Shown: piece by piece, positions 1 to 64,000 of the stretch
How positions within the stretch are numbered: the stretch's first letter is position 1
Layout: every line of letters begins with the position of its first letter
Source: a virus
Taxonomy: Duplodnaviria; Heunggongvirae; Uroviricota; Caudoviricetes
Strand: one strand, 5' to 3'
Length of the DNA stretch: 64,000 bases
Virus record (IMG/VR): IMGVR_UViG_3300025896_000023
Translations under genes and position numbers: made by a program
The notes under the pieces: model-generated
What the model saw: only the letters and a program-made list of their open reading frames with translations
Database searches by the model: none
Told to the model about the DNA's origin: nothing

Positions 1-190
1 AATATGATGTTAAATTTCTTTTTGAAAAAGATGGTATTAAAATATATCGTTTTTATAATGAAGGTAGATACCATTATTTCACAACAAATGGCGAAACAAT
101 GACTTCACAGGTATCTAATAAAACATCGTACGAGGACAACATTCAGTAAAAATAAATCACATAAAGTTTTTTTATGTCGGATAAAAGGTT

Positions 191-223
191 TATATTTACA
201 TTATAATTAAAACAGATATAAAA
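191..223 (+). promoter_or_regulatory. conserved promoter-like module (TATATTTACATTATAATTAAAACA...ATG)
   Basis: Core copy upstream of cca-like gene. Confidence 0.5.
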
Positions 224-964
224 ATGGCTAAAATATTTAAAGTCGGAGGTTGCATCAGAGATAAATTTCTTGGATTAGATTCTAAAGATATTGATTTTAC
301 CTTCGTATTAGAAGATACGAAAGGGTTTACTGTTGAAGATGGTTTTCAAATCATGACGAACTGGATGACAGACCAAGGGTTTGAAATATTCTTAAGTACT
401 CCAGATTGTTTTACAATTCGTGCCAAATTTCCAAAAGATCATCAGTTCGCTGGATTAGTTGCAGATTTTGTAATGGCAAGAAAAGAGGTTGGATATGTCG
501 AAGGAACCCGTAGGCCTATTTTGGAATTGGGTACTCTTGAAGATGATTTACTTCGTAGAGATTTTACTCTGAATGCATTAGCAGAAGATATTGATGGTAA
601 TCTTATTGATCTATTCGATGGAGTAGAGGACCTAAAGGTTGGAATATTGAGAACTCCAATGGATGCTAACATTACAATGATGGATGACCCATTACGTATC
701 TTAAGAGCCCTGAGATTTACTATCACTAAAGATTTTCAAATGCATGCTGATATTTGGGAAGCTATGAAACAACCAAGCATTCTTAAGAAGCTAGAGCAAA
801 CTGTAAGTCACGAAAGAATCAGAGAAGAACTACTTAAAATGTTTCAATTTAACACACCAAGAACATTTAGATTGTTAATGGATGTAGATGAAATTATCCC
901 TGGGTTCTTAGAATTGATTTTTAAAGATGGAATGTGGTTACAACCCACTACTAAAAAAATATAA
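224..964 (+). CDS. cca: CCA-adding tRNA nucleotidyltransferase, class II, minimal head-domain form
   Basis: N-terminal GGCIRDKFLGLDSKDIDF (GGxVRDxxLGxxxxDxD) and RRDFTLNAL (RRD motif) are seen in the sequence; 246 aa. Confidence 0.75.
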   Translation: MAKIFKVGGCIRDKFLGLDSKDIDFTFVLEDTKGFTVEDGFQIMTNWMTDQGFEIFLSTPDCFTIRAKFPKDHQFAGLVADFVMARKEVGYVEGTRRPILELGTLEDDLLRRDFTLNALAEDIDGNLIDLFDGVEDLKVGILRTPMDANITMMDDPLRILRALRFTITKDFQMHADIWEAMKQPSILKKLEQTVSHERIREELLKMFQFNTPRTFRLLMDVDEIIPGFLELIFKDGMWLQPTTKKI

Positions 965-966
965 TT

Positions 967-1212
967 ATGAAAAAGTTTTTAGAATTTATCTGTTGGGAAT
1001 TAGTAGTACCATTAGTATCAAATGTTTTTATGTTTCTCATGGGAATGGTTATGTTTGGATGGGCTCTTAGTTTTTTTGGATTAATGGTATTTTTTGTGCC
1101 AAGTCCAATATGGGTAAGATGGGTTGTAGGGATCTTTGATTCTTTCTGTGCAATCATGATAATCTATGGATGGATATATGATGCATGGAAAGGGGGTTAT
1201 AAACAAAATTAA
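967..1212 (+). CDS. small multi-pass membrane protein
   Basis: 81 aa, hydrophobic helices throughout; starts 3 nt after the upstream stop. Confidence 0.4.
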   Translation: MKKFLEFICWELVVPLVSNVFMFLMGMVMFGWALSFFGLMVFFVPSPIWVRWVVGIFDSFCAIMIIYGWIYDAWKGGYKQN

Positions 1213-1231
1213 TTTTTTAAATATAATATTT

Positions 1232-1525
1232 ATGAAACAGGTAGAAGATAAAGAAATTTTAATATGTGAATGTCATTCAACTGACCATCAACTTGTAATA
1301 TTATACGAGGAAGACACGTTAGAGGGAGGACATACATATCCAATGTGTTATTTCCATATACATCTAGCAAAGAAACCATTTTGGCAACGAGTTAAGTATG
1401 GACTAAAATATATCTTTGGATATCAATGTAATTATGGTGCGTTTGATGAGTTTATATTTAACCCAAAGGATGCTGATAAATTACAAGAGTTGGTAAACTA
1501 TTTAAAAAAGATTAAAAATGATTAG
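1232..1525 (+). CDS. hypothetical protein (His/Cys-containing)
   Basis: ORF in the chain of + genes; track start 1166 overlaps the previous gene, so the internal ATG at 1232 was chosen. Confidence 0.35.
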   Translation: MKQVEDKEILICECHSTDHQLVILYEEDTLEGGHTYPMCYFHIHLAKKPFWQRVKYGLKYIFGYQCNYGAFDEFIFNPKDADKLQELVNYLKKIKND

Positions 1526-1922
1526 AGTATATTTAGATGATGTAAGAACTCCGGTTGATAAAGATTGGACGGTAGTAAGAAACTACGAAGAATTTGTTGA
1601 TACAGTTACTTACATTGGACTTGAGAACATTGACTTAATCTCGTTAGACCATGATTTAGGAGATACTGCCATGGCCGAATGGCAACGAAATGTTTATCAT
1701 AACTACGAATTAAATTACGATAATATTCTAGAAAAGACTGGAATGGATTGTACTAAATGGTTAGTAGAACAATGGATGGATGGAAGTCCAGTAGTTGATG
1801 TTGTAATCCATTCTGCGAATGCAATTGGTAGCGCAAATATGATGGGTTATATTAATAACTATCGACATATTCATAGGTTACCTCAAAATTGTGTAAGAGT
1901 ACGCATAGAACATACTGTATAA
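1518..1922 (+). CDS. hypothetical protein
   Basis: 134 aa ORF; ATGA overlap with the upstream gene. Confidence 0.45.
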   Translation: MIRVYLDDVRTPVDKDWTVVRNYEEFVDTVTYIGLENIDLISLDHDLGDTAMAEWQRNVYHNYELNYDNILEKTGMDCTKWLVEQWMDGSPVVDVVIHSANAIGSANMMGYINNYRHIHRLPQNCVRVRIEHTV

Positions 1923-1932
1923 ATCTTATATT

Positions 1933-2328
1933 ATGAATAATAATTTGATGACAAGAGAAGAGATGGATGCTTTCTTAGAAAGTATTGGAGGCTTAAACAA
2001 TGGTTATTTTACTGACAGGCCACCTATTAAGAGTCGAGGTTTCTTTTCAGTTTCTGACGGTTGGTTAGGAATTATTAAGAGATTGATTGAAGATCTTATA
2101 GAACTTGGATGGAACAAAGAAATTTGTCAAGTCAAAGAAAAGTTCGGTGGCCTTAGATTTTATATCAATAGCGGAAGCGAAGAGATTTGGCAACGTATTA
2201 GATTAGCTGAAGATGCTTCGTATATTACGTGTGAAAAATGCGGTGAATTAGGTCAAATCAGAGGAAATGGCTGGATTTCAACATTATGCGATGAACATAG
2301 CGGAGGCAAGAAAATTCTAGAAATTTAA
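1933..2328 (+). CDS. hypothetical protein with C-terminal Cys/His cluster
   Basis: 131 aa; KEKFGGLRFY then CEKCGE...CDEH zinc-ribbon-like spacing. Confidence 0.45.
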   Translation: MNNNLMTREEMDAFLESIGGLNNGYFTDRPPIKSRGFFSVSDGWLGIIKRLIEDLIELGWNKEICQVKEKFGGLRFYINSGSEEIWQRIRLAEDASYITCEKCGELGQIRGNGWISTLCDEHSGGKKILEI

Positions 2329-2366
2329 GATAGTTTCGAATATATAATTCTAAAAGGAATTTTATT

Positions 2367-3152
2367 ATGAAAGCATCTTTATTAAATATTAAAACATCAC
2401 CATTAGATGAAAGGGACATTATTATAGAAACAATAATTAGTCCAAATCTACAAATACAATCTGACGTAGATTATAGAAAAGATATGCCAGAAGTATGGGA
2501 CCAAGGAGAAGATGGTCCCTGTTCTAGTTTTGCAGCTGCTGCAATTAAAGCATGGCAGGAGAAGATGAATTATGGACTAAATGAGGAACTTTCACAATAT
2601 TTTATATACAATATAAGACCCGATAAATCAATCAAGGGAATTAACCCAAGGATTACCATGCGACTACTACAATCATGGGGAATACCTCGCAAGAAAATTT
2701 ATAATAATAAACCAATATCTGACGTTAACAAATTATCTAAAGAAATATTAGATGATGCAAAAAATCATAGAATACTTGGGTATGCTGCAGTAAATACAAT
2801 AGACGGTTTAAAGGGTTCTTTAATTAAAAATGGTCCAGCATATATTGCAATGCCAGTTTATAATGAAAGCGATACATTTTGGAAAGGTGGCAAAGGAGAT
2901 AAAATGTTAGGTGGACATGCGTTAGTAGTGGTAGGTTATAATAAGATTGGATTTATTATAAGAAATTCATGGGGTTCTAATTGGAATGGAGATGGACACA
3001 CAATATATCCTTACACTGAGTTTGGAATGCACCTAGAAATTTGGACATCAATTGACGATACAACATCAACTCGGCAAGTTCCTTCAACTACACCGAAACC
3101 AGAAAGAAAGGGTATTGCAGGATTGTTTAAAAGGATATTTGGTAAAAATTAA
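2367..3152 (+). CDS. papain-like (C1 family) cysteine peptidase
   Basis: Cys motif CSSFAAAA, His motif GGHALVVVGY, and NSWGSNWNGDG (Asn-Ser-Trp) in canonical order. Confidence 0.6.
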   Translation: MKASLLNIKTSPLDERDIIIETIISPNLQIQSDVDYRKDMPEVWDQGEDGPCSSFAAAAIKAWQEKMNYGLNEELSQYFIYNIRPDKSIKGINPRITMRLLQSWGIPRKKIYNNKPISDVNKLSKEILDDAKNHRILGYAAVNTIDGLKGSLIKNGPAYIAMPVYNESDTFWKGGKGDKMLGGHALVVVGYNKIGFIIRNSWGSNWNGDGHTIYPYTEFGMHLEIWTSIDDTTSTRQVPSTTPKPERKGIAGLFKRIFGKN

Positions 3153-3230
3153 CAAAAAATTAACACTTATTTTTTTCAAGTATTAAATATTATAGTTATA
3201 TTTACATATCTAATTTAAACAAATAAAATC
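3145..3230 (+). promoter_or_regulatory. class-B upstream unit: AAAAATTAACAAAAAATTAACAC tandem half-sites plus variant promoter core TATAGTTATATTTACATATC
   Basis: Half-sites overlap the upstream stop codon. Confidence 0.4.
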
Positions 3231-4205
3231 ATGAAAAAATTATTATTATTATCTGCAATTATATTATTAATGTCATGTGATCCTGGAGAAATTCGAGTAG
3301 ATCCTAAACCTACTCCTACACCTCCGATTGCAATTGTACCTACACCTCCGTTTGCATCCGATGTTCCATTACCACCAGATCCTATAATCGATACGCCAGT
3401 TCCTACTATAAATCTTTCAAATTTACCAGAATGGACATTGATTCCAGACCAAAAATTTGAGAATGCATTAATTGCACAGGGAATTGACGATATTTCCGAT
3501 GGAAGGGTATTAACAAGTAAGATATCAACGTTGAAAGTATTAAAGGTTGAACACGCTGGAGTAACTAATACTACTGGTCTTGAGAATTTCTTAAGTTTAG
3601 AATTTCTTTCTCTATGGGATAATCCAATAACTTCAATAGATCTTACACATAATGTTCTATTACAAATATTAGGATTAAGCGAAACCTATTTGGAAACAGT
3701 AGATTTATCTAAAAATACAGAATTATATAGCGCAGAATTTCAAGGAAATAGTGATAAAAATGAAGATCCAAACTATCCATGGGGTAAAACTAGAGGATTT
3801 ACATCATTGGATTTTAGTCATAATCTTAAACTTCAAAGAATTTATGTAATGTGCAATAGATTAACATCGCTAAATGTTAGAATGTTACCTAAACTAACTG
3901 ATTTATGGATAGGATGTTCATACACAGGACGCACTGGAGGAAATTATATTAAAACAATAGATCTTACTGGTAATCCACGCCTTGGAACATTCATAGTGGC
4001 AGGAGGAACCTTTGAATATATTGATGCCAGAAACGCAAATAGCTCAGGTAATATAATGGTTAATGTTGTACTTAAAAATAATCCAGATCTAACAAAGGTT
4101 AGAGTTACAAATTTAGCGTTAATTAAATCTGTTAATGCAATGACTAGACCTGAAGGTCAAAGAGAACCATGGTATTTTGATGCACATACTATTTTATTTG
4201 AATAA
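3231..4205 (+). CDS. lipoprotein with leucine-rich-repeat-like region
   Basis: Signal peptide plus lipobox MKKLLLLSAIILLMSCD; repeated LxxLxLxxN segments; Pro-rich linker. Confidence 0.5.
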   Translation: MKKLLLLSAIILLMSCDPGEIRVDPKPTPTPPIAIVPTPPFASDVPLPPDPIIDTPVPTINLSNLPEWTLIPDQKFENALIAQGIDDISDGRVLTSKISTLKVLKVEHAGVTNTTGLENFLSLEFLSLWDNPITSIDLTHNVLLQILGLSETYLETVDLSKNTELYSAEFQGNSDKNEDPNYPWGKTRGFTSLDFSHNLKLQRIYVMCNRLTSLNVRMLPKLTDLWIGCSYTGRTGGNYIKTIDLTGNPRLGTFIVAGGTFEYIDARNANSSGNIMVNVVLKNNPDLTKVRVTNLALIKSVNAMTRPEGQREPWYFDAHTILFE

Positions 4206-4241
4206 ATAAAGATATATAATAAATAAATAAAGATTAATAAA

Positions 4242-4712
4242 ATGGGATTACCATATAGTGGCCAAATATCGATGGGAAATATAAATACTGAGCTCGGAAG
4301 AGCAAGTAATACTCCTAATACGCAATTGGCAGGTGGATTAACTCCGACAATATCTTCTCTATTTGGATTGGCAGATTCAACAATAAATAAAGTAGCTCCT
4401 CATCGTATTTCAGAATTTTATGGTTATTCAAGGGATTATATATCATTCAGTGGATTATATTCAATTGGATATAATGGAAGCGTCAGTGGAACTGTTACCG
4501 TATCCGGGGGTCCACATAATTTTTCAGCAGGCGCAACTCAATTTGGAGGAGGAACAACGACTGCGAATATCGTAGTAAACGGTATAGCTAGAAGTCGTAC
4601 TCAAGCTGGAAATGGAACATCATATTCAACAACCTTTCAATTAGGAGAAGGAGTATATTCATATTCATTAAGTGTATCTTTGACCGGTAGTGGTAGTGGT
4701 TTTATAAATTAA
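4242..4712 (+). CDS. Gly/Ser/Thr-rich protein, paralog 1 of a tandem pair
   Basis: Shares YSGxISxGxINTE, EFYGY, SxYSIGYNGSxSGTVT and YxYSLSVS blocks with 4797..5237. Confidence 0.5.
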   Translation: MGLPYSGQISMGNINTELGRASNTPNTQLAGGLTPTISSLFGLADSTINKVAPHRISEFYGYSRDYISFSGLYSIGYNGSVSGTVTVSGGPHNFSAGATQFGGGTTTANIVVNGIARSRTQAGNGTSYSTTFQLGEGVYSYSLSVSLTGSGSGFIN

Positions 4713-4796
4713 AATATTTCTTAAAAATATAATATATCTATTAATATGAATGATATGTTAGACTAAATTAGATATATAAAAAAAAATAATAATAAT

Positions 4797-5237
4797 ATGA
4801 GTTTAGTATATAGCGGGGCAATTTCTTTAGGACAAATTAATACAGAAATGGGAGGACCTGGAACTAATAAAAGTTTAACTTCTAATTCGGTCAATGCAGG
4901 AAAGGCGCCAGACCATGGCATCCGAGAATTTTATGGTTATACACGAAAATACGTATCCTTTAGTTCATTATATTCTATAGGATATAACGGTAGCGCAAGT
5001 GGAACTGTTACAATAACGGGAGCAGCTAATTTTTCAGCAGCAGCACTAAAAACAAATACAGGTGGTATAAATGTTTCAATAACTGTTGGAGGAATTACCA
5101 GAACTGCATCGAGGTCTACTGCAGGAACTACATTTTCTACTACATTTCAACGAGGAACGGGTACATACGCATATTCGTTGAGTGTAAGTTCATTAGTCGG
5201 CTCTGGCTCTGGATACATAGACGTTGTAATGGTTTAA
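4797..5237 (+). CDS. Gly/Ser/Thr-rich protein, paralog 2 of a tandem pair
   Basis: Clear paralog of 4242..4712. Confidence 0.5.
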   Translation: MSLVYSGAISLGQINTEMGGPGTNKSLTSNSVNAGKAPDHGIREFYGYTRKYVSFSSLYSIGYNGSASGTVTITGAANFSAAALKTNTGGINVSITVGGITRTASRSTAGTTFSTTFQRGTGTYAYSLSVSSLVGSGSGYIDVVMV

Positions 5238-5274
5238 TTTTAAAATATTTTATTAATTCTAAAAAATTCATTAA

Positions 5275-6234
5275 ATGAATATTAAAGGAATTCATGTGTT
5301 TAAGGGAGTAAGTGAAAAATCTTACTCCGAACACATCTTATTGATTCAAACACTTTCTGCCCTAGAGTGGAAGAAAAATGGACCAATACATTTATATACT
5401 ACAGAAAAGGATTTAATCTTTTTCAAAAAAATGGGCATGGATGTTTTATATGATAATATAAATACTGATGTTCTTGAAGAGCCAGACGATATATATTGGC
5501 CACACTTCGGTGCTGCTACTAAAATGAAGGTTCTTAATTCCATTCAAGAATTTCCAGTTGCATTTATAGATAATGATTTAATTTATAAGGATAAATTAGA
5601 TGAGTCTATTTTAAATTATGATATAACCTATTTGCATGATGAAGGCAGATTTTGGAGAAATTATCCAGATGTGTCTTTATTGGGTAAAAGAAAGGATTAT
5701 CAATTTCCAAATATTCCGGAACTTAATACATGTAATCCCATTAATGTTGGATTCTTTATTATAAATAATAAAGAACTTAAAGAAAGATATTGCAAACTAG
5801 CATTAGATTTCATGACTAAAAATAATAGTTTATCTGCTCCTGTTAAATGGGCAAATCCTGACCTAAGAAAGTTTTGGAAACCATTATTTGCAGAACAACG
5901 ATTATTATCTGCAGTCGTCGATAATGGAGGATTTACAAGAAACCAATTATTTCCATATACATATTATGGAGATACTTGTAATTGGACGCATATTAAAGAA
6001 AATGTTAGAATTACCAGCGATAATTTATATAAAAAGGAAAAGTTTACATGGTTTCATTTATGGGGAGAAAAGGTGGCATACAAAAAGCCAGCATTTAAAC
6101 CTCTTAAAGTTATAATGTTTTATCAATTATTGAATGAATTATTTAATAGAAAAGACCAAAGAATCACACAAATTGCATGGAATATTTTGGATTGGTTAAA
6201 GAAATCAAATTCATCTAATGAATATAATATATGA
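5275..6234 (+). CDS. DXD-motif protein, paralog family member A (putative nucleotide-sugar glycosyltransferase-like)
   Basis: N-terminus IHVFKG...LSALEWKKNGPIHLYT...DVLYDNINTD aligns with 7818..8789; DXD-like VAFIDNDLIY. Confidence 0.4.
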   Translation: MNIKGIHVFKGVSEKSYSEHILLIQTLSALEWKKNGPIHLYTTEKDLIFFKKMGMDVLYDNINTDVLEEPDDIYWPHFGAATKMKVLNSIQEFPVAFIDNDLIYKDKLDESILNYDITYLHDEGRFWRNYPDVSLLGKRKDYQFPNIPELNTCNPINVGFFIINNKELKERYCKLALDFMTKNNSLSAPVKWANPDLRKFWKPLFAEQRLLSAVVDNGGFTRNQLFPYTYYGDTCNWTHIKENVRITSDNLYKKEKFTWFHLWGEKVAYKKPAFKPLKVIMFYQLLNELFNRKDQRITQIAWNILDWLKKSNSSNEYNI

Positions 6235-6977
6235 AAATAGAAGTAGTAACATTTGTAAATATATCTACAAATTATGCACGCAAATATAAAAAATGTATAG
6301 ATTCTCAGAGAGAATGGGCCCAATTACATGGAATGGGATATACTGTATTTGAATATGCTGCTAAAAATGATTTGCAAAATGATTGGGAATTTTATATTAA
6401 TTATTTTAATATAATAAGGGAAGATGGAATCTATTATCTTGGAATATTACCAAGTGTTATGATTTTAAATAAACATGAAAATCCATTTGAAAATATTCAA
6501 TGGGGTGGAATTCTTGTCAACTCATACGTAAATCCATCATTCTATATGTCGCCAAACATAACTGATGAATATTTATTAGAAACTATAATGTTTTCTAAAT
6601 TATTTAAAGATACTCCTACTAGTTTACCAATGTTAGGACTTAGAATTATTATTTGTAAGACAATTGATTATGTTGTAGAATATAAAGATTTGCATGTTGG
6701 CATGCCATATATTCAGGGTCTTTCATCTGGAATGGAAATGCACTTAGATACAAATAAAGAAGGTATTGTTGAAGTTTCGTATAGTCCTAGATTGTTAGAA
6801 GATGATCAGTTCTATCGACCTGGAGATTTTGCAGTTAATATTCCATTTAAAAATAACTTTGGGAAAGCATATATTATAGAATTCTCTCGTATTAAAAAAC
6901 AGATAGATAAGATAATGAAATTAGGAAAGAGTTTGGAACAAGATTTATCATATGAAAAAGGCAATTTGGGTTCTTGA
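6231..6977 (+). CDS. hypothetical protein
   Basis: 248 aa ORF overlapping neighbours by 4 nt, an operon-like arrangement. Confidence 0.4.
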   Translation: MKIEVVTFVNISTNYARKYKKCIDSQREWAQLHGMGYTVFEYAAKNDLQNDWEFYINYFNIIREDGIYYLGILPSVMILNKHENPFENIQWGGILVNSYVNPSFYMSPNITDEYLLETIMFSKLFKDTPTSLPMLGLRIIICKTIDYVVEYKDLHVGMPYIQGLSSGMEMHLDTNKEGIVEVSYSPRLLEDDQFYRPGDFAVNIPFKNNFGKAYIIEFSRIKKQIDKIMKLGKSLEQDLSYEKGNLGS

Positions 6978-7821
6978 AAATATTAAAGAATCTGACGATT
7001 TCTATGATGAATTAACAATTATTATGTTAATTGCAAGTATATGCTCATGGAAAAGGCATAATATTACATTTGATGAATTGCATTGCGATTCTAGAACACT
7101 AGAAAAATTAAAAGAATTTAATATATTACATCTATGGGATAACGTAGATACTTCGATCGTTGATTCCTATACATCCATTAATAAAACTACATTTTGGGCA
7201 AGTTCAAAGGTTAGAGTCCTACTTGCACAAAATGAGTGTGTTTCATTAATTGACACTGATTTTATTTCATATGCTCCTATTTATAATATTGGAAATGAAT
7301 ATCCTATAATCTATTCGCATGATGAAGATGGATTACAGTGGTATTGTGGAACAGAAGATCCCTATATTAAGAAAATAAAAGGATTGCCTATATGGCTAAT
7401 CCATACTCCAAATAAATCAGCGCTCAATGTATGTTATTTAAGTTTTAATGATATAGAAATCCAACAGGAATATGCAAAATATGCCGTGAAATGCATGGAA
7501 GAATTAAGTATGTATGATGCTCCAGTAGGGGTGCACATGGTCTGGGCAGAGCAAAAAATACTCAAACAGATTATTACACATCACCAAATCGAGTGTAAGA
7601 CATTGATTAAGAATGTATTCTCATGTGAATCTAAGAACTTTAAAGAAGATCTTTTTAACTATTCAGGGGAATGGACATATAATGAATCTTTAACTAAATA
7701 TTATCATGTTGGATTTGATAAAAAAGATCTTAGAAACGAAGGATCCGATTTAAAATTCTTATATATAATTTGTAGAGATTATATAGATATAGAGTCACTT
7801 AAACTTAAATTCACAAAATGA
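6952..7821 (+). CDS. DXD-motif protein, paralog family member B
   Basis: AIWVL...SWKRHNITF...; DXD-like VSLIDTDFIS; same architecture as members A and C. Confidence 0.4.
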   Translation: MKKAIWVLENIKESDDFYDELTIIMLIASICSWKRHNITFDELHCDSRTLEKLKEFNILHLWDNVDTSIVDSYTSINKTTFWASSKVRVLLAQNECVSLIDTDFISYAPIYNIGNEYPIIYSHDEDGLQWYCGTEDPYIKKIKGLPIWLIHTPNKSALNVCYLSFNDIEIQQEYAKYAVKCMEELSMYDAPVGVHMVWAEQKILKQIITHHQIECKTLIKNVFSCESKNFKEDLFNYSGEWTYNESLTKYYHVGFDKKDLRNEGSDLKFLYIICRDYIDIESLKLKFTK

Positions 7822-8789
7822 AAGCAATACATGTAAATTGGACTGCACCTTTTTTTAATAAAGAAAGACTAAGAGGACATGGATTTTCTATAACTAAAGA
7901 TTTAAATTCAATAGAGTATAGTATTCCCGACTATCAAATATTATATACAATTCTATCAATACTTAGATGGAAATTACATAATGGACCTATAAAATTATAC
8001 ACAGATTCAATAGGTTTAAATTATTATAAAACAATCGGAATAGATGCATTATACGATGATATCAATACTGAGTTTCTAGATAATTTAACGGGAGTCGATG
8101 CAGCGTATTACTGGACTTCTGGCAAAATACAAGCACTTCGAAACGAAAATGAACCATTTGTGTTTTTAGATCAGGATTTTATAGTTAGAGGAACCATACC
8201 AGAATCCTTTTATTATGGAGATATTGGAATTGGACACTGGGAAATTCCAAGAGGTAATTATTATTTTACTAAAAAACAGTGGGAGTCTGAAATTAAACAT
8301 GTTTCATTTCCTATAAATTATAATTGTAATGCATATTCACCTAATACATCTTTTGTTTATTTTGGATCTAATTCTGCCATTGATGAATACGTAAACGCAC
8401 ATAAAGAATTAATAAACTCCGGAGATAATGAAGTACCTGAGTGGTTTTGGTTAGCAACTGACCAAGGTATTTTAGGACATATTATTAGGGAACATGAATA
8501 TCACACAAATACATTAACAAATAGAATATTTTTAGCAGATAGCGATTATGCTAAAGTAGAAGATAGAAAGTTTGGATATTCTGAACAATGGTACTATCCA
8601 ACTGAATTTGATTCTAGTAAAAATGAATTAGAATGGGAACACGTTTGGTTAGCCAAGGTGGTATATGCGTCAAATCCTTTATTATTATCGAATGACTGCA
8701 CACGATTTTATGAAGAGATAAAAAACGTTTTTCCAGAATATTCTTATATTTTAAAAGAAACAAGATTAAAACAATATGAAAATAGTTAG
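7818..8789 (+). CDS. DXD-motif protein, paralog family member C
   Basis: IHVNWTAP...LRWKLHNGPIKLYT...DALYDDINTE; DXD-like FVFLDQDFIV. Confidence 0.4.
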   Translation: MKAIHVNWTAPFFNKERLRGHGFSITKDLNSIEYSIPDYQILYTILSILRWKLHNGPIKLYTDSIGLNYYKTIGIDALYDDINTEFLDNLTGVDAAYYWTSGKIQALRNENEPFVFLDQDFIVRGTIPESFYYGDIGIGHWEIPRGNYYFTKKQWESEIKHVSFPINYNCNAYSPNTSFVYFGSNSAIDEYVNAHKELINSGDNEVPEWFWLATDQGILGHIIREHEYHTNTLTNRIFLADSDYAKVEDRKFGYSEQWYYPTEFDSSKNELEWEHVWLAKVVYASNPLLLSNDCTRFYEEIKNVFPEYSYILKETRLKQYENS

Positions 8790-9564
8790 AGTTCTTTGGG
8801 GTAATAGTGATACTACATGGAATGAAATTCCTGAAAAACCACTATTCGATAATGAAATAGTATATGTATGGGGAACTGAAAATCAGGCAAGATTAATTTC
8901 TAGAGGATATAATACAATTATATTAGGACCTTATATCACACAACCAGAATACAGCAACATATATACTCATTTCGTGCATAAATTACATGCTCTTTCCGTT
9001 GCTGAAAAGGATTTCGAAGAATATCTATTTTTGGATTGGGATGTTAATATTGTAAAAAAAATAGATGACCAGTTCTGGGATTTAATAAGAAGCAATGGAC
9101 CTATACAGATTCCAACGTATAGTTATCCTAAAGGATATGAAAGTGTTGTATCAAAATTCTTATTAGATAATCCTGAAAATGAAAAGGTTAAGAATTTAGA
9201 TCCTAACATTATTAAATGGATTAATGTACAAAATACAATGTTAGAGAAATATAGCTGGGATTTTGAGGATATTAATGTTGTTCCTAATTTCTGTTTTTTT
9301 TATTCAAATGGTACAAATGCAATATCTAAACTTATGGAAATATATCGTAAATACAATATTAAAACATGTATTGAAGAATTTTGTATGTTTATTTTTGCAA
9401 ACTGCACACTTGAAGATTTTATAAATACATATGAACCTCTGGTTATTAATGGATGTAGAGATGATTATCATCATTTTGATAATTTAGATGACTATTCAAT
9501 ACTAAAAATAAATCAGCATGTAAAAACCATAATATATAAAAATATTTATCTAGTACATCAATAA
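8776..9564 (+). CDS. hypothetical protein (possible distant member of the same family; LFLDWDVN)
   Basis: 262 aa ORF in the same block. Confidence 0.35.
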   Translation: MKIVRVLWGNSDTTWNEIPEKPLFDNEIVYVWGTENQARLISRGYNTIILGPYITQPEYSNIYTHFVHKLHALSVAEKDFEEYLFLDWDVNIVKKIDDQFWDLIRSNGPIQIPTYSYPKGYESVVSKFLLDNPENEKVKNLDPNIIKWINVQNTMLEKYSWDFEDINVVPNFCFFYSNGTNAISKLMEIYRKYNIKTCIEEFCMFIFANCTLEDFINTYEPLVINGCRDDYHHFDNLDDYSILKINQHVKTIIYKNIYLVHQ

Positions 9565-9565
9565 T

Positions 9566-10279
9566 ATGCATTTTAAAGATCCAATAATAGAGTCAGGCAT
9601 CCAAGATATTAAATATCTAGCACCAATTCCAATATATCAACATCAATTTGAAGATGATGATTTCAGTAATAGAGTTTATGCATTTGGGTTTGAAACCTTA
9701 AATGAAAAACAAAAACAAATGGGACAAGAACTTCCAGGAAGATTTGATGATGAGAGGCAAGAAACATTCCAAGTATGGTATGACAGAGCAGATCAATGGG
9801 TAGAGGAAAATGAATTACAACCAATTGGCAGCAGATTTTGGACACCTCCTAATGATTTTTTAGATATTGATAATGTGGATGTTCATATAATTAGGCAAAG
9901 AATTGAAAATGGATATTTACATTTATTGAATTCTCTTGGATATTCACATGAATCAACTCCAATAATTACTGAAAGTTGGATGCAATATTATGATCCATAT
10001 AGCGGAAGAGGACATAATGCACATAATCACTGTAGATGGAGTGCAAGTGAAGCAAAACCAATGATGTTTAGTGGAGGTTACTACCTATCAGATGGATTAC
10101 CAATTAAAGACCATCCATACTCTGGAGTATTTGCGTTTCATATTAGAGGTATGAAATATTATATAAGACCCAAAAAAGGAATGTTAATTATTTGGCCTTA
10201 TGATATTATTCATTCTGTTGAGCCTTTTTATGGAGCAGAGCACCGATGTGTAATTAACTTTAATATACAACTCAAGTAA
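9566..10279 (+). CDS. putative 2OG-Fe(II) oxygenase-like protein
   Basis: C-terminal GMLIIWPYDIIHSVEPFYGAEHRCVINFN resembles the distal His plus Arg strand of phage 2OG oxygenases; HNAHNH upstream. Confidence 0.4.
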   Translation: MHFKDPIIESGIQDIKYLAPIPIYQHQFEDDDFSNRVYAFGFETLNEKQKQMGQELPGRFDDERQETFQVWYDRADQWVEENELQPIGSRFWTPPNDFLDIDNVDVHIIRQRIENGYLHLLNSLGYSHESTPIITESWMQYYDPYSGRGHNAHNHCRWSASEAKPMMFSGGYYLSDGLPIKDHPYSGVFAFHIRGMKYYIRPKKGMLIIWPYDIIHSVEPFYGAEHRCVINFNIQLK

Positions 10280-10839
10280 TGGAAAATATAGGATATGATA
10301 TTTTCGTTTTTAGAAAAAGTATTCCTTTTCAAACAATAGAATTATGTAATACTATTAGAAATGAATCCAACTCTGATGGAAGAATCGATGCTAACGATAT
10401 TTTAATGGAAAGCTTTAATAGTTTTATTAAAGAATTATATAATGATGTGATTCTAGATTATTTAAAAATATATGATGTAGAGAACGGAATAGGTTATAAC
10501 TCAAGTATTGATACCGTTAATGAAATTAAGGAGTATGTTAGTCCATTATGGCGAGAAGTATTTTTATTAAAATATTCTGAAACATATCCCATCTCTTATG
10601 AAAAAAACGTGCATTGGGATTTTTCTATGTTTACTATTGTCGGATGTTTAAACGATGAATTTGAAGGAGGTGAACTTGAATTTCCTAGGCAAGAAATAAG
10701 TGTTTTATTAAAAAAAGGAGATATTGTGATTTTTCCAGGAGGGTTAACCCATCCGCATTTTGTGAATAAAGTTACCAAGGGAGAGAGATATGTTATCGTT
10801 GGTCAAACCCTATATCCTGGCTTAAATAAAATAAAATAA
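10279..10839 (+). CDS. 2OG-Fe(II) oxygenase (prolyl-4-hydroxylase-like)
   Basis: VHWD (HxD) ... GGELEFP ... GDIVIFPGGLTHPHFVNKVTKGERYVI (distal His, Arg). Confidence 0.55.
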   Translation: MENIGYDIFVFRKSIPFQTIELCNTIRNESNSDGRIDANDILMESFNSFIKELYNDVILDYLKIYDVENGIGYNSSIDTVNEIKEYVSPLWREVFLLKYSETYPISYEKNVHWDFSMFTIVGCLNDEFEGGELEFPRQEISVLLKKGDIVIFPGGLTHPHFVNKVTKGERYVIVGQTLYPGLNKIK

Positions 10840-11886
10840 ATGAAAGTATATTGTACATTACCATTTACCAGAATGAAAATAAATTCTGATGGAGAATATC
10901 ATTCATGTTGCCACCAGAATATACATTATGGAAATATAATAAAGGAGGATATTACAATAAAGGAAGCATTTGATAAAGACATTATCAAAGATATTCAAAA
11001 TTCTATTTTAGGAAATAATTTACACGATGCTTGTAATACCCCTAGGTGTCCATTTTATTCAAAACGAAATGAATTAGATACGCTATTCATGAACGATGTA
11101 GAATATACGGACCAACCTATTGATTTTGAACTTTCATTACCATCTTCGCATTGTAATATAGGAGGAACAGACCCTACACCTGATACTGCATGCCCAATGT
11201 GCCCTAGGGCATCTGTGTCTTTTATTGAGCATGAACCATCCATTGATTTAATAGAAATAGTATTGGATAAATTAAAACCTATTATGAATAAGGTTAAAAT
11301 ACTAAATATACAGGGAATCGCTGAACCGTTTTGGAAAGGAAAAGTATTTGAAATTTTAAATAAATTAGATTTTAAAAAATATAGAAATGTTATACATTTT
11401 TGGAGTTTTACAAATGGAACAGTATTTGGAGATAAAATACAAGATAAATTTATAGAAATGGTAGGATTTGCTAGTTTAGGATTTTCAATAGATGCAGCAA
11501 CACCCGAAACGTATATTAAAGTAAGAAAATTAAATTACTTTAAAACTATTGAGAGAAATTTAAAAAAATATTTCGAAAAAACAAAGAATCTTAAAAATGA
11601 AAATGGTTGGTTACATTCGTTTACGACATATAATATCAATATGATAAATGTGCATGAAATGGAACAAATGGTCAGGTGGTCACATGGGATAGGGGCAGAT
11701 AGAACAGAATTTACATTAACATTTATAAGTGCTCCTGAAATTCCAATAGGTACCGAAAATATATGTAATAAAGATAATTGGCATATATTTTGGGAAGGAC
11801 AACAAAGGGCGATGCATGTTGCAAAGGAATTAAATTATAGTGTAACATTTTATGTTCCATTTCATGGAGGATTTTTAAATAATTAA
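10840..11886 (+). CDS. Cys-rich hypothetical protein
   Basis: 348 aa; CTLPF...HSCCHQ, CNTPRCPF, ACPMCP; no CxxxCxxC radical-SAM motif. Confidence 0.45.
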   Translation: MKVYCTLPFTRMKINSDGEYHSCCHQNIHYGNIIKEDITIKEAFDKDIIKDIQNSILGNNLHDACNTPRCPFYSKRNELDTLFMNDVEYTDQPIDFELSLPSSHCNIGGTDPTPDTACPMCPRASVSFIEHEPSIDLIEIVLDKLKPIMNKVKILNIQGIAEPFWKGKVFEILNKLDFKKYRNVIHFWSFTNGTVFGDKIQDKFIEMVGFASLGFSIDAATPETYIKVRKLNYFKTIERNLKKYFEKTKNLKNENGWLHSFTTYNINMINVHEMEQMVRWSHGIGADRTEFTLTFISAPEIPIGTENICNKDNWHIFWEGQQRAMHVAKELNYSVTFYVPFHGGFLNN

Positions 11887-11888
11887 TT

Positions 11889-12791
11889 ATGAGAGATTTT
11901 ATAGTTGCCAGGTCTTGGCGCACGTTTGACAAACAACAATTAGTTGCACTTACTGAAATATGTAAAATAATTGTTCAACAAGAAAGATATATTGATAATG
12001 CCGAAATACATTTAAATATTAATAATCCAAATCATGAAATGCAGGCAAAGGCATTTCAATTACTTCCCCCTGGTGTTAGTTTATTTTTTTATGATAACGC
12101 TGAACTTGAACAATACGTAAGGGATTGTGGAATTGAACCAGACATAGAAAAGTACAGAGAATGGGAATGGATATACCATATCATATTACACCATAAATTA
12201 TATCATGAAAGAGGTAATGATTACGTTTTAACATATGATGATGATATTTTATTTAATGATGTTGATTTTTCAGATATAGTACATTTCGTAACTACTAAAA
12301 TTCCATTTAGTATTGCGGATCAATTTGTTGATGCAGATAAACCAATGATGGGTAAACTTATTGAAAAATTTGGCAATGAATTATTTGAAAATTATTATCG
12401 ATGTCATGGTAATGATAAATCTGGAAACTCTGGTTTTATGGGATTTAACAACAGTACGATGTCTCTGTTTACTTCTAAGGAGGATTTTCAATGGTTGATT
12501 AATTCATTTATATATAAGAGATGGGACCACATGACGATGCAGGGTACATCATGGGACACCTATAAGGTATTAATACAGGAACAATCATTACTATCAATAT
12601 TAAATAGAGCGTATTCAAATACGGAACATATCATACTATTACATAGTGATGGGTATATTTTGACAACCGACATGGAATTAATGAAACAGAGTAAAATAAT
12701 GCATTTTATTTCAACTACAAAATATTCCGAAGAATACACGCAACTTATTGAGAATAAGTATACTATATTACAAGAGGTATTTAAAATATAA
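11889..12791 (+). CDS. hypothetical protein
   Basis: 300 aa ORF followed by a terminator hairpin. Confidence 0.45.
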   Translation: MRDFIVARSWRTFDKQQLVALTEICKIIVQQERYIDNAEIHLNINNPNHEMQAKAFQLLPPGVSLFFYDNAELEQYVRDCGIEPDIEKYREWEWIYHIILHHKLYHERGNDYVLTYDDDILFNDVDFSDIVHFVTTKIPFSIADQFVDADKPMMGKLIEKFGNELFENYYRCHGNDKSGNSGFMGFNNSTMSLFTSKEDFQWLINSFIYKRWDHMTMQGTSWDTYKVLIQEQSLLSILNRAYSNTEHIILLHSDGYILTTDMELMKQSKIMHFISTTKYSEEYTQLIENKYTILQEVFKI

Positions 12792-12820
12792 ATTGTTAAT
12801 AACTTTCTTTGAAAATAAGT

Positions 12821-12851
12821 AGCCAAACATTTTTTTGTTTGGCTTTTTTTG
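12821..12851 (+). terminator. rho-independent terminator
   Basis: AGCCAAACA-TTTTTT-TGTTTGGCT then TTTTTTTG. Confidence 0.6.
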
Positions 12852-12854
12852 TTT

Positions 12855-12893
12855 AGATTTACATTATAATTAAAACAAATAAAAAACACCATT
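12855..12893 (+). promoter_or_regulatory. promoter-like module copy (variant TAGATTTACATTATAATTAAAACAAA)
   Basis: Follows the terminator at 12821. Confidence 0.45.
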
Positions 12894-13298
12894 ATGATGA
12901 ATTCAATCCAAAAAGAAGTTAAAATAGTTTTAAGTCCATCAAGCGAACAATATGCTAAAATTCGTGCAGAGTATTTTGAAAAAACAGGAAGCGATAATTA
13001 CTATGATAATCGTGATCTTTTTGACCAAATGGTTAAAGATGTTCAAACAGAATGGATATTGGAAAATGTAACATTTGGTAATGCACAATGTTTTGCTGAA
13101 CCAATTCGTATCGCACACCCTGATCAATGTGTTTCATTATATAATGACGGTAATGGAAGTTTCATTGGTAACACGTCTTGGAATGACCAGATTAAAATGT
13201 TTTGGGAGTACCCAGTATATTCAATCGAAGGAGCAGAAATCATGCTGGCACGTCAACAAGAGGCCGAGGAGCAAGAATTAATTGCTTCTTGGGAGTAA
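12894..13298 (+). CDS. hypothetical protein
   Basis: 134 aa ORF downstream of a promoter-like copy. Confidence 0.45.
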   Translation: MMNSIQKEVKIVLSPSSEQYAKIRAEYFEKTGSDNYYDNRDLFDQMVKDVQTEWILENVTFGNAQCFAEPIRIAHPDQCVSLYNDGNGSFIGNTSWNDQIKMFWEYPVYSIEGAEIMLARQQEAEEQELIASWE

Positions 13299-13405
13299 TT
13301 AATCTATAAGAATTGAAACAAAAAATCACAAGTGCAATATAACTTAAGTCTTTAAGCCTGAGGGTAAAATCATTAATCCCGGGAAACTTTTTAAATCTAT
13401 AAATT

Positions 13406-13609
13406 ATGAAAATATTAATAATCTTATTAGCATTTCTTTCATTTTCATGTAAACCAGCAGAAGATCGTATAAAGGATCATAGCTACACCAAAGAATGGTA
13501 TTACCAAAATGTTCAAAGATACCAAGTATATCAGACCAAATATGGCGAACGATACATATTGGTACTAAATAATAGAGAATCAAAGTACATTAGAAAATAT
13601 TTAAAATAA
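13406..13609 (+). CDS. small lipoprotein
   Basis: MKILIILLAFLSFSCKP lipobox. Confidence 0.4.
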   Translation: MKILIILLAFLSFSCKPAEDRIKDHSYTKEWYYQNVQRYQVYQTKYGERYILVLNNRESKYIRKYLK

Positions 13610-13620
13610 TTATTATAGAT

Positions 13621-13965
13621 ATGAAAGCAATAACATATTATAGAGTATGCCATAAAGAAACACTACAGGGACTTTGGTACAATTACAATGGAGAATTTAC
13701 TGGATTAATTCACAACGCATTTGATTTTTGTGAGAATAGTTTATTAGAAATGGAATTCGATGAAACCATAGTTGGATGGTTATCTGCAGTAGAATCATTA
13801 GAAGATTTATGGAAATGGTTCACTCAGGATGATATTAAAGAACTACAAGATTATGGCTGGTATATTCATGAATTCGAAGCAGAAGATGTTAAATTCTATG
13901 AAAGGTTTCAACATCTTGTAATTAAACAAGAAACATCAAAAGTAATAAAATTAATAAGACTTTAA
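13621..13965 (+). CDS. hypothetical protein
   Basis: 114 aa ORF. Confidence 0.4.
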   Translation: MKAITYYRVCHKETLQGLWYNYNGEFTGLIHNAFDFCENSLLEMEFDETIVGWLSAVESLEDLWKWFTQDDIKELQDYGWYIHEFEAEDVKFYERFQHLVIKQETSKVIKLIRL

Positions 13966-13968
13966 ATC

Positions 13969-14385
13969 ATGGAAAAACTATCAAACTTAAAATGGTACCT
14001 TGCACTTCCAATATGGTATGCAATAATGACCACTTTGACATTTATAATATGGTTTGGACTTTCTCAAGCTATGGGTGGACCTGAAGATGTATTTACAAAT
14101 CCAGTAACCTGTCTTAAATTTTCAAGTCTAATGGCTATTCCATTTACTGCAATAACCTTATTAACGATTAATATGTCCAACTCTAGTCAGAAATTCTGGG
14201 ATAGAGCCGAAGAGGTTAGTGAAAGAATTGAAGCTGCTGAAACTACAAAGGAACTGCATGAGATAATCAATGATGAATTTATAAAAGGTGGAACTCTTAG
14301 AAGATTATCAGGCGGAGGACCCCACTATGAGAAAATGAAACAAATGATAGCCATTATAAAAACCAAACTTAAATACGTAAAATAA
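13969..14385 (+). CDS. membrane protein
   Basis: Two or three N-terminal TM helices. Confidence 0.4.
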   Translation: MEKLSNLKWYLALPIWYAIMTTLTFIIWFGLSQAMGGPEDVFTNPVTCLKFSSLMAIPFTAITLLTINMSNSSQKFWDRAEEVSERIEAAETTKELHEIINDEFIKGGTLRRLSGGGPHYEKMKQMIAIIKTKLKYVK

Positions 14386-14386
14386 A

Positions 14387-14468
14387 ATTGTTAATAACTT
14401 TTTGCAAATAAGTTTTCACGGGTCAAATTTAATAGCTATATTTACATTATAATTAAAACAAATATCAT
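14387..14468 (+). promoter_or_regulatory. full composite module: AATTGTTAATAACTTTTTG palindrome, GTTTTCACGGGTCAAAT box, TATATTTACATTATAATTAAAACA core
   Basis: All three blocks present. Confidence 0.55.
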
Positions 14469-14798
14469 ATGAACAGATTAATTTTTATTTTAGCAGGAGT
14501 GATTATAGTTGGATCAATCACATTTGGAATTAAATCGTATAGCCACACTGAAACCATTAGTGCAAAGGTAGAAGGTAAGGAAAGAATCACAGAACAAAAT
14601 GGAAAGCATTTAGATTCTTATTATTTAGTGTATACTAACAAAGGTACCTTGAAGTTGGAAGATGACCTTTTTCGCGGTAATTTTTACTCAAGTGATGTGT
14701 ATGGAAAACTTAGACAAGATTCTACGTATACCTTTAAAACATCAGGTTACCGTATTGGTTTTATAAGTTCTTATCCTAATATCATAGAAGTTAAGTAA
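14469..14798 (+). CDS. hypothetical protein with N-terminal TM anchor
   Basis: Directly downstream of a full promoter module. Confidence 0.45.
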   Translation: MNRLIFILAGVIIVGSITFGIKSYSHTETISAKVEGKERITEQNGKHLDSYYLVYTNKGTLKLEDDLFRGNFYSSDVYGKLRQDSTYTFKTSGYRIGFISSYPNIIEVK

Positions 14799-14799
14799 T

Positions 14800-15210
14800 A
14801 TGGAAAAAGATTTTACACCTTACGAACAAGCATTGGCCCTAAAAGAATTAGGGTTTAATAGAAGAACGTCTGCACAGTATAATACGCGACAAGGTGATGA
14901 ATGGATATTAACATTTGATTTGTCGGGAGAAGGTCAATATCCTAACAATTCTTCAGCATGTATAGCACCAACATTCTCACAAGCATTTAGATGGTTTAGA
15001 GAGAAATATAGTTTATCTGTGTGGGTTACATCAAAAACAGTTGAGAGCAATACAATATACATTCCATGTGGTAGAACAATCCCCGATACTATCAAAAAAG
15101 AACTCGCTGTTGATATTATACCTTATGCAGCTTTTAAAAACTACGAAGAAGCAGAACTTGAATGTTTAAAGAAACTAATAGAAATCGTTAAAACAAAAGA
15201 AGTATGTTAA
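14800..15210 (+). CDS. hypothetical protein
   Basis: 136 aa ORF. Confidence 0.4.
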   Translation: MEKDFTPYEQALALKELGFNRRTSAQYNTRQGDEWILTFDLSGEGQYPNNSSACIAPTFSQAFRWFREKYSLSVWVTSKTVESNTIYIPCGRTIPDTIKKELAVDIIPYAAFKNYEEAELECLKKLIEIVKTKEVC

Positions 15211-15449
15211 GCCCCGCAAAATACGTAATTGTCAATGGATGTGCCATTATATTCTCAGCAGCAATCCAACACAAAGATATGGTTGGTTACAATAAAAAAG
15301 CAACAGGAGCTGGTTTTGTAAGATTTATCTTTGATGAAAAAAACGATCAGATTAAAGCAATAGCTTATGGAAAATCAATCTCGCTTGGAATAGAGTCACA
15401 TGAAAGAGACTCAAGAATTTTAACAATGCAAATCACTAATACTTATTAA
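15204..15449 (+). CDS. hypothetical protein
   Basis: 81 aa ORF. Confidence 0.35.
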   Translation: MLSPAKYVIVNGCAIIFSAAIQHKDMVGYNKKATGAGFVRFIFDEKNDQIKAIAYGKSISLGIESHERDSRILTMQITNTY

Positions 15450-15450
15450 A

Positions 15451-15861
15451 ATGCAAAAACATTATTTTGAATTAGATAAAGTAGAGTCAATTACTTTAAC
15501 ATTAGAAAGAGAATCAAGTTACCAATGGTATCCAGAGACCCCTGCTCCTCCTAAAACATTTTTGGGATTTTTATTTGGACAACAACCTTTAATTCCAGCG
15601 GGTTGGAATGAGTATAGAGATGATGATGGAAATGAATGTAGACTATGGAATAGAAAACAATCCACATATTTTGCAGATTATTCATGGTATCGAATAGATG
15701 AAGTCAATAAAAAGATTTATAATAAAGCGCACGTTACGGTGTATTTAAGTTATAAACATTCATTAGGAACAAATTTCGAATCTAATGAAGAGGCTCAGGA
15801 ATATGTAGATTCATTAATAGAAGATTCAGATAAAGGTTTTCACGTAATCATAAATAATTAA
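15451..15861 (+). CDS. hypothetical protein
   Basis: 136 aa ORF. Confidence 0.4.
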   Translation: MQKHYFELDKVESITLTLERESSYQWYPETPAPPKTFLGFLFGQQPLIPAGWNEYRDDDGNECRLWNRKQSTYFADYSWYRIDEVNKKIYNKAHVTVYLSYKHSLGTNFESNEEAQEYVDSLIEDSDKGFHVIINN

Positions 15862-15865
15862 AAAT

Positions 15866-16003
15866 ATGAAACATTTTTCAATATCATTAGTATACATTGC
15901 ATTCTTTACTTTAATCGGTTTTGCATGTTATTTTACAATGTCGGCATGGCCATTATGGGCACTAGTATTTACACCAACATATTCAAATAAAGATAATGAG
16001 TAA
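15866..16003 (+). CDS. micro membrane protein (45 aa, not in ORF track)
   Basis: ATG at 15866; one TM helix; stop overlaps the next start. Confidence 0.3.
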   Translation: MKHFSISLVYIAFFTLIGFACYFTMSAWPLWALVFTPTYSNKDNE

Positions 16004-16208
16004 CGAATTTAAAAATGTAATTCCAGGTAAGATTTATCGACATTATAAAGGAGGAATTTATAAGGTTCTTCACCTGGCAAAGAATACGGATAATGATGAA
16101 GATATGGTTATCTATCAATCAACACAATTTGGTAGTTATCATGCAAGACCTTTAACCAATTGGAATACTCCAGTCAATAATAAGCCAAGATTTTATGAAT
16201 GTAATTGA
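15996..16208 (+). CDS. DUF1653-like protein
   Basis: IYRHYKGGIYKVLHLAK...MVIYQS...HARPLTNW pattern. Confidence 0.5.
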   Translation: MSNEFKNVIPGKIYRHYKGGIYKVLHLAKNTDNDEDMVIYQSTQFGSYHARPLTNWNTPVNNKPRFYECN

Positions 16209-16494
16209 TAAAAGAAATCAATTTTTAGAAATGGATGGTTTGTATTTTGAGTCTGAGACACATGAATGGTTCTATGATAAAAGTAGTACCAATTATGCCC
16301 AGACAAACAATGGGTTGTACAAAGATTCCCTAAAAAATATTTATTGTTTTATTACTAGAAACAAAGAAACTGGAGAATACGATAGGGTAATGATGGATTC
16401 GAAAATAAATGAAGTTATTTTCGATACAAAATCTTTAGAAGGAATTGGATTTGAAATTGACCGATTAAAAGTAGCAAAAAGATTTAAATTATAG
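16195..16494 (+). CDS. hypothetical protein
   Basis: 99 aa ORF. Confidence 0.4.
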   Translation: MNVIDKRNQFLEMDGLYFESETHEWFYDKSSTNYAQTNNGLYKDSLKNIYCFITRNKETGEYDRVMMDSKINEVIFDTKSLEGIGFEIDRLKVAKRFKL

Positions 16495-16497
16495 ATT

Positions 16498-16914
16498 ATG
16501 AAAGATGTATTAGAATATATGAGAAGTCCTGAGGGACAAAATGCAATGAAAGTGTATTTTGACAAGCTTGCACAAAGAGATGCTATTGAAATGGCAAGGG
16601 CACAAAAATTATTAGAAATGTATAAGGTTTGCGACGATTCAACATTTGATTACTTAATGTTAGATATTTTAGTTAAGCAAGAAAAATACGATCAAAGACA
16701 TTATGATACTTATTCAGATAGAACTTTGCATATTATGAATTTAATGTGGGAAATAGCATCGAAAGAAGGTGTTGAAATAGACCCAATTGATGGTTTAACA
16801 GAGAATTTCTCATCAATGGTTTATGATTATTATGGTTACCAATTCGCAATCACACATGGACAAGGTTCGGTGTTAAGTGTGTATCGCCAAAACGAATTAA
16901 GATACAGAAGTTAA
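16498..16914 (+). CDS. hypothetical protein
   Basis: 138 aa ORF. Confidence 0.4.
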   Translation: MKDVLEYMRSPEGQNAMKVYFDKLAQRDAIEMARAQKLLEMYKVCDDSTFDYLMLDILVKQEKYDQRHYDTYSDRTLHIMNLMWEIASKEGVEIDPIDGLTENFSSMVYDYYGYQFAITHGQGSVLSVYRQNELRYRS

Positions 16915-16916
16915 TT

Positions 16917-17282
16917 ATGGAATCAATATTAGATAAAAAGATAGATTTTAAGGATGCGATTGATTCAATTAAAAGAGTACTTGGAATCTTATTTCCATGG
17001 GTTAGTCTTTTTAAAAGTATTAAAAATGAAACGTTTTATTCAAACACATTATATGATATTAAACAGGGGCATCCTGTTATAATTAGATCTGAAAAGATAA
17101 TGTCTCAATATGAAAAAATGTATGGCAGAATAGATTCGCAATTCGCATTAGATACTGTTAAGATGGGAATTAAGCGTGAAATCTGTGATGAAATCATGAG
17201 AAGTGATTTATTTGAATGGCAAATCGAAGGTACTACAATGGGAACCAAAGTTGCTGCAAGAATAATTATTAATAAGTTTTAA
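16917..17282 (+). CDS. hypothetical protein
   Basis: 121 aa ORF. Confidence 0.4.
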   Translation: MESILDKKIDFKDAIDSIKRVLGILFPWVSLFKSIKNETFYSNTLYDIKQGHPVIIRSEKIMSQYEKMYGRIDSQFALDTVKMGIKREICDEIMRSDLFEWQIEGTTMGTKVAARIIINKF

Positions 17283-17316
17283 AAATAAGTATTAAAACAT
17301 TTTTTATATCGAAACT

Positions 17317-17354
17317 TTTAGTTATATTTACATATAAATTAAAACAAACATACA
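17317..17354 (+). promoter_or_regulatory. promoter-like module copy (variant TATATTTACATATAAATTAAAACAAACA)
   Basis: Upstream of Prs-like gene. Confidence 0.45.
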
Positions 17355-18233
17355 ATGATAATATTAGATTTAGTTAACCCGGAAAAATCGCAAATCAAGT
17401 ACAAAATTAGTCAATTCCCAGATGGTCAACAAACAGTAGACCTTACAGAATGGAATGACTTATTGAGATATACTGATGCTGTAAAAATTAGCTCACGTTT
17501 AAATAGTTTTAAAGATTTAGAATTAATTATTTGTGCAACCACTGCGATCAGAAATATTAAACCTACCAGAGAAATTATCCTTTACGTTCCTTATTTTGTA
17601 GGTGCTCGTTCAGATCGCAAATTTAGCGAAGGTGGAGTTAATTATCTAAAACAGGTAATTTGTCCAATTATTAATTCTTTAAATTTTATAACTGTAATTA
17701 CGTTAGATCCACACTCTGATGTATTGGAAGCATGCTTGAATAACTATGAAAAATTAGATAATCACATACTAGCAAAATATGCACTTTCAAATATAGATAA
17801 TAAAAAAGATGCTCAAGAAAGAATTTGTTTAGTAAGCCCAGATGCTGGAGCATATAAGAAAATCTTTGATGTTGCTAAAAAGTTTGGAATTCAAAATGTT
17901 GTTACTGCAAATAAAGTAAGAGACATGAAAACTGGTAATATTCTTAAGACCGAGGTTCCAAACCTACCAGGAATTGTTGGAGATGATTTACAATATGTAA
18001 TCATCGATGATATTTGCGATGGTGGTAGAACATTTAATGAACTAGCAAAGGCAATTAGAGAACAACGAAGTGATGCAAAGATCTATTTAGTAGTAACCCA
18101 TGGTATCTTTAGCGCTGGATTTAAAGAATTATCACAATACTTCGAAGGAATTTATACAACAAATAGTTATCGAGAAGTTGCAGATAATGAATATGAAGAA
18201 AAAACAAACACAATAGTATTTAAAGTAATATAA
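17355..18233 (+). CDS. ribose-phosphate pyrophosphokinase (Prs) family protein; candidate ADP-ribose pyrophosphokinase
   Basis: PRPP-binding loop VIIDDICDGGRT; SPDAGAYKKIFDVAKKFG; length 292 aa; directly downstream of a promoter module. Confidence 0.6.
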   Translation: MIILDLVNPEKSQIKYKISQFPDGQQTVDLTEWNDLLRYTDAVKISSRLNSFKDLELIICATTAIRNIKPTREIILYVPYFVGARSDRKFSEGGVNYLKQVICPIINSLNFITVITLDPHSDVLEACLNNYEKLDNHILAKYALSNIDNKKDAQERICLVSPDAGAYKKIFDVAKKFGIQNVVTANKVRDMKTGNILKTEVPNLPGIVGDDLQYVIIDDICDGGRTFNELAKAIREQRSDAKIYLVVTHGIFSAGFKELSQYFEGIYTTNSYREVADNEYEEKTNTIVFKVI

Positions 18234-18445
18234 TGTATACTATAGATTCATTAACAACATTAGGATATGTTATAGAAATTAGTTTGGATAGAACAAGTAC
18301 TCCTAAATTCGCGTTTGACATATGGAAATATGAACACTTTGGAAATTATGAACTAATTAAAGTCAGAGAATGGTATTTATACCGAACATGGCAAGAAGCA
18401 TTTGAAGCAGCAGTAGAAGAATTAAAACACTTAAATTTAATATAA
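18233..18445 (+). CDS. hypothetical protein
   Basis: 70 aa; ATGT overlap with Prs-like gene. Confidence 0.35.
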   Translation: MYTIDSLTTLGYVIEISLDRTSTPKFAFDIWKYEHFGNYELIKVREWYLYRTWQEAFEAAVEELKHLNLI

Positions 18446-18556
18446 AAATGAATAAAGAAATTAAAACAGAAACAACGGACCAATTAGTATTAGTTCATGA
18501 TGTAATTTTAGGCTCAAGATATGAGTTGCAATCGGTTGAAGTAGAGGCAGATCTAG

Positions 18557-19078
18557 GTGCTCCAGATGAAACTATTGATGAGCAATAGAGAATATCGAAT
18601 GTATGGCTTGGTACCTTATAACTTAAGCCCAATCCAACAAGGTATCCAATTTGGACATGCTGTGGTAGAATATGGAATTGAATTTATTGAAAACCAAGAA
18701 TACCAAGAATGGGCTAGAAGAGATAAAACTTTTATTATTCTAAACGGCGGTACTACTAATTCAAATACAATGAGATTAGGAACTCTTAACCAACATTATC
18801 ATGAATTAAATGACAATGGTATTAAAATTGGAGAATTTCATGAGCCAGATTTAGGAGATCAATTAACTGCAGTAGTTTTTATAGTTGATGATCGAGTATT
18901 TGACAAGGTAAATTGGCCAGACTTAGTTCCATTACAATTCAATAATGGATTTATGAATCCAGAAGACCTAGATGAGTACCGAAAAAATGAATTCGACGAA
19001 TGGAAGAAACAATTTGGAGATGATGCAGAGCAAATCGTATTCCTAAGATATTTTTTAAAAAACTTTAGATTAGCATAA
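18557..19078 (+). CDS. hypothetical protein, weak resemblance to PTH2-type peptidyl-tRNA hydrolase
   Basis: QQGIQFGHAVVEYG roughly matches the PTH2 AAQCxHA box; true start may be an internal Met. Confidence 0.3.
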   Translation: MLQMKLLMSNREYRMYGLVPYNLSPIQQGIQFGHAVVEYGIEFIENQEYQEWARRDKTFIILNGGTTNSNTMRLGTLNQHYHELNDNGIKIGEFHEPDLGDQLTAVVFIVDDRVFDKVNWPDLVPLQFNNGFMNPEDLDEYRKNEFDEWKKQFGDDAEQIVFLRYFLKNFRLA

Positions 19079-19079
19079 G

Positions 19080-19595
19080 ATGTATCAAGAAATAGAAGGT
19101 GATTTAATTGCTATGGCAAAACAAGGTAAGTTTGATGTAATTACACATGGTTGTAATTGTTTGTCAAATATGGGAGCAGGAATAGCACCTCAAATGGCAA
19201 AAGCATTTGGAGTTGATAAATTTGAAATGGAAACTTGGGGTGCAACAATCGAAAAACTAGGATGTATTGATTGGCAAACAGTAGTTCTTGGAGAAAATAC
19301 AATTTGGTCTTTAGAAGATTATAAGAACAATCGAGATGAACCAGAATTAGTAGTTGTGAATTCATATACACAATATAGATATGGTAAGAATCATAAAGAT
19401 GGAGTTGCTAAACCTATTGACTACGAAGCACTTACATTATGCATGCGTAAAATCAATAATAAATTTAATGGTAAACATATTGGACTTCCAAAGATTGGCG
19501 CCGGTTTGGCAGGTGGAGATTGGAATAGAATCAAACGTATTATTCAAACAGAATTAAAAGACATGAAAGTGTCAGTAATAATTTATAAACCATAG
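19080..19595 (+). CDS. Macro domain protein (ADP-ribose binding/hydrolysing)
   Basis: DVITHGCNCLSNMGAGIA matches the macro-domain nucleotide-binding loop. Confidence 0.6.
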   Translation: MYQEIEGDLIAMAKQGKFDVITHGCNCLSNMGAGIAPQMAKAFGVDKFEMETWGATIEKLGCIDWQTVVLGENTIWSLEDYKNNRDEPELVVVNSYTQYRYGKNHKDGVAKPIDYEALTLCMRKINNKFNGKHIGLPKIGAGLAGGDWNRIKRIIQTELKDMKVSVIIYKP

Positions 19596-19598
19596 AAA

Positions 19599-20084
19599 AT
19601 GAAAGTAACAGATAAACATGTATTTTTCTGGAATGGAATTTACTCACAATGGCATAAAGCACCAATGACAATTGACAAGATTGAATATAATTCTTGTGAA
19701 CAATACATGATGCATCAAAAGGCATTATTATTTGGAGATGAAGATATTGCAGAGCAAATTATGCAAGAAACGAATCCAAGAGAACAAAAGAAATTTGGCA
19801 GAATGATTAGAAACTTTGATAAAACTATTTGGGATAAAAATTGTTTGGCAATTGTTTATGAAGGAAACTTGGCAAAATTCAGACAAAATGCTGGATTAAG
19901 AGAAGAAATGTTAAATACTGGCGATCGTATCTTTGTAGAGGCTTCTCCATTAGATAATATTTGGGGTATTGGACTTGATGAAAATGCCGAAGGAATTGAT
20001 GATCCATCATATTGGTTAGGTTTAAATCTTTTAGGACAAGCATTAACTCTTGTAAAAAATCAAATTAAATCTGAAATAAGATGA
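19599..20084 (+). CDS. NADAR (YbiA-like) domain protein
   Basis: FFWNGIYSQWH...CEQYMMHQKALLFGD...NIWGIGLD signature. Confidence 0.65.
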   Translation: MKVTDKHVFFWNGIYSQWHKAPMTIDKIEYNSCEQYMMHQKALLFGDEDIAEQIMQETNPREQKKFGRMIRNFDKTIWDKNCLAIVYEGNLAKFRQNAGLREEMLNTGDRIFVEASPLDNIWGIGLDENAEGIDDPSYWLGLNLLGQALTLVKNQIKSEIR

Positions 20085-20365
20085 GACAATCAGGTAAAAC
20101 TACAAGATTAGTGGATGCTGCAGTTCAATATTTATTTGAACACGGATCTATTAGAATCTTAACAAACTCTGAAGTATTTGATAGAAATTCACTGAGAGGT
20201 TATAGACCAGAACAAGTCGATATGCTTTTAAAATTTATCGATCCAGATACTAGGCCAGATAATAGAGCACAACAGTATTTTATTGAAGCATTAGATAGAA
20301 GACTTGCAACCGAACATGGAGGAAGCACTGAAAGAATTAGTGCAACAGAATTTAAAGTAATTTAA
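20081..20365 (+). CDS. hypothetical protein
   Basis: 94 aa; 4-nt overlap. Confidence 0.4.
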   Translation: MRQSGKTTRLVDAAVQYLFEHGSIRILTNSEVFDRNSLRGYRPEQVDMLLKFIDPDTRPDNRAQQYFIEALDRRLATEHGGSTERISATEFKVI

Positions 20366-20517
20366 TATGAAAAGATTAGTAGAATTATTAGCACCATCGT
20401 ATTTAGGATTTGCTCTAGCCGCATTTGCGCATATCACATGGTATCAATGGGAATTTTATGCAATTATAGTTCCATTTTATATTTTAGTAAAAATAACGGA
20501 TTTTAATAAAGACGAAG

Positions 20518-21096
20518 ATGAGTAGAACAGAATTTCACACAGGAAAATTATATCCAGTCAAAATTGAAAATAGTCTGGAAGAAACTTGCAGAAGTATTGC
20601 AAAACGACATGATGTTGAACTAAGTGAAGATTGGCAAGAAGACTTTAGGGATGCTTTTGATGAGTATGCTACTAAGATAATAAGCCAACCCGAGGAGTAT
20701 TTTATTCATGGAGAAAATCTTTATAGAGTTATTGACCATATCGAATCAGACGATGATGAGTCCTTTATGAAACTTAGGCATAATGGAGATGGTAGTATTT
20801 CCTTTATTGGTCAATTCTATAATGGAGGTACATGTTTTTCCGAAATTTTAGAAGAATCATTAAATGATTTAAAACCAAGTTATCAAGTTCAGATTAAAGA
20901 AGCAGTTGACCATATTGTTGAAGTCCATGGAGTTGAACAACCTTTTACAATTCCAGGCGCTGGTAAATTAATCAAGGAATATATGAGCCTTGAAAAGGCT
21001 ATTGAATTATTTGAAGGTGCCAAGAATGAAGCTGCCGGAAATGCATTTAGATCTTCAGCGTATGAGGCAACACTAGAAACAATCTTAAAAGTATGA
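20518..21096 (+). CDS. hypothetical protein
   Basis: 192 aa acidic protein. Confidence 0.4.
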   Translation: MSRTEFHTGKLYPVKIENSLEETCRSIAKRHDVELSEDWQEDFRDAFDEYATKIISQPEEYFIHGENLYRVIDHIESDDDESFMKLRHNGDGSISFIGQFYNGGTCFSEILEESLNDLKPSYQVQIKEAVDHIVEVHGVEQPFTIPGAGKLIKEYMSLEKAIELFEGAKNEAAGNAFRSSAYEATLETILKV

Positions 21097-21274
21097 ACAA
21101 ATATAGAGTAGAATGTAGAATAGGTTCAAGCTGTACGATTAGAACAATTGAATGCAGAGAAATGACAATTAATGAAGGTTCATATTGTTTTTGGACCGGA
21201 GAATATGGAAAGACTAATAAATTAGTTTATGCATTTCCAATAATGAATTCCATAGTAGAAGGTATTCATGAAGA

Positions 21275-21356
21275 AAATTAACATAAAATTAACACTCGGG
21301 ATTTTCTAGTCTCGAGTTTTTTGTTTATATTTACATTATAATTAAAACAATAACAA
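21275..21356 (+). promoter_or_regulatory. class-B unit: AAAATTAACATAAAATTAACAC, terminator hairpin, TTTTTTGTTTATATTTACATTATAATTAAAACAA
   Basis: Upstream of Fpg/Nei-like gene. Confidence 0.45.
21295..21322 (+). terminator. rho-independent terminator
   Basis: CTCGGGA-TTTTCTAGT-CTCGAG then TTTTTTG. Confidence 0.5.
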
Positions 21357-22148
21357 ATGCCAGAATTAGCAGAACTTAGATTAACTTCAGAATATATTAA
21401 AACCGTTTCAAATGGTAGAGAATTTACACGAATAGAAAAAAGTCAAGCACATAAGGGTATTGAATTTTCAGCCCCATATCCTACATTTAAAATCAGTGCA
21501 AAAAGTAAAGGTAAGGAAATTGTTATGTATCTTTATCCGAATGAAGCAACACCAGTATATACTCCAATTCGAATGACAATGGGAATGTCAGGACATTTTC
21601 AACTCACCGAAACTGGTAAAGAAGCAAAGCATGCACATCTTAAATTTTATAGTACAGATGGTTATACATTGAGTTTTGTAGATGTAAGAAGATTTGGTAA
21701 ATGGAAATTAGGAGAAGAATGGTCAAGCAATAGAGGACCAGATCCAACTTTAGAATTTCAAAACTTTGTTAGAAATGTTAAAGAAAATTTACATAAAAAA
21801 GATTTTGACAAACCTATTTGCGAGGTCTTAATGAATCAAAAATATTTCAATGGTATTGGTAATTATTTACGTGCCGAGATATTATATAGAGTAGATGTAA
21901 ATCCATTTATCAGTGCAAGAGAAGCCTTACAAGGTAATCCAGAAATATATCAACTATGTAAATGGGCACCAATGCAGGCCTATAAATTAGGAGGTGGCCA
22001 ATTAAAGGATTGGGAAAATCCATTTGGTAAAGAATCTGAGATGAAATCATGGTCGGAATTTATGAGATGCTATAACAATCCAAAAATGAATAAAGTAGTA
22101 GATACAAATAAAAGAACCTTTTGGTTCGATCCTAAATGGAACAAATAA
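21357..22148 (+). CDS. Fpg/Nei-family DNA glycosylase/AP lyase, apparently zincless
   Basis: N-terminal MPELAELRL (Pro2-Glu3); H2TH-like FNGIGNYLRAEILYRVDVNPF; no CxxC...CxxC at the C-terminus. Confidence 0.55.
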   Translation: MPELAELRLTSEYIKTVSNGREFTRIEKSQAHKGIEFSAPYPTFKISAKSKGKEIVMYLYPNEATPVYTPIRMTMGMSGHFQLTETGKEAKHAHLKFYSTDGYTLSFVDVRRFGKWKLGEEWSSNRGPDPTLEFQNFVRNVKENLHKKDFDKPICEVLMNQKYFNGIGNYLRAEILYRVDVNPFISAREALQGNPEIYQLCKWAPMQAYKLGGGQLKDWENPFGKESEMKSWSEFMRCYNNPKMNKVVDTNKRTFWFDPKWNK

Positions 22149-22158
22149 CTTTTAAATT

Positions 22159-22407
22159 ATGACAGATTTACAAAAATGGGAAGCAGTTAATCAATGCGAA
22201 ACTGCAAAAGAATTAGAAACCCTAATTCTAGAGAATTTTTCAGATGGTGAAGGAAAGATCCAAGGTCGATCTAGAAAGTTCGATACCGTTGAAATGCTAG
22301 TTGGTTTAACAATGTTTATGAAGAATCAAATGCACCCTAATATTCTTACTAGAGAGTTTGGTATTCGTCAACAGGCAATTTATTTGAAATCTGTTGAAAC
22401 AAATTAA
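22159..22407 (+). CDS. hypothetical protein
   Basis: 82 aa. Confidence 0.35.
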   Translation: MTDLQKWEAVNQCETAKELETLILENFSDGEGKIQGRSRKFDTVEMLVGLTMFMKNQMHPNILTREFGIRQQAIYLKSVETN

Positions 22408-22471
22408 GTAATACTTATATAATAACCATAACCAGCATCCAACTAACGAAGGTTGCACAATACCATATATT

Positions 22472-23272
22472 ATGAAAAACGATGCATTAGGCGATCGCAT
22501 GAAAGAGTTCTACGAAGATAGAACCAGAATCAAACTTCCAAGAAGAACTTACACAATTATTCGAATTGATGGTAAGGCATTCCACACTTACACTAAAGGA
22601 TTAACAAGACCATTTGATGAGGGTCTAATTGAAGACATGAATGCAACTACTGCATATTTATGTAAAAACATCCAAGGCGCTAAATTCGGTTATGTGCAAT
22701 CAGATGAGATTAGTTTAGTCTTAACAGACTTTGATGACTTAGGAACTCATGCTTGGTTCGACAACAACTTACAGAAAATGGTAAGTGTTGCTGCTTCTAT
22801 GGCAACTGCAGAATTCAATAAACTTAGGTTAATGCGATTCATGAAAGATAGCATGATCTTTTTAGAACCTGAAGATATTGGAAAATTCAAAATGGCTGAG
22901 TTCGACGCTAGAGCATTTCAAATTCCATTTATCGATGAGGTAGAAAACTATTTTATTTGGAGACAACAGGATGCTGTAAGAAATTCAATCTCTTCAGTTG
23001 CACAAAGTCTTTATAGTACTACAGAATTACATGGTAAAAAAACAAGTGATATGCAAGAATTGATCTTCCAGAAGGGAATTAACTGGAATGATTATGATTT
23101 TCGTTTGAAACGAGGCGCAATAATCGGAAAGGTAGAAGTTGTAACTACAACTAGCGATGTTAATTACACGAGAAATAAATGGCAAGTTATTGAAACTCCA
23201 ACATTTACTCAAGATAGATTTTTTATTAAAGGATTACTAAACACTAAAAAGAAAGAAAATGAATTGGTTTAA
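22472..23272 (+). CDS. Thg1-like 3'-5' nucleotidyltransferase (tRNA-His guanylyltransferase family)
   Basis: DRMKEFYED...LPRRTYTIIRIDGKAFHTYTKGLTRPFDEGL...YVQSDEISLVL matches Thg1 catalytic core blocks. Confidence 0.65.
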   Translation: MKNDALGDRMKEFYEDRTRIKLPRRTYTIIRIDGKAFHTYTKGLTRPFDEGLIEDMNATTAYLCKNIQGAKFGYVQSDEISLVLTDFDDLGTHAWFDNNLQKMVSVAASMATAEFNKLRLMRFMKDSMIFLEPEDIGKFKMAEFDARAFQIPFIDEVENYFIWRQQDAVRNSISSVAQSLYSTTELHGKKTSDMQELIFQKGINWNDYDFRLKRGAIIGKVEVVTTTSDVNYTRNKWQVIETPTFTQDRFFIKGLLNTKKKENELV

Positions 23273-23774
23273 AAGATTATTTGGAATTAAAGAAGTAGAA
23301 GTTCAACTCATGGAAAGAAAGGAAACCTATAATCCAATCAGTGGCACTTCTAAAACAAATGAGATAGATGGCCATGAAATTGCCAAACAAAGACTTATTA
23401 AGGAATTAAAAGGTTCTTTAGGAACAAAGGGTACTCCTGGAATAGGCGGAATACAATCTCAAGTAAATACTCAAACCAGAGTAATAGGTGCTAATGATTC
23501 TAATAATGACTACTTATCATTAATGGCAATTGCATCTATGGTAAATTCCAGTGATAATTCAAATACAATTGAAGAAACTACAGTCGGTACTGGATTCCAT
23601 GATGGAGGGTTTGGTGGTGGAGATTTCTCAGGTAGTGGTTCAGGAGGTTCATGGGAAGATAATAGCTCATCTAGCAATTCAAGTTCTTATGATTCTGGAA
23701 GCTCATATGATTCTAGTTCATCGAGTGATTCAAGTTCTTATGACTCAGGTTCATCTAGTTCCAGTGATTATTAG
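23259..23774 (+). CDS. protein with Ser/Gly/Asp low-complexity tail
   Basis: C-terminal SSYDSGSS repeats. Confidence 0.4.
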   Translation: MNWFKRLFGIKEVEVQLMERKETYNPISGTSKTNEIDGHEIAKQRLIKELKGSLGTKGTPGIGGIQSQVNTQTRVIGANDSNNDYLSLMAIASMVNSSDNSNTIEETTVGTGFHDGGFGGGDFSGSGSGGSWEDNSSSSNSSSYDSGSSYDSSSSSDSSSYDSGSSSSSDY

Positions 23775-23868
23775 AATTGTTAATAACTTTTTGAAAAGAA
23801 TTCACTAAAAGTTTTCAATATATCGAATATTATAGTTATATTTACATTATAATTAAAACAAACAAAAT
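23775..23868 (+). promoter_or_regulatory. full composite module copy
   Basis: AATTGTTAATAACTTTTTG ... GTTTTCAATAT ... TATATTTACATTATAATTAAAACAAACAAA. Confidence 0.55.
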
Positions 23869-24090
23869 ATGAAAACACTTTTAACAATTACAGTTCTAGG
23901 AATAGGATTATTATTTTTAGCAATCTATTATGAACAAGGAAGAGATCCTTATGAAGAAGGAATGCATTTGGATTATAAAATAGAAATAGTAAATGGCTTT
24001 GTATATAAGAGCCTAGATCGACATAGGGGAACAATACAAGTACTGAATTCCGATGGAACTCCATTGCGAGATGGTAAAAAAATATACTAA
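23869..24090 (+). CDS. small membrane protein
   Basis: 73 aa with one TM; follows a full promoter module. Confidence 0.4.
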   Translation: MKTLLTITVLGIGLLFLAIYYEQGRDPYEEGMHLDYKIEIVNGFVYKSLDRHRGTIQVLNSDGTPLRDGKKIY

Positions 24091-24122
24091 ATAATTCACA
24101 ATATAATTAAAAACAAACATAT

Positions 24123-25688
24123 ATGAACCCATTATTTTTAACAGACGGTTACAAAACAGGACATCACCAACAATATCCAAAAGGAACTACGTTGGTTTAT
24201 TCTAACTTCACTCCTCGTAGTAACAAGTATGCTCCTAAAGGTTGCGATCAATTAGTATCATTTGGTCAACAAATGGTAGTTAAACAAATTCACGAAGCAT
24301 TCGATAAAGATTTCTTTAGTAAACATAAAGACGAAGTTTGTGGAGAAATGAAACGCGAATTGTCAATGTACTTAAATACTGACTATGATGTTAGTCACTT
24401 TGAAGCTTTGCATGATTTAGGTTATTTGCCTATCATTGTTAAGTCAATTAAAGAAGGTAGTTTAGTACCAATGAGAGTTCCAGTATTGACAATTTACAAT
24501 ACACATCCAGATTTCTATTGGATTACAAACTATTTAGAAACAGTTATTTCTAACTTATTGTGGAAACCAATGACTTCTGCAACTATGGCGCATTCTTATC
24601 GTAAGTTATTTACTTCATGGCAAGAAAAAACCGATGCTGAAAAAGGTTGGTTCGTAGATTGGCAAGCACATGATTTCTCAATGAGAGGTTTAGATTCTAT
24701 TGATGCTACTATTAGTTCAGGTTTGGGTCACTTAACAAGTTTCTCAGGTTCAGACAGTTTACCAGCAATCTTTGGAGCAAGAAAATTCTATAATGAAACT
24801 GGATTTGTGTCCGGTTCGGTAAATGCAACTGAACATTCAGTTATGTGTGCTGGTAGTAAAGAAGATGAGGTTGGAACATTTAGAAACTTGATGGAAACAT
24901 ATCCAACTGGAATTCTTTCAATAGTCAGCGACACATGGGATCTTTGGAAAGTTTGTACCAGTCACTTAGTTATCTTAAAAGAAGAGATTTTAGCAAGAGA
25001 AGGTAAAGTAGTTATTAGACCTGACTCTGGAGATCCAGTCGATATTATTTGTGGATTAAATACACAACCAAAGGGTGTTAAAGGAACTAATGGACCTGGA
25101 CCAGAAGTTACTACAAATGCAGAATTGGACAAAGAACATCCTGCACAAAAAGGTGTTATTGAATTATTATGGGATGTATTTGGTGGAGAAATCAACGAAC
25201 AAGGTTATAAAGTATTAGATCCTCACATTGGAGCAATATATGGAGATTCAATCACATTAGACCGTGCTGAACAAATCTTTACAAGATTAGAAGCAAAGGG
25301 ATTCGCAAGTACAAACATAGTTTTAGGCGTAGGTTCATTTACATATCAATTTAACACAAGAGATACATTCGGGTTTGCAATGAAAGCCACTTATGTTGAA
25401 ATAAAAGAACATTTTAGAACAGTTAAAGACGAGAATGGTAATTATACACACTCTGAAGAAATCATTATAGGTCGTGAAATCTTCAAAGATCCAATCACCG
25501 ATGATGGTATTAAGAAATCTGCAAAAGGTTTATTAAGAGTTGTTGGAGATGAAACATGTATGTTATTAGAAGATCAATGTACATGGGACGATGAAGCTAC
25601 TGGTAAATTAAAGGTAATTTATAATAATGGTCAATTTGAAAACCAAACTACTTTGACAGAAATTCGTGAACGTTTAACAAATTCATAA
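24123..25688 (+). CDS. nicotinamide phosphoribosyltransferase (NAMPT/NadV) family; candidate nicotinamide ADP-ribose transferase
   Basis: MNPLFLTDGYKTGHHQQYP N-terminus and overall 521-aa NAMPT architecture. Confidence 0.8.
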   Translation: MNPLFLTDGYKTGHHQQYPKGTTLVYSNFTPRSNKYAPKGCDQLVSFGQQMVVKQIHEAFDKDFFSKHKDEVCGEMKRELSMYLNTDYDVSHFEALHDLGYLPIIVKSIKEGSLVPMRVPVLTIYNTHPDFYWITNYLETVISNLLWKPMTSATMAHSYRKLFTSWQEKTDAEKGWFVDWQAHDFSMRGLDSIDATISSGLGHLTSFSGSDSLPAIFGARKFYNETGFVSGSVNATEHSVMCAGSKEDEVGTFRNLMETYPTGILSIVSDTWDLWKVCTSHLVILKEEILAREGKVVIRPDSGDPVDIICGLNTQPKGVKGTNGPGPEVTTNAELDKEHPAQKGVIELLWDVFGGEINEQGYKVLDPHIGAIYGDSITLDRAEQIFTRLEAKGFASTNIVLGVGSFTYQFNTRDTFGFAMKATYVEIKEHFRTVKDENGNYTHSEEIIIGREIFKDPITDDGIKKSAKGLLRVVGDETCMLLEDQCTWDDEATGKLKVIYNNGQFENQTTLTEIRERLTNS

Positions 25689-25963
25689 TGAATAGACAAA
25701 ACTCACCAGTACCATTAATAATAGTAATTTTAGCTGCACTAGTAATCTTTATGGTTACTAGTTGCAAACCAGAAAATTATAAAGAACCTAATTATTCTAT
25801 TAATCAAGATAAATATGAACTAGATAGTAATTCACATTTTACCGATAAAGCTTATAAAATATATACATTAGAGGGTTGTGAATATATTGTAATAAGTACA
25901 GGTTCAGGTAAATGGGGTACACATAAAGGAAATTGTACAAATATAATTCATTCACTAAGATAA
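25688..25963 (+). CDS. small lipoprotein
   Basis: TM/signal then VTSCKP. Confidence 0.4.
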   Translation: MNRQNSPVPLIIVILAALVIFMVTSCKPENYKEPNYSINQDKYELDSNSHFTDKAYKIYTLEGCEYIVISTGSGKWGTHKGNCTNIIHSLR

Positions 25964-25964
25964 C

Positions 25965-26441
25965 ATGGAAGTAATTAAACCAGAACCAAGAAACACATTC
26001 TATTTAGATAAACATACAAAAATATTTTTAGCAGGTTCTATAGAAATGGGAAAGGCAGAAGATTGGCAATCCATGATTCCTACTATATTTGAAAATAGAC
26101 AAGAACTTGTTTTCTTTAATCCTCGCAGAGATGATTGGGATAGTTCATGGGAACAAAATGAATCAAATCCTCAGTTTAACTATCAAGTTAATTGGGAATT
26201 AGATCATCTTGATGAAGCTGACTTAATTTTCATGTACTTCTCACCAGAAACCAAGAGTCCAATTAGTTTATTAGAACTTGGATTATATGCAAATTCTGGC
26301 AAAATGATAGTATGTTGCCCCGATACTTTTTATCGTAAAGGTAATGTAGATATTGTATGTAGCAAGTTTAATGTTCCTGTTTATAATACAATAGGATCAG
26401 CAATTGGTAGATTAAGAACAGAATTAAAAGATATAAAATAA
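25965..26441 (+). CDS. nucleoside 2-deoxyribosyltransferase-like (Rcl/DNPH1-like fold) protein
   Basis: KIFLAGSIEMGKAEDWQ...FNPRRDDW...ADLIFMYF...LLELGLYANSGKMIVC pattern. Confidence 0.45.
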   Translation: MEVIKPEPRNTFYLDKHTKIFLAGSIEMGKAEDWQSMIPTIFENRQELVFFNPRRDDWDSSWEQNESNPQFNYQVNWELDHLDEADLIFMYFSPETKSPISLLELGLYANSGKMIVCCPDTFYRKGNVDIVCSKFNVPVYNTIGSAIGRLRTELKDIK

Positions 26442-26443
26442 GT

Positions 26444-26716
26444 ATGAAAGATAAATTAGGACTTATAAATTACGAAGGAGATTGCCTTAAAGTAATCAAA
26501 GGTTACAACACATTGATTGTTAAAGACCAATACGGAAAGGTAGCATTAGAAACAGATGTCAAAGGATTATATGATTTCATTGATGGTACATCAAATATTA
26601 TAGATAGCAAAGGAAAAGAATGGGATTTTTTGAAAGAACACAAAGATGCTAAACCATCTCTTTTTAAAATACATGAATTCCTTAAGGATTTTAATATTAA
26701 AATTTGCAAATGTTAA
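26444..26716 (+). CDS. hypothetical protein
   Basis: 90 aa. Confidence 0.35.
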   Translation: MKDKLGLINYEGDCLKVIKGYNTLIVKDQYGKVALETDVKGLYDFIDGTSNIIDSKGKEWDFLKEHKDAKPSLFKIHEFLKDFNIKICKC

Positions 26717-26757
26717 TATCTTTTAGAAATAAAGGTTAAAATACAAATAATTAAAAC

Positions 26758-27465
26758 ATGAAAATAACCCTAATTAGCGACACGCATACTAAACATTGGG
26801 AACTTGAAGGAGATCTTCCAGGAGGAGATGTATTGATTCATGCTGGAGATATTATGAATTCAGGCAGAAATATAGAAGATATTAAAGATTTCTGTAATTG
26901 GTTCGATAAACAAAACTACGATTCAAAGATTTTCATTGCTGGAAATCATGATAGAATGTTTGAGGATTATCCTGAAAAAGCAATGGAAATTGTTAATTCA
27001 TATAAAATGATAACATATCTACAGGATTCATGGATTAAACTAGGGAATGATGGACAGTTTAATGATGATACAATGGTTAAAATATATGGTAGTCCGTGGC
27101 AACCTGAATTTTACAGTTGGGCATTTAATTTACCAAAGGGTGGTCCTGGATTAATGTCAAAATGGGAAGCAATCCCAAAAGATACAGATATTTTAGTAAC
27201 GCATTGCCCACCACAAGATCATTTAGATACGAGTGGACCTCCATATAATGAAGGACATTTAGGTTGCGCTTTACTTAGAGAAAAGGTAGATGAACAACCA
27301 CCAAAGATAATGGTATTTGGACATATCCATGGAAGTTATGGATATAAATTTCATAATGGAACTCATTTCTTTAATGCATCTATTTTAGATGAAAGATATG
27401 ATTATGTTAACAAACCAGTTACATTTAATTGGAACCCTGAAACAAACGAAATAATATTTATATAA
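26758..27465 (+). CDS. calcineurin-like metallophosphoesterase
   Basis: LISDTH...GDVLIHAGDIM...AGNHD...THCPP...GHIHG motif series. Confidence 0.6.
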   Translation: MKITLISDTHTKHWELEGDLPGGDVLIHAGDIMNSGRNIEDIKDFCNWFDKQNYDSKIFIAGNHDRMFEDYPEKAMEIVNSYKMITYLQDSWIKLGNDGQFNDDTMVKIYGSPWQPEFYSWAFNLPKGGPGLMSKWEAIPKDTDILVTHCPPQDHLDTSGPPYNEGHLGCALLREKVDEQPPKIMVFGHIHGSYGYKFHNGTHFFNASILDERYDYVNKPVTFNWNPETNEIIFI

Positions 27466-27470
27466 TCATC

Positions 27471-28106
27471 ATGGAACCAGAAAAAGACATATTTGATCAG
27501 TGGGCTGAAGAACGTGAAAAAAAATCATGGATAGTAAGAAAGTTAGAATACATTCCAATTTGGTGGAATCATGATGGCAGATATCTACATAAAGAAATTA
27601 AGGTAGGAATCAAAAACATTTGGTATTGGTTGCCTATTATTTGGAAAGATCGTAATTGGGATTCTCATTATATCTTTGAAATCATGATTCATAAAATCAA
27701 AGCACAATCCAAATATATCGGAGAACGCGGTATGCATACACGATCCGAAAGGGATGCAGAAATTATGATGACATGTGTTCGTCTAATGAAATTAATTCAA
27801 GATGATTTTTATAGTTCTGAGTATTCAGATTATCATACAACAAAGCATTGGTTTGAAGACGTACCCGGAAAGGAAGGATATAGTTCATGGGAGTCTAAAT
27901 TAATGGAAGAAAACTTTGATGATTTCTTTAAAAAATATCCATTAATCTATAAAAGAGTTATCAAAGGGGAAGGACCATTTAATTTAGAAGGGCGCGACGA
28001 TGACAAACAAGTCATTGCAATGAATATTGGCCATATTAATCATAATAGAGCAAGTAAATTGTTATTTAACTTAATGGAAGAAAATATCCAACGATGGTGG
28101 GATTAA
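27471..28106 (+). CDS. hypothetical protein
   Basis: 211 aa. Confidence 0.4.
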   Translation: MEPEKDIFDQWAEEREKKSWIVRKLEYIPIWWNHDGRYLHKEIKVGIKNIWYWLPIIWKDRNWDSHYIFEIMIHKIKAQSKYIGERGMHTRSERDAEIMMTCVRLMKLIQDDFYSSEYSDYHTTKHWFEDVPGKEGYSSWESKLMEENFDDFFKKYPLIYKRVIKGEGPFNLEGRDDDKQVIAMNIGHINHNRASKLLFNLMEENIQRWWD

Positions 28107-28188
28107 ATTGTTAATAACTTTATAAAGATAAGTTTTTACAATTCAAATATTATAGTTATATTTACATTATAATTAAAACAACATATTA
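28105..28188 (+). promoter_or_regulatory. full composite module copy
   Basis: AATTGTTAATAACTTTATAAAG ... TTTTTACAATTCAAATATTATAGTTATATTTACAT. Confidence 0.55.
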
Positions 28189-28419
28189 ATGAAAGAAAAA
28201 TTTAAAGATTTCTACGAATACTTCCTTAAGTATTATTTATGGTTTTGCTTAGGGATAGTTACAATTAAAGCAATAGATCTTGCAAATTACTTAATGACAT
28301 ATCCAAACGATATAACATTTTTTGTAGGTTTATTTATTTACACAGTGTGTATCGGTGGTATAGGATACGCAATTTATTCAGTATTTAACAATTTAAAAGA
28401 AAAAAAAGATGAGAATTAA
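28189..28419 (+). CDS. small membrane protein
   Basis: 76 aa, two TM; overlaps the SPFH gene start. Confidence 0.4.
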   Translation: MKEKFKDFYEYFLKYYLWFCLGIVTIKAIDLANYLMTYPNDITFFVGLFIYTVCIGGIGYAIYSVFNNLKEKKDEN

Positions 28420-29254
28420 ATCGATTTTAGTAATTATTTCAGTATTATTAGTATTAATATTTTTAGCAAATTCATGTGAGCGTATAGACGCAGGACATGT
28501 TGGAGTACAGGTTAACCTTTATGGAAGTGGAAAAGGAGTAGATGATGTAACAGCATGTACTGGGGTTGTATTTTTTAATCCAATTTCAACAAAAATTTAT
28601 GAATTTCCAACATATATTCAACATAAAGAATATAAGAAAACAGCAGATACCGATGATTCGTTTATTGTAAACAGTAAAGATGGATCTGAATTCAGGGTTT
28701 CACCTATTATGAACTACTCTGTTAAGGCAGAAATGGTACCTGCAATCTTTGCAAAATACCGTAGATCTTTACCGGAAATTGAGGAAGGATTTTTAAAGAC
28801 TGCAGTTTATGATGCATTTCGATTAGCTACTAATAAATATACAGCTGATGAATTAATTTCGAACCGTGCAATATTTGAGGTAGAAGTACGAAGATTATTA
28901 GAAGGACAATTACTTAAGGAAGGATTTATTATTAATCAATTTACTTCAAATTTAATTTATCCTGAAACATTTAAACGATCAATTGAAGCAAAAAATAACG
29001 CAGTACAATCGGCATTACAAGCTGAAAATCAAGTTAAAACAGCAGAAGCACAGGCTAAAATTAAAGTTGCAACGGCAAATGGTAATGCTCAAGCTATGTT
29101 AACTGCAGCCAAAGCCGAAGCCGAGGCAAATAGTTTAAAACAAAAAACTATTACACCTATGTTACTTCAATTAGAATGGATTAATAAATGGAATGGTAAA
29201 TTACCCGTAACAATGTTAGGTGATAAAACAAATTCAATGATCGGTATTAAATAA
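28409..29254 (+). CDS. SPFH/band-7 (prohibitin/stomatin-like) domain protein with N-terminal anchor
   Basis: N-terminal TM; AEAQAKIKVATANGNAQAMLTAAKAEAEA coiled segment typical of SPFH C-termini. Confidence 0.5.
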   Translation: MRIKSILVIISVLLVLIFLANSCERIDAGHVGVQVNLYGSGKGVDDVTACTGVVFFNPISTKIYEFPTYIQHKEYKKTADTDDSFIVNSKDGSEFRVSPIMNYSVKAEMVPAIFAKYRRSLPEIEEGFLKTAVYDAFRLATNKYTADELISNRAIFEVEVRRLLEGQLLKEGFIINQFTSNLIYPETFKRSIEAKNNAVQSALQAENQVKTAEAQAKIKVATANGNAQAMLTAAKAEAEANSLKQKTITPMLLQLEWINKWNGKLPVTMLGDKTNSMIGIK

Positions 29255-29280
29255 GACATCATATATAAGATTAAATTAAA

Positions 29281-29302
29281 GGTCCCTATAGGGACCTTTT
29301 TT
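29281..29302 (+). terminator. rho-independent terminator
   Basis: GGTCCCTATAGGGACC then TTTTTTC. Confidence 0.65.
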
Positions 29303-29393
29303 CTGTTAATAACTTTTTGAAAACATGTGTAAATAAATTTTCATGGTTCAAATATTATAGTTATATTTACATTATAATTAAAACAAACAAATT
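29303..29393 (+). promoter_or_regulatory. full composite module copy immediately after a terminator
   Basis: CTGTTAATAACTTTTTG ... TTTTCATGGTTCAAATATTATAGTTATATTTACAT. Confidence 0.55.
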
Positions 29394-29618
29394 ATGATAC
29401 GAAGTAAACAAGAAACTAACCAACCAATTATCATAGACCTTACCGGTCCTGATGGAAATGCATTTGCGCTTATGGCCTACGCTAAAAGATTTGCAACTCA
29501 ATTATGTTGGAAAGATAAAGGTTCTGCACTTATCGAAGATATGATGAGTAGTGATTACGAACATCTTTTGGAAGTATTCGATAATGCATTTGGAGAATTT
29601 GTAATCTTAGAAAGATAG
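29394..29618 (+). CDS. hypothetical protein
   Basis: 74 aa after a promoter module. Confidence 0.4.
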   Translation: MIRSKQETNQPIIIDLTGPDGNAFALMAYAKRFATQLCWKDKGSALIEDMMSSDYEHLLEVFDNAFGEFVILER

Positions 29619-29620
29619 TT

Positions 29621-30265
29621 ATGAAAATAGTAGTAGAAAAAGGACAAAGAGTATTTTTTACAAGTGATACTCATTATAACCATACTAATATATGTGGAGG
29701 TATTTCTCAATGGGATGGTTCAAGAGGAACACGTGAGTTTAATACATTGCACCAGATGAATCAAGTTCTGGTAGATAATATAAACAATACAGTAGGAGAA
29801 AATGACGTATTAATTCACCTAGGTGACTGGAGTTTTGGTGGAATTGAGAAAATATCTGAGTTTAGAAACCGAATAGTTTGTAAAAACATTCACCTAATCT
29901 TAGGAAATCATGACCATCATATTGAAAATGACAAGGAGGATGTTAGAGATAATTTCTTAAGTGTTAATCATTACGCATATGTTACTGTGGTAATGCAGGC
30001 AATTTCTAAGAACCTTCCTGCACAAAAGAACAGATTTATATTAAGTCACTACCCAATGGCAAGTTGGCAAGATATGGGACAAGGGGTTATGCATTTACAT
30101 GGCCATGTTCATTTACCGAAAGGTAGAAGAGTAGGTCCAGGCAGAATGATGGATGTTGGAGTTGATGGAAACGATTTAAAACCAATTGAATTACGTGATG
30201 TTCTTTCTATTTTAAATAAGCAACCTATTAAATCAATGTTTGCGTTTAAAGACCACCATGAATAA
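29621..30265 (+). CDS. calcineurin-like metallophosphoesterase
   Basis: FTSDTHYNH...LIHLGDWSFG...LGNHDHH...GHVHL. Confidence 0.55.
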   Translation: MKIVVEKGQRVFFTSDTHYNHTNICGGISQWDGSRGTREFNTLHQMNQVLVDNINNTVGENDVLIHLGDWSFGGIEKISEFRNRIVCKNIHLILGNHDHHIENDKEDVRDNFLSVNHYAYVTVVMQAISKNLPAQKNRFILSHYPMASWQDMGQGVMHLHGHVHLPKGRRVGPGRMMDVGVDGNDLKPIELRDVLSILNKQPIKSMFAFKDHHE

Positions 30266-30510
30266 GAAACAAAACTTTAATTTTTTATATAATATCAGTA
30301 TGGCATATTACAATGGACCTAGGAGAAAAAAGAAGGTAGATCCTTCAATAGTAAGACGTAGAACTACTGCTGAAGATTTTGAAAATACCCTAAGCAGGGC
30401 AAAGATCGACGATAACCAAGTAAATTTGCATAGTACATTTAAAACAATAGATGGTGTACCTCACAAATTTAAAGAAGGTAAATGGATTCCACTAACTAAA
30501 ATTTAAAAAA

Positions 30511-30933
30511 ATGAAAGCAACATTAAATCACAAATTAAAAAGAATTAAGCAAAAATTTTATATCTGGAGAAAATCAACATTTGATTCAACATATAAGGGA
30601 GAGGTTGATAGCCAACAAACTTCAGCTTATTTAATTTGTAAAAAACTAATTGAAAAACCAGGAGCAATTCTTTTGATGTCTCCATTGAGTGGTAAAAGGT
30701 ATATCAAATTAGATAGTGATGAAATTTTTGTAATTATTAGTTCAACCTCTATTCAAATTATTAATCATGTTTATAGTTATACAATTCCAATTGGAGGTAG
30801 AATTTTAAATAAAACATTGGATGTTTTTGATAGTAAAATGGAAGATACTCGTTCAAAAATGGAGAACAATATGAAAGGAAATATTCAAAAATCATTAAAT
30901 CAAATCAAAAAAGAATTAGATAATAATTTATAA
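30511..30933 (+). CDS. hypothetical protein
   Basis: 140 aa. Confidence 0.4.
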   Translation: MKATLNHKLKRIKQKFYIWRKSTFDSTYKGEVDSQQTSAYLICKKLIEKPGAILLMSPLSGKRYIKLDSDEIFVIISSTSIQIINHVYSYTIPIGGRILNKTLDVFDSKMEDTRSKMENNMKGNIQKSLNQIKKELDNNL

Positions 30934-31414
30934 AAAGTTTCAATTTAAAACCAAACAAACATGAAAAATTTAATCGGAGGATTATCAGTAGAATTAGACA
31001 ATGACACAATTATGATTAGAGATTCTAAAACTTCTGAGCTTATACAGGCAAAGGTGGTCTCAGCAAATGATGCAGTAGATACCTATATGAATTTGGTTAA
31101 AGTATTAAAAGAAAAACATGCTAAACGTATCGCGTAATGATTAAAGTACAAACAAACACGTATGATTCCTCAACTGTAAAGGCGTCATCATATGATTATG
31201 CGACAAAAGATTTAATAGTAGTATTTGTTCATGCTACTTATCTTTATAAGAATGTAAATGAGACAGATTATTTATCATTTGCAAATGATAAATCACAAGG
31301 TATTGCACTTAACAATGTGATTAAAGGAAAGTACGACTTTGAAAAGTGCGAAGATGAAAAATAATGATTACATTTATTGGAATGATGAATGGAATCCACC
31401 AATTATAAAATAAT

Positions 31415-31777
31415 ATGGAAAGATTTATAATACATAAGAACCTTAAAAAGGTTGAAATCCTAATGAGCTTTCATAAAACAGAAGATGGTAAAGAATTACC
31501 AAAGGTAATTGCCCTTGCAGAATCAACAAGAAGGCCTTATGTTTCCGAAAAGTGGAGTAACCTTGGTGAAATTACATATAAAGCTTCTTATAACAAAAGA
31601 AATGGTAATCTTGTAAAGAATTATTATTTAGTATGGGGAGATGACGATCGATTTGAAGAGTCAGGATTCCAACGTTTAACCACATCGTCTGGTAGAAAGG
31701 TATCATTTAAATCTGCATTAAAGATTTTTAATGATGCAAGAAAAGCAACAGAATTTTTAAACTTTTCTAAGATTTAA
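31415..31777 (+). CDS. hypothetical protein
   Basis: 120 aa. Confidence 0.4.
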   Translation: MERFIIHKNLKKVEILMSFHKTEDGKELPKVIALAESTRRPYVSEKWSNLGEITYKASYNKRNGNLVKNYYLVWGDDDRFEESGFQRLTTSSGRKVSFKSALKIFNDARKATEFLNFSKI

Positions 31778-31787
31778 GATATAAAAC

Positions 31788-32012
31788 ATGACATTAAGAG
31801 AAAGGTTTCAGCAATGGTTTATTAATGACGAAGATGAACACTATGAAGGGATGGTAGAAACTGTTGCTATCGAACATGAAAAAATAGCAGATGATTTTGC
31901 TATTGGATTTACAGATTGGTGTATTGAAAATGAGGTGTTTTACGCAATAAAGTTTGGTAGGATGCAAACAAAAGCAATATTAGAAATTTATAAAAAAGAA
32001 AAAGGATTATGA
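31788..32012 (+). CDS. hypothetical protein
   Basis: 74 aa; its 3' end lies inside a 27-bp direct repeat. Confidence 0.35.
   Translation: MTLRERFQQWFINDEDEHYEGMVETVAIEHEKIADDFAIGFTDWCIENEVFYAIKFGRMQTKAILEIYKKEKGL
31986..32012 (+). repeat. 27-bp direct repeat ATTTATAAAAAAGAAAAAGGATTATGA, copy 1
   Basis: Identical to 32166..32192. Confidence 0.7.
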
Positions 32013-32173
32013 TAACAATTATTGGATATATCTTATCAATTATATTATTAATAATAATAGTATTATTTTTTATAGTTTTATGGTTTAATGAAGAGGAAGA
32101 ACCTAATGGAAATTCACAACAAAGTGAAAGACAAAAAAGAAATGATGATTACGATAATAATATTTATTTATAA
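32009..32173 (+). CDS. micro membrane protein (54 aa, not in ORF track) bracketed by direct repeats
   Basis: ATG at 32009; single long TM, acidic tail; flanked by identical 27-mers. Confidence 0.35.
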   Translation: MITIIGYILSIILLIIIVLFFIVLWFNEEEEPNGNSQQSERQKRNDDYDNNIYL

Positions 32174-32192
32174 AAAAGAAAAAGGATTATGA
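32166..32192 (+). repeat. 27-bp direct repeat, copy 2
   Basis: Identical to 31986..32012. Confidence 0.7.
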
Positions 32193-32869
32193 GGTATATT
32201 TCAATCGATATCGAAACAACAGGATTAGACTCAGAAACAAATCAAATTCTTTCAATAGGAGCAGTAATAGAAGATACGTTAAATCCTCTTCCATTTGAAC
32301 AGTTGCCAAAATTTCACGCAGTTATAAAACGTGAAAGTGTTTATGGAAGTATTTTTGCATTGAACCTAAACAAAGATTTAATCCAAGCAATGAAGGATTA
32401 TTCTGAAGCAAAAACAGATGAATTTAAACAAGAAATTGAAGAATCTTTTGGAGCTAAGTTTTACCATGAAGATGAGGTTGTTGAAGCACTTTACCATTTT
32501 TGTTATAGAAATGGATTAGTTCCATTTGACCCTAATTTCTTAAATAAACAAATTAAAGTAGTTGATGGTATTGCATATCCAATCTTAGGTTCAAATATGG
32601 TTAAAACTTATTTAAACTGTGCCGGTAAAAACTTTGCAGGATTTGACAAGAAATTCTTAGAGAAATTGCCAAGATGGAAACAAGTATTTTCAATTAGAAG
32701 CAGAGTATTAGACCCAGGAATCTTATTTGTTGATTGGATTAATGATGAGAGCATTCCAAGTTTAGATCAATGCAAAGAGCGCGCAGGAATTAAGGGTGTT
32801 GTAACTCATAATGCTGTTGAAGATGCAATGGATGTTGTAATGTTACTTAGACAATGTTATAAATCATAG
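32189..32869 (+). CDS. DEDD-family 3'-5' exonuclease
   Basis: ISIDIETTGLD (Exo I) and HNAVEDAMDV (Exo III, DEDDh). Confidence 0.55.
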   Translation: MRYISIDIETTGLDSETNQILSIGAVIEDTLNPLPFEQLPKFHAVIKRESVYGSIFALNLNKDLIQAMKDYSEAKTDEFKQEIEESFGAKFYHEDEVVEALYHFCYRNGLVPFDPNFLNKQIKVVDGIAYPILGSNMVKTYLNCAGKNFAGFDKKFLEKLPRWKQVFSIRSRVLDPGILFVDWINDESIPSLDQCKERAGIKGVVTHNAVEDAMDVVMLLRQCYKS

Positions 32870-33326
32870 GGATGGGACTACTTCAAAAAATATCATGGAA
32901 CACAAGAAAATGGAACCTTAAGTTTAATTTACTTGAAGTTTATTTACATGATGGTGATGGATGTTGGGGATTTTCATTTTGTGAAGTAATTAAAAAATAT
33001 AGGCCATACTCATTATTATCGATTGAGTTTAGATTGCCAAATGGGGCTGAAAGAACAAAGGTACAGATTACAAATTGGGACTTTCTTTATTTAAGTACAC
33101 CATTATATGATTGGTATCTTGATTTAGATGAAAGTATCACATGGGGGCATAAACCAACGAGAGTTCAAAGGATAGGAATCAATATTGTACAAAAACTTTT
33201 TAAATAATGTGGATAGGAATTGGAATAATAATTATTGCGCTATTAGTATGGTCATGGCTTTTTTACGAGATAAAGAATGCACCTGAAATCGATGAAAATG
33301 GTAATATAATCACCAAGAAAAAAGAT

Positions 33327-33408
33327 AAAAATTAACAAAACTTTAACACCTGAGATTATTTAGTCTCAGGTTTTTTGTTTATATTTACATTATAATTAAA
33401 ACAAACAA
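33327..33408 (+). promoter_or_regulatory. class-B unit: AAAAATTAACAAAACTTTAACAC, terminator, TTTTTTGTTTATATTTACATTATAATTAAAACAAACAA
   Basis: Third class-B copy. Confidence 0.45.
33349..33376 (+). terminator. rho-independent terminator
   Basis: CCTGAGA-TTATTTAG-TCTCAGG then TTTTTTG. Confidence 0.65.
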
Positions 33409-33725
33409 ATGATGACACGTAAACTAGAAATTTTAGGATTGATTGAATTAACATCAAAGAGACAAGCAAACAACGGAACGTTAAGATTTCACGATCCAAT
33501 TACAAGCTGCGATTATTTTAGTTATGCTAGTGGGTATGTTCGACGCAAACCAAGAAATACAGTAATCTATCAATTAAATAAAAAAATAACGGTTAAGAGA
33601 GAATCTCAATATAGGGCAGGCACTTTTTTCGAATGTTACGAAAGAGTAATGGAAATGTCTGAAGAAAAAAGAATCGATATTATTGCAAGAGCAACTGTAA
33701 ACTTTAGAAAATATCTAAACAAATA

Positions 33726-34289
33726 ATGAATTGCCTGATAGTTATAGCGCATCCAGATCGTACGTCCTTTGAGAATACAAAACTCATAAAGACTTTGAAA
33801 ATGCGATATACAAAGGATGGACATAAGGTAAATATAGTTGATCTTTATCTTGATGATTATAATCCATCTTCATTTGTTGGAGATCTTTCAAATATTAATG
33901 ATAACGCATTTGCAAAATCATATAGACATTTAATAAAAACGTCAAACCATATTTGGATTATTTCACCAACAAGATGGTTATCAATGTCTCCTTTAGTCGA
34001 AGGATTTATTGACCAGGTATTTATCAGTGGGTTTGCATTTAAGGACGGTAGAGGACTTCTAGGTGATAGAAAACTTGGAGTAGTATTAACATCTACTTCA
34101 CCTAATAATGTAAGATGGAAGACCTTAGATATAATGTGGGTAAGACTTAAGTTAATGGTATTTCCTCAAGTATTTAAGTTTAAAAACATTAAAATATATC
34201 AAATTTGGAATGTTAAAAAATCTACAAACCTAGAACTCAATACACACCTACAGAGAATAAATCAAATTGTTAATAACTTTTTGAAATAA
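33726..34289 (+). CDS. flavodoxin-like fold NAD(P)H-dependent oxidoreductase-like protein
   Basis: MNCLIVIAHPDRTSFENTKL...VNIVDLY pattern; C-terminus encodes the conserved palindrome element. Confidence 0.4.
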   Translation: MNCLIVIAHPDRTSFENTKLIKTLKMRYTKDGHKVNIVDLYLDDYNPSSFVGDLSNINDNAFAKSYRHLIKTSNHIWIISPTRWLSMSPLVEGFIDQVFISGFAFKDGRGLLGDRKLGVVLTSTSPNNVRWKTLDIMWVRLKLMVFPQVFKFKNIKIYQIWNVKKSTNLELNTHLQRINQIVNNFLK

Positions 34290-34347
34290 ATGTTTCACAG
34301 TTCAAATATTATAGTTATATTTACATTATAATTAAAACAAACAAATT
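34265..34347 (+). promoter_or_regulatory. full composite module copy (palindrome block lies inside the upstream gene's last codons ...NQIVNNFLK)
   Basis: Upstream of DNA ligase. Confidence 0.55.
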
Positions 34348-35640
34348 ATGTACTTAGACGAAATACAAGAGTTTATAGATGCTCAGAATTCTACAAATTC
34401 AAATACTGACAAATTAAATGTTTTAAAGCAATACGCAGATAATGAATCTGTAAAAAAAGCGCTTGAATATACATATAACACATTTAAACAGTATGGTGTT
34501 ACTTCAACAAATTGCAAGAAACTTAGCCATCTTTCGAGTTATGGTTTTTCTTCTCTTTTTGATTTATTAGATGATTTAAATTCTAGACATCTTACCGGAC
34601 ATAATGCAATTAGTTGTGTTAATGGATTTGTAGAGGCAAATAAAAGACACGAGGATTTAATCTTTTCTATTATTGATAGAAATCTTAAAACTCGTTCAAC
34701 AACCTCCATGATTAACAAGGTGATTCCTAATTTAATTCCAACGTTTGATGTTGCTTTGGCAAATTCATATGATGAAAAAACTGCAAAGAAAGTTAACATG
34801 AATGAAGATGTTTGGTACGTTAGTAGAAAATTAGATGGATGCAGATGTATTTGTATTATTGATGAAAATGGAGAACCTACTTATTTTTCAAGAGGAGGAA
34901 ATGAATTTCTAACACTTAAAAATTTAGATGCTGAAATCATTTCGTTAGGTCTTAAGAATATGGTAATTGATGGAGAAATTTGTATGATGGATGCAAATGG
35001 AAATGAGAATTTCCAAGGTATCATTAAAGAAATCAAACGCAAAGATCATACGATTAAAAATCCATTCTTTTATATGTTTGATATTCTAACAATGGATGCG
35101 TTTATTACAAAGGAAGGAACAACTCCATTTTCAATTAGAAATGTTCAATTAGACAATTTATTCTTTGAAAAGGAATTTAAAAATATTGGATATTTAGAAC
35201 AAACGATTTTGATTGATGAAAAAATGTTAACCTATTACATTGGAGTAGCCAAAGAGCAGGGATGGGAAGGACTTATGTTACGCAAAGATGCAACATACCA
35301 AGGAAAACGTAGTAATGATATTTTAAAGGTTAAGCAATTTTATGATGCAGAATATATAGTAGTTGATTTAGAGAATGCAATCAATAGGGTTATAGTTGAT
35401 GGTAAAGAGGTTGAAGAGATGATGTTAAAAAATATCATTATAGAACATAAAGGAAGCAGAGTGCAAGTTGGTAGTGGATTTTCACATGAACAAAAACGTC
35501 ATTACTTTACAAATCCTAAAGAAATTCTTGGAAAACAAGTGACGGTACAGTATTTCGAAGAAACACATAACCAGAACGGCGGTACAAGCTTAAGATTTCC
35601 AACTATAAAAACAGTATGGGAAACTAAAAGAAATATCTAA
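34348..35640 (+). CDS. ATP-dependent DNA ligase
   Basis: Motif I SRKLDGCRC (KxDGxR); EGLMLRKD; DILKVKQF. Confidence 0.7.
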   Translation: MYLDEIQEFIDAQNSTNSNTDKLNVLKQYADNESVKKALEYTYNTFKQYGVTSTNCKKLSHLSSYGFSSLFDLLDDLNSRHLTGHNAISCVNGFVEANKRHEDLIFSIIDRNLKTRSTTSMINKVIPNLIPTFDVALANSYDEKTAKKVNMNEDVWYVSRKLDGCRCICIIDENGEPTYFSRGGNEFLTLKNLDAEIISLGLKNMVIDGEICMMDANGNENFQGIIKEIKRKDHTIKNPFFYMFDILTMDAFITKEGTTPFSIRNVQLDNLFFEKEFKNIGYLEQTILIDEKMLTYYIGVAKEQGWEGLMLRKDATYQGKRSNDILKVKQFYDAEYIVVDLENAINRVIVDGKEVEEMMLKNIIIEHKGSRVQVGSGFSHEQKRHYFTNPKEILGKQVTVQYFEETHNQNGGTSLRFPTIKTVWETKRNI

Positions 35641-36233
35641 TGCTGATTGCACCTCCTACTGGTTCTTATGAATTAGAACTTTATATACAATGGTTAAAGA
35701 AACATAACCTTACATGCAATATATTAACGCCTGACGTTACCAAAATAGATCAACCATTATTATTATGTGGAGGAGCAGATGTCGGTATAAATAAAAGGAG
35801 AGATAGGTTAGAATTTAATTGGATACGAAGTGCTATTGAAAATGGACAACCTATAATTGGAGTGTGTAGGGGAATGCAACTCTTGAACGTTTATTTTGGA
35901 GGAATAGTAAAAAGTTTAAATGAAACTATTACCGAATCACATAGATTAGATTCATTTGAAGACGATGATGACCACGGCAAGAGAGTTTCACAATACCATT
36001 TGGTAAAGGATCTTGATGGAAACCAAATAATGGTTAATAGCAGACACCATCAATATTGTTATAAGATTGCAAAGAATTTTAAAGTAACATATACATCAAT
36101 TGATGGTGGAAATATACCAGAGGCGTTTGAAGATAGGTCACGTGGTATTTATGCAGTTCAATGGCATCCTGAAAGATTTGAGTCTGATAATAATATGATT
36201 CCATTAAACTTTTTAAATGAAACAAATATTTAA
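35640..36233 (+). CDS. class I glutamine amidotransferase-like protein (C26 / gamma-glutamyl hydrolase type)
   Basis: GVCRGMQLLNVYFGG nucleophile elbow; HH pair near the C-terminus; ATGCTGA overlap with ligase. Confidence 0.55.
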   Translation: MLIAPPTGSYELELYIQWLKKHNLTCNILTPDVTKIDQPLLLCGGADVGINKRRDRLEFNWIRSAIENGQPIIGVCRGMQLLNVYFGGIVKSLNETITESHRLDSFEDDDDHGKRVSQYHLVKDLDGNQIMVNSRHHQYCYKIAKNFKVTYTSIDGGNIPEAFEDRSRGIYAVQWHPERFESDNNMIPLNFLNETNI

Positions 36234-36706
36234 TATCTAATAAAATAAACATGGAAGAGCAAGGTACATTATTAGAAGAGGCAAGTTTTAGATTCTCACA
36301 AGATGCCAATTGTCTGTCAGATGCAGATGATTATGAATTCTTAGAAATAGAAACACGTTCAAGTTTAGGAATTGATAGAGATGAAGATTGCTTCTTTATA
36401 TTAAAGACACAAAAATGGTCAGTCGATTCAATCGAAGATCTTGAAAAACTATTTAATCGAATTAAAAAAGTAATTGAAAATGTCAGTAAATAAAAAAGTT
36501 ACAATAGTTGGTGATGAATTTAGAACTAACCTATTATCATTAACTGAAGGAGGATCTACTGTTGAAGTACATTATGTAAACAGAGTTAAAGTTTATACTA
36601 ATGTAAAAAATACAACAGCATATATTAACGCAATTAAATTAAAGAATGAAACAATTAATGAAAAGATTGTAGAGGTTTATATTAATGGTGTAAAAACAAA
36701 ACATGT

Positions 36707-36916
36707 ATGGCCAAAAGAGTAGTATCAACAACAGTTTGCACAAATTGCTTAGATGAATTTGTAACAAAGGAAATGTACACTGTCGTTAGAAAATCACACA
36801 GAGGAGTTCCAGATAATAATGAAGAATATTATACACCATATTGTGAGGAATGTATAAAAGATACAAGTTTTTATTTAAGAATATTAAAAGAACCTACTCC
36901 ATTACAAAAGAAATAG
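36707..36916 (+). CDS. small Cys-rich (zinc-ribbon-like) protein
   Basis: CTNCLDEF ... YCEECIKD. Confidence 0.35.
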   Translation: MAKRVVSTTVCTNCLDEFVTKEMYTVVRKSHRGVPDNNEEYYTPYCEECIKDTSFYLRILKEPTPLQKK

Positions 36917-37112
36917 ATATATAAAAACAAAGCATATACTATGGAATTTATAATTGGATTAGTAATTATTACAGGAATTGTAATTTACTTAAAAACTAGA
37001 AAAAGCAAAGCAAATAATAATACAAATTATTATAATTATTAAAAATAAATGAAACTTTTTTGTTTAGACTTATATAAATATAGTAATTAATTAATATTTA
37101 AAACAAACAAAA

Positions 37113-37289
37113 ATGGAAGATTTATTAAACCAAATCGTAGCAGCAGTTGATTCAGTAAGAGAAGACGCAGCTAAATTTGAAGAAAAAGGAAATGGTGCTG
37201 CTGGAACTAGGGTTCGTAAGGCAATGCAAACTATTAAGACCCTTGCACAGGATGTAAGAGTTCAAGTATCTGAGGCTAAAAAAGTCTAA
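37113..37289 (+). CDS. histone H1/Hc1-like small basic DNA-binding protein (58 aa, not in ORF track)
   Basis: MEDLLNQIVAAVDSVREDAAKFEEKGNGAAGTRVRKAMQTIKTLAQ matches the Bacteroidota histone-H1 family pattern. Confidence 0.6.
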   Translation: MEDLLNQIVAAVDSVREDAAKFEEKGNGAAGTRVRKAMQTIKTLAQDVRVQVSEAKKV

Positions 37290-37579
37290 TTGATTTAAAA
37301 AACTGTTCGAGTAGGCATTAAGACTTATTCACTCTAATGCTAAAGTGGTGGACTCCATATAAAGATAAAGGTTACTAATCAAAAACGACATTGAATAGTT
37401 CTGATACTGGACTTGAGATTAGCGCGGTTAAATTCCGAAGTGATATAAGTTTTAAATGGGATAGGCTAGTTTCTTATATTGCAAATTTTTAAATGATATA
37501 TATTATCGATGTTCTTATACATATTAAATTATTAAAGGTTCCTTACAGCAATTAAATTCTATAAGGAAACAGAAGTCGA

Positions 37580-37608
37580 AAGACGTTGTAGGTTCGAGTC
37601 CTACCTCT
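37580..37608 (+). ncRNA. orphan T-arm plus 3' acceptor module (GTAGG-TTCGAGT-CCTAC CTCTCCA); its 5' complement TGGAGAG lies 22 nt downstream, not upstream
   Basis: No upstream partner within 300 nt. Confidence 0.25.
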
Positions 37609-37683
37609 CCAACAAATATTAAATTATTTGGAGAGTGGAGGAATTGGTATACTCATCTGTCAAAGAAAACGGAACCTGTATTT

Positions 37684-37756
37684 GGGGCTATGGTGAAATT
37701 GGTTATCACGCTGCCCTTGCACGGCTGTATTCAGAGTTCGAATCTCTGTAGCTCCA
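37684..37756 (+). tRNA. tRNA-Ala (anticodon TGC)
   Basis: Hand fold: acceptor GGGGCTA/TAGCTCC with G3-U70, D stem GTGA/TCAC, anticodon loop CTTGCAC, T arm CAGAG-TTCGAAT-CTCTG. Confidence 0.8.
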
Positions 37757-37940
37757 CTATATTTTTAAAGGATACGTTCAGCAAATTAAAAAACTTGATC
37801 TGTAAATTCAACAAAAAGTTATCCTGTAAAATATTAAAATGCTCGGGTGGTGAAACTAGTAGACACGCAATTAAATAATATTTAAAATTGTAAAAATATA
37901 GCACAGACGTAGATATATATAATAAACAAGTACTAATATT

Positions 37941-38375
37941 ATGAAAAGAACAGAAGCCGAAATCAGAGAAGCTATTGAAAATAGCAATTCAATGTGTCAA
38001 GCTGCAGATAAACTTGGACTAGCCTTTTCAACGTTTAAAACATACGCACAAAATATTGGATTGTATAGTCCAATTGATAATAAGGCAGGTAAAGGAACTT
38101 ATAAAGTTAAGAAAAAACTAGAAGATGTCTTTACTGGAAAAGAACATTTAGTTACTAGTCAATTAAGAAATAGATTAGTAAGAGAAGGTTATAAGGAATA
38201 TAAGTGCGAACATTGTGGAATTGATGAATGGGAAGGAATAAGGATTGGATTGGAACTCGATCATATTTCGGGAGTTAGATCAGATAACTCTTTAGAAAAT
38301 TTAAGACTTCTTTGTCCTAATTGCCATAGTCAAACCCATACATTTAGAGGTAGAAATATTGCTAAAAATGTTTAA
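37941..38375 (+). CDS. HNH homing endonuclease with N-terminal HTH, embedded in the tRNA cluster
   Basis: CEHCGIDEWEG...LELDHISGVRSDNSLENLRLLCPNCHSQTH; stop is 3 nt before tRNA-Leu. Confidence 0.65.
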   Translation: MKRTEAEIREAIENSNSMCQAADKLGLAFSTFKTYAQNIGLYSPIDNKAGKGTYKVKKKLEDVFTGKEHLVTSQLRNRLVREGYKEYKCEHCGIDEWEGIRIGLELDHISGVRSDNSLENLRLLCPNCHSQTHTFRGRNIAKNV

Positions 38376-38377
38376 TC

Positions 38378-38457
38378 GCTCGGGTGATGAAATTGGTAAA
38401 CATGCACGACTTAAAATCGTGTGCGAAAGCTTGCGGGTTCGATTCCCGCCCCGAGTA
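38378..38457 (+). tRNA. tRNA-Leu (anticodon TAA), type II
   Basis: Acceptor GCTCGGG/CCCGAGT, anticodon arm CACGA-CTTAAAA-TCGTG, long variable arm, T arm GCGGG-TTCGATT-CCCGC. Confidence 0.7.
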
Positions 38458-38465
38458 CTATAAAT

Positions 38466-38550
38466 GGAAGATTGGCAGAGTGGTCGATCGCGGCAGTCTT
38501 GAAAACTGTTGTACTGCAAGGTACCGTAGGTTCGAATCCTACATCTTCCG
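38466..38550 (+). tRNA. tRNA-Ser (anticodon TGA), type II
   Basis: Acceptor GGAAGAT/ATCTTCC perfect; anticodon loop CTTGAAA; variable-arm hairpin GTAC-TGCAAG-GTAC; T arm GTAGG-TTCGAAT-CCTAC. Confidence 0.7.
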
Positions 38551-38593
38551 CCTTTTTCAATTTATTAATAAAAAAAAGTAAATTGAAGTTAAG

Positions 38594-38700
38594 TCTTTAG
38601 AATAAGACATTAAAGAATTCAAATGTTGGAATGTTAATTATTCCTAAAATTACTATAAAGGTGATGTTAGTAACCTTCCAACAATGGGCTGTTCGTTTAG
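38594..38700 (+). repeat. copy A of an approximately 100-nt element with two conserved hairpins (AGAATT..AATTCT; AAGGT..ACCTT)
   Basis: About 75 percent identical to 39336..39425. Confidence 0.45.
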
Positions 38701-38734
38701 AGGCAAGACGCGAGACTCCGACACTTGAAAGATG

Positions 38735-38760
38735 GGTTCGATTCCCATACGGTCCACAAA
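38735..38760 (+). ncRNA. orphan T-arm plus 3' acceptor module (ATGGG-TTCGATT-CCCAT ACGGTCC)
   Basis: No 5' partner GGACCGT found nearby. Confidence 0.2.
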
Positions 38761-38888
38761 ATTAATAATGTCTTCGATATTCTGTTGTATTTTCATGAAC
38801 TACAATAGAGTATGTTAGGTTGAAATGCCTTGCTACCGCCAAGAGTTAAGGCTTTTAAAGTCTGGGCTACGAACAGTCGGAGTCAATA

Positions 38889-39191
38889 TTGAAAATATTA
38901 TTAATCTTATTAAACTATTTAAAAATGAATGAAGTAGCAGTAACAGTATTACCACATCCCATAACGACTTTTATCTTAGGGGCCTTAATTTTCTCAATGG
39001 CATTTATCTTTATGGAATTTAAAAGGCTTGTCGCGGAGACAAAGACATTTAATATTCTACTTAAAAAATTAGAAGAACATTGTGACAAAATGGAAATCAG
39101 CTTTGACAATAAATTGGACGAAGTTTCAAGAAAGGTAGATTCAAGAGTTGATAAAGCTATTTCTGTTGCTAGAAGAAAAATAGATAAATAG
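38889..39191 (+). CDS. membrane protein between tRNA genes
   Basis: 100 aa; TM followed by a charged coiled tail. Confidence 0.35.
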   Translation: MKILLILLNYLKMNEVAVTVLPHPITTFILGALIFSMAFIFMEFKRLVAETKTFNILLKKLEEHCDKMEISFDNKLDEVSRKVDSRVDKAISVARRKIDK

Positions 39192-39198
39192 TTAAATT

Positions 39199-39270
39199 GG
39201 TCCATTCGTTCAACGGTTAGGATGCTACCCTGTCACGGTAGCGATGAGAGTTCGATTCTCTCATGGACCG
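39199..39270 (+). tRNA. tRNA-Asp (anticodon GTC)
   Basis: Acceptor GGTCCAT/ATGGACC, D arm GTTC..GGAT, anticodon arm CTACC-CTGTCAC-GGTAG, T arm GAGAG-TTCGATT-CTCTC. Confidence 0.75.
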
Positions 39271-39335
39271 CTTCTTAAAACCGAATCACGTTAAGGTAGT
39301 AGTAGTCTCGTGCGGTAACGATGAAACAGTCGTTG

Positions 39336-39425
39336 AGTCTTTTAGAACAAGACATAAAAGAATTCGAAACCTTAGAAGTAATTCTTAAAACTATCAATGA
39401 AGGTGATATCGGTGACCTTCTAATC
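39336..39425 (+). repeat. copy B of the approximately 100-nt hairpin-bearing element
   Basis: Same blocks in the same order as 38594..38700. Confidence 0.45.
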
Positions 39426-39432
39426 CACACAA

Positions 39433-39458
39433 AAATGGGGCTTCGGTCCCATTTTTTT
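39433..39458 (+). terminator. rho-independent terminator closing tRNA cluster 1
   Basis: AAATGGG-GCTTCGGT-CCCATTT then TTTT. Confidence 0.65.
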
Positions 39459-39506
39459 ATGAAACAAACTCTCTACTTTTAATATAAATACTAAAATCAT
39501 ATTAAC

Positions 39507-39932
39507 ATGAAAGATATATTACTATTTTGGCCTCGATTCTTTAATGAGGCATGGATTACAAGAAAATACTACAATGCAGTTAAAGGTATTGAAAAAGAAT
39601 TAAATAAATCTAATTTAAGAATTGATTGGATTGGTAGAATTTATGGTGTTGTAGAAATCAAAGAAGAATTTAGAACACAACCTGAAATGATACAGCAATC
39701 AATGGTATTTCAGGAATTAGGACCAATTAACGAAATTCTAATGAAATATGGTTTATCTGATTTATCATATCCTGAAATAAGTAAAATTCCAGAAACAAAC
39801 CAATTTCTTGTAGTTTTATATCCTGAAAATGATTACTTCAATACAATTTCTTTCTTAAGAAATATCATTTTCTTAGGTATATTATTCGGTGCTAGTTTTT
39901 TAGTAAATGAGTTAATTAACTTATTTGTATGA
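39507..39932 (+). CDS. hypothetical protein
   Basis: 141 aa, hydrophobic C-terminus. Confidence 0.4.
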   Translation: MKDILLFWPRFFNEAWITRKYYNAVKGIEKELNKSNLRIDWIGRIYGVVEIKEEFRTQPEMIQQSMVFQELGPINEILMKYGLSDLSYPEISKIPETNQFLVVLYPENDYFNTISFLRNIIFLGILFGASFLVNELINLFV

Positions 39933-40672
39933 ATGAACGCATAGAACGTGTTGAAGTCAATGGATTAAGACATTACAAGGTTACTGTTGATGGCGAGATT
40001 ATAGGAGTCTTTCCAAGTATGACAACGATTCTTGGTGAAACAAAGGAAAAAGGTGGATTTGATGAATGGCGAAATAAAGTAGGTCATGAAGAGGCAGATA
40101 GAATCTCAAATCTATCAATGAATCGAGGTACAATTATGCATAGACTTATTGAATTGTATAAAGGTATTAAGGGTACTCCAGCTGAACGTTTGCTAGAGTT
40201 GAAGAATATTGCATCAACCGATAAAGAGGTCAATCAATTTAACAAGGATCCATTAGGAGATGAATGGTTAAAGGCCGGGTGGGAATTCTTTATGAAGTTT
40301 TGGAATCACCCTGTTGAATTTTTCGATAGAATCGAGGAGGTACTTGCCGCTGAAAGATTTATATGGTCAAAAAGAGGTTATGCTGGCACACTTGATAATG
40401 TATCTAATACATTTGATAGAGGAGTACTTATCATTGATTATAAGAATAGTAGAAAGCCAAAGAAAGACGAGTGGATAGAAGATTATTTCTGTCAAGTTGC
40501 AGGTTATTCTGTTGCATATTATGAAAGAACTGGAATAGTTCCACAGGGTTGCGAAATATGGATGGCAAATGAAGTAGAAGACAAACCACAGATATTTAAA
40601 ATGACATACGATGATATGAAATACTATTTTAAAGAATTTATGAAACGATTAAGACAATACAATGAGAAATAA
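39929..40672 (+). CDS. PD-(D/E)xK superfamily nuclease-like protein
   Basis: GTLD...VLIIDYKNSRKPK resembles the D...(D/E)xK core. Confidence 0.45.
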   Translation: MNERIERVEVNGLRHYKVTVDGEIIGVFPSMTTILGETKEKGGFDEWRNKVGHEEADRISNLSMNRGTIMHRLIELYKGIKGTPAERLLELKNIASTDKEVNQFNKDPLGDEWLKAGWEFFMKFWNHPVEFFDRIEEVLAAERFIWSKRGYAGTLDNVSNTFDRGVLIIDYKNSRKPKKDEWIEDYFCQVAGYSVAYYERTGIVPQGCEIWMANEVEDKPQIFKMTYDDMKYYFKEFMKRLRQYNEK

Positions 40673-41315
40673 AACAGAAGATACATGGCAAATCTTGAGA
40701 ATTCAAGGTGAATTTACAAAAGGATTTGATATATTTAGTGAACTTGATGCATGCATCTCAGTATTTGGAAGCGCAAGAACAGAAGTTGATAGTAAATGGT
40801 ATGAAGAAGCTAGAAAGTTTGGTTCATTAATTTGTGGAGAAGGATTTGGTGTAATTACAGGAGGAGGTCCAGGTATTATGCAAGCTGCAAATCAAGGTGC
40901 AAAGGAATCTGGAGGTAAATCAATTGGAATTGGAATTGAATTACCATTCGAAAATGGCATGAATCCATACGTAGATCTTGGCGTTGAAAATAGATATTTT
41001 TTTACACGAAAGGTAATGTTCCTTAAATATTCACAAGGATTTGTAGTATTTCCAGGTGGTTTAGGAACTCTTGATGAATTCTTTGAGGCAGTTACCCTCG
41101 CACAGTGTGGCCACAATATTAAATATCCAATAGTATTAGTTGGTAAGGATTATTGGACAGGACTAATAGATTGGTTAAAAAATGTTGCAGTTGAAAATGG
41201 AATGATCAGTGAAAAGGATTTAAATCTTTTTAGAATAGTAGACACTGCATCAGATGCCAGAGATAAAATAGTAGAATATCATAACAAATATAAAACTAGC
41301 GAAACTAATTTCTAA
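40662..41315 (+). CDS. LOG-family protein (Rossmann-fold nucleotide N-glycosidase, PpnN/cytokinin-riboside-5'-monophosphate phosphoribohydrolase type)
   Basis: ISVFGSAR...GGGPGIMQAANQGA...VFPGGLGTLDEFFE (PGGxGTxxE). Confidence 0.7.
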   Translation: MRNKTEDTWQILRIQGEFTKGFDIFSELDACISVFGSARTEVDSKWYEEARKFGSLICGEGFGVITGGGPGIMQAANQGAKESGGKSIGIGIELPFENGMNPYVDLGVENRYFFTRKVMFLKYSQGFVVFPGGLGTLDEFFEAVTLAQCGHNIKYPIVLVGKDYWTGLIDWLKNVAVENGMISEKDLNLFRIVDTASDARDKIVEYHNKYKTSETNF

Positions 41316-41652
41316 AATAATTAACCCAAGAAAATAGTTTACGAGATTTTAAATAGTCAGGATTTGATTGATTCTCGTAAGCTTCTTTTTCGAATGAAAT
41401 ATTATAGTAAGATTTCTTAGTAGATCCATATATAAAGATACCAATAAACCATTCAAATAAATATAAAATATAGAATGGAATTACTAATAGTTCTTGTTGT
41501 TGCTTGATATGAATACTTTCATGATTAATTACAATCCAATTCTTATTCGGTCTAATAATTACAAATGGCCAAATAGTTATACCTCCAACTCGCATAAACC
41601 AACTTATAGAGTTTAGGAATGATTCTGATTTAATTATAATAGGTGTTTTCAT
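41305..41652 (-). CDS. only clear minus-strand gene: small membrane protein with HExxH (putative zinc metallopeptidase)
   Basis: Fills an otherwise empty 400-bp gap; NHESIHIKQ HExxH followed by TM helices. Confidence 0.4.
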   Translation of the reverse strand: MKTPIIIKSESFLNSISWFMRVGGITIWPFVIIRPNKNWIVINHESIHIKQQQELLVIPFYILYLFEWFIGIFIYGSTKKSYYNISFEKEAYENQSNPDYLKSRKLFSWVNYFRN

Positions 41653-41712
41653 ATTGTATATATTTGAAACTATTTTTAAAAATAAAATATAATTTTAAAC
41701 TAAATAAATTAA

Positions 41713-42798
41713 ATGAAAGCAAATAAAAAATTTCTGTACAATTACTTAAATGCATTTTCGCCAGTTGCACAAGAACAAGAGGGCCAAAGGATATGGGTAG
41801 ATTATATTAGTCAATTTGCTGATACAGTAAAGACGGATGCATACGGAACCGCATATGGAGTACTTAATCGTAAGACAAAAGCAGGAGATGGCATTAAAAT
41901 TACAACACACAAGGTAGTTATCGAAGCACATTGTGACGAAATCGCATGGATTATTACACATATCGAAAGTGATGGAATGATCAGAGTTAAAAGGCATGGA
42001 GGTTCAGATAATATGATTGCTCCTTCTAAAACAGTAATGATTCATACACATGATGGCAAAAAATTACGTGGTCTTTTTGGATGGCCAGCAATTCATACTC
42101 GTGCCGAATATACATCAAAGGGATATGAGCAACAAGAACTATGGGTAGATATGGGACTTGCTGACAAAGAAGCAGTTGATAAGGCAGGTGTTGAAATCGG
42201 AAATCTAATTACATTTGATACTCAATTAGAAGAAATTGGAGACTATTATGTAGGTCGTTCATTGGATAATAAGATTGGTGGTTATATCATTGCAGAAGCA
42301 CTTAGAGAGATTGTAGAGCAAAAAATAAACCTTCCATATGATTTATATGTAGTTAATTCAGTACAAGAAGAGGTTGGCTTACATGGTGCCAAGTTAATAG
42401 CAAAAACATTAAAGGCAGATTTGGCATTGGTGCATGACGTTTGCCATAATACGAATACTCCTAAAATTGATAAAGCAAAAGATGGAGATAATAAAGGAGG
42501 AGCTGGACCATGTTTGGAATATACTGCACAAAACCACAGAGAAATTAATAAAATGTTAAGAGAAGTTGCAAAGGAATCTAATATTCCAGTTCAATTAACA
42601 GTAGGATCTATGGGTAATGATACAATGGCATTCTTTCTAGAAGGTACACCGACCGCTATTTTAGCAACTCCATTAAAATATATGCATACTACTTGCGAAA
42701 TGGCTCATCGCCGAGACGTAAAATATGCAATCAAATTATTTGTCGAGTTCTTAAAGGCTTTAACACCTGAAAAAATTGATGCTATTAATAGAGCTTAA
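41713..42798 (+). CDS. M42-family (FrvX/glutamyl-aminopeptidase-like) metallopeptidase
   Basis: GRSLDNKIGG and overall 361-aa M42 layout. Confidence 0.55.
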   Translation: MKANKKFLYNYLNAFSPVAQEQEGQRIWVDYISQFADTVKTDAYGTAYGVLNRKTKAGDGIKITTHKVVIEAHCDEIAWIITHIESDGMIRVKRHGGSDNMIAPSKTVMIHTHDGKKLRGLFGWPAIHTRAEYTSKGYEQQELWVDMGLADKEAVDKAGVEIGNLITFDTQLEEIGDYYVGRSLDNKIGGYIIAEALREIVEQKINLPYDLYVVNSVQEEVGLHGAKLIAKTLKADLALVHDVCHNTNTPKIDKAKDGDNKGGAGPCLEYTAQNHREINKMLREVAKESNIPVQLTVGSMGNDTMAFFLEGTPTAILATPLKYMHTTCEMAHRRDVKYAIKLFVEFLKALTPEKIDAINRA

Positions 42799-42800
42799 TT

Positions 42801-43475
42801 ATGATAACTTTTATAATTCCAACACTCTGGAAATCAGATAGAATCAACGATACCATAAATTCATTTAATAGATGCAGTAATCCAGATATTGAATTAATAA
42901 TAATCGATAATACAAATTCAGATTATGTATCAAATGATAAAAGGATTAAGGTTATAAAACAGAAACAAAATATCTTTGTAAATCCAGCATGGAATTTAGG
43001 AGTATCTATGTCACATAATAAATATGTGTGTATTGTCAATGATGACATTTCTCTTAATATAAATGTATTACTTAATAATTTAGATAATTTTATAGAAACA
43101 GATCCAAACTTTGGTATTATAGGTTGCAATGAAAATAACATACGAAAATACAAAGATACCAACAGCGATACTGATGTTTTGTCTCTGATTGAATTAGATA
43201 TTAGAACATATGGATTTGGTTGCATGATGATTTTAAATAAAAATAATTATATAGAAATCCCTGACTGTTTTAAGATATTTTACGGAGATGACTATCTATA
43301 TTATTACAATAAAAATATTTTTAATAGAAGCATTTATAGTATAGAAAATTTAAGTACTCCTGGTGAAATTTCAGTCACTAGTATAGATTTTGAAAAAGAT
43401 TACATACAGAAAGAGGATAAATATTGGCAAGATGAAATTATCAAGTTAAATGATAAAATAAACAGGAATATATAA
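42801..43475 (+). CDS. family-2-like glycosyltransferase
   Basis: FIIPT...ELIIIDNTNS...CIVNDDIS (DXD). Confidence 0.5.
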   Translation: MITFIIPTLWKSDRINDTINSFNRCSNPDIELIIIDNTNSDYVSNDKRIKVIKQKQNIFVNPAWNLGVSMSHNKYVCIVNDDISLNINVLLNNLDNFIETDPNFGIIGCNENNIRKYKDTNSDTDVLSLIELDIRTYGFGCMMILNKNNYIEIPDCFKIFYGDDYLYYYNKNIFNRSIYSIENLSTPGEISVTSIDFEKDYIQKEDKYWQDEIIKLNDKINRNI

Positions 43476-43988
43476 TAGCAATAAACACTTAAAAACAAAC
43501 AAATTATGGAAAAAATAAATATTTTTTTATTAAAACATGGTACTAAATTAATTTTAGCATTTATAATTTTAACTTGGTTAAAAACATGTTCAATCGATTC
43601 AGAAGTTTCAACTCTTAAAAAAGAGGCTCGTATTGAAAAAATCGTAATCGATTCATTGCCATCTGCTACTGAGATTAAAATCGAAGGATTAAAGGTTGAA
43701 AAAAGAATGATTCAGGCAACTGACAGAAAAATGTTAGATGTGCAAAGACAAACTCAAATTGAAAAAGAAATAAAAGAATTAGAATCCAAATAATGGCTAT
43801 TGAAAAAAGATCCCAAGGATTTGGTGATGATGTTGCTAAGTTTGCTAAATTAATTAAAGCAGATAAGGTTGCAGACGAAATAGCAAAGAAACTTGGTTAT
43901 AGCGGATGCGGTTGTGGAGAAAGACAAGAATCTCTAAATGATCCAGACCTTTTAATCAATAAAGTATTTTATAAAAATAAAGAAGAAG

Positions 43989-44504
43989 ATGAAAACATCA
44001 AAGAGTAAATTAGTTAATACGTTTATAATTGGAACATTTGTGTCACTTTATTTGCTTGTGAGTGTTATCTCAACTATCCACGTAATTGACTTTTTTAAAT
44101 TGTCAAACCCAGAATGGTTGGCTATTTCATTAGCAATTGGGTTTGAGGTTGGAGCTGCGGCATCGTTAGCCGCATTGATAACCTTAGATAAAATGAACAA
44201 AACATTGGTATGGGCATTATTTATTACAATTACATTAATGCAAATGCAAGGAAATATGTATTACGCGTTTATCAACCTAAAGGAATATAACGGATGGGTA
44301 GAGTTATTTAATCTTATTGAATGGGAACCTCTTGCACAAAAAAGATTATTAGCAGCAGTTTCAGGCGCTATTTTACCATTGGTTGCATTAGGATTTATTA
44401 AATCTCTAGTAGATTATATTAAACCAGAGACTGAGGCGGATGATATTAATATAAATGACCTTGATGTAATTGCAGAGGAGATTAACCATCCAAAAAAAAA
44501 GTAA
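43989..44504 (+). CDS. multi-pass membrane protein
   Basis: 171 aa, four hydrophobic helices. Confidence 0.4.
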   Translation: MKTSKSKLVNTFIIGTFVSLYLLVSVISTIHVIDFFKLSNPEWLAISLAIGFEVGAAASLAALITLDKMNKTLVWALFITITLMQMQGNMYYAFINLKEYNGWVELFNLIEWEPLAQKRLLAAVSGAILPLVALGFIKSLVDYIKPETEADDININDLDVIAEEINHPKKK

Positions 44505-44530
44505 TTAGCGTAGAAGAACAAATTGAATCA

Positions 44531-44887
44531 ATGCGAGATGTAGTTGATTCATATGATACTCTAGATGAAGAAATTACAGATTGGAATGCAACTTTAATGG
44601 ATGGCTTAGAAGAAGAGGATCCAATTGAATATGACATCATTTCGACGGATGAAAAGGAACCAGAAATTAAAACAATAATTATCGAAAAACCGATTGAGGT
44701 TATCAGAGAAGTTCCAGTAGAAGTTATCAAAGAGGTTATCAGAGAAGTTCCAGTTGAAAAAGGTATTTTAAATACTATTAATACTTTAAGTTCTTCAGCA
44801 GTAGGAGGAACTAAAGGACCTTTATACAATTTTAGAACAAGAGTCTCACCTGATGACGATAAGAATAGAAGTATTAGTCAAGATTAA
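44531..44887 (+). CDS. acidic protein with internal tandem repeat
   Basis: PIEVIREVPVEVIKEVIREVPVEKGI repeats; C-terminal KGPLYNFRT. Confidence 0.4.
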   Translation: MRDVVDSYDTLDEEITDWNATLMDGLEEEDPIEYDIISTDEKEPEIKTIIIEKPIEVIREVPVEVIKEVIREVPVEKGILNTINTLSSSAVGGTKGPLYNFRTRVSPDDDKNRSISQD

Positions 44888-44902
44888 CTTTAACATAGAA
44901 AT

Positions 44903-45322
44903 ATGAGTGAATTAATAATTGGAAAGGTTAGATTAAAAAACCAATACATAAGTAAAAAAATTGAAGCAGGGACCCTTAAACAGGTCCTTAATTCAACATA
45001 TCACACTGCATATAGACTTTATTTAATTACAAATGGAATTAAAGAACTACAGGATTTTGCAAATATTAATAGTGAAGAATATTTATTAACATCATATATT
45101 AAAACTGAATGTGGATTTGCCGGAGAAGCAAAGGATCAGATTTGGGCAATTACACATCTACAACCATTACTAAGAAAAACACCAAAATATATTTTAAGAT
45201 GTGAACTTATACATCTTAAAACAAATAAGGTTATTTATAAATGTGTTCTAGAACATAAACAGCAAACTGTTATATACAACCAAATACAAGAATGCATTGA
45301 TAATTTAAAAGAAATAATATGA
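44903..45322 (+). CDS. hypothetical protein
   Basis: 139 aa. Confidence 0.4.
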   Translation: MSELIIGKVRLKNQYISKKIEAGTLKQVLNSTYHTAYRLYLITNGIKELQDFANINSEEYLLTSYIKTECGFAGEAKDQIWAITHLQPLLRKTPKYILRCELIHLKTNKVIYKCVLEHKQQTVIYNQIQECIDNLKEII

Positions 45323-46215
45323 GAAGCTTATTAAAAAGAGGAGATAATGGAGAAGATGTTAAATTACTTCAAAAGGCCTTAGGATTAAAGGGAGATGGAA
45401 ACTTTGGTCCAAAAACAGAAGATGCTGTTAAAAACTTTCAAGGAAGTCATGGCCTTGTAATCGATGGATTAGTAGGACCAACCACTCAGCGTTTAATATT
45501 TAAACAAGACCTTGAAAACCACATAGATACACAATTAACAGTCCATTCCTTTGAATTATTATATATGGATAATGATGAATATTATTCTGGACCAAATAAA
45601 CCGGAGTATTTATTTTTGCATCATACAGCAGGCGGACCAAATCCAGTTAGCACAGTAAAGCAATGGAACGATGATATTAGGGGTAAAATTGCAACAGAGT
45701 TTGTAATTGGAGGACCATCGATAAATGGTAAAGAAACCAAATATGATGGTATAATTGTTAAATGTATGCCAGATGGTGCATATGCAAATCATCTTGGAGA
45801 TAATGGTTCTCGATCAATGCATGTTAATTCAGTAGGAATTGAAGTTTGTAATTTTGGTCCATTAACTAAAGTAGGTGAAGTATTTAAAACATACACAGGT
45901 GCAATTGTCCACAAGGATCAGGTATGCGATTTAGGATTCATATTTCGAGGAAGTAGATATTATCATAAATATTCAGATGCGCAAATAGAGGCACTCAGAG
46001 AACTAATCTTGTTTATTAAAGAACGAAATGGAATCAATATTAAAAAAGGATTAGTCGAATGGTTAAATACTAAAACGCCAGCCGAAGCATTTGATTTTAA
46101 TAAAGATGCATGGGCAGGTAAAGTTAAAGGTATGTTAAGTCACACATCAACTAGAAAAGATAAATCCGATATGTCTCCACAACCTAATTTAATCACAATG
46201 TTAAAATCTTTATAA
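45319..46215 (+). CDS. endolysin: peptidoglycan-binding domain plus N-acetylmuramoyl-L-alanine amidase-like domain
   Basis: N-terminal DVKLLQKALGLKGDGNFGPKTEDAVKNFQ (PG_binding_1-like); LFLHHTAGG amidase_2-like. Confidence 0.6.
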   Translation: MRSLLKRGDNGEDVKLLQKALGLKGDGNFGPKTEDAVKNFQGSHGLVIDGLVGPTTQRLIFKQDLENHIDTQLTVHSFELLYMDNDEYYSGPNKPEYLFLHHTAGGPNPVSTVKQWNDDIRGKIATEFVIGGPSINGKETKYDGIIVKCMPDGAYANHLGDNGSRSMHVNSVGIEVCNFGPLTKVGEVFKTYTGAIVHKDQVCDLGFIFRGSRYYHKYSDAQIEALRELILFIKERNGINIKKGLVEWLNTKTPAEAFDFNKDAWAGKVKGMLSHTSTRKDKSDMSPQPNLITMLKSL

Positions 46216-46889
46216 TGAAACCAACTGTAGATACCGGTAGAATTGAAACCATATCAAATATCTTAAATAACTCGGCTGCAAAGACAGGGGTTGAAATAGG
46301 AGTTTTTAAAGGAGAATTCTCAAGAAACATTTTAGAAAGATGGAATGGAACCTTATACCTTGTAGATCCATGGAGAGAATTATCAGATGAAGAATACCTA
46401 GACTCATCAAATCACAAGAACCATCAAGATGCTTTTGCACAAACAATGGAATCTATTAAAGGATTTGAAAACAGGGCATTTATGCTAAGAGGATTAGGAG
46501 AGGAAATGGTTCATCTGTTTCAAGATAATTCACTAGACTATATTTATATTGATGGCAATCATGATTATGACCATGTGAAACAAGACCTTGAATTATGGTG
46601 GCCAAAATTAAAAGAAGGAGGTTTACTTGCCGGCCATGATTATTTATTAGTAGATTGGCCAACCGCACCTAAAATGGATAATGGCAAAGATATACATGTA
46701 TGGGCAGATGGATACCAGTGGTCTCTCAGAGATTATCCAGGTAACGTAGAAGATGGATATGCAGGAGTATTTGGAGTTAATCCAGCTGTTGATGAATTTG
46801 TAAATGAACATAAACTAAAATATGAACTTACAAATGAATGGACATCCTCATTTATAATTATTAAACCAAAAGGAAACAAATCTAAATAA
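46215..46889 (+). CDS. class I SAM-dependent methyltransferase-like protein (TylF/Methyltransf_24-like)
   Basis: VEIGVFKGEFS...YIYIDGNHDYDHV...GGLLAGHDY. Confidence 0.5.
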   Translation: MKPTVDTGRIETISNILNNSAAKTGVEIGVFKGEFSRNILERWNGTLYLVDPWRELSDEEYLDSSNHKNHQDAFAQTMESIKGFENRAFMLRGLGEEMVHLFQDNSLDYIYIDGNHDYDHVKQDLELWWPKLKEGGLLAGHDYLLVDWPTAPKMDNGKDIHVWADGYQWSLRDYPGNVEDGYAGVFGVNPAVDEFVNEHKLKYELTNEWTSSFIIIKPKGNKSK

Positions 46890-46924
46890 ATTTATATAAT
46901 AATCAATAACTAAAATTTTAAATT

Positions 46925-47152
46925 ATGTCACAAGTTAACGAACAGGTAATTGAACAGGTAATTGAACAAAATCAGGAATCAAACCCAGATTTTCAACCAA
47001 TTTTCGAAGAGATCCAAGGAATGGACCAAACGGGAGCAGTTAATGTATTAATTCAAGCAGCGGGTCAGGCACAAGCGTCAGGAGCTCTTTCAGTTAGAGA
47101 TTCTGTGATGGTTGCTCAAGCAATTAATCTATTACAACCGGGTACGATTTAA
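46925..47152 (+). CDS. hypothetical protein
   Basis: 75 aa with VIEQVIEQ repeat. Confidence 0.35.
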   Translation: MSQVNEQVIEQVIEQNQESNPDFQPIFEEIQGMDQTGAVNVLIQAAGQAQASGALSVRDSVMVAQAINLLQPGTI

Positions 47153-47178
47153 GAATCTAACTACTGTTATTTAATCAA

Positions 47179-47206
47179 AGACTCTAAGAAATTAGGGTCT
47201 TTTTTA
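47179..47206 (+). terminator. rho-independent terminator (possibly bidirectional)
   Basis: AGACTCTAA-GAAA-TTAGGGTCT then TTTTTTATTTT; A-rich on the other side. Confidence 0.55.
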
Positions 47207-47498
47207 TTTTCAGAGTTCTCAGGGAATTTTTGGAAAATTTATTTTTAGGGGTGCTATATCACCCCTAACCCCTAGCCCCCATGCACGGGCAAATCCCCAG
47301 AATTGGTCAGAGGGCCACAGAACCCCATATAGTATCCGTAACCCTCCAACATTTTGAGTAATACCCAACCGACTATTTAAGTATCACATACCCGATGATG
47401 TGATGAGGCAGCCTAGTGAGGAAATATCATATCGTGCATAGTACTTAACGTATATTATATATGTATAAATGCCTACAACAACAGCCACCCAGCGGAAA

Positions 47499-47636
47499 TT
47501 AATTCCCCTGACCCTTGTACGCTTTTTTGTAATTTTGAGAACCCTTGTTTTTAGATGATTTGGTTTTAGAGTGTACACCTTTTCTTACTTTTTTAGGTTT
47601 TTCTTTAGTTAGGACTGAGGTAGAGTTTTTAGCCAT
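47499..47636 (-). CDS. possible small Lys-rich basic protein (45 aa) on minus strand
   Basis: ATG-initiated MAKNSTSVLTKEKPKKVRKG... in a 600-bp + strand gap; divergent from the + gene, with a 13-bp palindrome between them. Confidence 0.2.
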   Translation of the reverse strand: MAKNSTSVLTKEKPKKVRKGVHSKTKSSKNKGSQNYKKAYKGQGN

Positions 47637-47660
47637 GATATGTGTTATTTTTTAGATATT

Positions 47661-47673
47661 TATCCAGTGGATA
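47661..47673. promoter_or_regulatory. perfect 13-bp palindrome TATCCAGTGGATA in a divergent intergenic region
   Basis: Lies between the candidate minus-strand ORF start (47636) and the + promoter copy at 47711. Confidence 0.3.
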
Positions 47674-47710
47674 GGTACTTTTTTGACTCTTTTTAAAAAT
47701 AAATTGCAAA

Positions 47711-47754
47711 AAGTTTTCACGCGTAAAAAACTTTAGTTATATTTACATTATAAT
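47711..47754 (+). repeat. 44-bp perfect direct repeat AAGTTTTCACGCGTAAAAAACTTTAGTTATATTTACATTATAAT, copy 1 (promoter-bearing)
   Basis: Identical to 48252..48295. Confidence 0.7.
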
Positions 47755-47763
47755 TAAAACAAC
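47711..47763 (+). promoter_or_regulatory. composite module copy (GTTTTCACGCG box plus core)
   Basis: Also copy 1 of the 44-bp repeat. Confidence 0.5.
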
Positions 47764-48267
47764 ATGATGATACAGGAACATATTGAACTCTACTTTAACA
47801 TTTTTAAAGCAACACAGTCGGCATATAATACATCTGGTGTAAATAGAACCTATTTGATTAGAGGATTTTCACAATCACAAGGTGCATTTTACGCAGATAG
47901 TTGGAGGGTTATAGGTATTACACAGGCAGCATTAGATTCATTTGCATCCGTAGATTTTGCGAGAATTCCAAATAGAAAAGATGCAGTTACAGTAGAGAGA
48001 GCCCACGTACACCAAAGAAATGCATGGTTATCTGAAATGTTTGAAATGGAATGGAGTTGTGCAAATGAATGGTGGGCATTTATTTATGAGAGAGATGTAT
48101 GCATCTTGGCTACAAATTCTGAAAACCGTGCATCTGATAGTACTGGAGCAATTTTAGAAATAGCACATGAAATTCCGCAAGGTATGGAATATTTTACATC
48201 AACATTTATTGGTTGTAAATATCGTAAAGGTGTTGAAAGGGTTCTATTGGAAAGTTTTCACGCGTAA
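47764..48267 (+). CDS. hypothetical protein flanked by 44-bp perfect direct repeats
   Basis: 167 aa; stop codon lies inside the downstream repeat copy. Confidence 0.45.
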   Translation: MMIQEHIELYFNIFKATQSAYNTSGVNRTYLIRGFSQSQGAFYADSWRVIGITQAALDSFASVDFARIPNRKDAVTVERAHVHQRNAWLSEMFEMEWSCANEWWAFIYERDVCILATNSENRASDSTGAILEIAHEIPQGMEYFTSTFIGCKYRKGVERVLLESFHA

Positions 48268-48295
48268 AAAACTTTAGTTATATTTACATTATAAT
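48252..48295 (+). repeat. 44-bp perfect direct repeat, copy 2
   Basis: Identical to 47711..47754. Confidence 0.7.
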
Positions 48296-48311
48296 ATTAA
48301 ATGATATATCC
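48252..48311 (+). promoter_or_regulatory. composite module copy with truncated leader (ATAATATTAAATG)
   Basis: Copy 2 of the 44-bp repeat. Confidence 0.45.
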
Positions 48312-48476
48312 ATGACACCTACTGTAATTTTTACCGTGATTCCATATTTCCTAGATGGGGTTGAAGTTTTCTTAAATGATGTAAAAAGTTTTACCAATTG
48401 GAAAGATGCACACAGATATGCAAATCGCGAAATTGATGGGCGAAGATATGAAATTGTTGAAAGTGTTTTACTTTAA
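48312..48476 (+). CDS. small protein, paralog of 56455..56610 (not in ORF track)
   Basis: MTPTVIFTVIPYFLDGVEVFLNDVKSF... vs MTIYTVIPFFSDGIEIFANDVKSF... Confidence 0.4.
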   Translation: MTPTVIFTVIPYFLDGVEVFLNDVKSFTNWKDAHRYANREIDGRRYEIVESVLL

Positions 48477-48487
48477 AAAGAAATAAG

Positions 48488-48820
48488 ATGAAATACAATA
48501 GTAAAGAATATATCCTTTGTGCTGCTATTTGGTGCAAGGAAATTCCATTAAAGAAAGACATACCTCAAGTTCTACCAATTAATTGCGATAGAGGTATTGT
48601 TGTAACTGGGCATCGACATGGCCAATGTATTTGGACTATTGGTTGTTTGACAGGATTAAGAGCTGTTGCAATTGCCGAAGATGGTATTGGTGAAAATGAA
48701 CAAGGATTCTTAACCAGTAAAAATAGATTTGTAGACCGAAAAGAAGGTGGTGAAATCGCATTTGCAGCCGGACAAACTGAAAAATTAAGAGAAATGCTCT
48801 TTTCAGAAGACTTATATTAA
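48488..48820 (+). CDS. hypothetical protein
   Basis: 110 aa. Confidence 0.4.
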   Translation: MKYNSKEYILCAAIWCKEIPLKKDIPQVLPINCDRGIVVTGHRHGQCIWTIGCLTGLRAVAIAEDGIGENEQGFLTSKNRFVDRKEGGEIAFAAGQTEKLREMLFSEDLY

Positions 48821-49035
48821 CCTTAAACAATTAACTATGTTATCAGAAGAATTTATCAAAGAGGCAAAAAACTTTAGAATGCAAATGAAATGGTGTTCTA
48901 TTATGTGTTGGGCTGCTACATTAGCCTTTATTTTCATACCAACCAATAGCCCTGATATGTCTTGGACTATTATTCCAGTCGGAGGAACAATATTTACATA
49001 TATCTATTTTAGTATGAATAAAAACATTAAACAGC

Positions 49036-49605
49036 ATGAAAGTAATATTCCTAGATAATGATGGCGTGATTTGTCTCCTTAGTAATTGGGGTAGTAGAGT
49101 CAAGAAATGGCCAAAGTATAGATCTGCCAATCCAGAATCAAGTCCAAACCTAAAGGATGCACCTGTAGAAGTACGTTTTGATAATTTTGATAAAAAGGCA
49201 ATTAATATACTAAATAAAGTACTTGAAGTTACGGGTGCTGAAATCGTTGTAAGTTCTGATTGGAAATTGCATGCAACCTTAGAGGAACTTGGAGATTATT
49301 ACATTGAGCAAGGTATCATAAAAAGACCTATTGCAATTACGCCAAATCTTGAAGATTTTGATCCTGAAACAAATGATCTTTTTATGTGGAAGCGATGGTT
49401 AGAACGCAAAAGAATCCTTGAAATTAATAAGTATCTTGAACTACATCCTGAAATTACACAATGGGTTGCAGTTGATGACCTAAATATGAGTCCTCAGTCA
49501 AATGGTGGACATGGACTTGCACATTTTGTCTTAACACCAAGAAGTAATGAAGGTATTAAGCAATCAAACATATTTGATGAAATTGTTAATAACTTTATTA
49601 AATAA
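49036..49605 (+). CDS. HAD-superfamily hydrolase-like protein
   Basis: N-terminal FLDNDGVI (DxDG motif I); C-terminus encodes the palindrome element. Confidence 0.4.
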   Translation: MKVIFLDNDGVICLLSNWGSRVKKWPKYRSANPESSPNLKDAPVEVRFDNFDKKAINILNKVLEVTGAEIVVSSDWKLHATLEELGDYYIEQGIIKRPIAITPNLEDFDPETNDLFMWKRWLERKRILEINKYLELHPEITQWVAVDDLNMSPQSNGGHGLAHFVLTPRSNEGIKQSNIFDEIVNNFIK

Positions 49606-49662
49606 ATGAGTACATGTCAAATATAATAGTTATATTTACATTATAATTAAAACAAATAATAT
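49581..49662 (+). promoter_or_regulatory. full composite module copy (palindrome block encodes ...DEIVNNFIK of the upstream gene)
   Basis: AATTGTTAATAACTTTATTAAATAAATGAGTACATGTCAAATATAATAGTTATATTTACAT. Confidence 0.55.
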
Positions 49663-49971
49663 ATGTCAACTGAAAAAGTAGAGATTACAGTAATTAAAAG
49701 TAAACCTTTAAAATCAACCACGAGTGTTGAAGGTACCCTTGTGCAATGTAGTAATAATAAATGGTATGCCATTCTAACAATGAGACCTAGCAGAAATCCA
49801 TGGTTTATGAAATCCGTGTCTGCTACTTCAACAGGACGCACTGATATTAGTGATGAGCAATTCTCAATGAAATGTGCTGGAACCATGAGACCAAATCCAG
49901 AAGATGGTGTGCAAGTTTTATTAAATGCACTAAATGGAATTGAAGTTCCAAAGGATAAAATAACATATTAA
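49663..49971 (+). CDS. hypothetical protein
   Basis: 102 aa after a promoter module. Confidence 0.4.
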   Translation: MSTEKVEITVIKSKPLKSTTSVEGTLVQCSNNKWYAILTMRPSRNPWFMKSVSATSTGRTDISDEQFSMKCAGTMRPNPEDGVQVLLNALNGIEVPKDKITY

Positions 49972-50052
49972 ATTGTTAATAACTTTTTGCAGATAAGTTT
50001 CACAGGTCAAGGTTAATAGTTATATTTACACTATAATTAAACAAATATAAAA
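49971..50052 (+). promoter_or_regulatory. full composite module copy (core variant TATATTTACACTATAATTAAACAAA)
   Basis: AATTGTTAATAACTTTTTGCAG ... GTTTCACAGGTCAAGG ... Confidence 0.55.
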
Positions 50053-50982
50053 ATGGAAAATTCAATCAAAGTAGGTTACGATTCTAAAACAGGTCTTTAT
50101 ACTTTTAAACCAACCGTTAATTATGCCTCAACAATTGAAGTAAATGGAAAACCTGCAGTAGATGCATTAAGAGGTATTAGAAGTGGAGAATTGATTACTC
50201 TTTCTGAAAAACCAGAATCTATTACTTATAAAACAACTGCAAGAAGGTTGATCGGATACGATAATCTTGAAGAAATGACTACAATTGGCGTGAGTGAATA
50301 CGATAGACTTAAGCAAAAGGTTATTGATTCAAGATTGTACCTTGATGAAGATGCCGATGAGGATGATGAATTTACATATAAAACATTAGAAGACGAGGTA
50401 TTTTCACTAAGATTCTTTAGAAGTTATAAAGCAATTCATGAATCTATTGAAGAAGTTCATGACTTAGAAATTGAAATTATTGAATATCCTGTAAGTGCAT
50501 ATAAAGACATCATACCATTGCATTCAATGGATGCTAAGAATGTTTTTGAAACAAACTGTAAATTTACTCCAGATAATATTGGTCTATTCTTTGAAATTTG
50601 TAAAGGTTATGGAATTGATAGAAGTAGAATCGATATTCCTACACATTCAGGATTAAGATTTGCTAAAATCGATGATAAATTTGTTGGAGGTATGGAAGAC
50701 TTTGAAAGAACTTCAAGTGTTTCAATCATTAATAACTATGCCGCTTGTATTGAAAGAATGGAAAGGATCAAAGCAACATTAACTGATTTGATTAGCTTTC
50801 ATTTTGCAAAACAATCTCAAAAGATTGTAGATAAATCTACAGTTGGACATCTTTTGACTGAATTGAAAATCTTACAAAATTCAGTTTATGGATTGGATGT
50901 TAAAGCAAAAGAACATAATGCACAAAGAGCAATTCAAAATAGAATTAGTGAATTAATTAATGTCTATAAAGAACAAGCATAG
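50053..50982 (+). CDS. hypothetical protein
   Basis: 309 aa. Confidence 0.45.
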   Translation: MENSIKVGYDSKTGLYTFKPTVNYASTIEVNGKPAVDALRGIRSGELITLSEKPESITYKTTARRLIGYDNLEEMTTIGVSEYDRLKQKVIDSRLYLDEDADEDDEFTYKTLEDEVFSLRFFRSYKAIHESIEEVHDLEIEIIEYPVSAYKDIIPLHSMDAKNVFETNCKFTPDNIGLFFEICKGYGIDRSRIDIPTHSGLRFAKIDDKFVGGMEDFERTSSVSIINNYAACIERMERIKATLTDLISFHFAKQSQKIVDKSTVGHLLTELKILQNSVYGLDVKAKEHNAQRAIQNRISELINVYKEQA

Positions 50983-50990
50983 GGCGAGAT

Positions 50991-51446
50991 ATGGAAATAG
51001 ATTATAAAAAAATCTTATTAGGAATGTTAGGCGAAAAGATAGTTGCAAAACATTTCAGAGATAATGGTTATACTGTTGAAGAGTCCCTAAATATCTTTGA
51101 TTCAGACAAGGATATGATAGTTGATGGAAATAATATAGAAGTAAAGACAAATGCACCCCTAATTTATTACGATTCATTCTCATTCCCAAAAAGCCAGTAC
51201 AATAAGATTATAAATTCACATCGAGTTTATTGGGTTTCAGTACCATTACAGACACAAGAAGATCAATTTGCAGGATGTATATTTGAGATGGATCCTAAAG
51301 TTGCTAAGTTACATACGATTACGTTTAATTCTGGAAAAACAATAATAGGTCTTAAGAGGCAACAGGATGGTATGAAAGTGATTCATAAAATTGAAGATCT
51401 TTCTTTATTAAAACATCTAAGAAGTCTTTCTACATCTTACCTATAA
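50991..51446 (+). CDS. hypothetical protein
   Basis: 151 aa. Confidence 0.4.
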   Translation: MEIDYKKILLGMLGEKIVAKHFRDNGYTVEESLNIFDSDKDMIVDGNNIEVKTNAPLIYYDSFSFPKSQYNKIINSHRVYWVSVPLQTQEDQFAGCIFEMDPKVAKLHTITFNSGKTIIGLKRQQDGMKVIHKIEDLSLLKHLRSLSTSYL

Positions 51447-51508
51447 AATTGATATTAATCCTGGTGAAAATTGTTCGTAACTTTTTTAGCCGGGAATTTT
51501 TTATGTCA

Positions 51509-51551
51509 AATATTATAGTTATATTTACATTATAATTAAAACAAACAAACC
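51509..51551 (+). promoter_or_regulatory. promoter-like module copy (core plus AAAACAAACAAACC leader)
   Basis: No clear palindrome block upstream. Confidence 0.45.
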
Positions 51552-51705
51552 ATGAACAGAATAGAAATGTTAATGTTAGAGAATCAAATTGTGACGATGC
51601 AAGCATTGTATGAAATGTCTGAGTTGTCACACTTGAAGATGGAAGAACTTAGACAACAAATCAAGAAATCAAAGGACCTATTATCATTTTATAAACTATA
51701 AAGAT

Positions 51706-52086
51706 ATGAATTGGGAAGAAAGAAAAGCAGCCTACAAATCGAAGGCACAGATGTTAACGGCAGTGCCTAAAGACTTAAAGTACTTTTCAAGGTTTAATAC
51801 CTTGAAAATGGCAGTGATGGAGAAAGTTGAAGCTGACATTAAATCAGGTAAAATTAACGAAGAGGACGCTAGTGAACTACACACAATTAGGGACGCTAAA
51901 GATACCTTTGGTTTTACTGAAAGATATTTAAATGTAATGATGCACTATGCATTTGAAGAAGGTAAACATTCAGTTTTTCAAAATTACGCTAGGAGAACAA
52001 AGGCTATGAACGAAGCTTATGAGAAGATCGTTGATATTATGGATGGATTAGATATGATTCCAGAAAATTGTAATTGCGATAACTAA
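51706..52086 (+). CDS. hypothetical protein
   Basis: 126 aa. Confidence 0.4.
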   Translation: MNWEERKAAYKSKAQMLTAVPKDLKYFSRFNTLKMAVMEKVEADIKSGKINEEDASELHTIRDAKDTFGFTERYLNVMMHYAFEEGKHSVFQNYARRTKAMNEAYEKIVDIMDGLDMIPENCNCDN

Positions 52087-52112
52087 AATAGGTGAAGTGA
52101 AATAATTTATAA

Positions 52113-52194
52113 AATTGTTAATAACCTTTTAGCTAGGATTTTTTTTTGTCAAATATAATAGTTATATTTACATTATAATTAAAACAAACAAATT
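52113..52194 (+). promoter_or_regulatory. full composite module copy (palindrome variant AATTGTTAATAACCTTTT)
   Basis: Upstream of 52195 gene. Confidence 0.5.
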
Positions 52195-52500
52195 ATGTTT
52201 CCATACGGTGCAATTATCGCGGCAAATCTTTTAAACAAAGATACTCAAAGAACTCCAAAACAACCTAACGTCGCATCGTTAGAAGAATATACAACATTAA
52301 CCAATGAAGAGGTTTACAATAAACTAGTAGATGCTGCAAAGAATGTTGGTATTTGTGAAATGGCTAATATGATTTCAAATTGGATGGATTTTGATTCATT
52401 ATCTGATGTTAAGAAGCGATCATTTTTACATAAATATGCTCCAATTAGTTGCGTCAAAAATAAACCAACAATATTTGAATTAATAAAAGACTTATTTTAA
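52195..52500 (+). CDS. hypothetical protein
   Basis: 101 aa after a promoter module. Confidence 0.4.
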   Translation: MFPYGAIIAANLLNKDTQRTPKQPNVASLEEYTTLTNEEVYNKLVDAAKNVGICEMANMISNWMDFDSLSDVKKRSFLHKYAPISCVKNKPTIFELIKDLF

Positions 52501-52504
52501 TAAG

Positions 52505-53113
52505 ATGATAAACAACCTAGAAATAATCAAACCTCTCCTAAACTTTGAAAACAAAGGAGACTTTTATATGCTTTATGTATTTAAACGCAAAAAAGATCAA
52601 CCTCCAGAGGAACGTGATAATCACCAATCAGTAAGAACTATTAAGACTTATTGTATTGAGAGTATTGAACACCTAGAACGTAGGTGGAGTGAAGTACAGG
52701 ACCTGTGCGAGATGTTTAAGGCTAGAGCATATATTCATGTTCAAAAACAAAATCATCAGGACGTGTCACTTAATATGATGGTTACGCTGGCACAAAGAAT
52801 TCAGGATGGTAACGCAAATCAAAAAGGTTTATTTGATTCTGTGGTTGGACAAATCAAAACCCATGAAAAAAGATGGATTGTAGATATTGATACTAAAGAT
52901 GAACAATTTGATAGAGAAGTTCAATTATTTATTAATACTAAATGTAGACCCTTTGGCGCGAAAATTATTGCTAACATCAGAACTAAAAATGGAAATCATT
53001 TAATCACAGAAAGATTTGATGTTAAAACTTTTAGTGAAAAATTTCCTGAGATAGACATTCAACGTAAAAATCCAACACTTTTATATTATCCAAATAGCTT
53101 AGAAGATTGTTAA
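52505..53113 (+). CDS. hypothetical protein
   Basis: 202 aa. Confidence 0.4.
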   Translation: MINNLEIIKPLLNFENKGDFYMLYVFKRKKDQPPEERDNHQSVRTIKTYCIESIEHLERRWSEVQDLCEMFKARAYIHVQKQNHQDVSLNMMVTLAQRIQDGNANQKGLFDSVVGQIKTHEKRWIVDIDTKDEQFDREVQLFINTKCRPFGAKIIANIRTKNGNHLITERFDVKTFSEKFPEIDIQRKNPTLLYYPNSLEDC

Positions 53114-53187
53114 TAACTTTTTGAAATAAATGTTTCATGTTTCAAATATTATAGTTATATTTACATTATAATTAAAACAAATACATT
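53105..53187 (+). promoter_or_regulatory. full composite module copy
   Basis: GATTGTTAATAACTTTTTGAAATAAATGTTTCATGTTTCAAATATTATAGTTATATTTACAT. Confidence 0.55.
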
Positions 53188-53388
53188 ATGACGACAAAAT
53201 CAATTTTAGAAAAAGCCGAAACACTAAATGCAGAAGAATTCGTAAGATTCTTGGATTTAGCAAATATCGAATATTGCATTTTAGATTGTGACCTATTAGA
53301 TTATAACAATGAATATTGCAACATTGAAGTTAAAGGTTTTAATGAAGATGAATCTATATTATTCTGCGATGGCAAACTACAAAAATAA
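53188..53388 (+). CDS. hypothetical protein
   Basis: 66 aa Cys-containing. Confidence 0.35.
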   Translation: MTTKSILEKAETLNAEEFVRFLDLANIEYCILDCDLLDYNNEYCNIEVKGFNEDESILFCDGKLQK

Positions 53389-53522
53389 TAACGATACAAA
53401 TTTGATTATCTTCATAATATTATTATCAGGATTTTGTCTTGGTTTTATAGTTGCTCAGGCAATATATGATAAAAGACCTATTACAGAAGAGGAATATTAT
53501 GAATCACAAAAACAACAATATT

Positions 53523-53936
53523 ATGAATAAAGTTTTATATATCATAAGAGGACTTCCAGGAAGTGGAAAATCCACATTGGCACATAGTTTGGTTGACGAC
53601 GCTAAATTAGTATGTGAAGCAGATAAGTACCATATAGATGAAAATGGTAAATATAATTGGAAACCGGAAAATATAAAAGCAGCACATTCTTGGTGTCAAA
53701 ATCAAGTCAAAAACATGATGTCATATACTGGATTTGGTTCTTTTTATAATAAAATAGTGGTTTCAAATACCTTCACACAGGAATGGGAAATGCAAGAGTA
53801 TTTAGATATGGCAAAGGAACATGGATATATGGTATTTTCTATTATTGTAGAAAATAGGCATGGTGGAATAAATATACACAATGTTCCAGATGATACGTTA
53901 ACTAAAATGAGAGATCGTTTTGAAGTAAAATTATAG
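53523..53936 (+). CDS. small P-loop kinase-like protein
   Basis: Walker A GLPGSGKST right after the chosen Met; track start 53451 overlaps the upstream micro-ORF. Confidence 0.5.
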   Translation: MNKVLYIIRGLPGSGKSTLAHSLVDDAKLVCEADKYHIDENGKYNWKPENIKAAHSWCQNQVKNMMSYTGFGSFYNKIVVSNTFTQEWEMQEYLDMAKEHGYMVFSIIVENRHGGINIHNVPDDTLTKMRDRFEVKL

Positions 53937-53937
53937 C

Positions 53938-54678
53938 ATGAGAAAGATACTAATATGCATGTTTCTTTGTTATACATCATCAGCATATTCTCAAACTAAA
54001 ATAAAGATTGGTATTGGTGCAAATACATCATCCGGAAACGCAAATATAATAGGATTATCTTCGCAATTTTCTTTAAGTAGAGAAGACTCTACTAGAGTTT
54101 GGTCTATTCACCCTAGTTTTGTTTACACGCTAATTAAAAATAATAATAATGACTGGGAAGAAAGACAAAGAGAATCTTATATCAGTGGATCATATACTCA
54201 GAAATTTGGCCGTTGGAAATTAATTGGAATTGTCGAAGCTGAAAATTCAGCATTGAAAAAGATTCTTATCAGAGGATCTTCAGGTATTGGTGTCGAGTAT
54301 GATATATTACGAAAAAAGCAAACAACGATTGCATTATCCAATGTAATTATGCCTGAAATTTATCAATCTGAGATTCCTTTGGTAAAAGATCTTTTTAGTG
54401 TTCGAAGTAGTACACGATTTAAAATAGTATGGACCGGACCTATAAAAATTCAATTAGTTACATTTTTTCAACCTGCGATATGGTCAGATCAAGAATTAGA
54501 TTTTTTAGATAATATACAATTACGAAGCATAAATTCAATAGAGTTTCCTATATCAAAAAAGTTATCACTTACATGTTATCTTAACGTGAATACTTCAACA
54601 TTTTCACATTATATAAATCCTAAAGTGGAATCAACCGATATGAACACATCTATATTATTTACTTATAAAAATTTTTAA
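53938..54678 (+). CDS. secreted beta-rich protein, possibly outer-membrane beta-barrel
   Basis: Signal peptide MRKILICMFLCYTSSAYSQ; alternating hydrophobic pattern; C-terminal ...TYKNF. Confidence 0.35.
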   Translation: MRKILICMFLCYTSSAYSQTKIKIGIGANTSSGNANIIGLSSQFSLSREDSTRVWSIHPSFVYTLIKNNNNDWEERQRESYISGSYTQKFGRWKLIGIVEAENSALKKILIRGSSGIGVEYDILRKKQTTIALSNVIMPEIYQSEIPLVKDLFSVRSSTRFKIVWTGPIKIQLVTFFQPAIWSDQELDFLDNIQLRSINSIEFPISKKLSLTCYLNVNTSTFSHYINPKVESTDMNTSILFTYKNF

Positions 54679-54679
54679 T

Positions 54680-55261
54680 ATGAAACTATACACACAAAAA
54701 CAGGTTAAAGAACTTTTAGAAACACAGAGAGGTAATTGTTATGTTGCAGTTAAAATTATAACTAAAGATGAAGAAATTGCAAGTTTAGCATCTAATGCAC
54801 CCCTTCCGGGTGGTGATGATTTCGATAAGTACTATGGAATAGATCCAGAATCTTTATTTAAAGAGGATTTAGAGGACAGAGAATTACAAGGAAACTATGA
54901 ATGTTTTAAGAAGCACAGAGAATCTGCAAAGACATCATATAACACAATAGTTCCAACTCTAAATTCTATGATTAGTAAAATAGTTAATCTTAAAGAATTA
55001 ATAGTTTCATTATCAGTACAGGGATTGCCAACTGAAAAGGCTGTAAAAAGACTTGCCAAACTTGACAATAGTTTTACTAAACTTTCAGAAAAGGCAGATC
55101 AGTACAAGGAAGAGATGGATAAACAGGACACTTTGATTGATAGATATAAGCGTTTAAACGAATCTAAATTGTTTATGCATTGGAAATATTTAACACACTT
55201 AAAGGTCACAAAAGAATTGTGGATGGATTGGAAGAAACAATATGAAGATGTAATGATATAA
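54680..55261 (+). CDS. hypothetical protein
   Basis: 193 aa. Confidence 0.4.
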   Translation: MKLYTQKQVKELLETQRGNCYVAVKIITKDEEIASLASNAPLPGGDDFDKYYGIDPESLFKEDLEDRELQGNYECFKKHRESAKTSYNTIVPTLNSMISKIVNLKELIVSLSVQGLPTEKAVKRLAKLDNSFTKLSEKADQYKEEMDKQDTLIDRYKRLNESKLFMHWKYLTHLKVTKELWMDWKKQYEDVMI

Positions 55262-55266
55262 TATAT

Positions 55267-55548
55267 ATGGAATTACCAACAGATTATACAAAGCTAAAAC
55301 CTAAACAGAGAAGAGAGGTTAGAGAACAATACATAAAGGATCAAAATAATAAATGTATGCATTGTGATGAAGAGTTAGATAAACAACCACCTTTAAACAT
55401 ATTAAATAAATCAATAAATTGGAGATTATTTCCAATTGGGTTTTTACAAAATCCTATTCATCTCCAACATTGCCATAAAACAAATATGACTGAAGGCGCA
55501 ATACACGCTTACTGTAATGCAGTTTTATGGCAATATGAAGGTAGATAA
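55267..55548 (+). CDS. small Cys/His-rich protein, possibly HNH-like
   Basis: CMHCDEE...HLQHCHKTN...HAYCN spacing; sits immediately 5' of the second tRNA-like region. Confidence 0.3.
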   Translation: MELPTDYTKLKPKQRREVREQYIKDQNNKCMHCDEELDKQPPLNILNKSINWRLFPIGFLQNPIHLQHCHKTNMTEGAIHAYCNAVLWQYEGR

Positions 55549-55796
55549 TAAAAGAAGAACCTGCTACATAACACGGCGCCAAATTAATTGTGACATGTAC
55601 TATCTGGAAGGTCAGGTCAGGTTCTTTAGATTTACCAATGCTCGCTGTTAATTGAGAGGTAGAGGGTATTAATTTCCGAACAAGGGTTAATAGTAGGAAG
55701 ACGCCACTCATTGCACTCAATCAGTAACCCTGCTCTTGTTCTTCTAATGTGAGAAATCCTGTTAGTTAATAAGAAAGACCAAGGTTGGTAAATTTT

Positions 55797-55889
55797 AATC
55801 GGTTGGTGTAAGATCTGGAGTTCTAGACGATGGTAACATGGGCGGCCTGGCGCTGCTATGATAAGGGTTCGAATCCCTTACCGATTTCA
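55797..55889 (+). ncRNA. tRNA-like element, about 93 nt (perfect 7-bp acceptor AATCGGT/ACCGATT plus canonical T arm; interior not foldable by hand)
   Basis: AAGGG-TTCGAAT-CCCTT T arm; interior carries GCGGC-CTGGC-GCTGC hairpin. Confidence 0.3.
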
Positions 55890-55965
55890 AATAATTAGAT
55901 TGAACACAATTATTGACACGGCTCTGCAGAGCTAGGAGAGGTTTGGTTAGCTCTGTACAGTACAA

Positions 55966-55991
55966 GCACGAGGTTCGAATCCTCGCTCTCC
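55966..55991 (+). ncRNA. orphan T-arm plus 3' acceptor module (CGAGG-TTCGAAT-CCTCG CTCTCCA)
   Basis: Canonical T arm; only a 6/7 partner AGGAGAG lies 45 nt upstream. Confidence 0.25.
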
Positions 55992-56149
55992 ACTAAAAAC
56001 TACTTGAGTAGGTGGGAGTGGTCAATCAACAACTCACCGAAGTTTCAGGTAAAAACTATATAGAAACGGGATGGCCGAGCCCATATAGGTAAGTAGGAAG
56101 TTAGTGTTTTTTTAGGAGGATTGGATTAGTTTTTAACATTAACGAAAGG

Positions 56150-56235
56150 AGTCAAGTAATATGTAATGGCAAAGTTGGTTATGTCATCCTGTAAAAAAGG
56201 TTATATCGTCGCAAGTTCGAGTCCTGCCTTGACCA
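56150..56235 (+). ncRNA. tRNA-like element, about 86 nt (acceptor AGTCAAG/CTTGACC 6 of 7, T arm GCAAG-TTCGAGT-CCTGC)
   Basis: No standard anticodon arm could be folded by hand. Confidence 0.25.
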
Positions 56236-56293
56236 CGCTAATTAAACTAGTTTATGAACAGTCTTTGAGGTGAGATGCCTTCATTAGAACGGA

Positions 56294-56359
56294 AGTCAGG
56301 TGAAAGTAGGCTAAGACGAATTAAGTTTCGCGTTGCAGGTTCGATTCCTGTCCTGACTA
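56294..56359 (+). ncRNA. short (66 nt) tRNA-like element: perfect acceptor AGTCAGG/CCTGACT and T arm GCAGG-TTCGATT-CCTGT, but interior too short for D plus anticodon arms
   Basis: Seen directly in the sequence; may be a D-arm-less or truncated tRNA. Confidence 0.3.
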
Positions 56360-56361
56360 CA

Positions 56362-56454
56362 AATTGTTAACAACTTTTTGAAAATAATTGCTTAAAGATT
56401 TTCATGGTTCAAAGTTTATAGTTATATTTACATTATAATTAAACAAACAATATT
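56362..56454 (+). promoter_or_regulatory. full composite module copy (palindrome variant AATTGTTAACAACTTTTTG) directly after the tRNA-like region
   Basis: Shares AAATAATTGCTTAAAGATTTTCA with the 57567 copy. Confidence 0.5.
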
Positions 56455-56610
56455 ATGACAATTTACACTGTTATCCCATTCTTTTCTGATGGTATCGAAA
56501 TCTTTGCGAACGATGTTAAAAGCTTCTCCACGTTTGATGCTGCCTACTTCTATGCTACAAACCACTGCTCTGGAAAAACATTTGACATAATTGAAAACGA
56601 ATTAAACTAA
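56455..56610 (+). CDS. small protein, paralog of 48312..48476 (not in ORF track)
   Basis: 51 aa; directly after a promoter module. Confidence 0.4.
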   Translation: MTIYTVIPFFSDGIEIFANDVKSFSTFDAAYFYATNHCSGKTFDIIENELN

Positions 56611-56614
56611 AAAT

Positions 56615-57550
56615 ATGAATTGTAATTATAGAATATTAAAGGACGTACATATCGGACAAAGAGTTCGTAAAACAAAGGACAAAACTACAGTTCCTTTTAA
56701 AAATGACCCGATGACGGACGTAAAAATCATGAATTGGAACCAATTAGGTTTTCAACTAAGTCACCCTGATTTACCAAAAGATATTTGGGTTGATTTCCAT
56801 CAATTACCATTAGACACTATCCAGTTAGAATATGGAGTTATTAAGAATCCAATCACGTTTGTAGAGCAGGTAATGGTAGGCGGTTCGATGGTACTGGTTA
56901 GAGCAGATACTCTAGATTATATGGAGATGATAATTGACAAAAAAGACAAAGAAGATGCTACATTACATGGTGTTAGGGAATTGACACCCGGTGATAGGGT
57001 AATCAGTGCAATATGTAAACATGGAAATGTGATGGTATACTTAGGTACATTCAATATTGCAACTTATGCATATTCTAGAAGCTATTCATATAATTACAGA
57101 AGTAATGGTGTAATAGTCTATTACGTTAATGAAACTCCTGAAAGAGCCTTCTTTGCATACGAAGACCCTGATGGAACATACAATATTAAATCATATCCTA
57201 TTCAAAACAAAATAGTCAAAGAAAATTATTTAGCATCTGATAAAGATAAAGGAGATAAAGTTGACCCTCAATTTATTGACGAGTCTAAGAACTTACAAAT
57301 GATCTTGGATTTTGCGCTGTCCAGAGGATATGAAGCAAAACATTCCGATGAAAAAATAGATGAAGTTAAAAAACAATACTCTAAAATGAAATATGGCGAA
57401 TATGACCCTATCTGTTTCATGCAAAAGGGTAAAACCAACATTAGAGAAAATGCAGTTAATTTTGTATTGGAAGGTAATTTAATGGAAACAACCCATGTTT
57501 ATTTAAATAAACAAGATGCACACATTGCATATGACAATTTGAGAAGATAA
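56615..57550 (+). CDS. hypothetical protein
   Basis: 311 aa. Confidence 0.45.
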   Translation: MNCNYRILKDVHIGQRVRKTKDKTTVPFKNDPMTDVKIMNWNQLGFQLSHPDLPKDIWVDFHQLPLDTIQLEYGVIKNPITFVEQVMVGGSMVLVRADTLDYMEMIIDKKDKEDATLHGVRELTPGDRVISAICKHGNVMVYLGTFNIATYAYSRSYSYNYRSNGVIVYYVNETPERAFFAYEDPDGTYNIKSYPIQNKIVKENYLASDKDKGDKVDPQFIDESKNLQMILDFALSRGYEAKHSDEKIDEVKKQYSKMKYGEYDPICFMQKGKTNIRENAVNFVLEGNLMETTHVYLNKQDAHIAYDNLRR

Positions 57551-57566
57551 ATCGATATTAACTTTT

Positions 57567-57640
57567 AAAATAATTGCTTAAAGATTTTCACATGTCAGGT
57601 TTTTTGTCTATATTTACACTATAATTAAACAAACAATATT
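57567..57640 (+). promoter_or_regulatory. composite module copy (AAATAATTGCTTAAAGATTTTCACATG ... TATATTTACACTATAATTAAACAAACAATATT)
   Basis: Closest relative of the 56362 copy. Confidence 0.5.
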
Positions 57641-57844
57641 ATGAAAATGGATTGGAAAAAGATGGGATTTAAAACTGAAAAAGAGTACAATCAATTCTTA
57701 GAAGAAAAATGGCAATCTTTAAAAAAGAAATTAGAAGAGCCTGAAATTAAAGCAGTATTTGAAAGATTAGCAGACAGATAAATTACAGGTGAAACATATA
57801 TTGAAACCAATATATAAATCATATAAAACTTAACATAAATTGGA

Positions 57845-58135
57845 ATGGATTCTACAAAAATAACATTTAAGGGTTTCTTAAATTGTTTTGAAAGTATCGA
57901 GTTTAATATACTTACAAATAAAAAGAAGGAATATGATGTACAAAAGATTGAGTCAGTACATGAATCCGTTTCATATCTATCTAAAATGCTACAGAATGCA
58001 CGTAGAGAACTATCTAAGGCATACAAATCACATAAGGCAGGAAAACTATCTATTGAGGAATTATTTGATTACGAGTGGCATGTTAGTGAATTAGAACAGC
58101 AACTTAAAAATATTGAAGATCTTAATCAAGAATAA
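57845..58135 (+). CDS. hypothetical protein
   Basis: 96 aa. Confidence 0.35.
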   Translation: MDSTKITFKGFLNCFESIEFNILTNKKKEYDVQKIESVHESVSYLSKMLQNARRELSKAYKSHKAGKLSIEELFDYEWHVSELEQQLKNIEDLNQE

Positions 58136-58137
58136 TT

Positions 58138-58575
58138 ATGAAATACGTAGAATTTATAATAGAAGAATACTTAAACGATACTTATAAAGTTACACTAAAC
58201 CAACCTAAAAATCTAGATGGTAGTAAGCCACAGTTTACTAATAAAATTGGACCATTTGTTAAAATAGATGTCCAAGTAGAAGTTTATGCAATTTATACTC
58301 GATCTGCTGAATTGTTTTTAACGTTTGATGGTTTAACATCAAAGCATATTTTCTATATGCCAACTCATAAAAGTCCAGAACAACTTACAAATGAAATTTA
58401 TCAAAGGATTGATAAAATTGTAAATAAAGCTTTATTAGAAAATGGTAAAGAGGAATGGATTCGTGAAGAGTACAGAAAAAAAGCAGAACTTCTTAGCATA
58501 AAATTAGCAGAAGTTGTAGGAAAGATAAAAGAAATAGATGATAGACAAAATAAAAAGAATTATATGTTGGATTAG
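58138..58575 (+). CDS. hypothetical protein
   Basis: 145 aa. Confidence 0.4.
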   Translation: MKYVEFIIEEYLNDTYKVTLNQPKNLDGSKPQFTNKIGPFVKIDVQVEVYAIYTRSAELFLTFDGLTSKHIFYMPTHKSPEQLTNEIYQRIDKIVNKALLENGKEEWIREEYRKKAELLSIKLAEVVGKIKEIDDRQNKKNYMLD

Positions 58576-58792
58576 TGGTCATAGTTACTCTTATAATTTT
58601 GGATGGGCTCCAACGAAATGTAAATGTAATCGATGTGGCATGAAATGGAGAACGGTAGCAAATCCGGAATATATCACAGGTAAATCAAATCCATTAGAAA
58701 TAGATATTTTTATATGGGTTGAGGATTTACAAATTGAATCAAAACCAAGCATCGATACTAACTGGGACAATGAACCCGACCTAATGTCTTAA
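58538..58792 (+). CDS. small Cys-containing protein
   Basis: 84 aa; CKCNRCGMKW. Confidence 0.35.
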   Translation: MIDKIKRIICWISGHSYSYNFGWAPTKCKCNRCGMKWRTVANPEYITGKSNPLEIDIFIWVEDLQIESKPSIDTNWDNEPDLMS

Positions 58793-58966
58793 TGTATGAG
58801 CGAAATAAATTTAATTGAAGAAGACCTATGGGACCACTACAGTGGACTTCCTAGTCCAGCATGGTATCAATACAAAAAAGAATTTGAGGATGAAGAAGAT
58901 GATACAGGTGATAGCACTTGTGATAGAGGTATTATTACAGAGATTTAAACGCAAAAGAAAAAGTAT

Positions 58967-60163
58967 ATGGGATTTATAAATAAATTAGACAAGCAATACC
59001 AATATTTACTTCAGGACATTTTAGATAATGGAGTAAAGAAAGAAGATAGAACGGGAACTGGTACAATTTCAGTATTTGGACGTCAAATCAGACATAAAAT
59101 GTCGGAAGGATTTCCCTTATTAACAACTAAGAAAATGCCATTCAAAACAATCGTAACAGAACTTCTTTGGTTCTTACGAGGAGATACAAATATTAAGTAT
59201 TTGGTTGATAACGGATGTAACATTTGGAATGGAGATGCTTATAAGAGGTATTCAATTACAATGGGGATGACTGGTCAAGTAGAATCATTAACACAGAAAG
59301 AATTTGTAGAGAAGATTAAAACAGATGATGAGTTTGCTAACAAATGGGGTGAGTTAGGTCCAATTTATGGAGCACAGTGGAGAGGTTGGTTCAAACCTGA
59401 GTATGTAATGAACAATGATTTTGAGACTACTCTACAGCCAGTTGAAATAGACCAAATCCAAAACCTAATCAACGAACTTAAAACAAACCCAGACAGTAGA
59501 CGATTAATGGTTAATGCTTGGAACGTTGGAGAATTAGACCAAATGGTACTTCCACCTTGTCATTATGGATTTCAAGTTTATACAAGAGAGTTGAGTTGGG
59601 AAGAAAGAGATAAAGTATTCAATTTTAAATTACTCAATGAAAAAGGAGGTTTAAAAGGTACCACCGATACCAAACAAAAGTTAGAATGGTTTAACGAAGA
59701 AAACATCCCAACCAGAGCAATCTCTTTAATGTGGAATCAAAGATCCGTTGATACCTTCTTAGGTTTACCATTCAATATTGCTTCTTATGGATTGTTATTA
59801 GAAATAATTGCAAAAGAAGTTAATATGGTTCCTGACCAATTGGTTGGTAACTTAGGTGATGTTCATCTATATTCCAATCATATTGATGCTGCTAAAGAAC
59901 AGATTGGGAGAGAGCTTACAGAAGATGAGAGGTATGAATTAGTAACCCAGCAAATGAGCAAAATGAGAGCAATTAATGATGAGGACTATATTAGATATAA
60001 CATTCCAAAACAGACAAGAGAACCTTTTGCATTACCAACAATAAAACTTCCAGACTACGATATGTTTGAAGGAGAATTTTGTCCTGAATATTGGCTACCT
60101 ACTGATTTTAAAATAGAGAATTACCAATCACATCCAGAAATTAAAGCACCATTAAGTAATTAA
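58967..60163 (+). CDS. thymidylate synthase (ThyA) superfamily enzyme with large insertions; may be a dUMP hydroxymethylase or other pyrimidine C5-transferase rather than canonical ThyA
   Basis: RTGTGTISVFG, FPLLTTKK, ELLWFLRGDTN, LPPCHYGFQVY (catalytic Cys), WNQRSVDTFLGLPFNIASY, DVHLYSNH. About 45 aa inserted between the PCH and QRS blocks plus further insertions; 398 aa. Confidence 0.75.
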   Translation: MGFINKLDKQYQYLLQDILDNGVKKEDRTGTGTISVFGRQIRHKMSEGFPLLTTKKMPFKTIVTELLWFLRGDTNIKYLVDNGCNIWNGDAYKRYSITMGMTGQVESLTQKEFVEKIKTDDEFANKWGELGPIYGAQWRGWFKPEYVMNNDFETTLQPVEIDQIQNLINELKTNPDSRRLMVNAWNVGELDQMVLPPCHYGFQVYTRELSWEERDKVFNFKLLNEKGGLKGTTDTKQKLEWFNEENIPTRAISLMWNQRSVDTFLGLPFNIASYGLLLEIIAKEVNMVPDQLVGNLGDVHLYSNHIDAAKEQIGRELTEDERYELVTQQMSKMRAINDEDYIRYNIPKQTREPFALPTIKLPDYDMFEGEFCPEYWLPTDFKIENYQSHPEIKAPLSN

Positions 60164-60166
60164 GAC

Positions 60167-60400
60167 ATGATAGAAACAATAGGATATATTGCAACAGCAA
60201 TTACTGGAATATCTCTAATGATGGAAAATCTTAAAATGCTAAGATTAATAAATGCAATTGGATGTTTAGTATGGATTACATATGGTTTAATGGTAGATAG
60301 TATGCCAGTCGTAATTACTAATGTTGGTATTTTTGGTATACATTTTGCTAAACTTCTAAAGGAAGAATATAAAAAGAATTTAACAAATGATAGAAACTAG
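60167..60400 (+). CDS. small membrane protein
   Basis: 77 aa, two TM. Confidence 0.4.
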   Translation: MIETIGYIATAITGISLMMENLKMLRLINAIGCLVWITYGLMVDSMPVVITNVGIFGIHFAKLLKEEYKKNLTNDRN

Positions 60401-60725
60401 ACCATGGGGAACTTACGAGGTTCTCTTGGATGCAGAAAATGTAAAGGTTAAGAGAATTATAGTTAATCCAAATCAAAGATTATCGTATCAGTACCATCAT
60501 AAACGACAGGAATATTGGACAGTGGTAGAAGGAGAATTAACAATTATCTTAAACGAGTACGATCATTTAAGATTACCTGGTGATTCTATTGAAATACCAT
60601 TAGGAGCACACCACAGGGCATGGAATAAAACAAATCAACCAGTTACATTTATAGAAGTTCAAACTGGAACGTATTTTGGCGAAGATGATATTGTTAGATT
60701 AGAAGATGATTATTTAAGAAACTAA
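60387..60725 (+). CDS. cupin-fold protein resembling the C-terminal domain of mannose-1-phosphate guanylyltransferase/mannose-6-phosphate isomerase
   Basis: RPWGTYEVL...VKRIIVNPNQRLSYQYHHKRQEYWTVVEG. Confidence 0.5.
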   Translation: MIETRPWGTYEVLLDAENVKVKRIIVNPNQRLSYQYHHKRQEYWTVVEGELTIILNEYDHLRLPGDSIEIPLGAHHRAWNKTNQPVTFIEVQTGTYFGEDDIVRLEDDYLRN

Positions 60726-60728
60726 ATT

Positions 60729-61136
60729 ATGATAAAGGGAGTTATTGCAGGAAACTTTGATGTACTACATCCTGGATATATTAAAATGTTTAAAGAGGCA
60801 GCTGCACATTGTGATTGCCTTATTGTTTTATTACATAGGGATCCTTCAATCGAAAGACCTGATAAATTAAAACCTATTCTTTCGGTAGAAGAAAGAAAGG
60901 AAATGTTATTGGAACTTAAATCGATATGTGATGTATTGATGTATACGTATGAGATTCAATTGTTAGATTTATTAAAGAATGGTGATTTCGATATTAGATT
61001 TTTAGGATATGATTATATTGGAAAACCATTTACAGGAGATACTCTTAATATTCCAATTCATTATATAAATAGAGACCATGATTGGTCAACAACTAAATAT
61101 AAAAAATTAATAGCAGATACAATATATGGAAGATAG
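60729..61136 (+). CDS. cytidylyltransferase-like nucleotidyltransferase with variant HxGY box
   Basis: GVIAGNFDVLHPGYIKM where HxGH is expected; 135 aa. Confidence 0.45.
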   Translation: MIKGVIAGNFDVLHPGYIKMFKEAAAHCDCLIVLLHRDPSIERPDKLKPILSVEERKEMLLELKSICDVLMYTYEIQLLDLLKNGDFDIRFLGYDYIGKPFTGDTLNIPIHYINRDHDWSTTKYKKLIADTIYGR

Positions 61137-61248
61137 ACAGATTATTTGCCAAAAATGCGGTGAAATATTAAAGGAAGCTGGAACTGATCAAAATGGAAAA
61201 TATAAAACATGTGGATCTTGTAATGCTATTGTTACGAAAAATACATGA
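61126..61248 (+). CDS. zinc-ribbon micro-protein (40 aa, not in ORF track)
   Basis: CQKCGE...CGSCN. Confidence 0.3.
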   Translation: MEDRQIICQKCGEILKEAGTDQNGKYKTCGSCNAIVTKNT

Positions 61249-61427
61249 TATATAATAAATGAAATTTAAAACATTTAAAGAGTTAATAGAATCTAAAACA
61301 ATAGGTCAGCAAAATGTTGAACCTAATGATATTGATAATCCAGTACGCAAAGGAGATGGCGAGGATGCAAGATTAATAAAAATAAGACAATTCAAAGGAA
61401 ACGTCGAAGACTACAAAAATTACTGGT

Positions 61428-61754
61428 ATGATAGAATCAATAAAGGCAATAGTTCAACAATTAATTAGCGAATGGGGATGGGCAATTGCCGTTGCTCTAT
61501 TAACTATAGCAATGAAAGATGCTTTAAGTAAATTTTGGTTAGGTATTCAGTTTTTATGGGGTAATGATTTTAATGTAGATGACATAGTTTATATTAATGG
61601 AAATAAAAAAGCTAGAATAGTTCGACAAGGAATATTCAAAACAACATTTTATTTATATGAACATGATAGAAAATTCGTAGTACCTAACGATAGAATTTGG
61701 ACATTAAATTTAGAAAAGGAACTTCCAAAGGAAAATACAAGAAATAGTTACTAA
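61428..61754 (+). CDS. hypothetical protein with N-terminal TM
   Basis: 108 aa. Confidence 0.35.
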   Translation: MIESIKAIVQQLISEWGWAIAVALLTIAMKDALSKFWLGIQFLWGNDFNVDDIVYINGNKKARIVRQGIFKTTFYLYEHDRKFVVPNDRIWTLNLEKELPKENTRNSY

Positions 61755-62004
61755 AGATGAAACTTATTCATTTTTAGTGATATATAAATCATAGTATAAC
61801 ACTATAAAATCAAAAATTATTTATTATGGATTTCATCAACGAAGTAACCTCTGCTTCGCTAGATGAACCAAGAAAAGAAGTATCTGCTGAAATTTTTAAC
61901 GAATTGCAAGATGAATTTGCTATTGAGTTGTTTTTTGAAGATGATGAATCATTTGCTTATCGATTGGTCCAGTTTGGTGTTGGCGGTCCAGGTTAAAAGA
62001 ATTA

Positions 62005-62033
62005 AAAGTGTATCTATTTGGTACACTTTTTTT
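62005..62033 (+). terminator. rho-independent terminator
   Basis: AAAGTGTA-TCTATTTGG-TACACTTT then TTTTTAT. Confidence 0.55.
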
Positions 62034-62064
62034 ATTTAAATAAATACAATAAACAAATAAATTT

Positions 62065-62190
62065 ATGAAAAACATAATTAATAAAGTAACATCTTTTTTC
62101 AAAAAGAAAGAAGTTAAAGTAGAAGAAAAGCCAGAACTTAATACTTCTGTTAACAAAGGTCCATTATACGCATATAGAACAAAAAAATAA
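62065..62190 (+). CDS. micro-protein ending KGPLYAYRTKK (41 aa, not in ORF track)
   Basis: Shares the KGPLYxxRT tail with 44531..44887. Confidence 0.3.
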   Translation: MKNIINKVTSFFKKKEVKVEEKPELNTSVNKGPLYAYRTKK

Positions 62191-62200
62191 GTGTAAAAAA

Positions 62201-62255
62201 GTTTTCACGGATCAAATATTATAGTTATATTTACACTATAATTAAAACATATACT
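62201..62255 (+). promoter_or_regulatory. composite module copy (GTTTTCACGGATCAAATATTATAGTTATATTTACACTATAATTAAAACA)
   Basis: Upstream of glucosaminidase gene. Confidence 0.5.
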
Positions 62256-62825
62256 ATGATTTATACTTATTGTAAAGATTCGTTAATATTTAAAAGAGTA
62301 AGTCCAGTTGTTTATTTAAAAACAGTATTGGCAACTGTGGTTATGATTGGAGTTACTGGATATTTCATGTACAAATATGGAATAAAGAATTCTGTTAGTG
62401 AAATGTCAGTTGAGGAAAGAATAACACTTGTAAAAGAAAATGACCCATTCAGTAAAGAAAAAATGGCTGAAATGTTAGGAGGTTTAAATGTTAAATTTCC
62501 ATGGATTCCAATGGCACAATCAATGTTAGAAACTGGACATTGGAAAAGTGATATTTTCTTTGAAAATCACAACCTATTTGGAATGAAAGAGGCCAGAGCA
62601 AGAATTACCACCGCTATTGGTACAAACAAAAATCATGCAGAATACACAACATGGAGAGAAAGTGTGTATGATTACGCATTCTATCAAAACAGATACTTAA
62701 ATACAATTAAAACCGAAGGAGAATATTATCAATACTTATCTGCGAGTTATGCAGAAGATCCTAAGTATATCCTAAAGGTAAAGAATGCAGTGGAGCGTTA
62801 TAAATTAAAACAATTATTTAATTAG
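62256..62825 (+). CDS. membrane-anchored glucosaminidase-domain peptidoglycan hydrolase (FlgJ-like / lysozyme subfamily 2)
   Basis: Signal-anchor then MAQSMLETGHWKSDIFFENHNLFGMK. Confidence 0.5.
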   Translation: MIYTYCKDSLIFKRVSPVVYLKTVLATVVMIGVTGYFMYKYGIKNSVSEMSVEERITLVKENDPFSKEKMAEMLGGLNVKFPWIPMAQSMLETGHWKSDIFFENHNLFGMKEARARITTAIGTNKNHAEYTTWRESVYDYAFYQNRYLNTIKTEGEYYQYLSASYAEDPKYILKVKNAVERYKLKQLFN

Positions 62826-62859
62826 ATATATAATTAATATAAATAAATTTTAATATAAA

Positions 62860-63357
62860 ATGATAAAACCGAAGACATTAAATCAAGAGGTTGTTAGTGT
62901 AATAAATAAAAGTATTGCATTTGAATATACGTCACATCTATTTTGGAATGCTGCATCTAATTGGTGTGCAAGTAAAGGATATAATACAGCTGCTGCATAT
63001 TATGCAAATGAATCCTATTCTGAATTAAAACATGTAAAAACTTTACAAGAATTTTTACTAGGATGGAATGTTGAACCAGCGATCCCCGCTGTAGAAACAG
63101 TATATAAATTTGATAGCCTACCCGATACTGTAGAAAAATCATATCAATTAATGCTTGCAATTTTCGATAACTATGTTGATAATTCTCAGTCTATTTTTGC
63201 AATTGACCTATCAACATTTGATTTTTTACAACAATTTAGATTAAGACAAGTTGAAGCACTTGCAATTTATTCTAATATATTAAGTGGATTAGAATTAATA
63301 GATATGAATAATAAATTAGATTTATTACACTTTGAAGAAATATATTTAAAAGCATAA
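62860..63357 (+). CDS. hypothetical protein
   Basis: 165 aa. Confidence 0.4.
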   Translation: MIKPKTLNQEVVSVINKSIAFEYTSHLFWNAASNWCASKGYNTAAAYYANESYSELKHVKTLQEFLLGWNVEPAIPAVETVYKFDSLPDTVEKSYQLMLAIFDNYVDNSQSIFAIDLSTFDFLQQFRLRQVEALAIYSNILSGLELIDMNNKLDLLHFEEIYLKA

Positions 63358-63905
63358 TGAAAAAAGTAAAATTATTTGAAGAATTTTTAAATGAAAGTTC
63401 TACTTGGGAAAATCTTTGTAAAAAATCAAAGGTTATGTTTGGCGAATGGGTAATAGACGCATTAACTGAAGATGACATGGCCAAAATCATTGATTTAAAA
63501 GAGGCTGATAAATTAGCTAAAAAAAGATATGGTGAATTTGGATTTGCTACTCTTGACCTTGATGAAATGCAAGAACTTATTAACAGATATCCTAAATTAG
63601 TAAAGGAATCATTGGTAAATGAAGCTAAAGATTCTACGAGAGAAGAATTAATGGATTTGTTAGAAACTAAATACAAAATCAAAACTGTTAGAACTTCTGA
63701 AGAATTCAATGGTCAAACTGAAGGAATTTGGATTGCAGCCGATAACGAAGAAGAATTAAGCGGTAATAGAATGTTTGATTATTACAATCGTTCAGCAAAA
63801 TATACGAATGGTGTACTAAAACAACTTAGAACAGCAGTTGAAAAAACAGGTTGGTGGTTCGAATGGAATGATCCAGGAACAATTATGATTTGGCCTAAAA
63901 ATTAA
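63357..63905 (+). CDS. hypothetical protein
   Basis: 182 aa; ATGA overlap. Confidence 0.4.
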   Translation: MKKVKLFEEFLNESSTWENLCKKSKVMFGEWVIDALTEDDMAKIIDLKEADKLAKKRYGEFGFATLDLDEMQELINRYPKLVKESLVNEAKDSTREELMDLLETKYKIKTVRTSEEFNGQTEGIWIAADNEEELSGNRMFDYYNRSAKYTNGVLKQLRTAVEKTGWWFEWNDPGTIMIWPKN

Positions 63906-64000
63906 TAAATAAAGATATGAAATATATACAATTATTTGAAGAATTCATTAATGAAACTGAAATTGTTTATCATGATTACGATTTTCTAGGCATGCAAGCA

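Follow-up and report, generated by a model that had tools for sequence, protein, structure and literature searches.

The 64,000-nucleotide stretch of DNA analysed here (the window) derives from an uncultured large aquatic phage that carries at least 25 tRNA genes, a short CCA-adding-type enzyme and a Thg1-like protein (TLP). A search of GenBank phages with the window returned no nucleotide-level match. Both protein-coding genes lie exactly where the initial annotation had placed them, 21.5 kb apart and separated by many unrelated genes, and the tRNA genes of the window form a single cluster of five at 37684-39271 (ARAGORN, Rfam). The features considered are:

224..964, + strand: short class II tRNA nucleotidyltransferase (CCA-adding-type), head and neck only, 246 aa, ATG start (Pfam, PHROGs, structure, homologue lengths)
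22472..23272, + strand: bacterial-type TLP, predicted templated 3'-5' RNA polymerase, 266 aa, ATG start (Pfam, PHROGs, alignment to Bacillus thuringiensis TLP, BtTLP)
37535..37679, + strand: tRNA-mimic RNA (sequence, comparison of loci L147 and L148, family statistics)
37684..37757, + strand: tRNA-Ala(UGC), no encoded CCA (A73 then CTA) (ARAGORN, Rfam, sequence)
38378..38458, + strand: tRNA-Leu(UAA), G1:U72, no encoded CCA (ARAGORN, Rfam, sequence)
38466..38552, + strand: tRNA-Ser(UGA), CC encoded, A76 not (ARAGORN, Rfam, sequence)
38686..38757, + strand: tRNA-Arg(CCG), no encoded CCA (ARAGORN, Rfam, sequence)
39199..39271, + strand: tRNA-Asp(GUC), no encoded CCA (ARAGORN, Rfam, sequence)

Phage tRNA genes and a tRNA-mimic RNA

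Two tRNA clusters had been claimed for this DNA. The window itself holds only the cluster of five, but a second array of 20 genes does exist just upstream on L007, a sequence from the same genome (0 mismatches over 1745 nt); downstream of this array, after 2.4 kb, comes the CCA-like gene. An encoded CCA is absent from 24 of the 25 phage tRNA genes, the sole exception being a tRNA-Met (L007 6282-6358), and CCA addition is therefore needed; C74 is encoded in 24 of the 25. Inspection of the acceptor stems of the phage tRNAs revealed no mismatches that call for 5' editing.

Among them is an atypical tRNA-His(GUG) that has C73 and an encoded G-1, lacks an encoded CCA, and has an aberrant elbow in which the D and T loops are non-canonical. 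ARAGORN missed this gene, whereas Rfam gives it 34.9 bits (gathering score 29), and it is 97% conserved in the relative L076. Its predicted fold is a cloverleaf in which G-1 and C73 are paired, and C73 with G-1 is a geometry that TLPs accept in their substrates. Since the genome itself encodes G-1, this tRNA-His does not strictly depend on the TLP. Most tRNA-His genes of related phages encode G-1 as well. Three tRNA-His genes of other phage loci have T at -1 together with C73, and there G-1 addition would be required. Features such as C73, an aberrant elbow and a missing CCA have been reported to influence cleavage-site selection by RNase P at -1.

The "orphan acceptor/T-arm modules" of the initial annotation correspond to the tRNA-mimic RNA at 37535-37679, a concrete candidate for the unusual tRNA-like transcripts whose maturation by the enzymes had been suggested there. 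In this RNA a closing helix (AGGTTC/GAACCT) and the invariant CUUACAGCAA are followed by a V hairpin, a T arm, an acceptor-like stem of 7 bp with a 17-nt loop as its cap, and a D arm; L148 differs by compensatory changes, and the RNA is conserved in L147. Such tRNA mimics, noticed in passing, form a widespread phage family that is apparently undescribed and may be a more novel item than the enzyme pair. The mimic resembles YrlA and Dictyostelium Class I RNA only weakly, and its assignment as a YrlA/Y RNA was rejected (Rfam RF02553, 14.6 bits against a gathering score of 69); none of the window ORFs tested encodes a Ro60/TROVE protein. In Mycobacterium smegmatis, YrlA, with its 7-bp stem, is cleaved by RNase P and receives CCA (PMC4201824), and the phage mimic is a possible extra substrate for the same two steps.

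The short CCA-type enzyme and the Thg1-like protein

The 246-aa protein contains the PolyA_pol head (PF01743, E 3.3e-17, 63.5 bits against a cut-off of 23) and PolyA_pol_RNAbd (PF12627, E 1.3e-5, 25.3 bits against 22) domains, and matches full length a 245-position tRNA nucleotidyltransferase profile (phrog_24229, E 6e-60). The Pol-beta-type class II head with motif A (G8 G9 R12 D13 and the metal-binding carboxylates D22 D24) is present, as are motifs B (R111 R112 D113), D (D154 D155 P L R158) and, in the neck, E (R198-E202/K205), all of them invariant in 29 homologues. The first position of motif D is changed conservatively from E to D, and the templating D155 and R158 are retained. The initial annotation had described a short cca-like ORF with class II motifs and no long body or tail, and the alignments bear this out: the protein covers only the N-terminal ~225 residues (~14-240) of solved class II enzymes, all of at least 390 aa. 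An AF2 model (pLDDT 89) matches these enzymes in Foldseek with E values down to 9e-16 and TM scores of ~0.7 when normalised to the query and 0.36-0.49 when normalised to the target. Both alignment and Foldseek reveal that the chain ends after the neck, so that the domains responsible for binding the tRNA acceptor/T-arm minihelix, body and tail, are absent. All of the best 120 homologues are 243-257 aa long, and the short CCA-type enzyme is a conserved full-length family rather than a fragment.

NCBIfam equivalog models score the protein at 47-99 bits against cut-offs of 290-1440, and the CCA and PcnB models give similar partial scores, all far under their cut-offs. To our knowledge, CCA-, CC-, A-adding and poly(A) activities of class II enzymes cannot be told apart by sequence alone. 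In every solved class II enzyme the tRNA is held by the body and tail; since this protein has neither, and no conserved partner gene turned up in its neighbourhood, tRNA binding and full CCA specificity are putative. CCA-like proteins are encoded in 434 of 50,697 GenBank phage records (tblastn), with annotated relatives in Cellulophaga, Microbacterium, Arthrobacter and Synechococcus phages; identity of GenBank phage proteins to either window enzyme is at most 50%. The head-and-neck-only family is very large, length-conserved and viral, and would test the minimum class II enzyme for ordered CCA synthesis; we found no biochemical study of this form in the literature.

Thg1/TLP catalytic blocks had been reported in the ORF at 22472..23272, and a profile search, which could have put the protein outside the Thg1 family, places it inside (PF04446, E 1.3e-29, 103 bits against a cut-off of 29.2). 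The protein also matches full length a tRNA-His guanylyltransferase profile (phrog_4717, E 4.9e-86), and its best solved relative is BtTLP (4KGK, E 6e-60, ~50% identity over residues 4-254). The Thg1 catalytic palm domain is present, and its three metal-binding carboxylates, D33 (in IRIDGKAF) and D78 and E79 (in QSDEIS), coincide in the alignment with the catalytic residues of 4KGK, 3WBZ and 5XOX, all solved Thg1/TLP structures. The C-terminal Thg1 domain (PF14413) scores 19 bits against a cut-off of 26.3, and the BtTLP alignment extends to residue 254 of 266. In eukaryotic Thg1, the HINNLYN motif reads the His anticodon. The phage protein lacks this motif, having AVRNSIS (ASKNSIS in BtTLP) where Candida albicans Thg1 has CHINNLYN, and was rejected as a eukaryote-type Thg1, the type that adds G-1 without a template; its matches to eukaryotic Thg1 reach E values of 1e-12 to 1e-5, compared with 6e-60 for BtTLP.

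BtTLP adds G-1 opposite C73 with a kcat/KM of ~5500 M-1s-1 and is still more efficient at repairing 5'-truncated tRNAs (PMC3061083), and by homology the phage TLP is predicted to perform templated 3'-5' addition to 5'-truncated tRNA or tRNA-His(C73). Thg1-like proteins had fairly been called uncommon in phages: TLPs occur in 164 of the 50,697 GenBank phage records (tblastn) and are annotated in Bacillus, Xanthomonas, Aeromonas, Caulobacter, Lak and other large phages. Their neighbourhoods contain NAD-salvage and ADP-ribose genes, with NAMPT in 17, PRPP-synthetase-like genes in 13 and Macro-like genes in 10 of 59 TLP loci. Phages in which a TLP occurs together with a defined set of tRNAs are tractable systems in which to study the physiological substrate of bacterial-type TLPs.

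A scan of ~50 window ORFs for RNA-repair genes (PHROGs, Pfam) yielded no RNA ligase (Rnl1, Rnl2 or RtcB) and no end-healing kinase/phosphatase; the nearest finds were metallophosphoesterases of a generic kind and one ATP-dependent DNA ligase. A ligase/kinase-phosphatase RNA-repair system of the T4 or jumbo-phage type was thus rejected, since the required ligase and kinase were not found among these ORFs.

Possible roles of the two enzymes during infection

Of 80 related IMG/VR loci, 14 have a TLP gene in the 10 kb to either side of the CCA-like gene, at distances of 1-9 kb, in both orders and down to ~50% protein identity. TLP contigs of at least 100 kb number 29, and at least 7 of these also appear among the CCA-like matches listed; genome size and tRNA number confound such co-occurrence. 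In 58 of 81 related loci, the 10 kb around the CCA-like gene on each side are free of tRNA genes. The two genes need not occur together, because 46 Bacillus phage records contain a TLP, yet Bacillus does not figure among the leading genera for the CCA-like protein.

We consider it most likely, at a probability of roughly 0.6, that the phage tRNA set is serviced by both the CCA-type enzyme and the TLP during infection. By homology to class II enzymes, the CCA-type enzyme would finish the 3' ends of phage tRNA transcripts, almost all of which lack an encoded CCA, and would put back lost terminal nucleotides. The TLP would activate the tRNA 5' phosphate with ATP or GTP, fill in missing 5' nucleotides with the 3' strand of the acceptor stem as template, and supply G-1 opposite C73 of the phage tRNA-His when RNase P or decay leaves it missing. 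The CCA-less tRNAs, the adjacent array, the phage's own tRNA-His(C73) and the recurrent gene proximity support a link of both enzymes to tRNA ends. Repair of both tRNA ends had been suggested in the initial annotation; the tRNA-end link is backed by this context. The idea is not new (PMC7824862). The 21.5-kb gap, the encoded G-1, the lack of mismatches for 5' editing, the tRNA-poor related loci, the non-obligatory pairing and the absent body and tail all count against upkeep of the phage's tRNAs by both enzymes.

The initial annotation had also cast the pair as acting against host nucleases, such that restoring acceptor ends clipped by immune or toxin nucleases would keep translation running. 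Counter-defence repair of this kind is plausible but, in our view, doubtful here. It was proposed earlier for jumbo phages (PMC7824862), the NAMPT, PRPP-synthetase-like and Macro-like genes near TLPs are typical of counter-defence islands, and attackers of the 3' acceptor end do exist. Cas12a3 removes the CCA tail and often the discriminator too, and its authors call viral means of resistance unknown (PMC12851939); HEPN-MNT clips CCA tails, and retron Eco2 nicks 6-7 nt upstream of CCA (PMC12916289). However, neither discriminator loss by Cas12a3 nor the in-stem cut of Eco2 would be restorable by a CCA-adding enzyme, and the papers on all three nucleases describe no tRNA 5'-end truncation (PMC12851939, PMC12916289). 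Because known defence nucleases clip the 3' side only, they leave no identified damage for the TLP to repair. We know of no defence system that truncates tRNA 5' ends. With no RNA ligase, polynucleotide kinase or RtcB among the ~50 window ORFs tested, a 21.5-kb gap, G-1 encoded and acceptor stems free of mismatches, the claim is unsupported for this pair. It is unlikely, too, that the TLP is a dedicated G-1 enzyme for the phage tRNA-His and the CCA-like enzyme functionally unrelated to it, both being typical cargo of large tRNA-rich phages. The C73, aberrant elbow and missing CCA of the phage tRNA-His, the efficiency with which BtTLP adds G-1 opposite C73 and the three tRNA-His genes elsewhere that would need G-1 are consistent with such a specialist; G-1 is encoded in this tRNA-His and most of its relatives, however, BtTLP-type enzymes favour 5'-truncated tRNAs of any identity, and the phage TLP lacks HINNLYN. 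Bacillus phages with a TLP and no evident CCA-like gene would suit unrelated cargo, whereas the 1-9 kb spacing in several divergent lineages argues for some functional link.

We regard it as very unlikely that the 246-aa protein is not a true CCA-adder and instead performs A-adding, CC-adding or poly(A)-type tailing, or acts mainly on non-tRNA substrates such as the tRNA-mimic RNAs. Pointing that way are class II activities that sequence does not separate, the similar CCA and PcnB scores, the missing body and tail, a nearby mimic with a capped 7-bp acceptor stem, the CCA received by M. smegmatis YrlA, and the encoded C74, with which reduced activity might suffice. Against this, the catalytic and nucleotide-templating motifs A, B, D (D155/R158) and E are all invariant in the family, the nearest solved relatives are CCA-adding enzymes, and the CCA-addition demand of 24 tRNAs is evident. 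A wider proposal, distinctly unlikely as it stands, is that the 244-246-aa proteins are natural minimal CCA-adders without body or tail that would form, with the TLP, an acceptor-end maintenance module against tail-directed immunity (Cas12a3, HEPN-MNT) and/or would mature tRNA-mimic RNAs, with RNase P opening the capped stem before CCA is added. Now that immune nucleases directed at tRNA tails have been discovered, CCA-adding enzymes of viruses are obvious candidates for a means of resistance. Servicing of the phage's own tRNA set by both enzymes is the reading that we prefer.

Comparison with known systems

The 246-aa protein has the head/neck fold and motifs A, B, D and E in common with class II CCA-/A-adding enzymes such as those of B. 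stearothermophilus (1MIV), T. maritima (3H37), A. aeolicus (1VFG) and A. thaliana (9KMA), but has no body or tail, and its motif D reads DDPLR, not EDxxR. BtTLP (PDB 4KGK/4KGM; PMC3061083, PMC3701042) shares with the phage TLP the catalytic carboxylates and the TLP-type sequence that replaces HINNLYN. Unlike BtTLP, the phage protein is phage-encoded, has ~20 extra residues including an insert at ~120-135, and is accompanied by a tRNA-His(C73) encoded in the same genome. YrlA-type bacterial and phage Y RNAs (Chen et al., 2014; PMC4201824) have the same order of V, T arm, capped acceptor-like stem and D arm as the phage mimic, and in both the two ends of the RNA pair at the position of the anticodon stem, whereas the closing module of the mimic has a different invariant motif, CUUACAGCAA.

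The closest precedent for the enzyme pair is the jumbo-phage RNA-repair sets (Iyer, Anantharaman, Krishnan, Burroughs and Aravind, 2021; PMC7824862), for which restoration of tRNA 3' (CCA) and 5' (Thg1) ends by these two families, in the same roles, is already published. Since both gene families and the idea of tRNA-end maintenance are known for large phages, the pair described here is a well-supported yet ordinary case. What is new is its context, namely the tRNA gene set, the CCA-less 3' ends, the location of the array, the phage's own tRNA-His with C73 and the gene proximity, which make it a clear, well-contextualised example, of modest value, backing the published prediction that large phages maintain both tRNA ends. 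The published sets accompany RNA ligases, kinases and phosphoesterases, whereas no ligase or kinase of this kind was found among the ~50 window ORFs tested; here, the role that the evidence favours first is to mature the CCA-less tRNAs of the phage itself.

The short CCA-type enzyme and the Thg1-like protein

Both open reading frames that the initial annotation assigned to tRNA end maintenance are present exactly as it described them:

224..964 (+), 246 aa, short class II CCA-type enzyme (CCA-like protein)
22472..23272 (+), 266 aa, Thg1-like protein (TLP)

The profile searches it had called for were positive in both cases. The CCA-like protein contains a poly(A) polymerase/CCA-adding head domain (PF01743, E = 3.3e-17) followed by the neighbouring Pfam neck domain (PF12627, E = 1.3e-5), and is matched over its full length by phrog_24229, a 245-position 'tRNA nucleotidyltransferase' profile (E = 6e-60). 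Its NCBIfam equivalog scores do not exceed 99 bits and fall short of every cut-off (290 or more), which a protein of half the usual length would be expected to do. Solved class II CCA-adding, A-adding and poly(A) enzymes, all of at least 390 aa, align to it only through their N-terminal ~225 residues. An AlphaFold2 model built with 29 homologues is confident (mean pLDDT 89, pTM 0.81), and a Foldseek search of the PDB retrieved class II enzymes with E-values down to 9e-16 and TM-scores of ~0.7 on the query but only 0.36-0.49 on the targets. The protein therefore consists of head and neck, and lacks the long body and tail, as had been proposed from its size.

This short form is not a truncated pseudogene or fragment, because homologue lengths are uniform and the PHROG profile is equally short: of 5,975 homologues at E <= 1e-10 (5.8 billion proteins searched), the best 120 are 78-100% identical and all 243-257 aa long, and are encoded on contigs reaching 477 kb in JGI, ENA and Tara metagenomes. 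Invariant positions in the alignment comprise motif A (G8, G9, R12, D13, D22, D24), motif B (R111, R112, D113), motif D (D154, D155, P, L, R158) and motif E. A split gene or an adjacent partner supplying the body and tail finds no support, as the downstream ORFs are small (the first encodes 81 aa and is hydrophobic-looking by eye). In divergent loci the CCA-like gene has no conserved neighbour, and hence nothing points to a dedicated tRNA-binding partner. Relatives occur in 434 GenBank phage records; Cellulophaga, Microbacterium, Arthrobacter and Synechococcus phages have the short form at full length, under the annotation tRNA nucleotidyltransferase. CCA-adding enzymes are already known from huge and jumbo phages (PMC7162821; PMC7824862); our literature search found no characterisation of the short form.

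The TLP is recognised by the Thg1 profile (PF04446, E = 1.3e-29) and, over its full length, by phrog_4717, 'tRNA-His guanylyltransferase' (E = 4.9e-86). By far its closest solved relative is the Bacillus thuringiensis Thg1-like protein BtTLP (4KGK; E = 6e-60, ~50% identity across residues 4-254), whereas eukaryotic Thg1 enzymes reach only E = 1e-12 to 1e-5. The metal-binding carboxylates are present (D33 in IRIDGKAF, D78-E79 in QSDEIS). In eukaryotic Thg1, the HINNLYN motif is implicated in reading the His anticodon; where those enzymes have CHINNLYN the phage protein has AVRNSIS, resembling ASKNSIS of BtTLP. This substitution, together with the best match to BtTLP, indicates that the ORF encodes a bacterial-type TLP as opposed to a canonical tRNA-His guanylyltransferase. 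Addition of G-1 by BtTLP is efficient only if G-1 pairs with C73 (kcat/KM ~5500 M-1 s-1, versus ~108 for A73), and the enzyme prefers to rebuild 5'-truncated tRNAs of any identity, its physiological substrates being described as still unknown (PMC3061083).

Megablast of the TLP region against GenBank phages gave no match. TLP relatives are found in 164 of 50,697 GenBank phage records, including Bacillus, Prevotella Lak, Caulobacter, Mycobacterium and Erwinia/Serratia/Yersinia jumbo phages, which makes it fair to describe Thg1-like proteins as uncommon in phages. Calling them unrecognised would be unjustified, as most are annotated as tRNA-His guanylyltransferase.

Proximity of the two genes and their surroundings

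In the window the two genes lie on the same strand, 21.5 kb apart, with many unrelated genes between them. Among 80 listed IMG/VR loci with CCA-like relatives (49-92% identical), 14 carry a TLP within the 10-kb flanks, 1-9 kb from the CCA-like gene and on either side of it, the most divergent lineages included. Additionally, at least 7 of 29 TLP contigs of at least 100 kb are also among the listed CCA-like matches. In GenBank, ~1.4 records with both genes would be expected by chance (164 x 434 / 50,697). Genus counts in the TLP and CCA-like lists (Prevotella Lak 15 and 15, Caulobacter 13 and 13) suggest that real co-occurrence is far above this figure, with the caveat that both genes are commoner in large genomes rich in tRNA genes. 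Nor is the pairing obligatory, because TLP occurs in 46 Bacillus phage records and Bacillus is outside the ten commonest genera for the CCA-like protein.

The TLP sits within an NAD/ADP-ribose cluster, which we take to resemble published phage NAD+ reconstitution and counter-defence gene sets:

17355..18233, PRPP-synthetase-like protein
19080..19595, Macro-like protein
19599..20084, NADAR
24123..25688, NAMPT-family phosphoribosyltransferase
25965..26441, nucleoside deoxyribosyltransferase-like protein

Across 59 listed loci, the TLP neighbourhood includes NAMPT in 17, a PRPP-synthetase-like protein in 13 and a Macro-like protein in 10. Directly upstream of the TLP, at 21357..22148, is an Fpg/Nei-family DNA glycosylase (N-terminal MPELAEL; precomputed Pfam domains Fapy_DNA_glyco, H2TH and Neil1-DNA_bind), a neighbour found beside the TLP in none of the 59 listed loci. 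Elsewhere, a thymidylate synthase homologue (58967..60163) has 398 aa and a match spanning a 335-position profile, which implies an insertion of ~90 aa, and an M42-family glutamyl aminopeptidase (41713..42798) seems unusual as a phage gene.

The phage tRNA set: probable upkeep and possible counter-defence

A metagenome contig of the same genome, L007, encodes an identical CCA-like protein, overlaps the window over 1,745 nt without a mismatch and extends 9.8 kb upstream. This upstream stretch holds 19 tRNA genes detected by ARAGORN and one more detected by Rfam (34.9 bits, gathering score 29), which with five in the window gives at least 25 tRNA genes for 19 amino acids, Lys not being detected. 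The large tRNA array is followed, 2.4 kb further downstream, by the start of the CCA-like gene.

L007 2462-7622 and window 37684-39271, the 25 tRNA genes whose 3' flanks were read
L007 7445-7516, ~2.3 kb upstream of window position 1, tRNA-His(GUG), found by Rfam only and missed by ARAGORN
L076 (locus of a related phage that also has a TLP) ~8001-8072, tRNA-His relative, 97% conserved

CCA is encoded by the tRNA-Met gene alone (...ACCA) and is absent from the other 24 of 25. All phage tRNAs but one therefore need CCA completion, an obvious job for the CCA-type enzyme. C74 is encoded in 24 of the 25 genes, usually in the 3' context N73-C-A-A; the genome as a whole appears AT-rich.

The phage tRNA-His is atypical. 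It has the anticodon loop CUGUGAA, C73 and a G encoded at -1, together with a mismatched U6:U67 pair, a D loop that lacks GG and the T loop GGCAGUA. The minimum-free-energy structure predicted for it is a cloverleaf in which G-1 pairs with C73, at an energy no better than that of shuffled sequences (z = -1.0). Most tRNA-His genes of the other fetched phage loci also have G at -1 and C73, and three that lack G-1 (L178, L245 and L259) have T at -1 with C73, so that G-1 would need to be added post-transcriptionally. Reading by hand, we also saw mismatches at acceptor positions 5-6 in tRNA-His of L076 and of two further related loci, L117 and L128.

In amoebal mitochondria, TLPs repair tRNAs once mismatched 5' nucleotides have been removed. 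No such editing pathway is indicated here, since the top three acceptor pairs are Watson-Crick or G:U in all ARAGORN tRNAs but one, a dubious tRNA-Gly(ACC) without Rfam support.

Upkeep of the phage's own tRNAs by both enzymes is the best-supported reading. CCA would be completed or re-added on about two dozen CCA-less phage tRNAs by the short class II enzyme. The TLP would copy the 3' strand to fill in missing 5' nucleotides, among them G-1 opposite C73 of the atypical tRNA-His. The enzymatic activities and in vivo substrates are those that homology predicts. What the genomes directly display is that the tRNAs require CCA completion, that tRNA-His has this geometry and that the two genes are often close together, and the reading suggested in the initial annotation is partly supported. 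The ~50 window ORFs scanned (PHROGs or Pfam) include no RNA ligase, polynucleotide kinase or RtcB.

As an extension of upkeep, counter-defence repair of tRNA ends is plausible. Some immune systems are now known to cut tRNAs on the 3' side of the acceptor end: HEPN-MNT is described as a clipper of CCA tails, and the nick made by retron Eco2 falls 6-7 nt upstream of CCA (PMC12916289). Loss of CCA could be undone by a viral CCA-adding enzyme, whereas loss of the discriminator or a nick within the stem would be beyond its repair. The literature on tRNA-attacking defence systems covered here does not describe any that shortens tRNAs at the 5' end, nor do we know of one, which leaves the TLP without a recognised lesion to mend.

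A family of tRNA-mimic RNAs

A structured RNA in the window has relatives in two related phage loci:

window 37535-37679 (+), tRNA-mimic RNA
L147 12369-12513 (-), relative
L148 331-476 (-), relative

The window element is a real structured RNA. From 5' to 3' it comprises a closing helix (AGGTTC/GAACCT), the invariant CUUACAGCAA, a V hairpin, a T arm, a 7-bp acceptor-like stem under a 17-nt loop cap, a D arm and a 5-bp stem (ACAGA/TCTGT) that takes the place of the tRNA anticodon stem. Across the family, the closing helix of the two ends is variable (6-7 bp) and the 3' end is usually ...UG. Both halves are perfectly kept in L147, where linker and flanks have diverged, and L148 has compensatory changes in each helix. 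The pattern CTTACAGCAA-N25-50-GGTTCRANTCC occurs in at least 120 viral stretches in IMG/VR, often several times per contig, and motif copies are present in the GenBank record of Serratia phage BF; 41 distinct full elements were gathered (window, L147, L148 and 38 others). Covariation is strong across 110 non-identical instances: 72 have a perfect 6-bp closing helix (19-28 in controls), and T-stem pairing reaches 93% at the three pairs that the pattern leaves free, against 44% with partners shuffled. In 43 of the 110, the T arm is followed by a perfect capped 7-bp hairpin (0-13 at control positions).

No element reached an Rfam gathering score. The nearest families are Dictyostelium Class I RNA (22-24 bits versus 41.5), which shares the closing stem and CCUUACAGCAA, and YrlA tRNA mimics, which have the same module order and score 14.6 bits on the window element against a gathering score of 69. 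A full-text literature search for the motif returned nothing relevant. The family is widespread in phages and apparently not in Rfam.

Two other readings of 37535-37679 were rejected, a YrlA-like tRNA mimic being preferred. As a permuted tRNA, the halves rejoined in silico fold as cloverleaves with no defined anticodon; a two-piece tmRNA is contradicted by the missing G3:U70 and by the lack of space for a tag reading frame, and the Rfam permuted-tmRNA model gives only 12-16 bits (gathering score 47). The V-arm sequence GTCGAAAG resembles the YrlA motif GNCGAAN0-1G. Because this match is not kept in relatives, which have GCCGCAAG, GTCGCAAG or no V arm, we treat the arm as a GNRA-type hairpin and the likeness as coincidence.

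M. smegmatis YrlA, whose stem has 7 bp, is an RNase P substrate and receives CCA in vivo (PMC4201824), which lends some substance to the speculation that the two enzymes may also mature tRNA-like transcripts. N-C-A-A follows the acceptor-like 3' strand of the mimic as it does the phage tRNAs, which suggests a 3'-processing signal common to both.

Several smaller elements accompany the family:

window 37765-37840 (+), short sibling
L268 (Serratia phage BF, NC_041917.1) 8510-8570 and 10752-10812, short siblings
L148 ~255-325 (-), short sibling
window 37843-37871, orphaned duplicate of a tRNA-Leu 5' piece
window 37941..38375, HNH homing-endonuclease gene (phrog_10822, E = 1.5e-32)
window 38378-38458, complete tRNA-Leu(UAA), beside the HNH gene

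The short siblings (~55-75 nt) have no tRNA-like body, and consist of a closing stem and a C(U/A)UACAGCAA-like motif. In Serratia phage BF the two copies are followed after 6 nt by tRNA-Ile and tRNA-Gln, in the window the short copy is followed after ~15 nt by the tRNA-Leu remnant, and the long element itself stops a few nt short of tRNA-Ala; the short siblings are possibly a structured tRNA leader. Another Serratia phage BF copy lies inside a 125-nt feature annotated 'tRNA-Pseudo' (L268 905-1029). This cultured jumbo phage, which also encodes a TLP, has an unannotated YrlA-like match between gp467 and gp466 (L268 9569-9661; RF02553, E = 3.6e-6, with 40.3 bits where the gathering score is 69). 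The orphan piece at 37843-37871 is not a functional module and is explained as a remnant of the HNH insertion: at the homologous site L147 has an intact tRNA-Leu and no HNH gene, and the window has the remnant followed by the HNH gene and the complete tRNA-Leu.

The tRNA-mimic family is a side observation that merits a separate look. The enzyme pair is itself of modest interest, and adds a further example to a known class, because the whole idea of maintaining both tRNA ends was put forward earlier for jumbo phages (Iyer et al., 2021; PMC7824862).

Follow-up and report, generated by a model that had tools for sequence, protein, structure and literature searches.

In T4-type phages, cassettes known as promoter-early stem-loops (PeSLs) have been described (Arbiol et al. 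2010, PMC2839356; Comeau et al. 2014, PMC4122927). They come as dozens of near-identical intergenic copies among accessory, ORFan-rich genes, begin with AT-rich DNA close to or at the stop codon of the preceding gene, hold a strong host-type early promoter whose boxes are often overlapped or separated by a terminator stem-loop, and border genes in which related phages differ. A second point of reference is the primary sigma factor of Bacteroidota (sigma-ABfr), which recognizes a -33 TTTG and a -7 TAnnTTTG element (TAHHTTTG in F. johnsoniae); in F. johnsoniae promoters, T-12, A-11, T-8, T-7, T-6 and G-5 are nearly invariant and transcription starts 4 to 5 nt downstream (Baez et al. 2019, PMC6847099). 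The 64-kb window analyzed here (the whole stretch of DNA under study; 31% GC, with every gene on the + strand) carries 21 copies of a module that resembles the PeSLs in its repetition between accessory genes, its start near upstream stop codons, its predicted strong promoter, its position next to genes that vary among relatives and, in some copies, a terminator stem-loop; its boxes resemble those of Bacteroidota.

The core of the module, TATATTTACA(TTATAATTAAAAC), is intergenic and on the + strand in every copy (Table 1), and the figure of about 21 copies given by an earlier, sequence-only reading of this DNA proved exact. Searching with a 21-mer at up to 4 mismatches returned 20 matches on the + strand and none on the - strand, the 21st core copy, at 3197, being more degenerate, and a 29-mer at up to 3 mismatches returned 13 matches, versus 0 in 100 shuffles. 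A similar density of the motif inside coding regions, which would have counted against a promoter, was not seen: TATATTTAC occurs 20 times on the + strand, always in the intergenic DNA that makes up 10.1% of the window, and its only matches within ORFs are three on the - strand. The distance from the core start to the ATG ranges from 26 to 40 nt and is exactly 32 nt in 13 of the 21 copies, a spacing kept even where the core lacks one base. Strand specificity, restriction to intergenic DNA, a fixed distance to the ATG and conservation in relatives thus agree with the single promoter-like class that had been proposed. The modules do not, however, partition the window alone, since a second, ATATATAA-type promoter-like class is also present. 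Nine of the 10 first genes scanned 3' of modules lack a Pfam match, and other genes are auxiliary; that the cassettes head most transcription units of an accessory-gene region is well supported.

Table 1. Positions and elements of the 21 modules in the window
Module	Positions	Strand	Elements	ATG and downstream gene
1	166..223	+	T-tract box; core TATATTTACATTATAATTAAAAC at 191; leader	224, CCA-adding enzyme-like gene
2	3172..3230	+	downstream half degenerate, TATATTTACATATCTAATTTAAAC at 3197	3231
3	12791..12893	+	palindrome block 12791; terminator hairpin 12818-12855 (dG -12.8) over -33 position; core TAGATTTAC... 12854	12894
4 (reported copy)	14386..14468	+	palindrome block AATTGTTAATAACTTTTTG 14386-14404; GTTTTCAC box 14412 (GTTTTCACGGGTCAAAT 14412-14428); core 14437 (TATATTTACATTATAATTAAAACAAATAT 14437-14465)	14469
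5	17264..17354	+	degenerate palindrome TTATTAATAAG 17266; core TATATTTACATATAAATTAAAAC 17323	17355, PRPP-synthetase-like gene
6 (hairpin type)	21278..21356	+	TTAAC repeats; hairpin and T-run 21294-21325 (dG -11.9), ATTTTCTA in loop region; core 21326	21357, Fpg-like gene
7	23775..23868	+	palindrome block 23775 (offset -60); box; core 23837	23869
8	28106..28188	+	palindrome block 28106, begins at upstream gene's stop codon; GTTTTTAC box; core 28157	28189
9	29278..29393	+	terminator-like hairpin 29278-29307 (dG -13.3), T-run continuing into CTGTTAATAAC; ATTTTCAT box; core 29362	29394
10 (hairpin type)	33332..33408	+	TTAAC repeats; hairpin and T-run 33348-33379 (dG -12.8); core 33380	33409
11	34265..34347	+	palindrome block 34265-34283 in upstream gene's last codons (QIVNNFLK*); box; core 34316	34348, ATP-dependent DNA ligase
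12	47713..47763	+	GTTTTCAC box; core 47738; without palindrome	47764
13	48254..48311	+	GTTTTCAC box; core TATATTTACATTATAATATTAAA 48279	48312
14	49581..49662	+	palindrome block 49581-49599 in upstream gene's last codons (EIVNNFIK*); core 49631	49663
15	49971..50052	+	palindrome block 49971, begins at upstream stop codon; box; core TATATTTACACTATAATTAAAC 50021	50053
16	51469..51551	+	variant block AATTGTTCGTAAC 51469; T-tract box; core 51520	51552
17	52113..52194	+	palindrome block 52113; T-tract box; core 52163	52195
18	53105..53187	+	block GATTGTTAATAAC 53105, internal TAA is upstream gene's stop; box; core 53156	53188
19	56362..56454	+	variant block AATTGTTAACAAC 56362, directly 3' of tRNA-like 3' end; ATTTTCAT box; core 56423	56455
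20	57584..57640	+	ATTTTCAC box; core TATATTTACACTATAATTAAAC 57609	57641
21	62201..62255	+	GTTTTCAC box; core TATATTTACACTATAATTAAAAC 62226	62256, glucosaminidase-domain protein

The GTTTTCAC box upstream of the core can be refined to a putative -33-type T-tract lying 19 nt 5' of the -7-type box. TTT occupies positions -23 to -21 in 18 of the 21 window copies, and among 205 distinct modules of the wider family, anchored on TATATTTACA, T stands at -23, -22 and -21 from the core start in 99, 96 and 97%, respectively, giving TTT-N19-TAnnTTT. The gap of about 17 nt that had been reported between box and core holds when it is measured from the box proper, but the box starts 25 nt 5' of the core start. 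The -7-type element reads TATATTT in 20 of the window copies and TAGATTT in one, so that T-12, A-11, T-8, T-7 and T-6 are all present, and the remark that TATATTTAC comes close to the host -7 type was borne out. The likeness to Bacteroidota sigma-A promoters extends to the AT-rich spacer and to short leaders that lack a Shine-Dalgarno (SD) sequence. The phage modules nevertheless differ in three ways: position -5 is A, followed by an invariant CA, in all 21 copies, in place of G-5; the -33-type element is TTTTC or TTTTA rather than TTTG; and the flanks and leader are much more conserved than in host promoters. A different parsing, with TTTACA as a -35 box, was rejected because a -10 box is missing at a distance of 17 nt on its 3' side and initiation would fall within the ORF.

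Initiation of translation without an SD sequence, which had been suggested from the leaders, fits the window as a whole: SD-like 4-mers precede 3 of 126 genes, versus a background of 16.8%, and A is found at -3 in 68% of genes and at -11 to -13 in 63 to 69%, as in Flavobacterium. The leader motif AAACAAACAA occurs 10 times on the + strand and never on the - strand, and two of these occurrences, at 37101 and 43493, lie outside modules and 12 to 13 nt before an ATG, which confirms that the leader recurs without the promoter.

Farther upstream, the palindrome block matches 13 times at up to 3 mismatches on the + strand and never on the - strand, against 0.3 matches expected. In these 13 copies, AATTGTTAATAAC starts about 49 or 57 to 61 nt upstream of the core (8 at -48/-49 and 5 at -57 to -61), that is, one helical turn apart, and in the family the palindrome starts at -39 (2 modules), -48/-49 (19 modules) or -58 to -60 (71 modules). 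TTAAC is present at -48 and -37 in 90 of the 205 family modules. The 9-bp palindrome is one of a larger group of TTAAC/GTTAA elements that lie upstream in helical phase. Like Escherichia coli UP elements and class I activator sites, these are A/T-rich, lie upstream of the -35 equivalent and are displaced only by whole helical turns, but the GTTAATAAC/TTAAC motif is unrelated to those sites. The palindrome could equally well be a UP-like element or the dimeric regulator site that had been proposed. AATTGTTAATAAC begins 0 to 1 nt after the upstream stop codon in 6 of the 13 copies and contains it in 1, and in three places (34267, 49583 and, in degenerate form, 17266) the palindrome overlaps the last codons of the upstream gene; the two C-termini that it had been said to dictate, QIVNNFLK* (gene end at 34289) and EIVNNFIK* (gene end at 49605), are indeed there. 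As a universal stop signal the palindrome was discarded, because it stops translation in one frame only and three genes read through it.

The sequence-only reading did not mention that, in three window copies, the box region gives way to a covarying hairpin followed by a T-run, and the hairpin loop holds the -33 T-tract, so that a terminator hairpin overlaps the promoter. A fourth terminator-like hairpin adjoins the palindrome of the module whose core lies at 29362; the dG values of the window hairpins range from -11.9 to -13.3, and there is no convincing terminator hairpin in the other 17 of the 21 copies. Across the family, 67 of the 205 modules (33%) have a 9- to 11-bp stem with a T-run, and these comprise 25 different stem sequences in which pairing is kept by compensatory changes. 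In box-type modules, AACTTTTT and AAAAAGTT are complementary and might form a weak terminator; folding gives energies of -0.6 to -4.7, and both arms are invariant motifs, which leaves no covariation to assess.

We consider it probable that the modules are strong early promoters read by the host RNA polymerase, set in promoter/terminator cassettes analogous to the PeSLs of T4-type phages. The RNA polymerase of a host in the Bacteroidota, probably a member of the Flavobacteriales, would read each module with its primary sigma factor, using TATATTTA as the -7 element (T-12 A-11 .. T-8 T-7 T-6, where -5 is A and not G) and, 19 nt upstream, the T-tract of GTTTTCAC as the -33 element. A UP-like or activator-binding element would be provided by AATTGTTAATAAC and the TTAAC repeats, which are spaced by one helical turn near -47, -57 and -67. 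We infer that transcription starts at the A in core position 13, about 4 to 5 nt after the box, so that the promoter would be fused to a short, A-rich, SD-less leader (ATAATTAAAACAAACAAATT, ~20 nt) whose A-rich sequence lies at -3 and from -11 to -14 relative to the start codon. In hairpin-type copies, the U-tract of the intrinsic terminator would double as the promoter spacer, and a single cassette of ~60 to 100 nt would end the upstream unit and start the next, heading small units of accessory or ORFan genes.

The same architecture is found in ~45 uncultured viral contigs from IMG/VR, which include jumbo-sized ones of 234 kb (3300042563_003307) and 256 kb (3300012346_000380), and in the cultured Chryseobacterium jumbo phages MA9V-1 and MA9V-2. 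The 23-mer is identical across phages with 70 to 85% gene identity and in otherwise dissimilar contigs. The closest DNA matches are Flavobacterium and Chryseobacterium phages, but DNA and protein searches against cultured phages yielded no close relative, so the lineage is uncultured; this, and a host of Flavobacteria type, is well supported. MA9V-1 has ATTTTCATATGTC-N11-TA(T/A)ATTT(A/G), including the canonical TATATTTG, upstream of small genes and of its own sigma factor gene, and has ATATATAA/TATAAATA-like motifs at its structural genes instead. The split between module and ATATATAA-type motif recurs in the window and in two family loci (L094 and L004), and family loci share distant homology with MA9V-1 in the structural genes of the tail-sheath region. 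The early-type promoters predicted from the sequences of MA9V-1 and MA9V-2 resemble the modules in the ATTTTCATATGTC box, the 11-nt gap, the TA(T/A)ATTT(A/G) box, the A-rich leader, the upstream TTTAAC repeats and a hairpin variant, but they have another core 3' of the box, G or A at -5, and no AATTGTTAATAAC palindrome. The word "promoter" is absent from the text of the MA9V-1 paper (PMC10537231). In a more distant relative, the sigma factor gene and neighboring genes are preceded by canonical TATCTTTG and TACATTTG. Finally, three host genes in 8 kb of a chromosomal contig (Formosa sp., a single MAG) have TATATTTAC boxes on their 5' side, and one of the three has the identical 23-mer at 31 nt from its ATG.

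The evidence leans toward the host RNA polymerase, yet a contiguous identity of 23 nt exceeds what a sigma factor usually needs and resembles phage-polymerase promoters. RNA polymerases of the T7/N4-like or phiKZ-like kind recognize contiguous blocks of about 20 to 25 bp, and the near-invariant block at about -4 to +22 of the core, the ~20 co-oriented copies and the jumbo-sized contigs would suit a single-subunit or multisubunit enzyme of that sort. We nevertheless regard a phage RNA polymerase as very unlikely, because conservation is bipartite: a block of 23 to 27 nt is kept in the window, but its middle (TTATAAT) varies in orthologues, and a separate T-tract box is conserved at a fixed 19 nt across a spacer that is freely variable (hairpin or box). 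Moreover, the canonical host-type TATATTTG sits in the same slot, the largest ORF in the window (part of a genome) encodes a 521-aa NAMPT, and the one mention of RNA polymerase in the text of the MA9V-1 paper concerns the sigma factor (PMC10537231). The variation in the block middle comes from DNA-ligase orthologue loci picked without regard to the motif, in which TATATTTAC and the GTTTT box are kept down to 57 to 60% ligase identity while TTATAAT gives way to TATCTAAT, TATCAAAT or TATACAAAT. The same loci bear on the perfect TATAAT found inside the core in 16 of the 21 window copies, which might be taken for the -10 box of a sigma-70 promoter in a host outside the Bacteroidota. Since TATAAT is not kept in the orthologous promoters, it is not the recognition element; no -35-like hexamer stands 16 to 18 nt upstream (AAATAT or GAGTTT is there), the translation signals are of Bacteroidota type and the hosts of the nearest cultured relatives are Flavobacterium and Chryseobacterium, all of which makes this the least probable of the readings.

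A phage-encoded factor, either a sigma-70-family protein related to that of MA9V-1 or a phage protein that remodels the host RNA polymerase, could instead read TAnnTTTACA and the bases downstream of it, making the modules a middle and not an immediate-early class of promoter. The A at -5 and the invariant CA in all 21 copies, the 23-mer shared by divergent contigs and the sigma-70_r2 protein encoded by MA9V-1 and its relatives favor such a factor. Against it, the MA9V-1 sigma factor gene itself stands behind the same architecture with a canonical host box, the distant relative likewise has canonical boxes at its sigma factor gene, host genes of Formosa carry TATATTTAC boxes, and a late phage sigma factor would most obviously target the separate ATATATAA-type motif; we therefore judge this reading unlikely. 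With the MA9V-1 sigma factor as a tblastn query, neither the window nor ~1 Mb of family loci (biased to early regions) yielded a homologue, and neither a protein scan nor a seven-sequence alignment revealed a sigma factor in the module-bearing IMG/VR contigs. A broader version, in which a dedicated factor (phage-injected, phage-encoded or a host activator) reads the invariant 23-nt core (A at -5, CA and the conserved bases transcribed first) together with the phased GTTAATAAC/TTAAC elements and the cassette moves horizontally as a unit, among Flavobacteriia phages that are otherwise unrelated and into host chromosomes such as that of Formosa, is conceivable but doubtful; if true, the cassette would be a regulatory element that is mobile and has a trans-acting partner of its own.

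To return to the comparison with PeSLs, the differences are that the window boxes are of the Bacteroidota -33/-7 type and not TTGACA/TATAAT, that a clear stem-loop is present in only 3 to 4 of the 21 window copies (33% across the family), that the modules add the conserved, helically phased AATTGTTAATAAC/TTAAC element and that the identity of the core is unusually long (23 nt). There are no structural or replication core genes in the 64-kb window. Module-bounded blocks are reordered or missing in relatives, and homology to relatives often begins exactly at AATTGTTAATAAC. Module zones make up 6.9% of the window, take in 17% of gene boundaries and hold 34 (26%) of 132 junction ends; against a gene-boundary null, the enrichment is modest (31% versus 17%), and the junctions are not independent. 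The cassettes are probably also homology patches for gene shuffling, as T4-type PeSLs are; in the T4-type system, flanked genes are shuffled by recombination of the cassettes, and mini-circles arise. The reshuffled blocks, and the identical core in otherwise unrelated contigs and one host chromosome, could also mean that the repeats are mainly DNA that moves or promotes recombination, as MITE-like elements or homing sites do, and that only happens to look like a promoter. This we hold to be highly improbable: the modules are strictly co-oriented with genes, keep their 32-nt distance to the ATG even with a core base lost, lack terminal inverted repeats and target duplications, and concentrate their conservation at promoter-element positions, and recombination at promoter cassettes is in any case compatible with the PeSL-like reading.

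It is well supported that the cassettes are this host group's counterpart of the known T4-like cassettes, a fairly ordinary finding that overturns no existing idea. To our knowledge, transcription in phages of Bacteroidota has hardly been charted, except for the unusual polymerases of the crAss-like group. The PeSL design, in which a promoter/terminator cassette sits at gene junctions of plastic regions, would then have arisen beyond T4 and the Proteobacteria too, and with another code of sigma recognition. For annotation and genetics in Flavobacteriia, the module offers a compact, highly conserved part that combines a predicted promoter, a leader and, in some copies, a terminator, and across the ~45 IMG/VR contigs and the MA9V-type jumbo phages it could serve as a family-wide marker of early versus late transcription units.

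A search of the full-text literature for the motif strings found nothing relevant, and Rfam at the gathering threshold returned only the 5 tRNAs for the window. A permissive scan of 55.5 to 56.46 kb, which takes in the tRNA-like 3' end, gave no tRNA, and ARAGORN with introns allowed made only implausible calls. Among 30 window proteins scanned against Pfam, no HTH protein or regulator came up as a candidate for binding the palindrome, the sole DNA-binding-like match among window proteins being a 58-aa Hc1-like protein. The phased palindrome is a candidate regulator site open to testing.

The module is a real, well-defined promoter class. Its 29-nt unit, at up to 3 mismatches, has 13 matches in the window and none in 100 dinucleotide-preserving shuffles, and the palindrome block has 13 where 0.3 would be expected. 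We found 20 copies of the 21-nt core (≤4 mismatches) on the plus strand and 0 on the minus strand; one more, degenerate core copy at 3197 brings the total to 21, the approximate number put forward in the sequence-only reading. When placed against a simple set of 126 plus-strand genes (90% coding), all 21 copies are intergenic. All 20 plus-strand occurrences of TATATTTAC in the window are likewise intergenic and the 3 on the minus strand all lie inside ORFs, so the objection which that reading had itself raised, a similar motif density in coding sequence, does not hold. The next ATG follows the core start by 26 to 40 nt, and by exactly 32 nt in 13 of the 21 copies, including three (50021, 56423, and 57609) in which the core is one base shorter (TTAAAC for TTAAAAC) and the lost base is offset by a longer leader, which suggests that selection acts on the promoter-to-start-codon distance itself. 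The degenerate module is followed by a run of ~9.5 kb (genes 3231-12791) without another module. The closest relative locus, L050, has nothing that matches window positions 2367-13405; there, the cassette found at 51520 in the window sits between blocks matching 218-2326 and 13606 onwards.

To define the anatomy of the promoter, we compared 205 distinct TATATTTACA modules, drawn both from the window and from loci related to it. Apart from the anchor itself, conservation is highest for T at -23/-22/-21 from the core start (99/96/97%), which places a T-tract exactly 19 nt upstream of TATATTTA; this spacing is that of Bacteroidota primary-sigma promoters, TTTG-N19-TAnnTTTG. Next come G-17, T-14, C-13, T-4, G-3, and T-1, and then A-41/A-40 and T-48/T-47. 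In Flavobacterium johnsoniae promoters, T-12, A-11, T-8, T-7, T-6, and G-5 hardly vary, and transcription starts 4 to 5 nt further on (PMC6847099). The module agrees at five of these six positions, the sixth being A for G in 21/21 copies; transcription would start near core position 13, giving a leader of ~20 nt.

The conserved parts of the module stand out in loci picked solely by DNA-ligase homology, independently of the motif. At 78 to 82% ligase identity, the module is present in every locus (L111-L123) except the truncated L129, with TATATTTACA and the GTTTT box kept and TTATAAT replaced by TATCTAAT, TATCAAAT, or TATACAAAT; thus, TATAAT is ruled out as the recognition element. At 57 to 60% identity, GTTTT...TATATTTA(C/A) is still retained. 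In the closest relatives (84% identity; L104-L110), the ligase gene has no module in front of it; its upstream neighbor is different as well (a tRNA or protein gene), and homology begins at AAATTGTTAATAAC.

Further upstream, TTGTTAATAAC starts at -39 (2 modules), -48/-49 (19 modules), or -58 to -60 (71 modules) and nowhere in between, the window alone having 8 at -48/-49 and 5 at -57 to -61. In 90 of the 205 modules, TTAAC is present at -48 as well as at -37, and its complement, GTTAA, marks the palindrome at -58/-57 or -47. The palindrome and TTAAC sites are separated by whole helical turns, which argues for one-face DNA recognition by a protein contacting RNA polymerase, putatively alpha-CTD (UP-like) or an activator. 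The palindrome block is oriented (none on the minus strand) and, in 6 of its 13 copies, begins 0 to 1 nt past the stop codon of the upstream gene, and the two C termini that it was said to dictate are indeed encoded, ending in QIVNNFLK and EIVNNFIK.

In 67 of the 205 modules, a 9- to 11-bp stem with a 4- to 6-nt loop surrounds the -33 T-tract, followed by GTTTTTTGTT and then the core. Pairing is maintained across 25 different stem sequences (e.g., CCTGACA/TGTCAGG, CTCCAGA/TCTGGAG, and GCCAAACA/TGTTTGGC), and the TTT of the -33 element lies in the hairpin loop at a constant offset. These hairpin-type modules are probably overlapping terminator/promoter cassettes.

The exact 23-mer is found in 103 stretches on ~45 IMG/VR contigs, including ones of 117, 145, 199, and 234 to 236 kb, whose genes are only ~70 to 85% identical to those of the window or are not alignable. 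The cultured Chryseobacterium jumbo phages MA9V-1 and MA9V-2 (213 to 218 kb), whose structural-gene region has distant homology to the family loci, have the same architecture, ATTTTCATATGTC-N11-TA(T/A)ATTT(A/G), together with TTTAAC repeats and the hairpin variant. TATATTTAC also stands upstream of three host genes on a chromosomal contig from a Formosa sp. MAG (purU, an AsnC-type regulator, and an epimerase). At a lipoprotein-like gene, the box belongs to an identical copy of the 23-nt phage core, 31 nt ahead of the ATG. Either the genus uses this form in its own promoters as a matter of course, or the host has captured a phage-derived promoter.

Several observations bear on which polymerase reads the module. 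In MA9V-1, the module architecture precedes small genes and also the phage's own sigma-70-family gene, where it has the canonical TATATTTG. Large genes, that of the tail sheath among them, are instead preceded by ATATATAA/TATAAATA-like motifs that follow terminators; this split recurs ahead of the tail sheath gene and its neighbors in family loci L094 and L004. The window has 15 copies of ATATATAA on the plus strand (11 intergenic) versus 6 on the minus strand, often 25 to 38 nt before an ATG. ATATATAA is similar to TATAAATA, the late promoter of T4, and may represent a late or phage-sigma class. In a more distant relative, canonical TATCTTTG and TACATTTG boxes lie upstream of its sigma-factor gene. 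Because of the motif split, the window copies of ATATATAA, the canonical boxes, and the Formosa boxes together, we favor a module read by host RNA polymerase with its primary sigma factor and a second motif read by a phage sigma factor. Against this reading stand the uniform A at -5, the unusually long identity, and the failure to find a sigma-factor homologue in the lineage (window, ~1 Mb of family loci, and module-bearing IMG/VR contigs).

The closest described system is the promoter-early stem-loop (PeSL) of T4-type phages. Each genome has ~50 of these intergenic cassettes, which open with an AT-rich stretch at the stop codon of the preceding gene, cluster among ORFans, and mediate the shuffling of gene modules (PMC2839356; PMC4122927). 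The window modules share this cassette design but differ in having Bacteroidota promoter boxes. Module-bounded blocks are reordered or absent in relatives, and 34 of 132 non-colinear junction ends fall within module zones (6.9% of the window); at gene boundaries, 31% of junction ends are at modules versus 17% of boundaries with a module. Since the junctions are not independent, this enrichment is only suggestive of shuffling. The best explanation for the module is a putative early promoter/terminator cassette of host type, carried by an uncultured lineage of Flavobacteriia phages.

Coordinates of promoter elements and neighboring features (window positions unless stated)
Feature	Position	Detail
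Reported copy, AATTGTTAATAACTTTTTG	14386-14404	read directly
Reported copy, GTTTTCACGGGTCAAAT	from 14412	read directly
Reported copy, TATATTTACATTATAATTAAAACAAATAT	14437-14465	read directly
Reported copy, ATG	14469	read directly
Hairpins of hairpin-type modules	12818-12855, 21294-21325, 33348-33379	dG about -12 to -13
Further terminator	29278-29307	runs into palindrome of module with core at 29362
ATATATAA	2340, 4212, 4772, 9532, 37915, 43468, 57810, 62826, and others	
TATATTTAC, Formosa contig (JABHDE010000003.1)	902, 3273; 1792 (minus strand)	
RNA-maintenance/NAD-salvage genes	224-964, 17355-18233, 22472-23272, 24123-25688, 49036-49605	
Region with tRNA-like 3' ends	55549-56361	in a 906-nt gene-free gap
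T-arm-like segments	near 55868, 55972, 56216, 56338; also 37590-37620	
Hc1-listed gene	37113-37289	58 aa
Minus-strand ORF region	41305-41712	ORF at 41305-41652, 115 aa; in a 397-nt gap
TATATTTG	41659	54 nt before M42 peptidase gene

The window (31% GC) has every credible gene on the plus strand and five tRNAs. Its translation signals are of the Bacteroidota type: Shine-Dalgarno-like 4-mers precede 3 of 126 genes versus a 16.8% background, and A occupies -3 in 68% of genes and -11 to -13 in 63 to 69%, features also described for F. johnsoniae (PMC6847099). DNA and protein searches against cultured phages found no close relative, and most first genes behind modules lack a Pfam match. Recognizable products are accessory or early type, comprising an ATP-dependent DNA ligase, M42 peptidase, thymidylate synthase, flavodoxin-like reductase, Fpg, SPFH protein, phosphoesterase, exonuclease, amidotransferase, PD-(D/E)XK nuclease, and glucosaminidase-domain protein, and, dense alongside the tRNA cluster, the tRNA/RNA-maintenance and NAD-salvage set (CCA-adding enzyme, Thg1-like guanylyltransferase, HAD "Swiss army knife" RNA-repair domain protein, NAMPT, and PRPP-synthetase-like protein).

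The gene-free gap holds four tRNA-like T-arm and acceptor 3' ends (GGTTCGAnTCC...), called as tRNA by neither ARAGORN nor Rfam, permissive thresholds included. Relatives conserve this region at 84 to 87% and have it immediately ahead of the ligase module, with the palindrome block beginning right after the last tRNA-like 3' end. For the 58-aa protein, the precomputed Pfam record lists Hc1, a chlamydial DNA-binding protein of the histone H1-like kind; its gene has the AAACAAACAA leader but no promoter core. TATATTTG, one of just three canonical TAHHTTTG boxes in intergenic sequence on the plus strand of the window, follows the sole sizeable ORF of the minus strand.

What the first reader, a model, noticed from the sequence alone, without database searches (positions are those of the whole stretch)
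17355..25688. A Prs-like kinase and a NAMPT-like transferase with ADP-ribose-handling genes between them: candidate NAD+ reconstitution from ADP-ribose plus nicotinamide
Seen in the sequence: a PRPP-synthetase-family gene (17355..18233, PRPP loop VIIDDICDGGRT) and a full-length NAMPT-family gene (24123..25688) sit about 6 kb apart. Macro (19080..19595) and NADAR (19599..20084) genes lie between them. Established knowledge: host NADase defences (TIR, SIR2 or SEFIR effectors of Thoeris, DSR, CBASS and similar systems) deplete NAD+ to ADP-ribose and nicotinamide. Some phages rebuild NAD+ with a Prs-like enzyme that pyrophosphorylates ADP-ribose plus a NAMPT-like enzyme that joins nicotinamide. 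Others use NAMPT plus NMNAT. Inference: I saw no canonical NMNAT/Nudix gene in this window, so the Prs-like and NAMPT-like pair is the more likely route here. That would be a non-adjacent arrangement of such a pathway, sitting in an ADP-ribose-centred island. The LOG-family gene (40662..41315) and the deoxyribosyltransferase-like gene (25965..26441) could also feed this chemistry.
Basis: partly seen in the sequence, partly recalled or inferred. Interest (0 to 1): 0.8.

Follow-up and report, generated by a model that had tools for sequence, protein, structure and literature searches.

The report
Spread-out phage NAD+ rebuilding pathway (NARP1)
This uncultivated large phage carries the two enzymes of the known NARP1 pathway, which rebuilds NAD+ from the fragments left by bacterial NAD+-destroying defences; they are pushed about 6 kb apart by inserted genes, so it is a real but already-described type of system in an unusual layout.

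Summary
17355..18233 encodes an Adps-type ADP-ribose pyrophosphokinase. Its PP-loop DDICDGGRTF is identical to the Bas62/63-type Adps, and the catalytic Lys and adenine-contact Phe/Arg/Phe are present. It is only weakly similar to true Prs. 24123..25688 encodes a Namat-type nicotinamide ADP-ribose transferase. It carries the Namat-only motif GSFTYQFNTRD and scores 488 bits against the SpβL1 Namat crystal structure, versus 165-202 bits for true NAMPTs. Together these form NARP1 (Osterman 2024). The Macro gene (19080..19595) is a full-length homolog of the validated ADPR-1''-phosphatase Adpp of NARP1-AP (2026 preprint). No Nudix or NMNAT gene was found in the window; the only related nucleotidyltransferase is TagD-like. 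In 80 environmental relatives, every locus with enough upstream sequence has an Adps gene. The Adps-Namat gap ranges from adjacent (20 bp or less) to 9.4 kb, so the window is an insertion-expanded operon with 14 genes in between. The new elements are candidates only: NADAR, a PF15891 deoxyribosyltransferase-like gene and a 173-aa protein recur around NARP1 in this lineage in shuffled orders. The LOG gene is not linked. Only about a quarter of the probable ~236 kb genome was seen.

The parts
17355..18233 (+). Adps-type ADP-ribose pyrophosphokinase (Prs-like), NARP1 step 1
   Evidence: PHROG 619 at 7e-69. It scores only 48 bits against solved Prs structures and 85 bits on the NCBIfam ribP_PPkin model, below the cutoff of 113. 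It is 40% identical to the Bas62/63-type Adps and 38% to ICP1 Adps. F21, R85, F90, H120, D163, K187 and the PP-loop DDICDGGRTF match the ICP1 Adps functional residues.
18233..18445 (+). 70-aa ORF of unknown function, conserved just downstream of Adps in some relatives
   Evidence: A homolog is present in 11 of 80 related loci, for example L026. No family match.
18557..19078 (+). 173-aa protein of unknown function (gene callers use a later start, giving 166 aa), recurrently placed between Adps and Macro
19080..19595 (+). Macro-domain protein, probable Adpp (ADPR-1''-phosphate phosphatase) of NARP1-AP
   Evidence: PHROG 335 'phosphatase' at 8e-43. It is 32% identical over its full length (E 4e-20) to Cilsick gp173, which is 98.7% identical to the validated Gary Adpp. 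Homologs 54-58% identical are the only gene between Adps and Namat in L043 and L067.
19599..20084 (+). NADAR-domain N-glycosidase, starting 4 nt after the Macro stop
   Evidence: Pfam NADAR at 8e-50 and TIGR02464 at 150 bits. The catalytic E34/K41 pair has the same spacing as T4 AdfN E36/K43. It is 34% identical to the Justusliebigvirus NADAR group. It lies within 10 kb of Namat in 7 of 80 relatives, including the contiguous cluster in L037.
20081..24090 (+). Inserted block of 9 ORFs that separates the pathway genes; not assigned to the pathway. It includes the Nei/NEIL1-like DNA glycosylase 21357..22148 and the Thg1-like protein 22472..23272
   Evidence: Pfam hits. Compact relatives such as L026, L043, L067 and L076 lack this block entirely.
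21294..21317 (+). Terminator-like hairpin plus T-run in the intergenic gap; a possible transcript boundary between the Adps and Namat halves
   Evidence: a 10-bp stem followed by TTTTTGTTTA. The region's count of such sites is not above chance, so this is only a lead.
24123..25688 (+). Namat-type nicotinamide ADP-ribose transferase (NAMPT-like), NARP1 step 2
   Evidence: Scores 488 bits against SpβL1 Namat 9W5X/9W5W versus 165-202 bits against true NAMPTs. The SCH motif GSFTYQFNTRD (aa 404-414) and the SCL residues K35-Y36 fit the Namat signature, and the catalytic core is conserved. The SCH motif is intact in 80 of 80 relatives.
25688..25963 (+). 91-aa ORF with a hydrophobic N-terminus (signal/lipobox-like by eye), recurrently placed between Namat and the dRT-like gene
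   Evidence: Homologs in 20 of 80 relatives, for example L026, L016 and L012. Function unknown.
25965..26441 (+). PF15891 nucleoside 2-deoxyribosyltransferase-like protein; candidate lineage-specific NARP1 accessory
   Evidence: Pfam at 2.4e-36. The only PDB homolog is the uncharacterised 4mcj. It has an SLLELG motif with a candidate catalytic Glu. After Adps it is the most retained neighbour of Namat: 54 of 80 loci, and immediately flanking Namat in 26 of the 49 loci with 3 kb or more on both sides. In L076 and L047 it is the only gene between Adps and Namat. A more distant contiguous Adps-Namat-dRT set occurs in a Saprospiraceae MAG contig.

Best explanation
[quoted passage not shown] When a host NADase defence cleaves NAD+ into ADP-ribose and nicotinamide, the Adps-type enzyme (17355..18233) transfers the beta,gamma-pyrophosphate of ATP onto the 1'' position of ADP-ribose to make ADPR-PP. 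The Namat-type enzyme (24123..25688) then joins nicotinamide to ADPR-PP, regenerating NAD+ in two steps without NMN or an NMNAT. The Macro protein (19080..19595) most likely removes the 1''-phosphate from ADPR-1''-phosphate, the product of RES-type NADases, so that this product can also enter the pathway. Shown here: the family assignments, the residue-level signatures, the conserved linkage across relatives, and the fact that the 14 intervening genes are insertions into an operon that is compact in related phages. Inferred: all of the enzyme activities and the anti-defence role, which rest on experiments with homologs that are 32-54% identical.
For: Namat: 488 bits to the SpβL1 Namat crystal structures 9W5X/9W5W against 165-202 bits for bona fide NAMPTs. 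It has the Namat-specific SCH consensus GSXΦ1XΦ2XΦ3TRD as GSFTYQFNTRD, whereas RB43 Nampt has GGGLLQEVTRD, and the SCL has K35-Y36 at the stacking position. Identity is 36-49% to Namat of NARP1 phages against 26-29% to T4-like/jumbo Nampt. The SCH motif is intact in 80 of 80 relatives. Adps: the PP-loop DDICDGGRTF is identical to the Bas62/63-type Adps, whereas E. coli Prs has DDMIDTGGTL. K187 corresponds to the catalytic K185 of ICP1 Adps, and F21/R85/F90 correspond to the adenine contacts F18/R87/F92. Scores are 117-227 bits to phage Adps against 61 bits to E. coli Prs, and the protein falls below the NCBIfam Prs cutoffs. Linkage: Adps lies within 10 kb of Namat in 68 of 80 relatives, and in every locus with 4 kb or more of upstream sequence. 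Upstream gaps run from 20 bp to 9372 bp, and four loci have 0-12 bp between the alignments. Compact forms such as Adps-Macro-Namat (L067, L043) exist in the same lineage. Macro: 32% identity over the full length to Cilsick gp173, which is 98.7% identical to the validated Gary Adpp. No NUDIX or NMNAT was found in the window.
Against: No activity was measured here. Identity to the characterised enzymes is moderate: 38-40% for Adps, 38-54% for Namat and 32% for Adpp. The two core genes are 5.9 kb and 14 genes apart, outside the ten-gene criterion used to define NARP1 association, and a terminator-like hairpin lies between them, so co-expression is not shown. Namat enzymes keep PRPP-dependent NMN synthesis, so a contribution from conventional salvage cannot be excluded. 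The Macro family profile scores higher against BT1257, TARG1/OARD1 and SCO6735 than against Poa1p, its best NCBIfam match is DarG, and close homologs occur in phage regions with no NARP1 genes nearby. Its substrate is therefore uncertain. Only about 64 kb of a probable ~236 kb genome was seen.
Confidence: 0.82

Rival explanations
1. Ordinary nicotinamide salvage: a true PRPP synthetase makes PRPP, a true NAMPT makes NMN, and an NMNAT from the host or from elsewhere in the phage genome finishes NAD+. This would be NARP2-like logic.
For: Both proteins belong to the Prs and NAMPT superfamilies, and annotation pipelines call them that. Namat-type enzymes keep NMN-forming activity in vitro. About three quarters of the genome is unseen. 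A bacterial operon joins Adps-type and Namat-type genes with NadM-Nudix.
Against: The NAMPT-like protein has the adenine clamp that Nampt lacks, and it clusters with Namat rather than with NARP2-type Nampt. The Prs-like protein has the Adps donor-site loop instead of the ribose-5-phosphate-binding DTGGT loop, and it fails the Prs model cutoffs. No Nudix or NMNAT was found in 64 kb. The literature reports no phage with both NARP1 and NARP2.
Confidence: 0.07
2. The Macro-NADAR pair is not a feeder for NARP1. It is instead a separate counter-defence that strips ADP-ribose from phage DNA modified by DarT-type toxins (NADAR for guanine, Macro for thymine) and simply sits in the same anti-defence island.
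For: Phage NADARs, including those of NARP1-carrying Bas60-62 phages, neutralise DarTG1 by de-ADP-ribosylating DNA. The window NADAR keeps the catalytic Glu/Lys and is 34% identical to that group. The Macro's best NCBIfam match is antitoxin DarG at 35 bits. The two genes are separated by 4 nt. This Macro subfamily occurs in more than 2,500 phage records, many more than carry NARP1, and in Cellulophaga phage phi4:1 it lies among replication genes.
Against: The Macro is closer to the validated Adpp (69 bits over the full length) than to DarG, where 35 bits compares with a cutoff of 250. Homologs of it are the sole gene between Adps and Namat in relatives. NADAR is near Namat in only 7 of 80 relatives, so the Macro and NADAR associations differ. 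This rival is plausible for NADAR and less so for Macro.
Confidence: 0.35
3. The recurrent neighbours (the PF15891 dRT-like gene, the 173-aa protein, the small ORFs and NADAR) are unrelated cargo kept near NARP1 only by shared ancestry of a hyperplastic early-gene region. They have no functional connection.
For: dRT homologs in three unrelated jumbo phages and in 22 of 25 bacterial loci have no NARP1 genes nearby. The reference NARP1 phages Bas62, ICP1, Cilsick and Lbo-JY46 lack it near the operon. The relatives all belong to one lineage, with Namat 68-89% identical. RNA-repair-type genes also recur in the same neighbourhoods.
Against: After Adps, dRT is the most retained neighbour (54 of 80, against 31 for Macro and 28 or fewer for any other gene) despite 44 distinct architectures among 49 loci. 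It takes different positions, either between Adps and Namat or downstream of Namat, and the cluster order is reshuffled in L037 and L062 while proximity is kept. A more distant contiguous Adps-Namat-dRT set exists, with Namat 52% identical.
Confidence: 0.5

Closest known systems
NARP1 (Adps + Namat) of Bacillus phage SpβL1, Escherichia phage Bas63 and Vibrio phage ICP1 (Osterman et al. 2024, bioRxiv 10.1101/2024.02.11.579819; PMC12774641; PMC13586617)
   Same: The two enzyme families are the same, and so are the diagnostic residues: the Namat SCH/SCL clamp, the Adps PP-loop, the catalytic Lys and the adenine contacts. Both genes are on the same strand in the order Adps then Namat. Identity is 38-54%.
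   Different: The genes are not adjacent. There are 14 called genes (5.9 kb) between them, beyond the ten-gene window used to score association, and possibly a terminator between the two halves. The host lineage is different: an uncultivated, roughly 30% GC, probably jumbo phage, likely of Bacteroidota.
NARP1-AP (Adps-Adpp-Namat) of Vibrio phage Gary (Osterman et al. 2026, bioRxiv 10.64898/2026.01.28.702374)
   Same: A macrodomain protein homologous over its full length to Adpp sits downstream of Adps. In relatives of the window it is exactly the middle gene of a three-gene operon.
   Different: It is only 32% identical to the validated Adpp. In the window it is separated from Adps by three small ORFs and from Namat by 4.5 kb. 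It is immediately followed by a NADAR gene, which is not described for NARP1-AP.
RyDEP + NARP1 of mycobacteriophage DyoEdafos (bioRxiv 10.64898/2026.05.28.727677)
   Same: The concept is the same: an accessory glycosidase encoded next to NARP1 converts another NAD+-derived product into linear ADPR for the pathway. This is the model for how NADAR or the PF15891 protein could act here.
   Different: No RyR-domain protein was detected in the window. The candidate accessories here belong to other folds (NADAR, DrHyd-like), and no activity is known for them in this context.
NARP2 (Nampt + Nmnat-Nudix) of Vibrio phage KVP40, and T4-like phages such as RB43
   Same: It uses a NAMPT-superfamily enzyme to restore NAD+ during infection.
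   Different: The window enzyme is only 27-29% identical to RB43 Nampt and has the Namat clamp rather than GGGLLQ. No Nmnat or Nudix gene is in the window, and a Prs-like Adps is present.
Bacterial NARP1 homologs (Paenibacillus foliorum pfNARP1 in PMC12774641; the Acinetobacter Adps-like/Namat-like/NadM-Nudix operon seen here)
   Same: The Acinetobacter Namat-like protein is the best single match in the 'phages' collection (49% identity) and shares both motifs.
   Different: That operon is chromosomal and adds an NMNAT/ADPR-pyrophosphatase gene. The window is phage DNA without one.
AdfN and other orphan phage NADARs that counter DarTG1 (PMC11257639)
   Same: The window NADAR has the NADAR fold and the catalytic Glu/Lys pair, and it is related to the NADAR of the Justusliebigvirus group.
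   Different: Here it is translationally adjacent to an Adpp-like Macro inside a NARP1 neighbourhood. Its substrate, DNA adduct or soluble ADPR derivative, is unknown.

Membership tests
Namat (NARP1 step 2) | Nampt-like catalytic core: Asp13', Tyr15', Phe189, Arg192, Asp215, Arg306, Asp308 (SpβL1 numbering) and the catalytic His | tested here: met
   D8, Y10, F185, R188, D211, R299 and D301 align with these residues, and the ATEHSVM His is conserved.
Namat (NARP1 step 2) | [quoted passage not shown] | tested here: met
   GSFTYQFNTRD at aa 404-414, where F406 and F410 correspond to F392 and Y396. RB43 Nampt has GGGLLQEVTRD. The motif is conserved in 80 of 80 relatives.
Namat (NARP1 step 2) | SCL loop with Arg, Lys or Tyr at the third position, or the next residue, providing a stacking contact | tested here: met
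   In TPRSNKY, K35 aligns with SpβL1 R40 and is followed by Y36, as in ICP1 and Bas62.
Namat (NARP1 step 2) | Closer to Namat than to PRPP-preferring Nampt | tested here: met
   488 bits to 9W5X against 165-202 bits to NAMPT structures. 343-483 bits to Namat-type proteins against 154 bits to RB43 Nampt. No formal tree was built.
Namat (NARP1 step 2) | Prefers ADPR-PP over PRPP and makes NAD+ directly | not testable with these tools
   Needs an enzyme assay.
Adps (NARP1 step 1) | Conserved PRPS-like acceptor and catalytic residues: Arg87, His121, Asp161, Asp212, Asp213, Asp216, Lys185 (ICP1 numbering) | tested here: met
   R85, H120, D163, D218, D219, D222 and K187.
Adps (NARP1 step 1) | Remodelled PP-loop donor site, conserved among Adps and different from the Prs DTGGT loop | tested here: met
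   DDICDGGRTF is identical to Bas62 Adps. ICP1 has DDICDGAASF and E. coli Prs has DDMIDTGGTL. 60 of 68 relatives have exactly this loop.
Adps (NARP1 step 1) | Aromatic and Arg contacts to the adenine of ADPR (Phe18, Arg87, Phe92) | tested here: met
   F21, R85 and F90. Position 92 is Cys in Bas62 and Val in E. coli Prs.
Adps (NARP1 step 1) | Loss of the C-terminal α11-α12 module of PRPS | tested here: inconclusive
   From the start of the PP-loop to the C-terminus there are 75 residues here, 69-84 in reference Adps, and about 96 in E. coli Prs (316-residue chain 4s2u). The length is consistent with the loss, but no structure of this protein was modelled.
Adps (NARP1 step 1) | A Namat gene in the immediate vicinity (within ten genes in Osterman 2024) | tested here: not met
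   14 called genes intervene. Linkage within 10 kb is nevertheless universal in relatives, and compact forms exist, so the spirit of the criterion is met but not the letter.
Adps (NARP1 step 1) | Pyrophosphorylates ADPR to ADPR-PP | not testable with these tools
   Needs an LC-MS assay.
Adpp (Macro phosphatase of NARP1-AP) | Macro-domain protein homologous to the validated Gary Adpp | tested here: met
   32% identity over the full length, E 4e-20, to Cilsick gp173, which is 98.7% identical to the Gary protein. PHROG 335 'phosphatase' at 8e-43.
Adpp (Macro phosphatase of NARP1-AP) | Encoded within or next to the NARP1 operon (within two genes) | tested here: inconclusive
   In the window, three small ORFs separate it from Adps and 4.5 kb separates it from Namat. 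In relatives L043 and L067 the homolog is the only gene between Adps and Namat. The same subfamily also occurs in phage regions with no NARP1 genes nearby.
Adpp (Macro phosphatase of NARP1-AP) | Yeast Poa1p is the closest characterised homolog | tested here: inconclusive
   With a HMMER profile, Poa1p scores 27 bits on the N-terminal part only, below BT1257 (57), TARG1/OARD1 (43) and SCO6735 (37). The paper used HHpred, which was not available here.
Adpp (Macro phosphatase of NARP1-AP) | Dephosphorylates ADPR-1''-phosphate | not testable with these tools
   Needs an assay.
NARP2 | PRPP-preferring Nampt plus an Nmnat (often fused to Nudix) in the same genome | tested here: not met
   The enzyme is Namat-type. 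There is no NUDIX domain, and the only HIGH-type nucleotidyltransferase (60729..61136) matches TagD/RfaE-II at 41-46 bits against 16-18 bits for NMNAT models, with no NMNAT among its PDB hits. The rest of the genome was not seen.
NARP3 | NadR-like bifunctional enzyme plus a PnuC-like transporter | tested here: not met
   Neither domain appeared in the window-wide Pfam scan.
Orphan phage NADAR (AdfN-like anti-DarT1) | NADAR fold with the catalytic Glu and Lys | tested here: met
   Pfam NADAR at 8e-50. E34 and K41 have the E-x6-K spacing of T4 AdfN E36/K43.
Orphan phage NADAR (AdfN-like anti-DarT1) | Removes ADP-ribose from guanine in DNA | not testable with these tools
   Needs an assay.

The most novel reading that the evidence does not exclude
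In this lineage of large environmental phages, NARP1 may be the hub of a modular set of input adaptors. Besides the known Adpp phosphatase, these would be the PF15891 deoxyribosyltransferase-like N-glycosidase (sometimes the only gene between Adps and Namat), the NADAR and the 173-aa protein. Each would convert a further NAD+-derived product into ADPR or nicotinamide that NARP1 can reuse. Candidate substrates are N-glycosidically linked ADPR signals or adducts such as His-ADPR, cADPR variants or ADP-ribosylated nucleic acid. This would be analogous to RyDEP and would add new accessory enzyme classes to NAD+ reconstitution.
Probability: 0.2. Interest if true: 0.7.

Novelty: new member of a known kind. 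Interest (0 to 1): 0.35.

Why it matters
The result shows that NARP1 and NARP1-AP extend to a large, uncultivated lineage of low-GC big phages, probably with Bacteroidota hosts. It also shows that operon-adjacency rules, such as requiring the two genes within ten genes of each other, will miss members in which insertions have pulled the core genes apart. Surveys that rely on adjacency therefore undercount the pathway, and residue signatures (the Namat SCH motif and the Adps PP-loop) are a better detector. The series of relatives from compact to expanded gives a natural list of candidate accessory genes to test for new ways of feeding NAD+ breakdown products back into NARP1: the PF15891 dRT-like gene, NADAR and the 173-aa protein. 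The core finding itself is already explained by published work.

Tried and rejected
- Megablast of the 9.5 kb region against 50,697 phage records found nothing, so there is no close cultured relative.
- The sigma-70 promoter scan gave 56 sites against 55.4 expected and is uninformative. Terminator-like sites were also not enriched.
- NMNAT candidate: the 135-aa CTP_transf_like ORF 60729..61136 was examined and rejected. It is TagD/RfaE-II-like, sits next to a cupin/Man-6-P isomerase gene, and has no NMNAT among its PDB hits.
- LOG gene 40662..41315 as part of the system: rejected for lack of linkage, since it is within 10 kb of Namat in 0 of 80 relatives.
- Macro substrate: the profile search against the PDB did not separate a phosphatase (Poa1p) from glycohydrolases (TARG1, DarG, SCO6735).
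- dRT-like gene outside the lineage: no NARP1 genes nearby in CcrColossus, Alishewanella Slickus01 or Xanthomonas X1, nor in 22 of 25 bacterial loci. No paper links PF15891 or deoxyribosyltransferases to NARP1.
- The first ICP1 isolate I fetched had disrupted genes, so a second isolate was used for Adps.
- The best 'phage' hit for Namat turned out to be a bacterial chromosome contig.
- No formal phylogenetic trees were built. Classification rests on diagnostic residues and score gaps.

Full report
**Observation.** The window is about 30% GC and almost entirely coded on the + strand.
- Prs-like, 17355..18233 (292 aa, with VIIDDICDGGRT)
- Macro, 19080..19595
- NADAR, 19599..20084
- NAMPT-like, 24123..25688 (521 aa)
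- Deoxyribosyltransferase-like, 25965..26441
- LOG, 40662..41315

Profile scans agree with these labels. The identical gene order is found in an ENA metagenome contig (57.8 kb) and in a Logan run, so the layout is real. Gene callers place 14 genes between the two enzymes.

**What the NAMPT-like protein is.** The literature held here defines NARP1 as Adps plus Namat (bioRxiv 10.1101/2024.02.11.579819). A 2026 structural paper (PMC12774641) gives sequence rules that separate Namat from Nampt. The catalytic core is conserved, and there is an adenine "selectivity clamp" made of two elements. [quoted passage not shown] The other is an SCL loop whose third or fourth residue stacks on adenine.

The window protein has GSFTYQFNTRD at residues 404-414, and K35-Y36 at the SCL position. 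It also has the core residues D8, Y10, F185, R188, D211, R299 and D301. The Nampt of the T4-like phage RB43 has GGGLLQEVTRD at the same place.

Against the PDB, the best matches are 9W5X and 9W5W at 488 bits, which the paper identifies as SpβL1 Namat. Bona fide NAMPTs score 165-202 bits. Across 2,046 phage records there is a clear break. Proteins from NARP1-carrying groups (Staphylococcus phage K-like, ICP1, mycobacteriophages, phi92/Bas63 group) are 36-49% identical. Nampts of T4-like and jumbo phages are 26-29% identical. One unclassified Aeromonas phage protein lies in between at 32.6%.

**What the Prs-like protein is.** It resembles solved Prs enzymes only weakly (48 bits or less) and falls below the NCBIfam Prs cutoff (85 bits against 113). 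It is 40% identical to the Prs-like proteins of the Justusliebigvirus group that contains Bas63, where Adps was characterised.

The Adps structural paper (PMC13586617) names the functional residues of ICP1 Adps. In a local alignment the window protein has all of them:
- F21, R85 and F90 correspond to the adenine contacts F18, R87 and F92.
- H120 and D163 are conserved.
- K187 corresponds to the catalytic K185.
- The PP-loop DDICDGGRTF is identical to that of Bas62 Adps. ICP1 has DDICDGAASF, and E. coli Prs has DDMIDTGGTL.

Its C-terminal tail is about 20 residues shorter than that of E. coli Prs. This is consistent with the loss of the α11-α12 module, but I did not model the structure. Blastp scores are 117-227 bits to phage Adps and 61 bits to E. 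coli Prs.

**Is there an NMNAT?** I scanned every + strand ORF of 95 aa or more against Pfam. There is no NUDIX domain, no NadR and no PnuC. One CTP_transf_like ORF (60729..61136, 135 aa, GNFDVLHPGY) needed checking. NCBIfam ranks RfaE domain II at 46 bits and glycerol-3-phosphate cytidylyltransferase at 41 bits, well above the NMNAT models at 16-18 bits, and those NMNAT matches cover only the N-terminal motif. Its PDB hits are ethanolamine-phosphate and glycerol-3-phosphate cytidylyltransferases over the full length, with no NMNAT. It also sits next to a cupin/mannose-6-phosphate-isomerase gene. I reject it as an NMNAT.

A protein identical to the window's dRT-like protein lies on a 235.7 kb contig. 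The genome is therefore probably jumbo-sized, and roughly three quarters of it was not visible to me.

**The layout in relatives.** A scan of IMG/VR returned 80 loci whose Namat is 68-89% identical, on contigs of up to 288 kb. Local tblastn with the window's proteins gave the following:
- An Adps homolog lies within 10 kb in 68 loci. All 12 exceptions had less than 4 kb of upstream sequence available.
- In 61 loci Adps is upstream of Namat on the same strand, with gaps from 20 bp to 9,372 bp (10 under 300 bp, 25 from 300 to 1,500 bp, 15 from 1.5 to 4 kb, 11 of 4 kb or more). In six loci it is downstream, and in one the hits abut.
- Compact forms include Adps-Namat, Adps-Macro-Namat (L067, L043) and Adps-dRT-Namat (L076, L047).
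- L026 has Adps-70aa-173aa-Macro-Namat-91aa-dRT. This is the window's gene set without the block 20081..24090.

The window is therefore an operon expanded by insertions. The inserted block holds a Nei/NEIL1-like glycosylase, a Thg1-like enzyme and small ORFs. The diagnostic motifs are conserved throughout the lineage: the Namat SCH motif in 80 of 80 loci, and the exact Adps PP-loop in 60 of 68. A hairpin plus T-run at 21294..21317 may end a transcript between the two halves, but such sites are not enriched in the region.

**The Macro gene.** A 2026 preprint (10.64898/2026.01.28.702374) describes NARP1-AP. In 15% of NARP1 phages a Poa1p-like Macro protein, Adpp, converts ADPR-1''-phosphate into ADPR. 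ADPR-1''-phosphate is the product of the RES-domain defence aRES. The validated example is Vibrio phage Gary.

The window Macro aligns end to end with gp173 of the sister phage Cilsick (32% identity, E 4e-20), which lies between Adps and Namat. Cilsick gp173 is 98.7% identical to the Gary protein. Homologs of the window Macro that are 54-58% identical occupy exactly that middle position in L043 and L067.

There are also reasons for caution:
- A family profile scores BT1257 at 57 bits, TARG1/OARD1 at 43 and SCO6735 at 37, all above Poa1p at 27 and DarG at 22.
- The best NCBIfam match is DarG at 35 bits, far below its cutoff.
- The subfamily occurs in more than 2,500 phage records. These include Cellulophaga phages (48% identity), where it sits among replication genes with no NARP1 genes in the 30 kb examined.

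I rate an Adpp-like role at about 0.6.

**The NADAR gene.** It starts 4 nt after the Macro stop. It has the catalytic E34/K41 pair with the same spacing as T4 AdfN E36/K43. It is 34% identical to the NADAR of the Justusliebigvirus group, whose Bas60 representative neutralises DarTG1 by removing ADP-ribose from DNA (PMC11257639). It is near Namat in only 7 of 80 relatives, although in L037 it lies inside a contiguous Namat-Adps-Macro-61aa-NADAR-dRT cluster. A 2022 survey had already noted Macro/NADAR/SLOG neighbourhoods and NADARs next to NadV/NadM in phages (PMC9503650). Anti-DarT1 activity is the better-documented role. Feeding NARP1 is possible but unsupported.

**The deoxyribosyltransferase-like gene.** This PF15891 protein has only one solved homolog, the uncharacterised 4mcj. 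It carries an SLLELG motif whose Glu may correspond to the catalytic Glu of this enzyme superfamily; that correspondence rests on my own recollection rather than a test here.

After Adps it is the most retained neighbour of Namat. It appears in 54 of 80 loci. Among the 49 loci with at least 3 kb on both sides, it immediately flanks Namat in 26, and those 49 loci show 44 distinct architectures. In some loci it is the only gene between Adps and Namat. A more distant contiguous Adps(33%)-Namat(52%)-dRT(56%) set occurs on a Saprospiraceae MAG contig.

Against a functional link:
- The reference NARP1 phages lack it near the operon.
- Three unrelated jumbo phages have it without NARP1 genes nearby.
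- So do 22 of 25 bacterial loci.
- No paper in the searched library connects it to NARP1.

It is a lead, not a finding. The LOG gene shows no linkage at all (0 of 80).

**Verdict.** It is a new member of a published kind of system. What sets it apart is the dispersed gene order and a set of lineage-specific neighbours that are worth testing. All enzymatic steps are inferred from homologs and none was measured here.

Noticed in passing
window 17355..18233 and 24123..25688 (PHROG scan): PHROG family 12872 has a 547-position profile annotated as nicotinamide phosphoribosyl transferase. It matches the Adps-like protein over profile positions 10-223 and the Namat-like protein over positions 376-470. 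This suggests that natural Adps-Namat fusion proteins exist.
   Followed up: no
L004 (CAKLQF020000015.1, 'Acinetobacter phage MD-2021a'): By gene content, this record in the phage collection is a bacterial chromosome contig. It carries an operon of an Adps-type gene (DDICDGGATF), a Namat-type gene (GSFTYNYLTRD) and a bifunctional NMNAT/ADPR-pyrophosphatase gene. This is a bacterial combination of NARP1-type enzymes with NadM-Nudix.
   Followed up: partly
L003 and L006 (Vibrio phage ICP1 isolates 2019_Dha_H and 2017_Dha_W): Both isolates have an in-frame stop near the N-terminus of Namat (..THV*SNFTSRHGK..). The 2019 isolate also has a shortened Adps ORF. This could be natural inactivation of NARP1 or sequencing error.
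   Followed up: no
window 60387..61136: A cupin/mannose-6-phosphate isomerase C-terminal domain gene is followed by a 135-aa TagD-like cytidylyltransferase with HPGY in place of the HxGH motif. This is probably a sugar-nucleotide or teichoic-acid-type module.
   Followed up: partly
window 21357..22148: A phage-encoded Fpg/Nei-family DNA glycosylase with a eukaryote-type Neil1 DNA-binding domain (Pfam PF09292 at 9.9e-09) sits inside the block inserted between Adps and Namat.
   Followed up: no
window 224..964, 1518..1922, 22472..23272, 49036..49605: RNA-repair-type genes are scattered through the window: a CCA-adding enzyme, cREC_REC, a Thg1-like protein and HAD_SAK_2. In 17-22 of 80 relatives their homologs lie within 10 kb of Namat. 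NARP1 therefore sits in an RNA-repair/ADP-ribose-flavoured region. No KptA/Tpt1 or RNA ligase was seen in the window.
   Followed up: partly
window 37684..39271: A cluster of five tRNA genes: Ala-tgc, Leu-taa, Ser-tga, Arg-ccg and Asp-gtc.
   Followed up: no
L097 (Saprospiraceae MAG contig CALDYJ010000022.1) and L117 (Chitinophagales MAG contig): L097 carries a contiguous Adps-Namat-dRT set and L117 carries Namat-Band7-91aa-dRT, both on short contigs binned into Bacteroidota MAGs. These are probably phage or prophage DNA and hint at the host phylum.
   Followed up: partly
H213 (Tunturiibacter phage Tunturi_5, 166757..167146): The PF15891 homolog lies under a CDS annotated as MutT/NUDIX hydrolase, which may be a dRT-Nudix fusion.
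   Followed up: no
L007 (Cellulophaga phage phi4:1, gp031-gp032): A PARP-catalytic-domain 'polymerase' gene lies next to a tRNA nucleotidyltransferase gene, in a phage whose Macro protein is the closest cultured-phage homolog of the window's Macro.
   Followed up: no
window 5275..12791: A run of large ORFs with few or no family matches (DUF6734-like proteins, two 2OG-Fe(II) oxygenases, a radical-SAM/SPASM protein) lies upstream of the island. It may be a modification or biosynthetic cluster.
   Followed up: no
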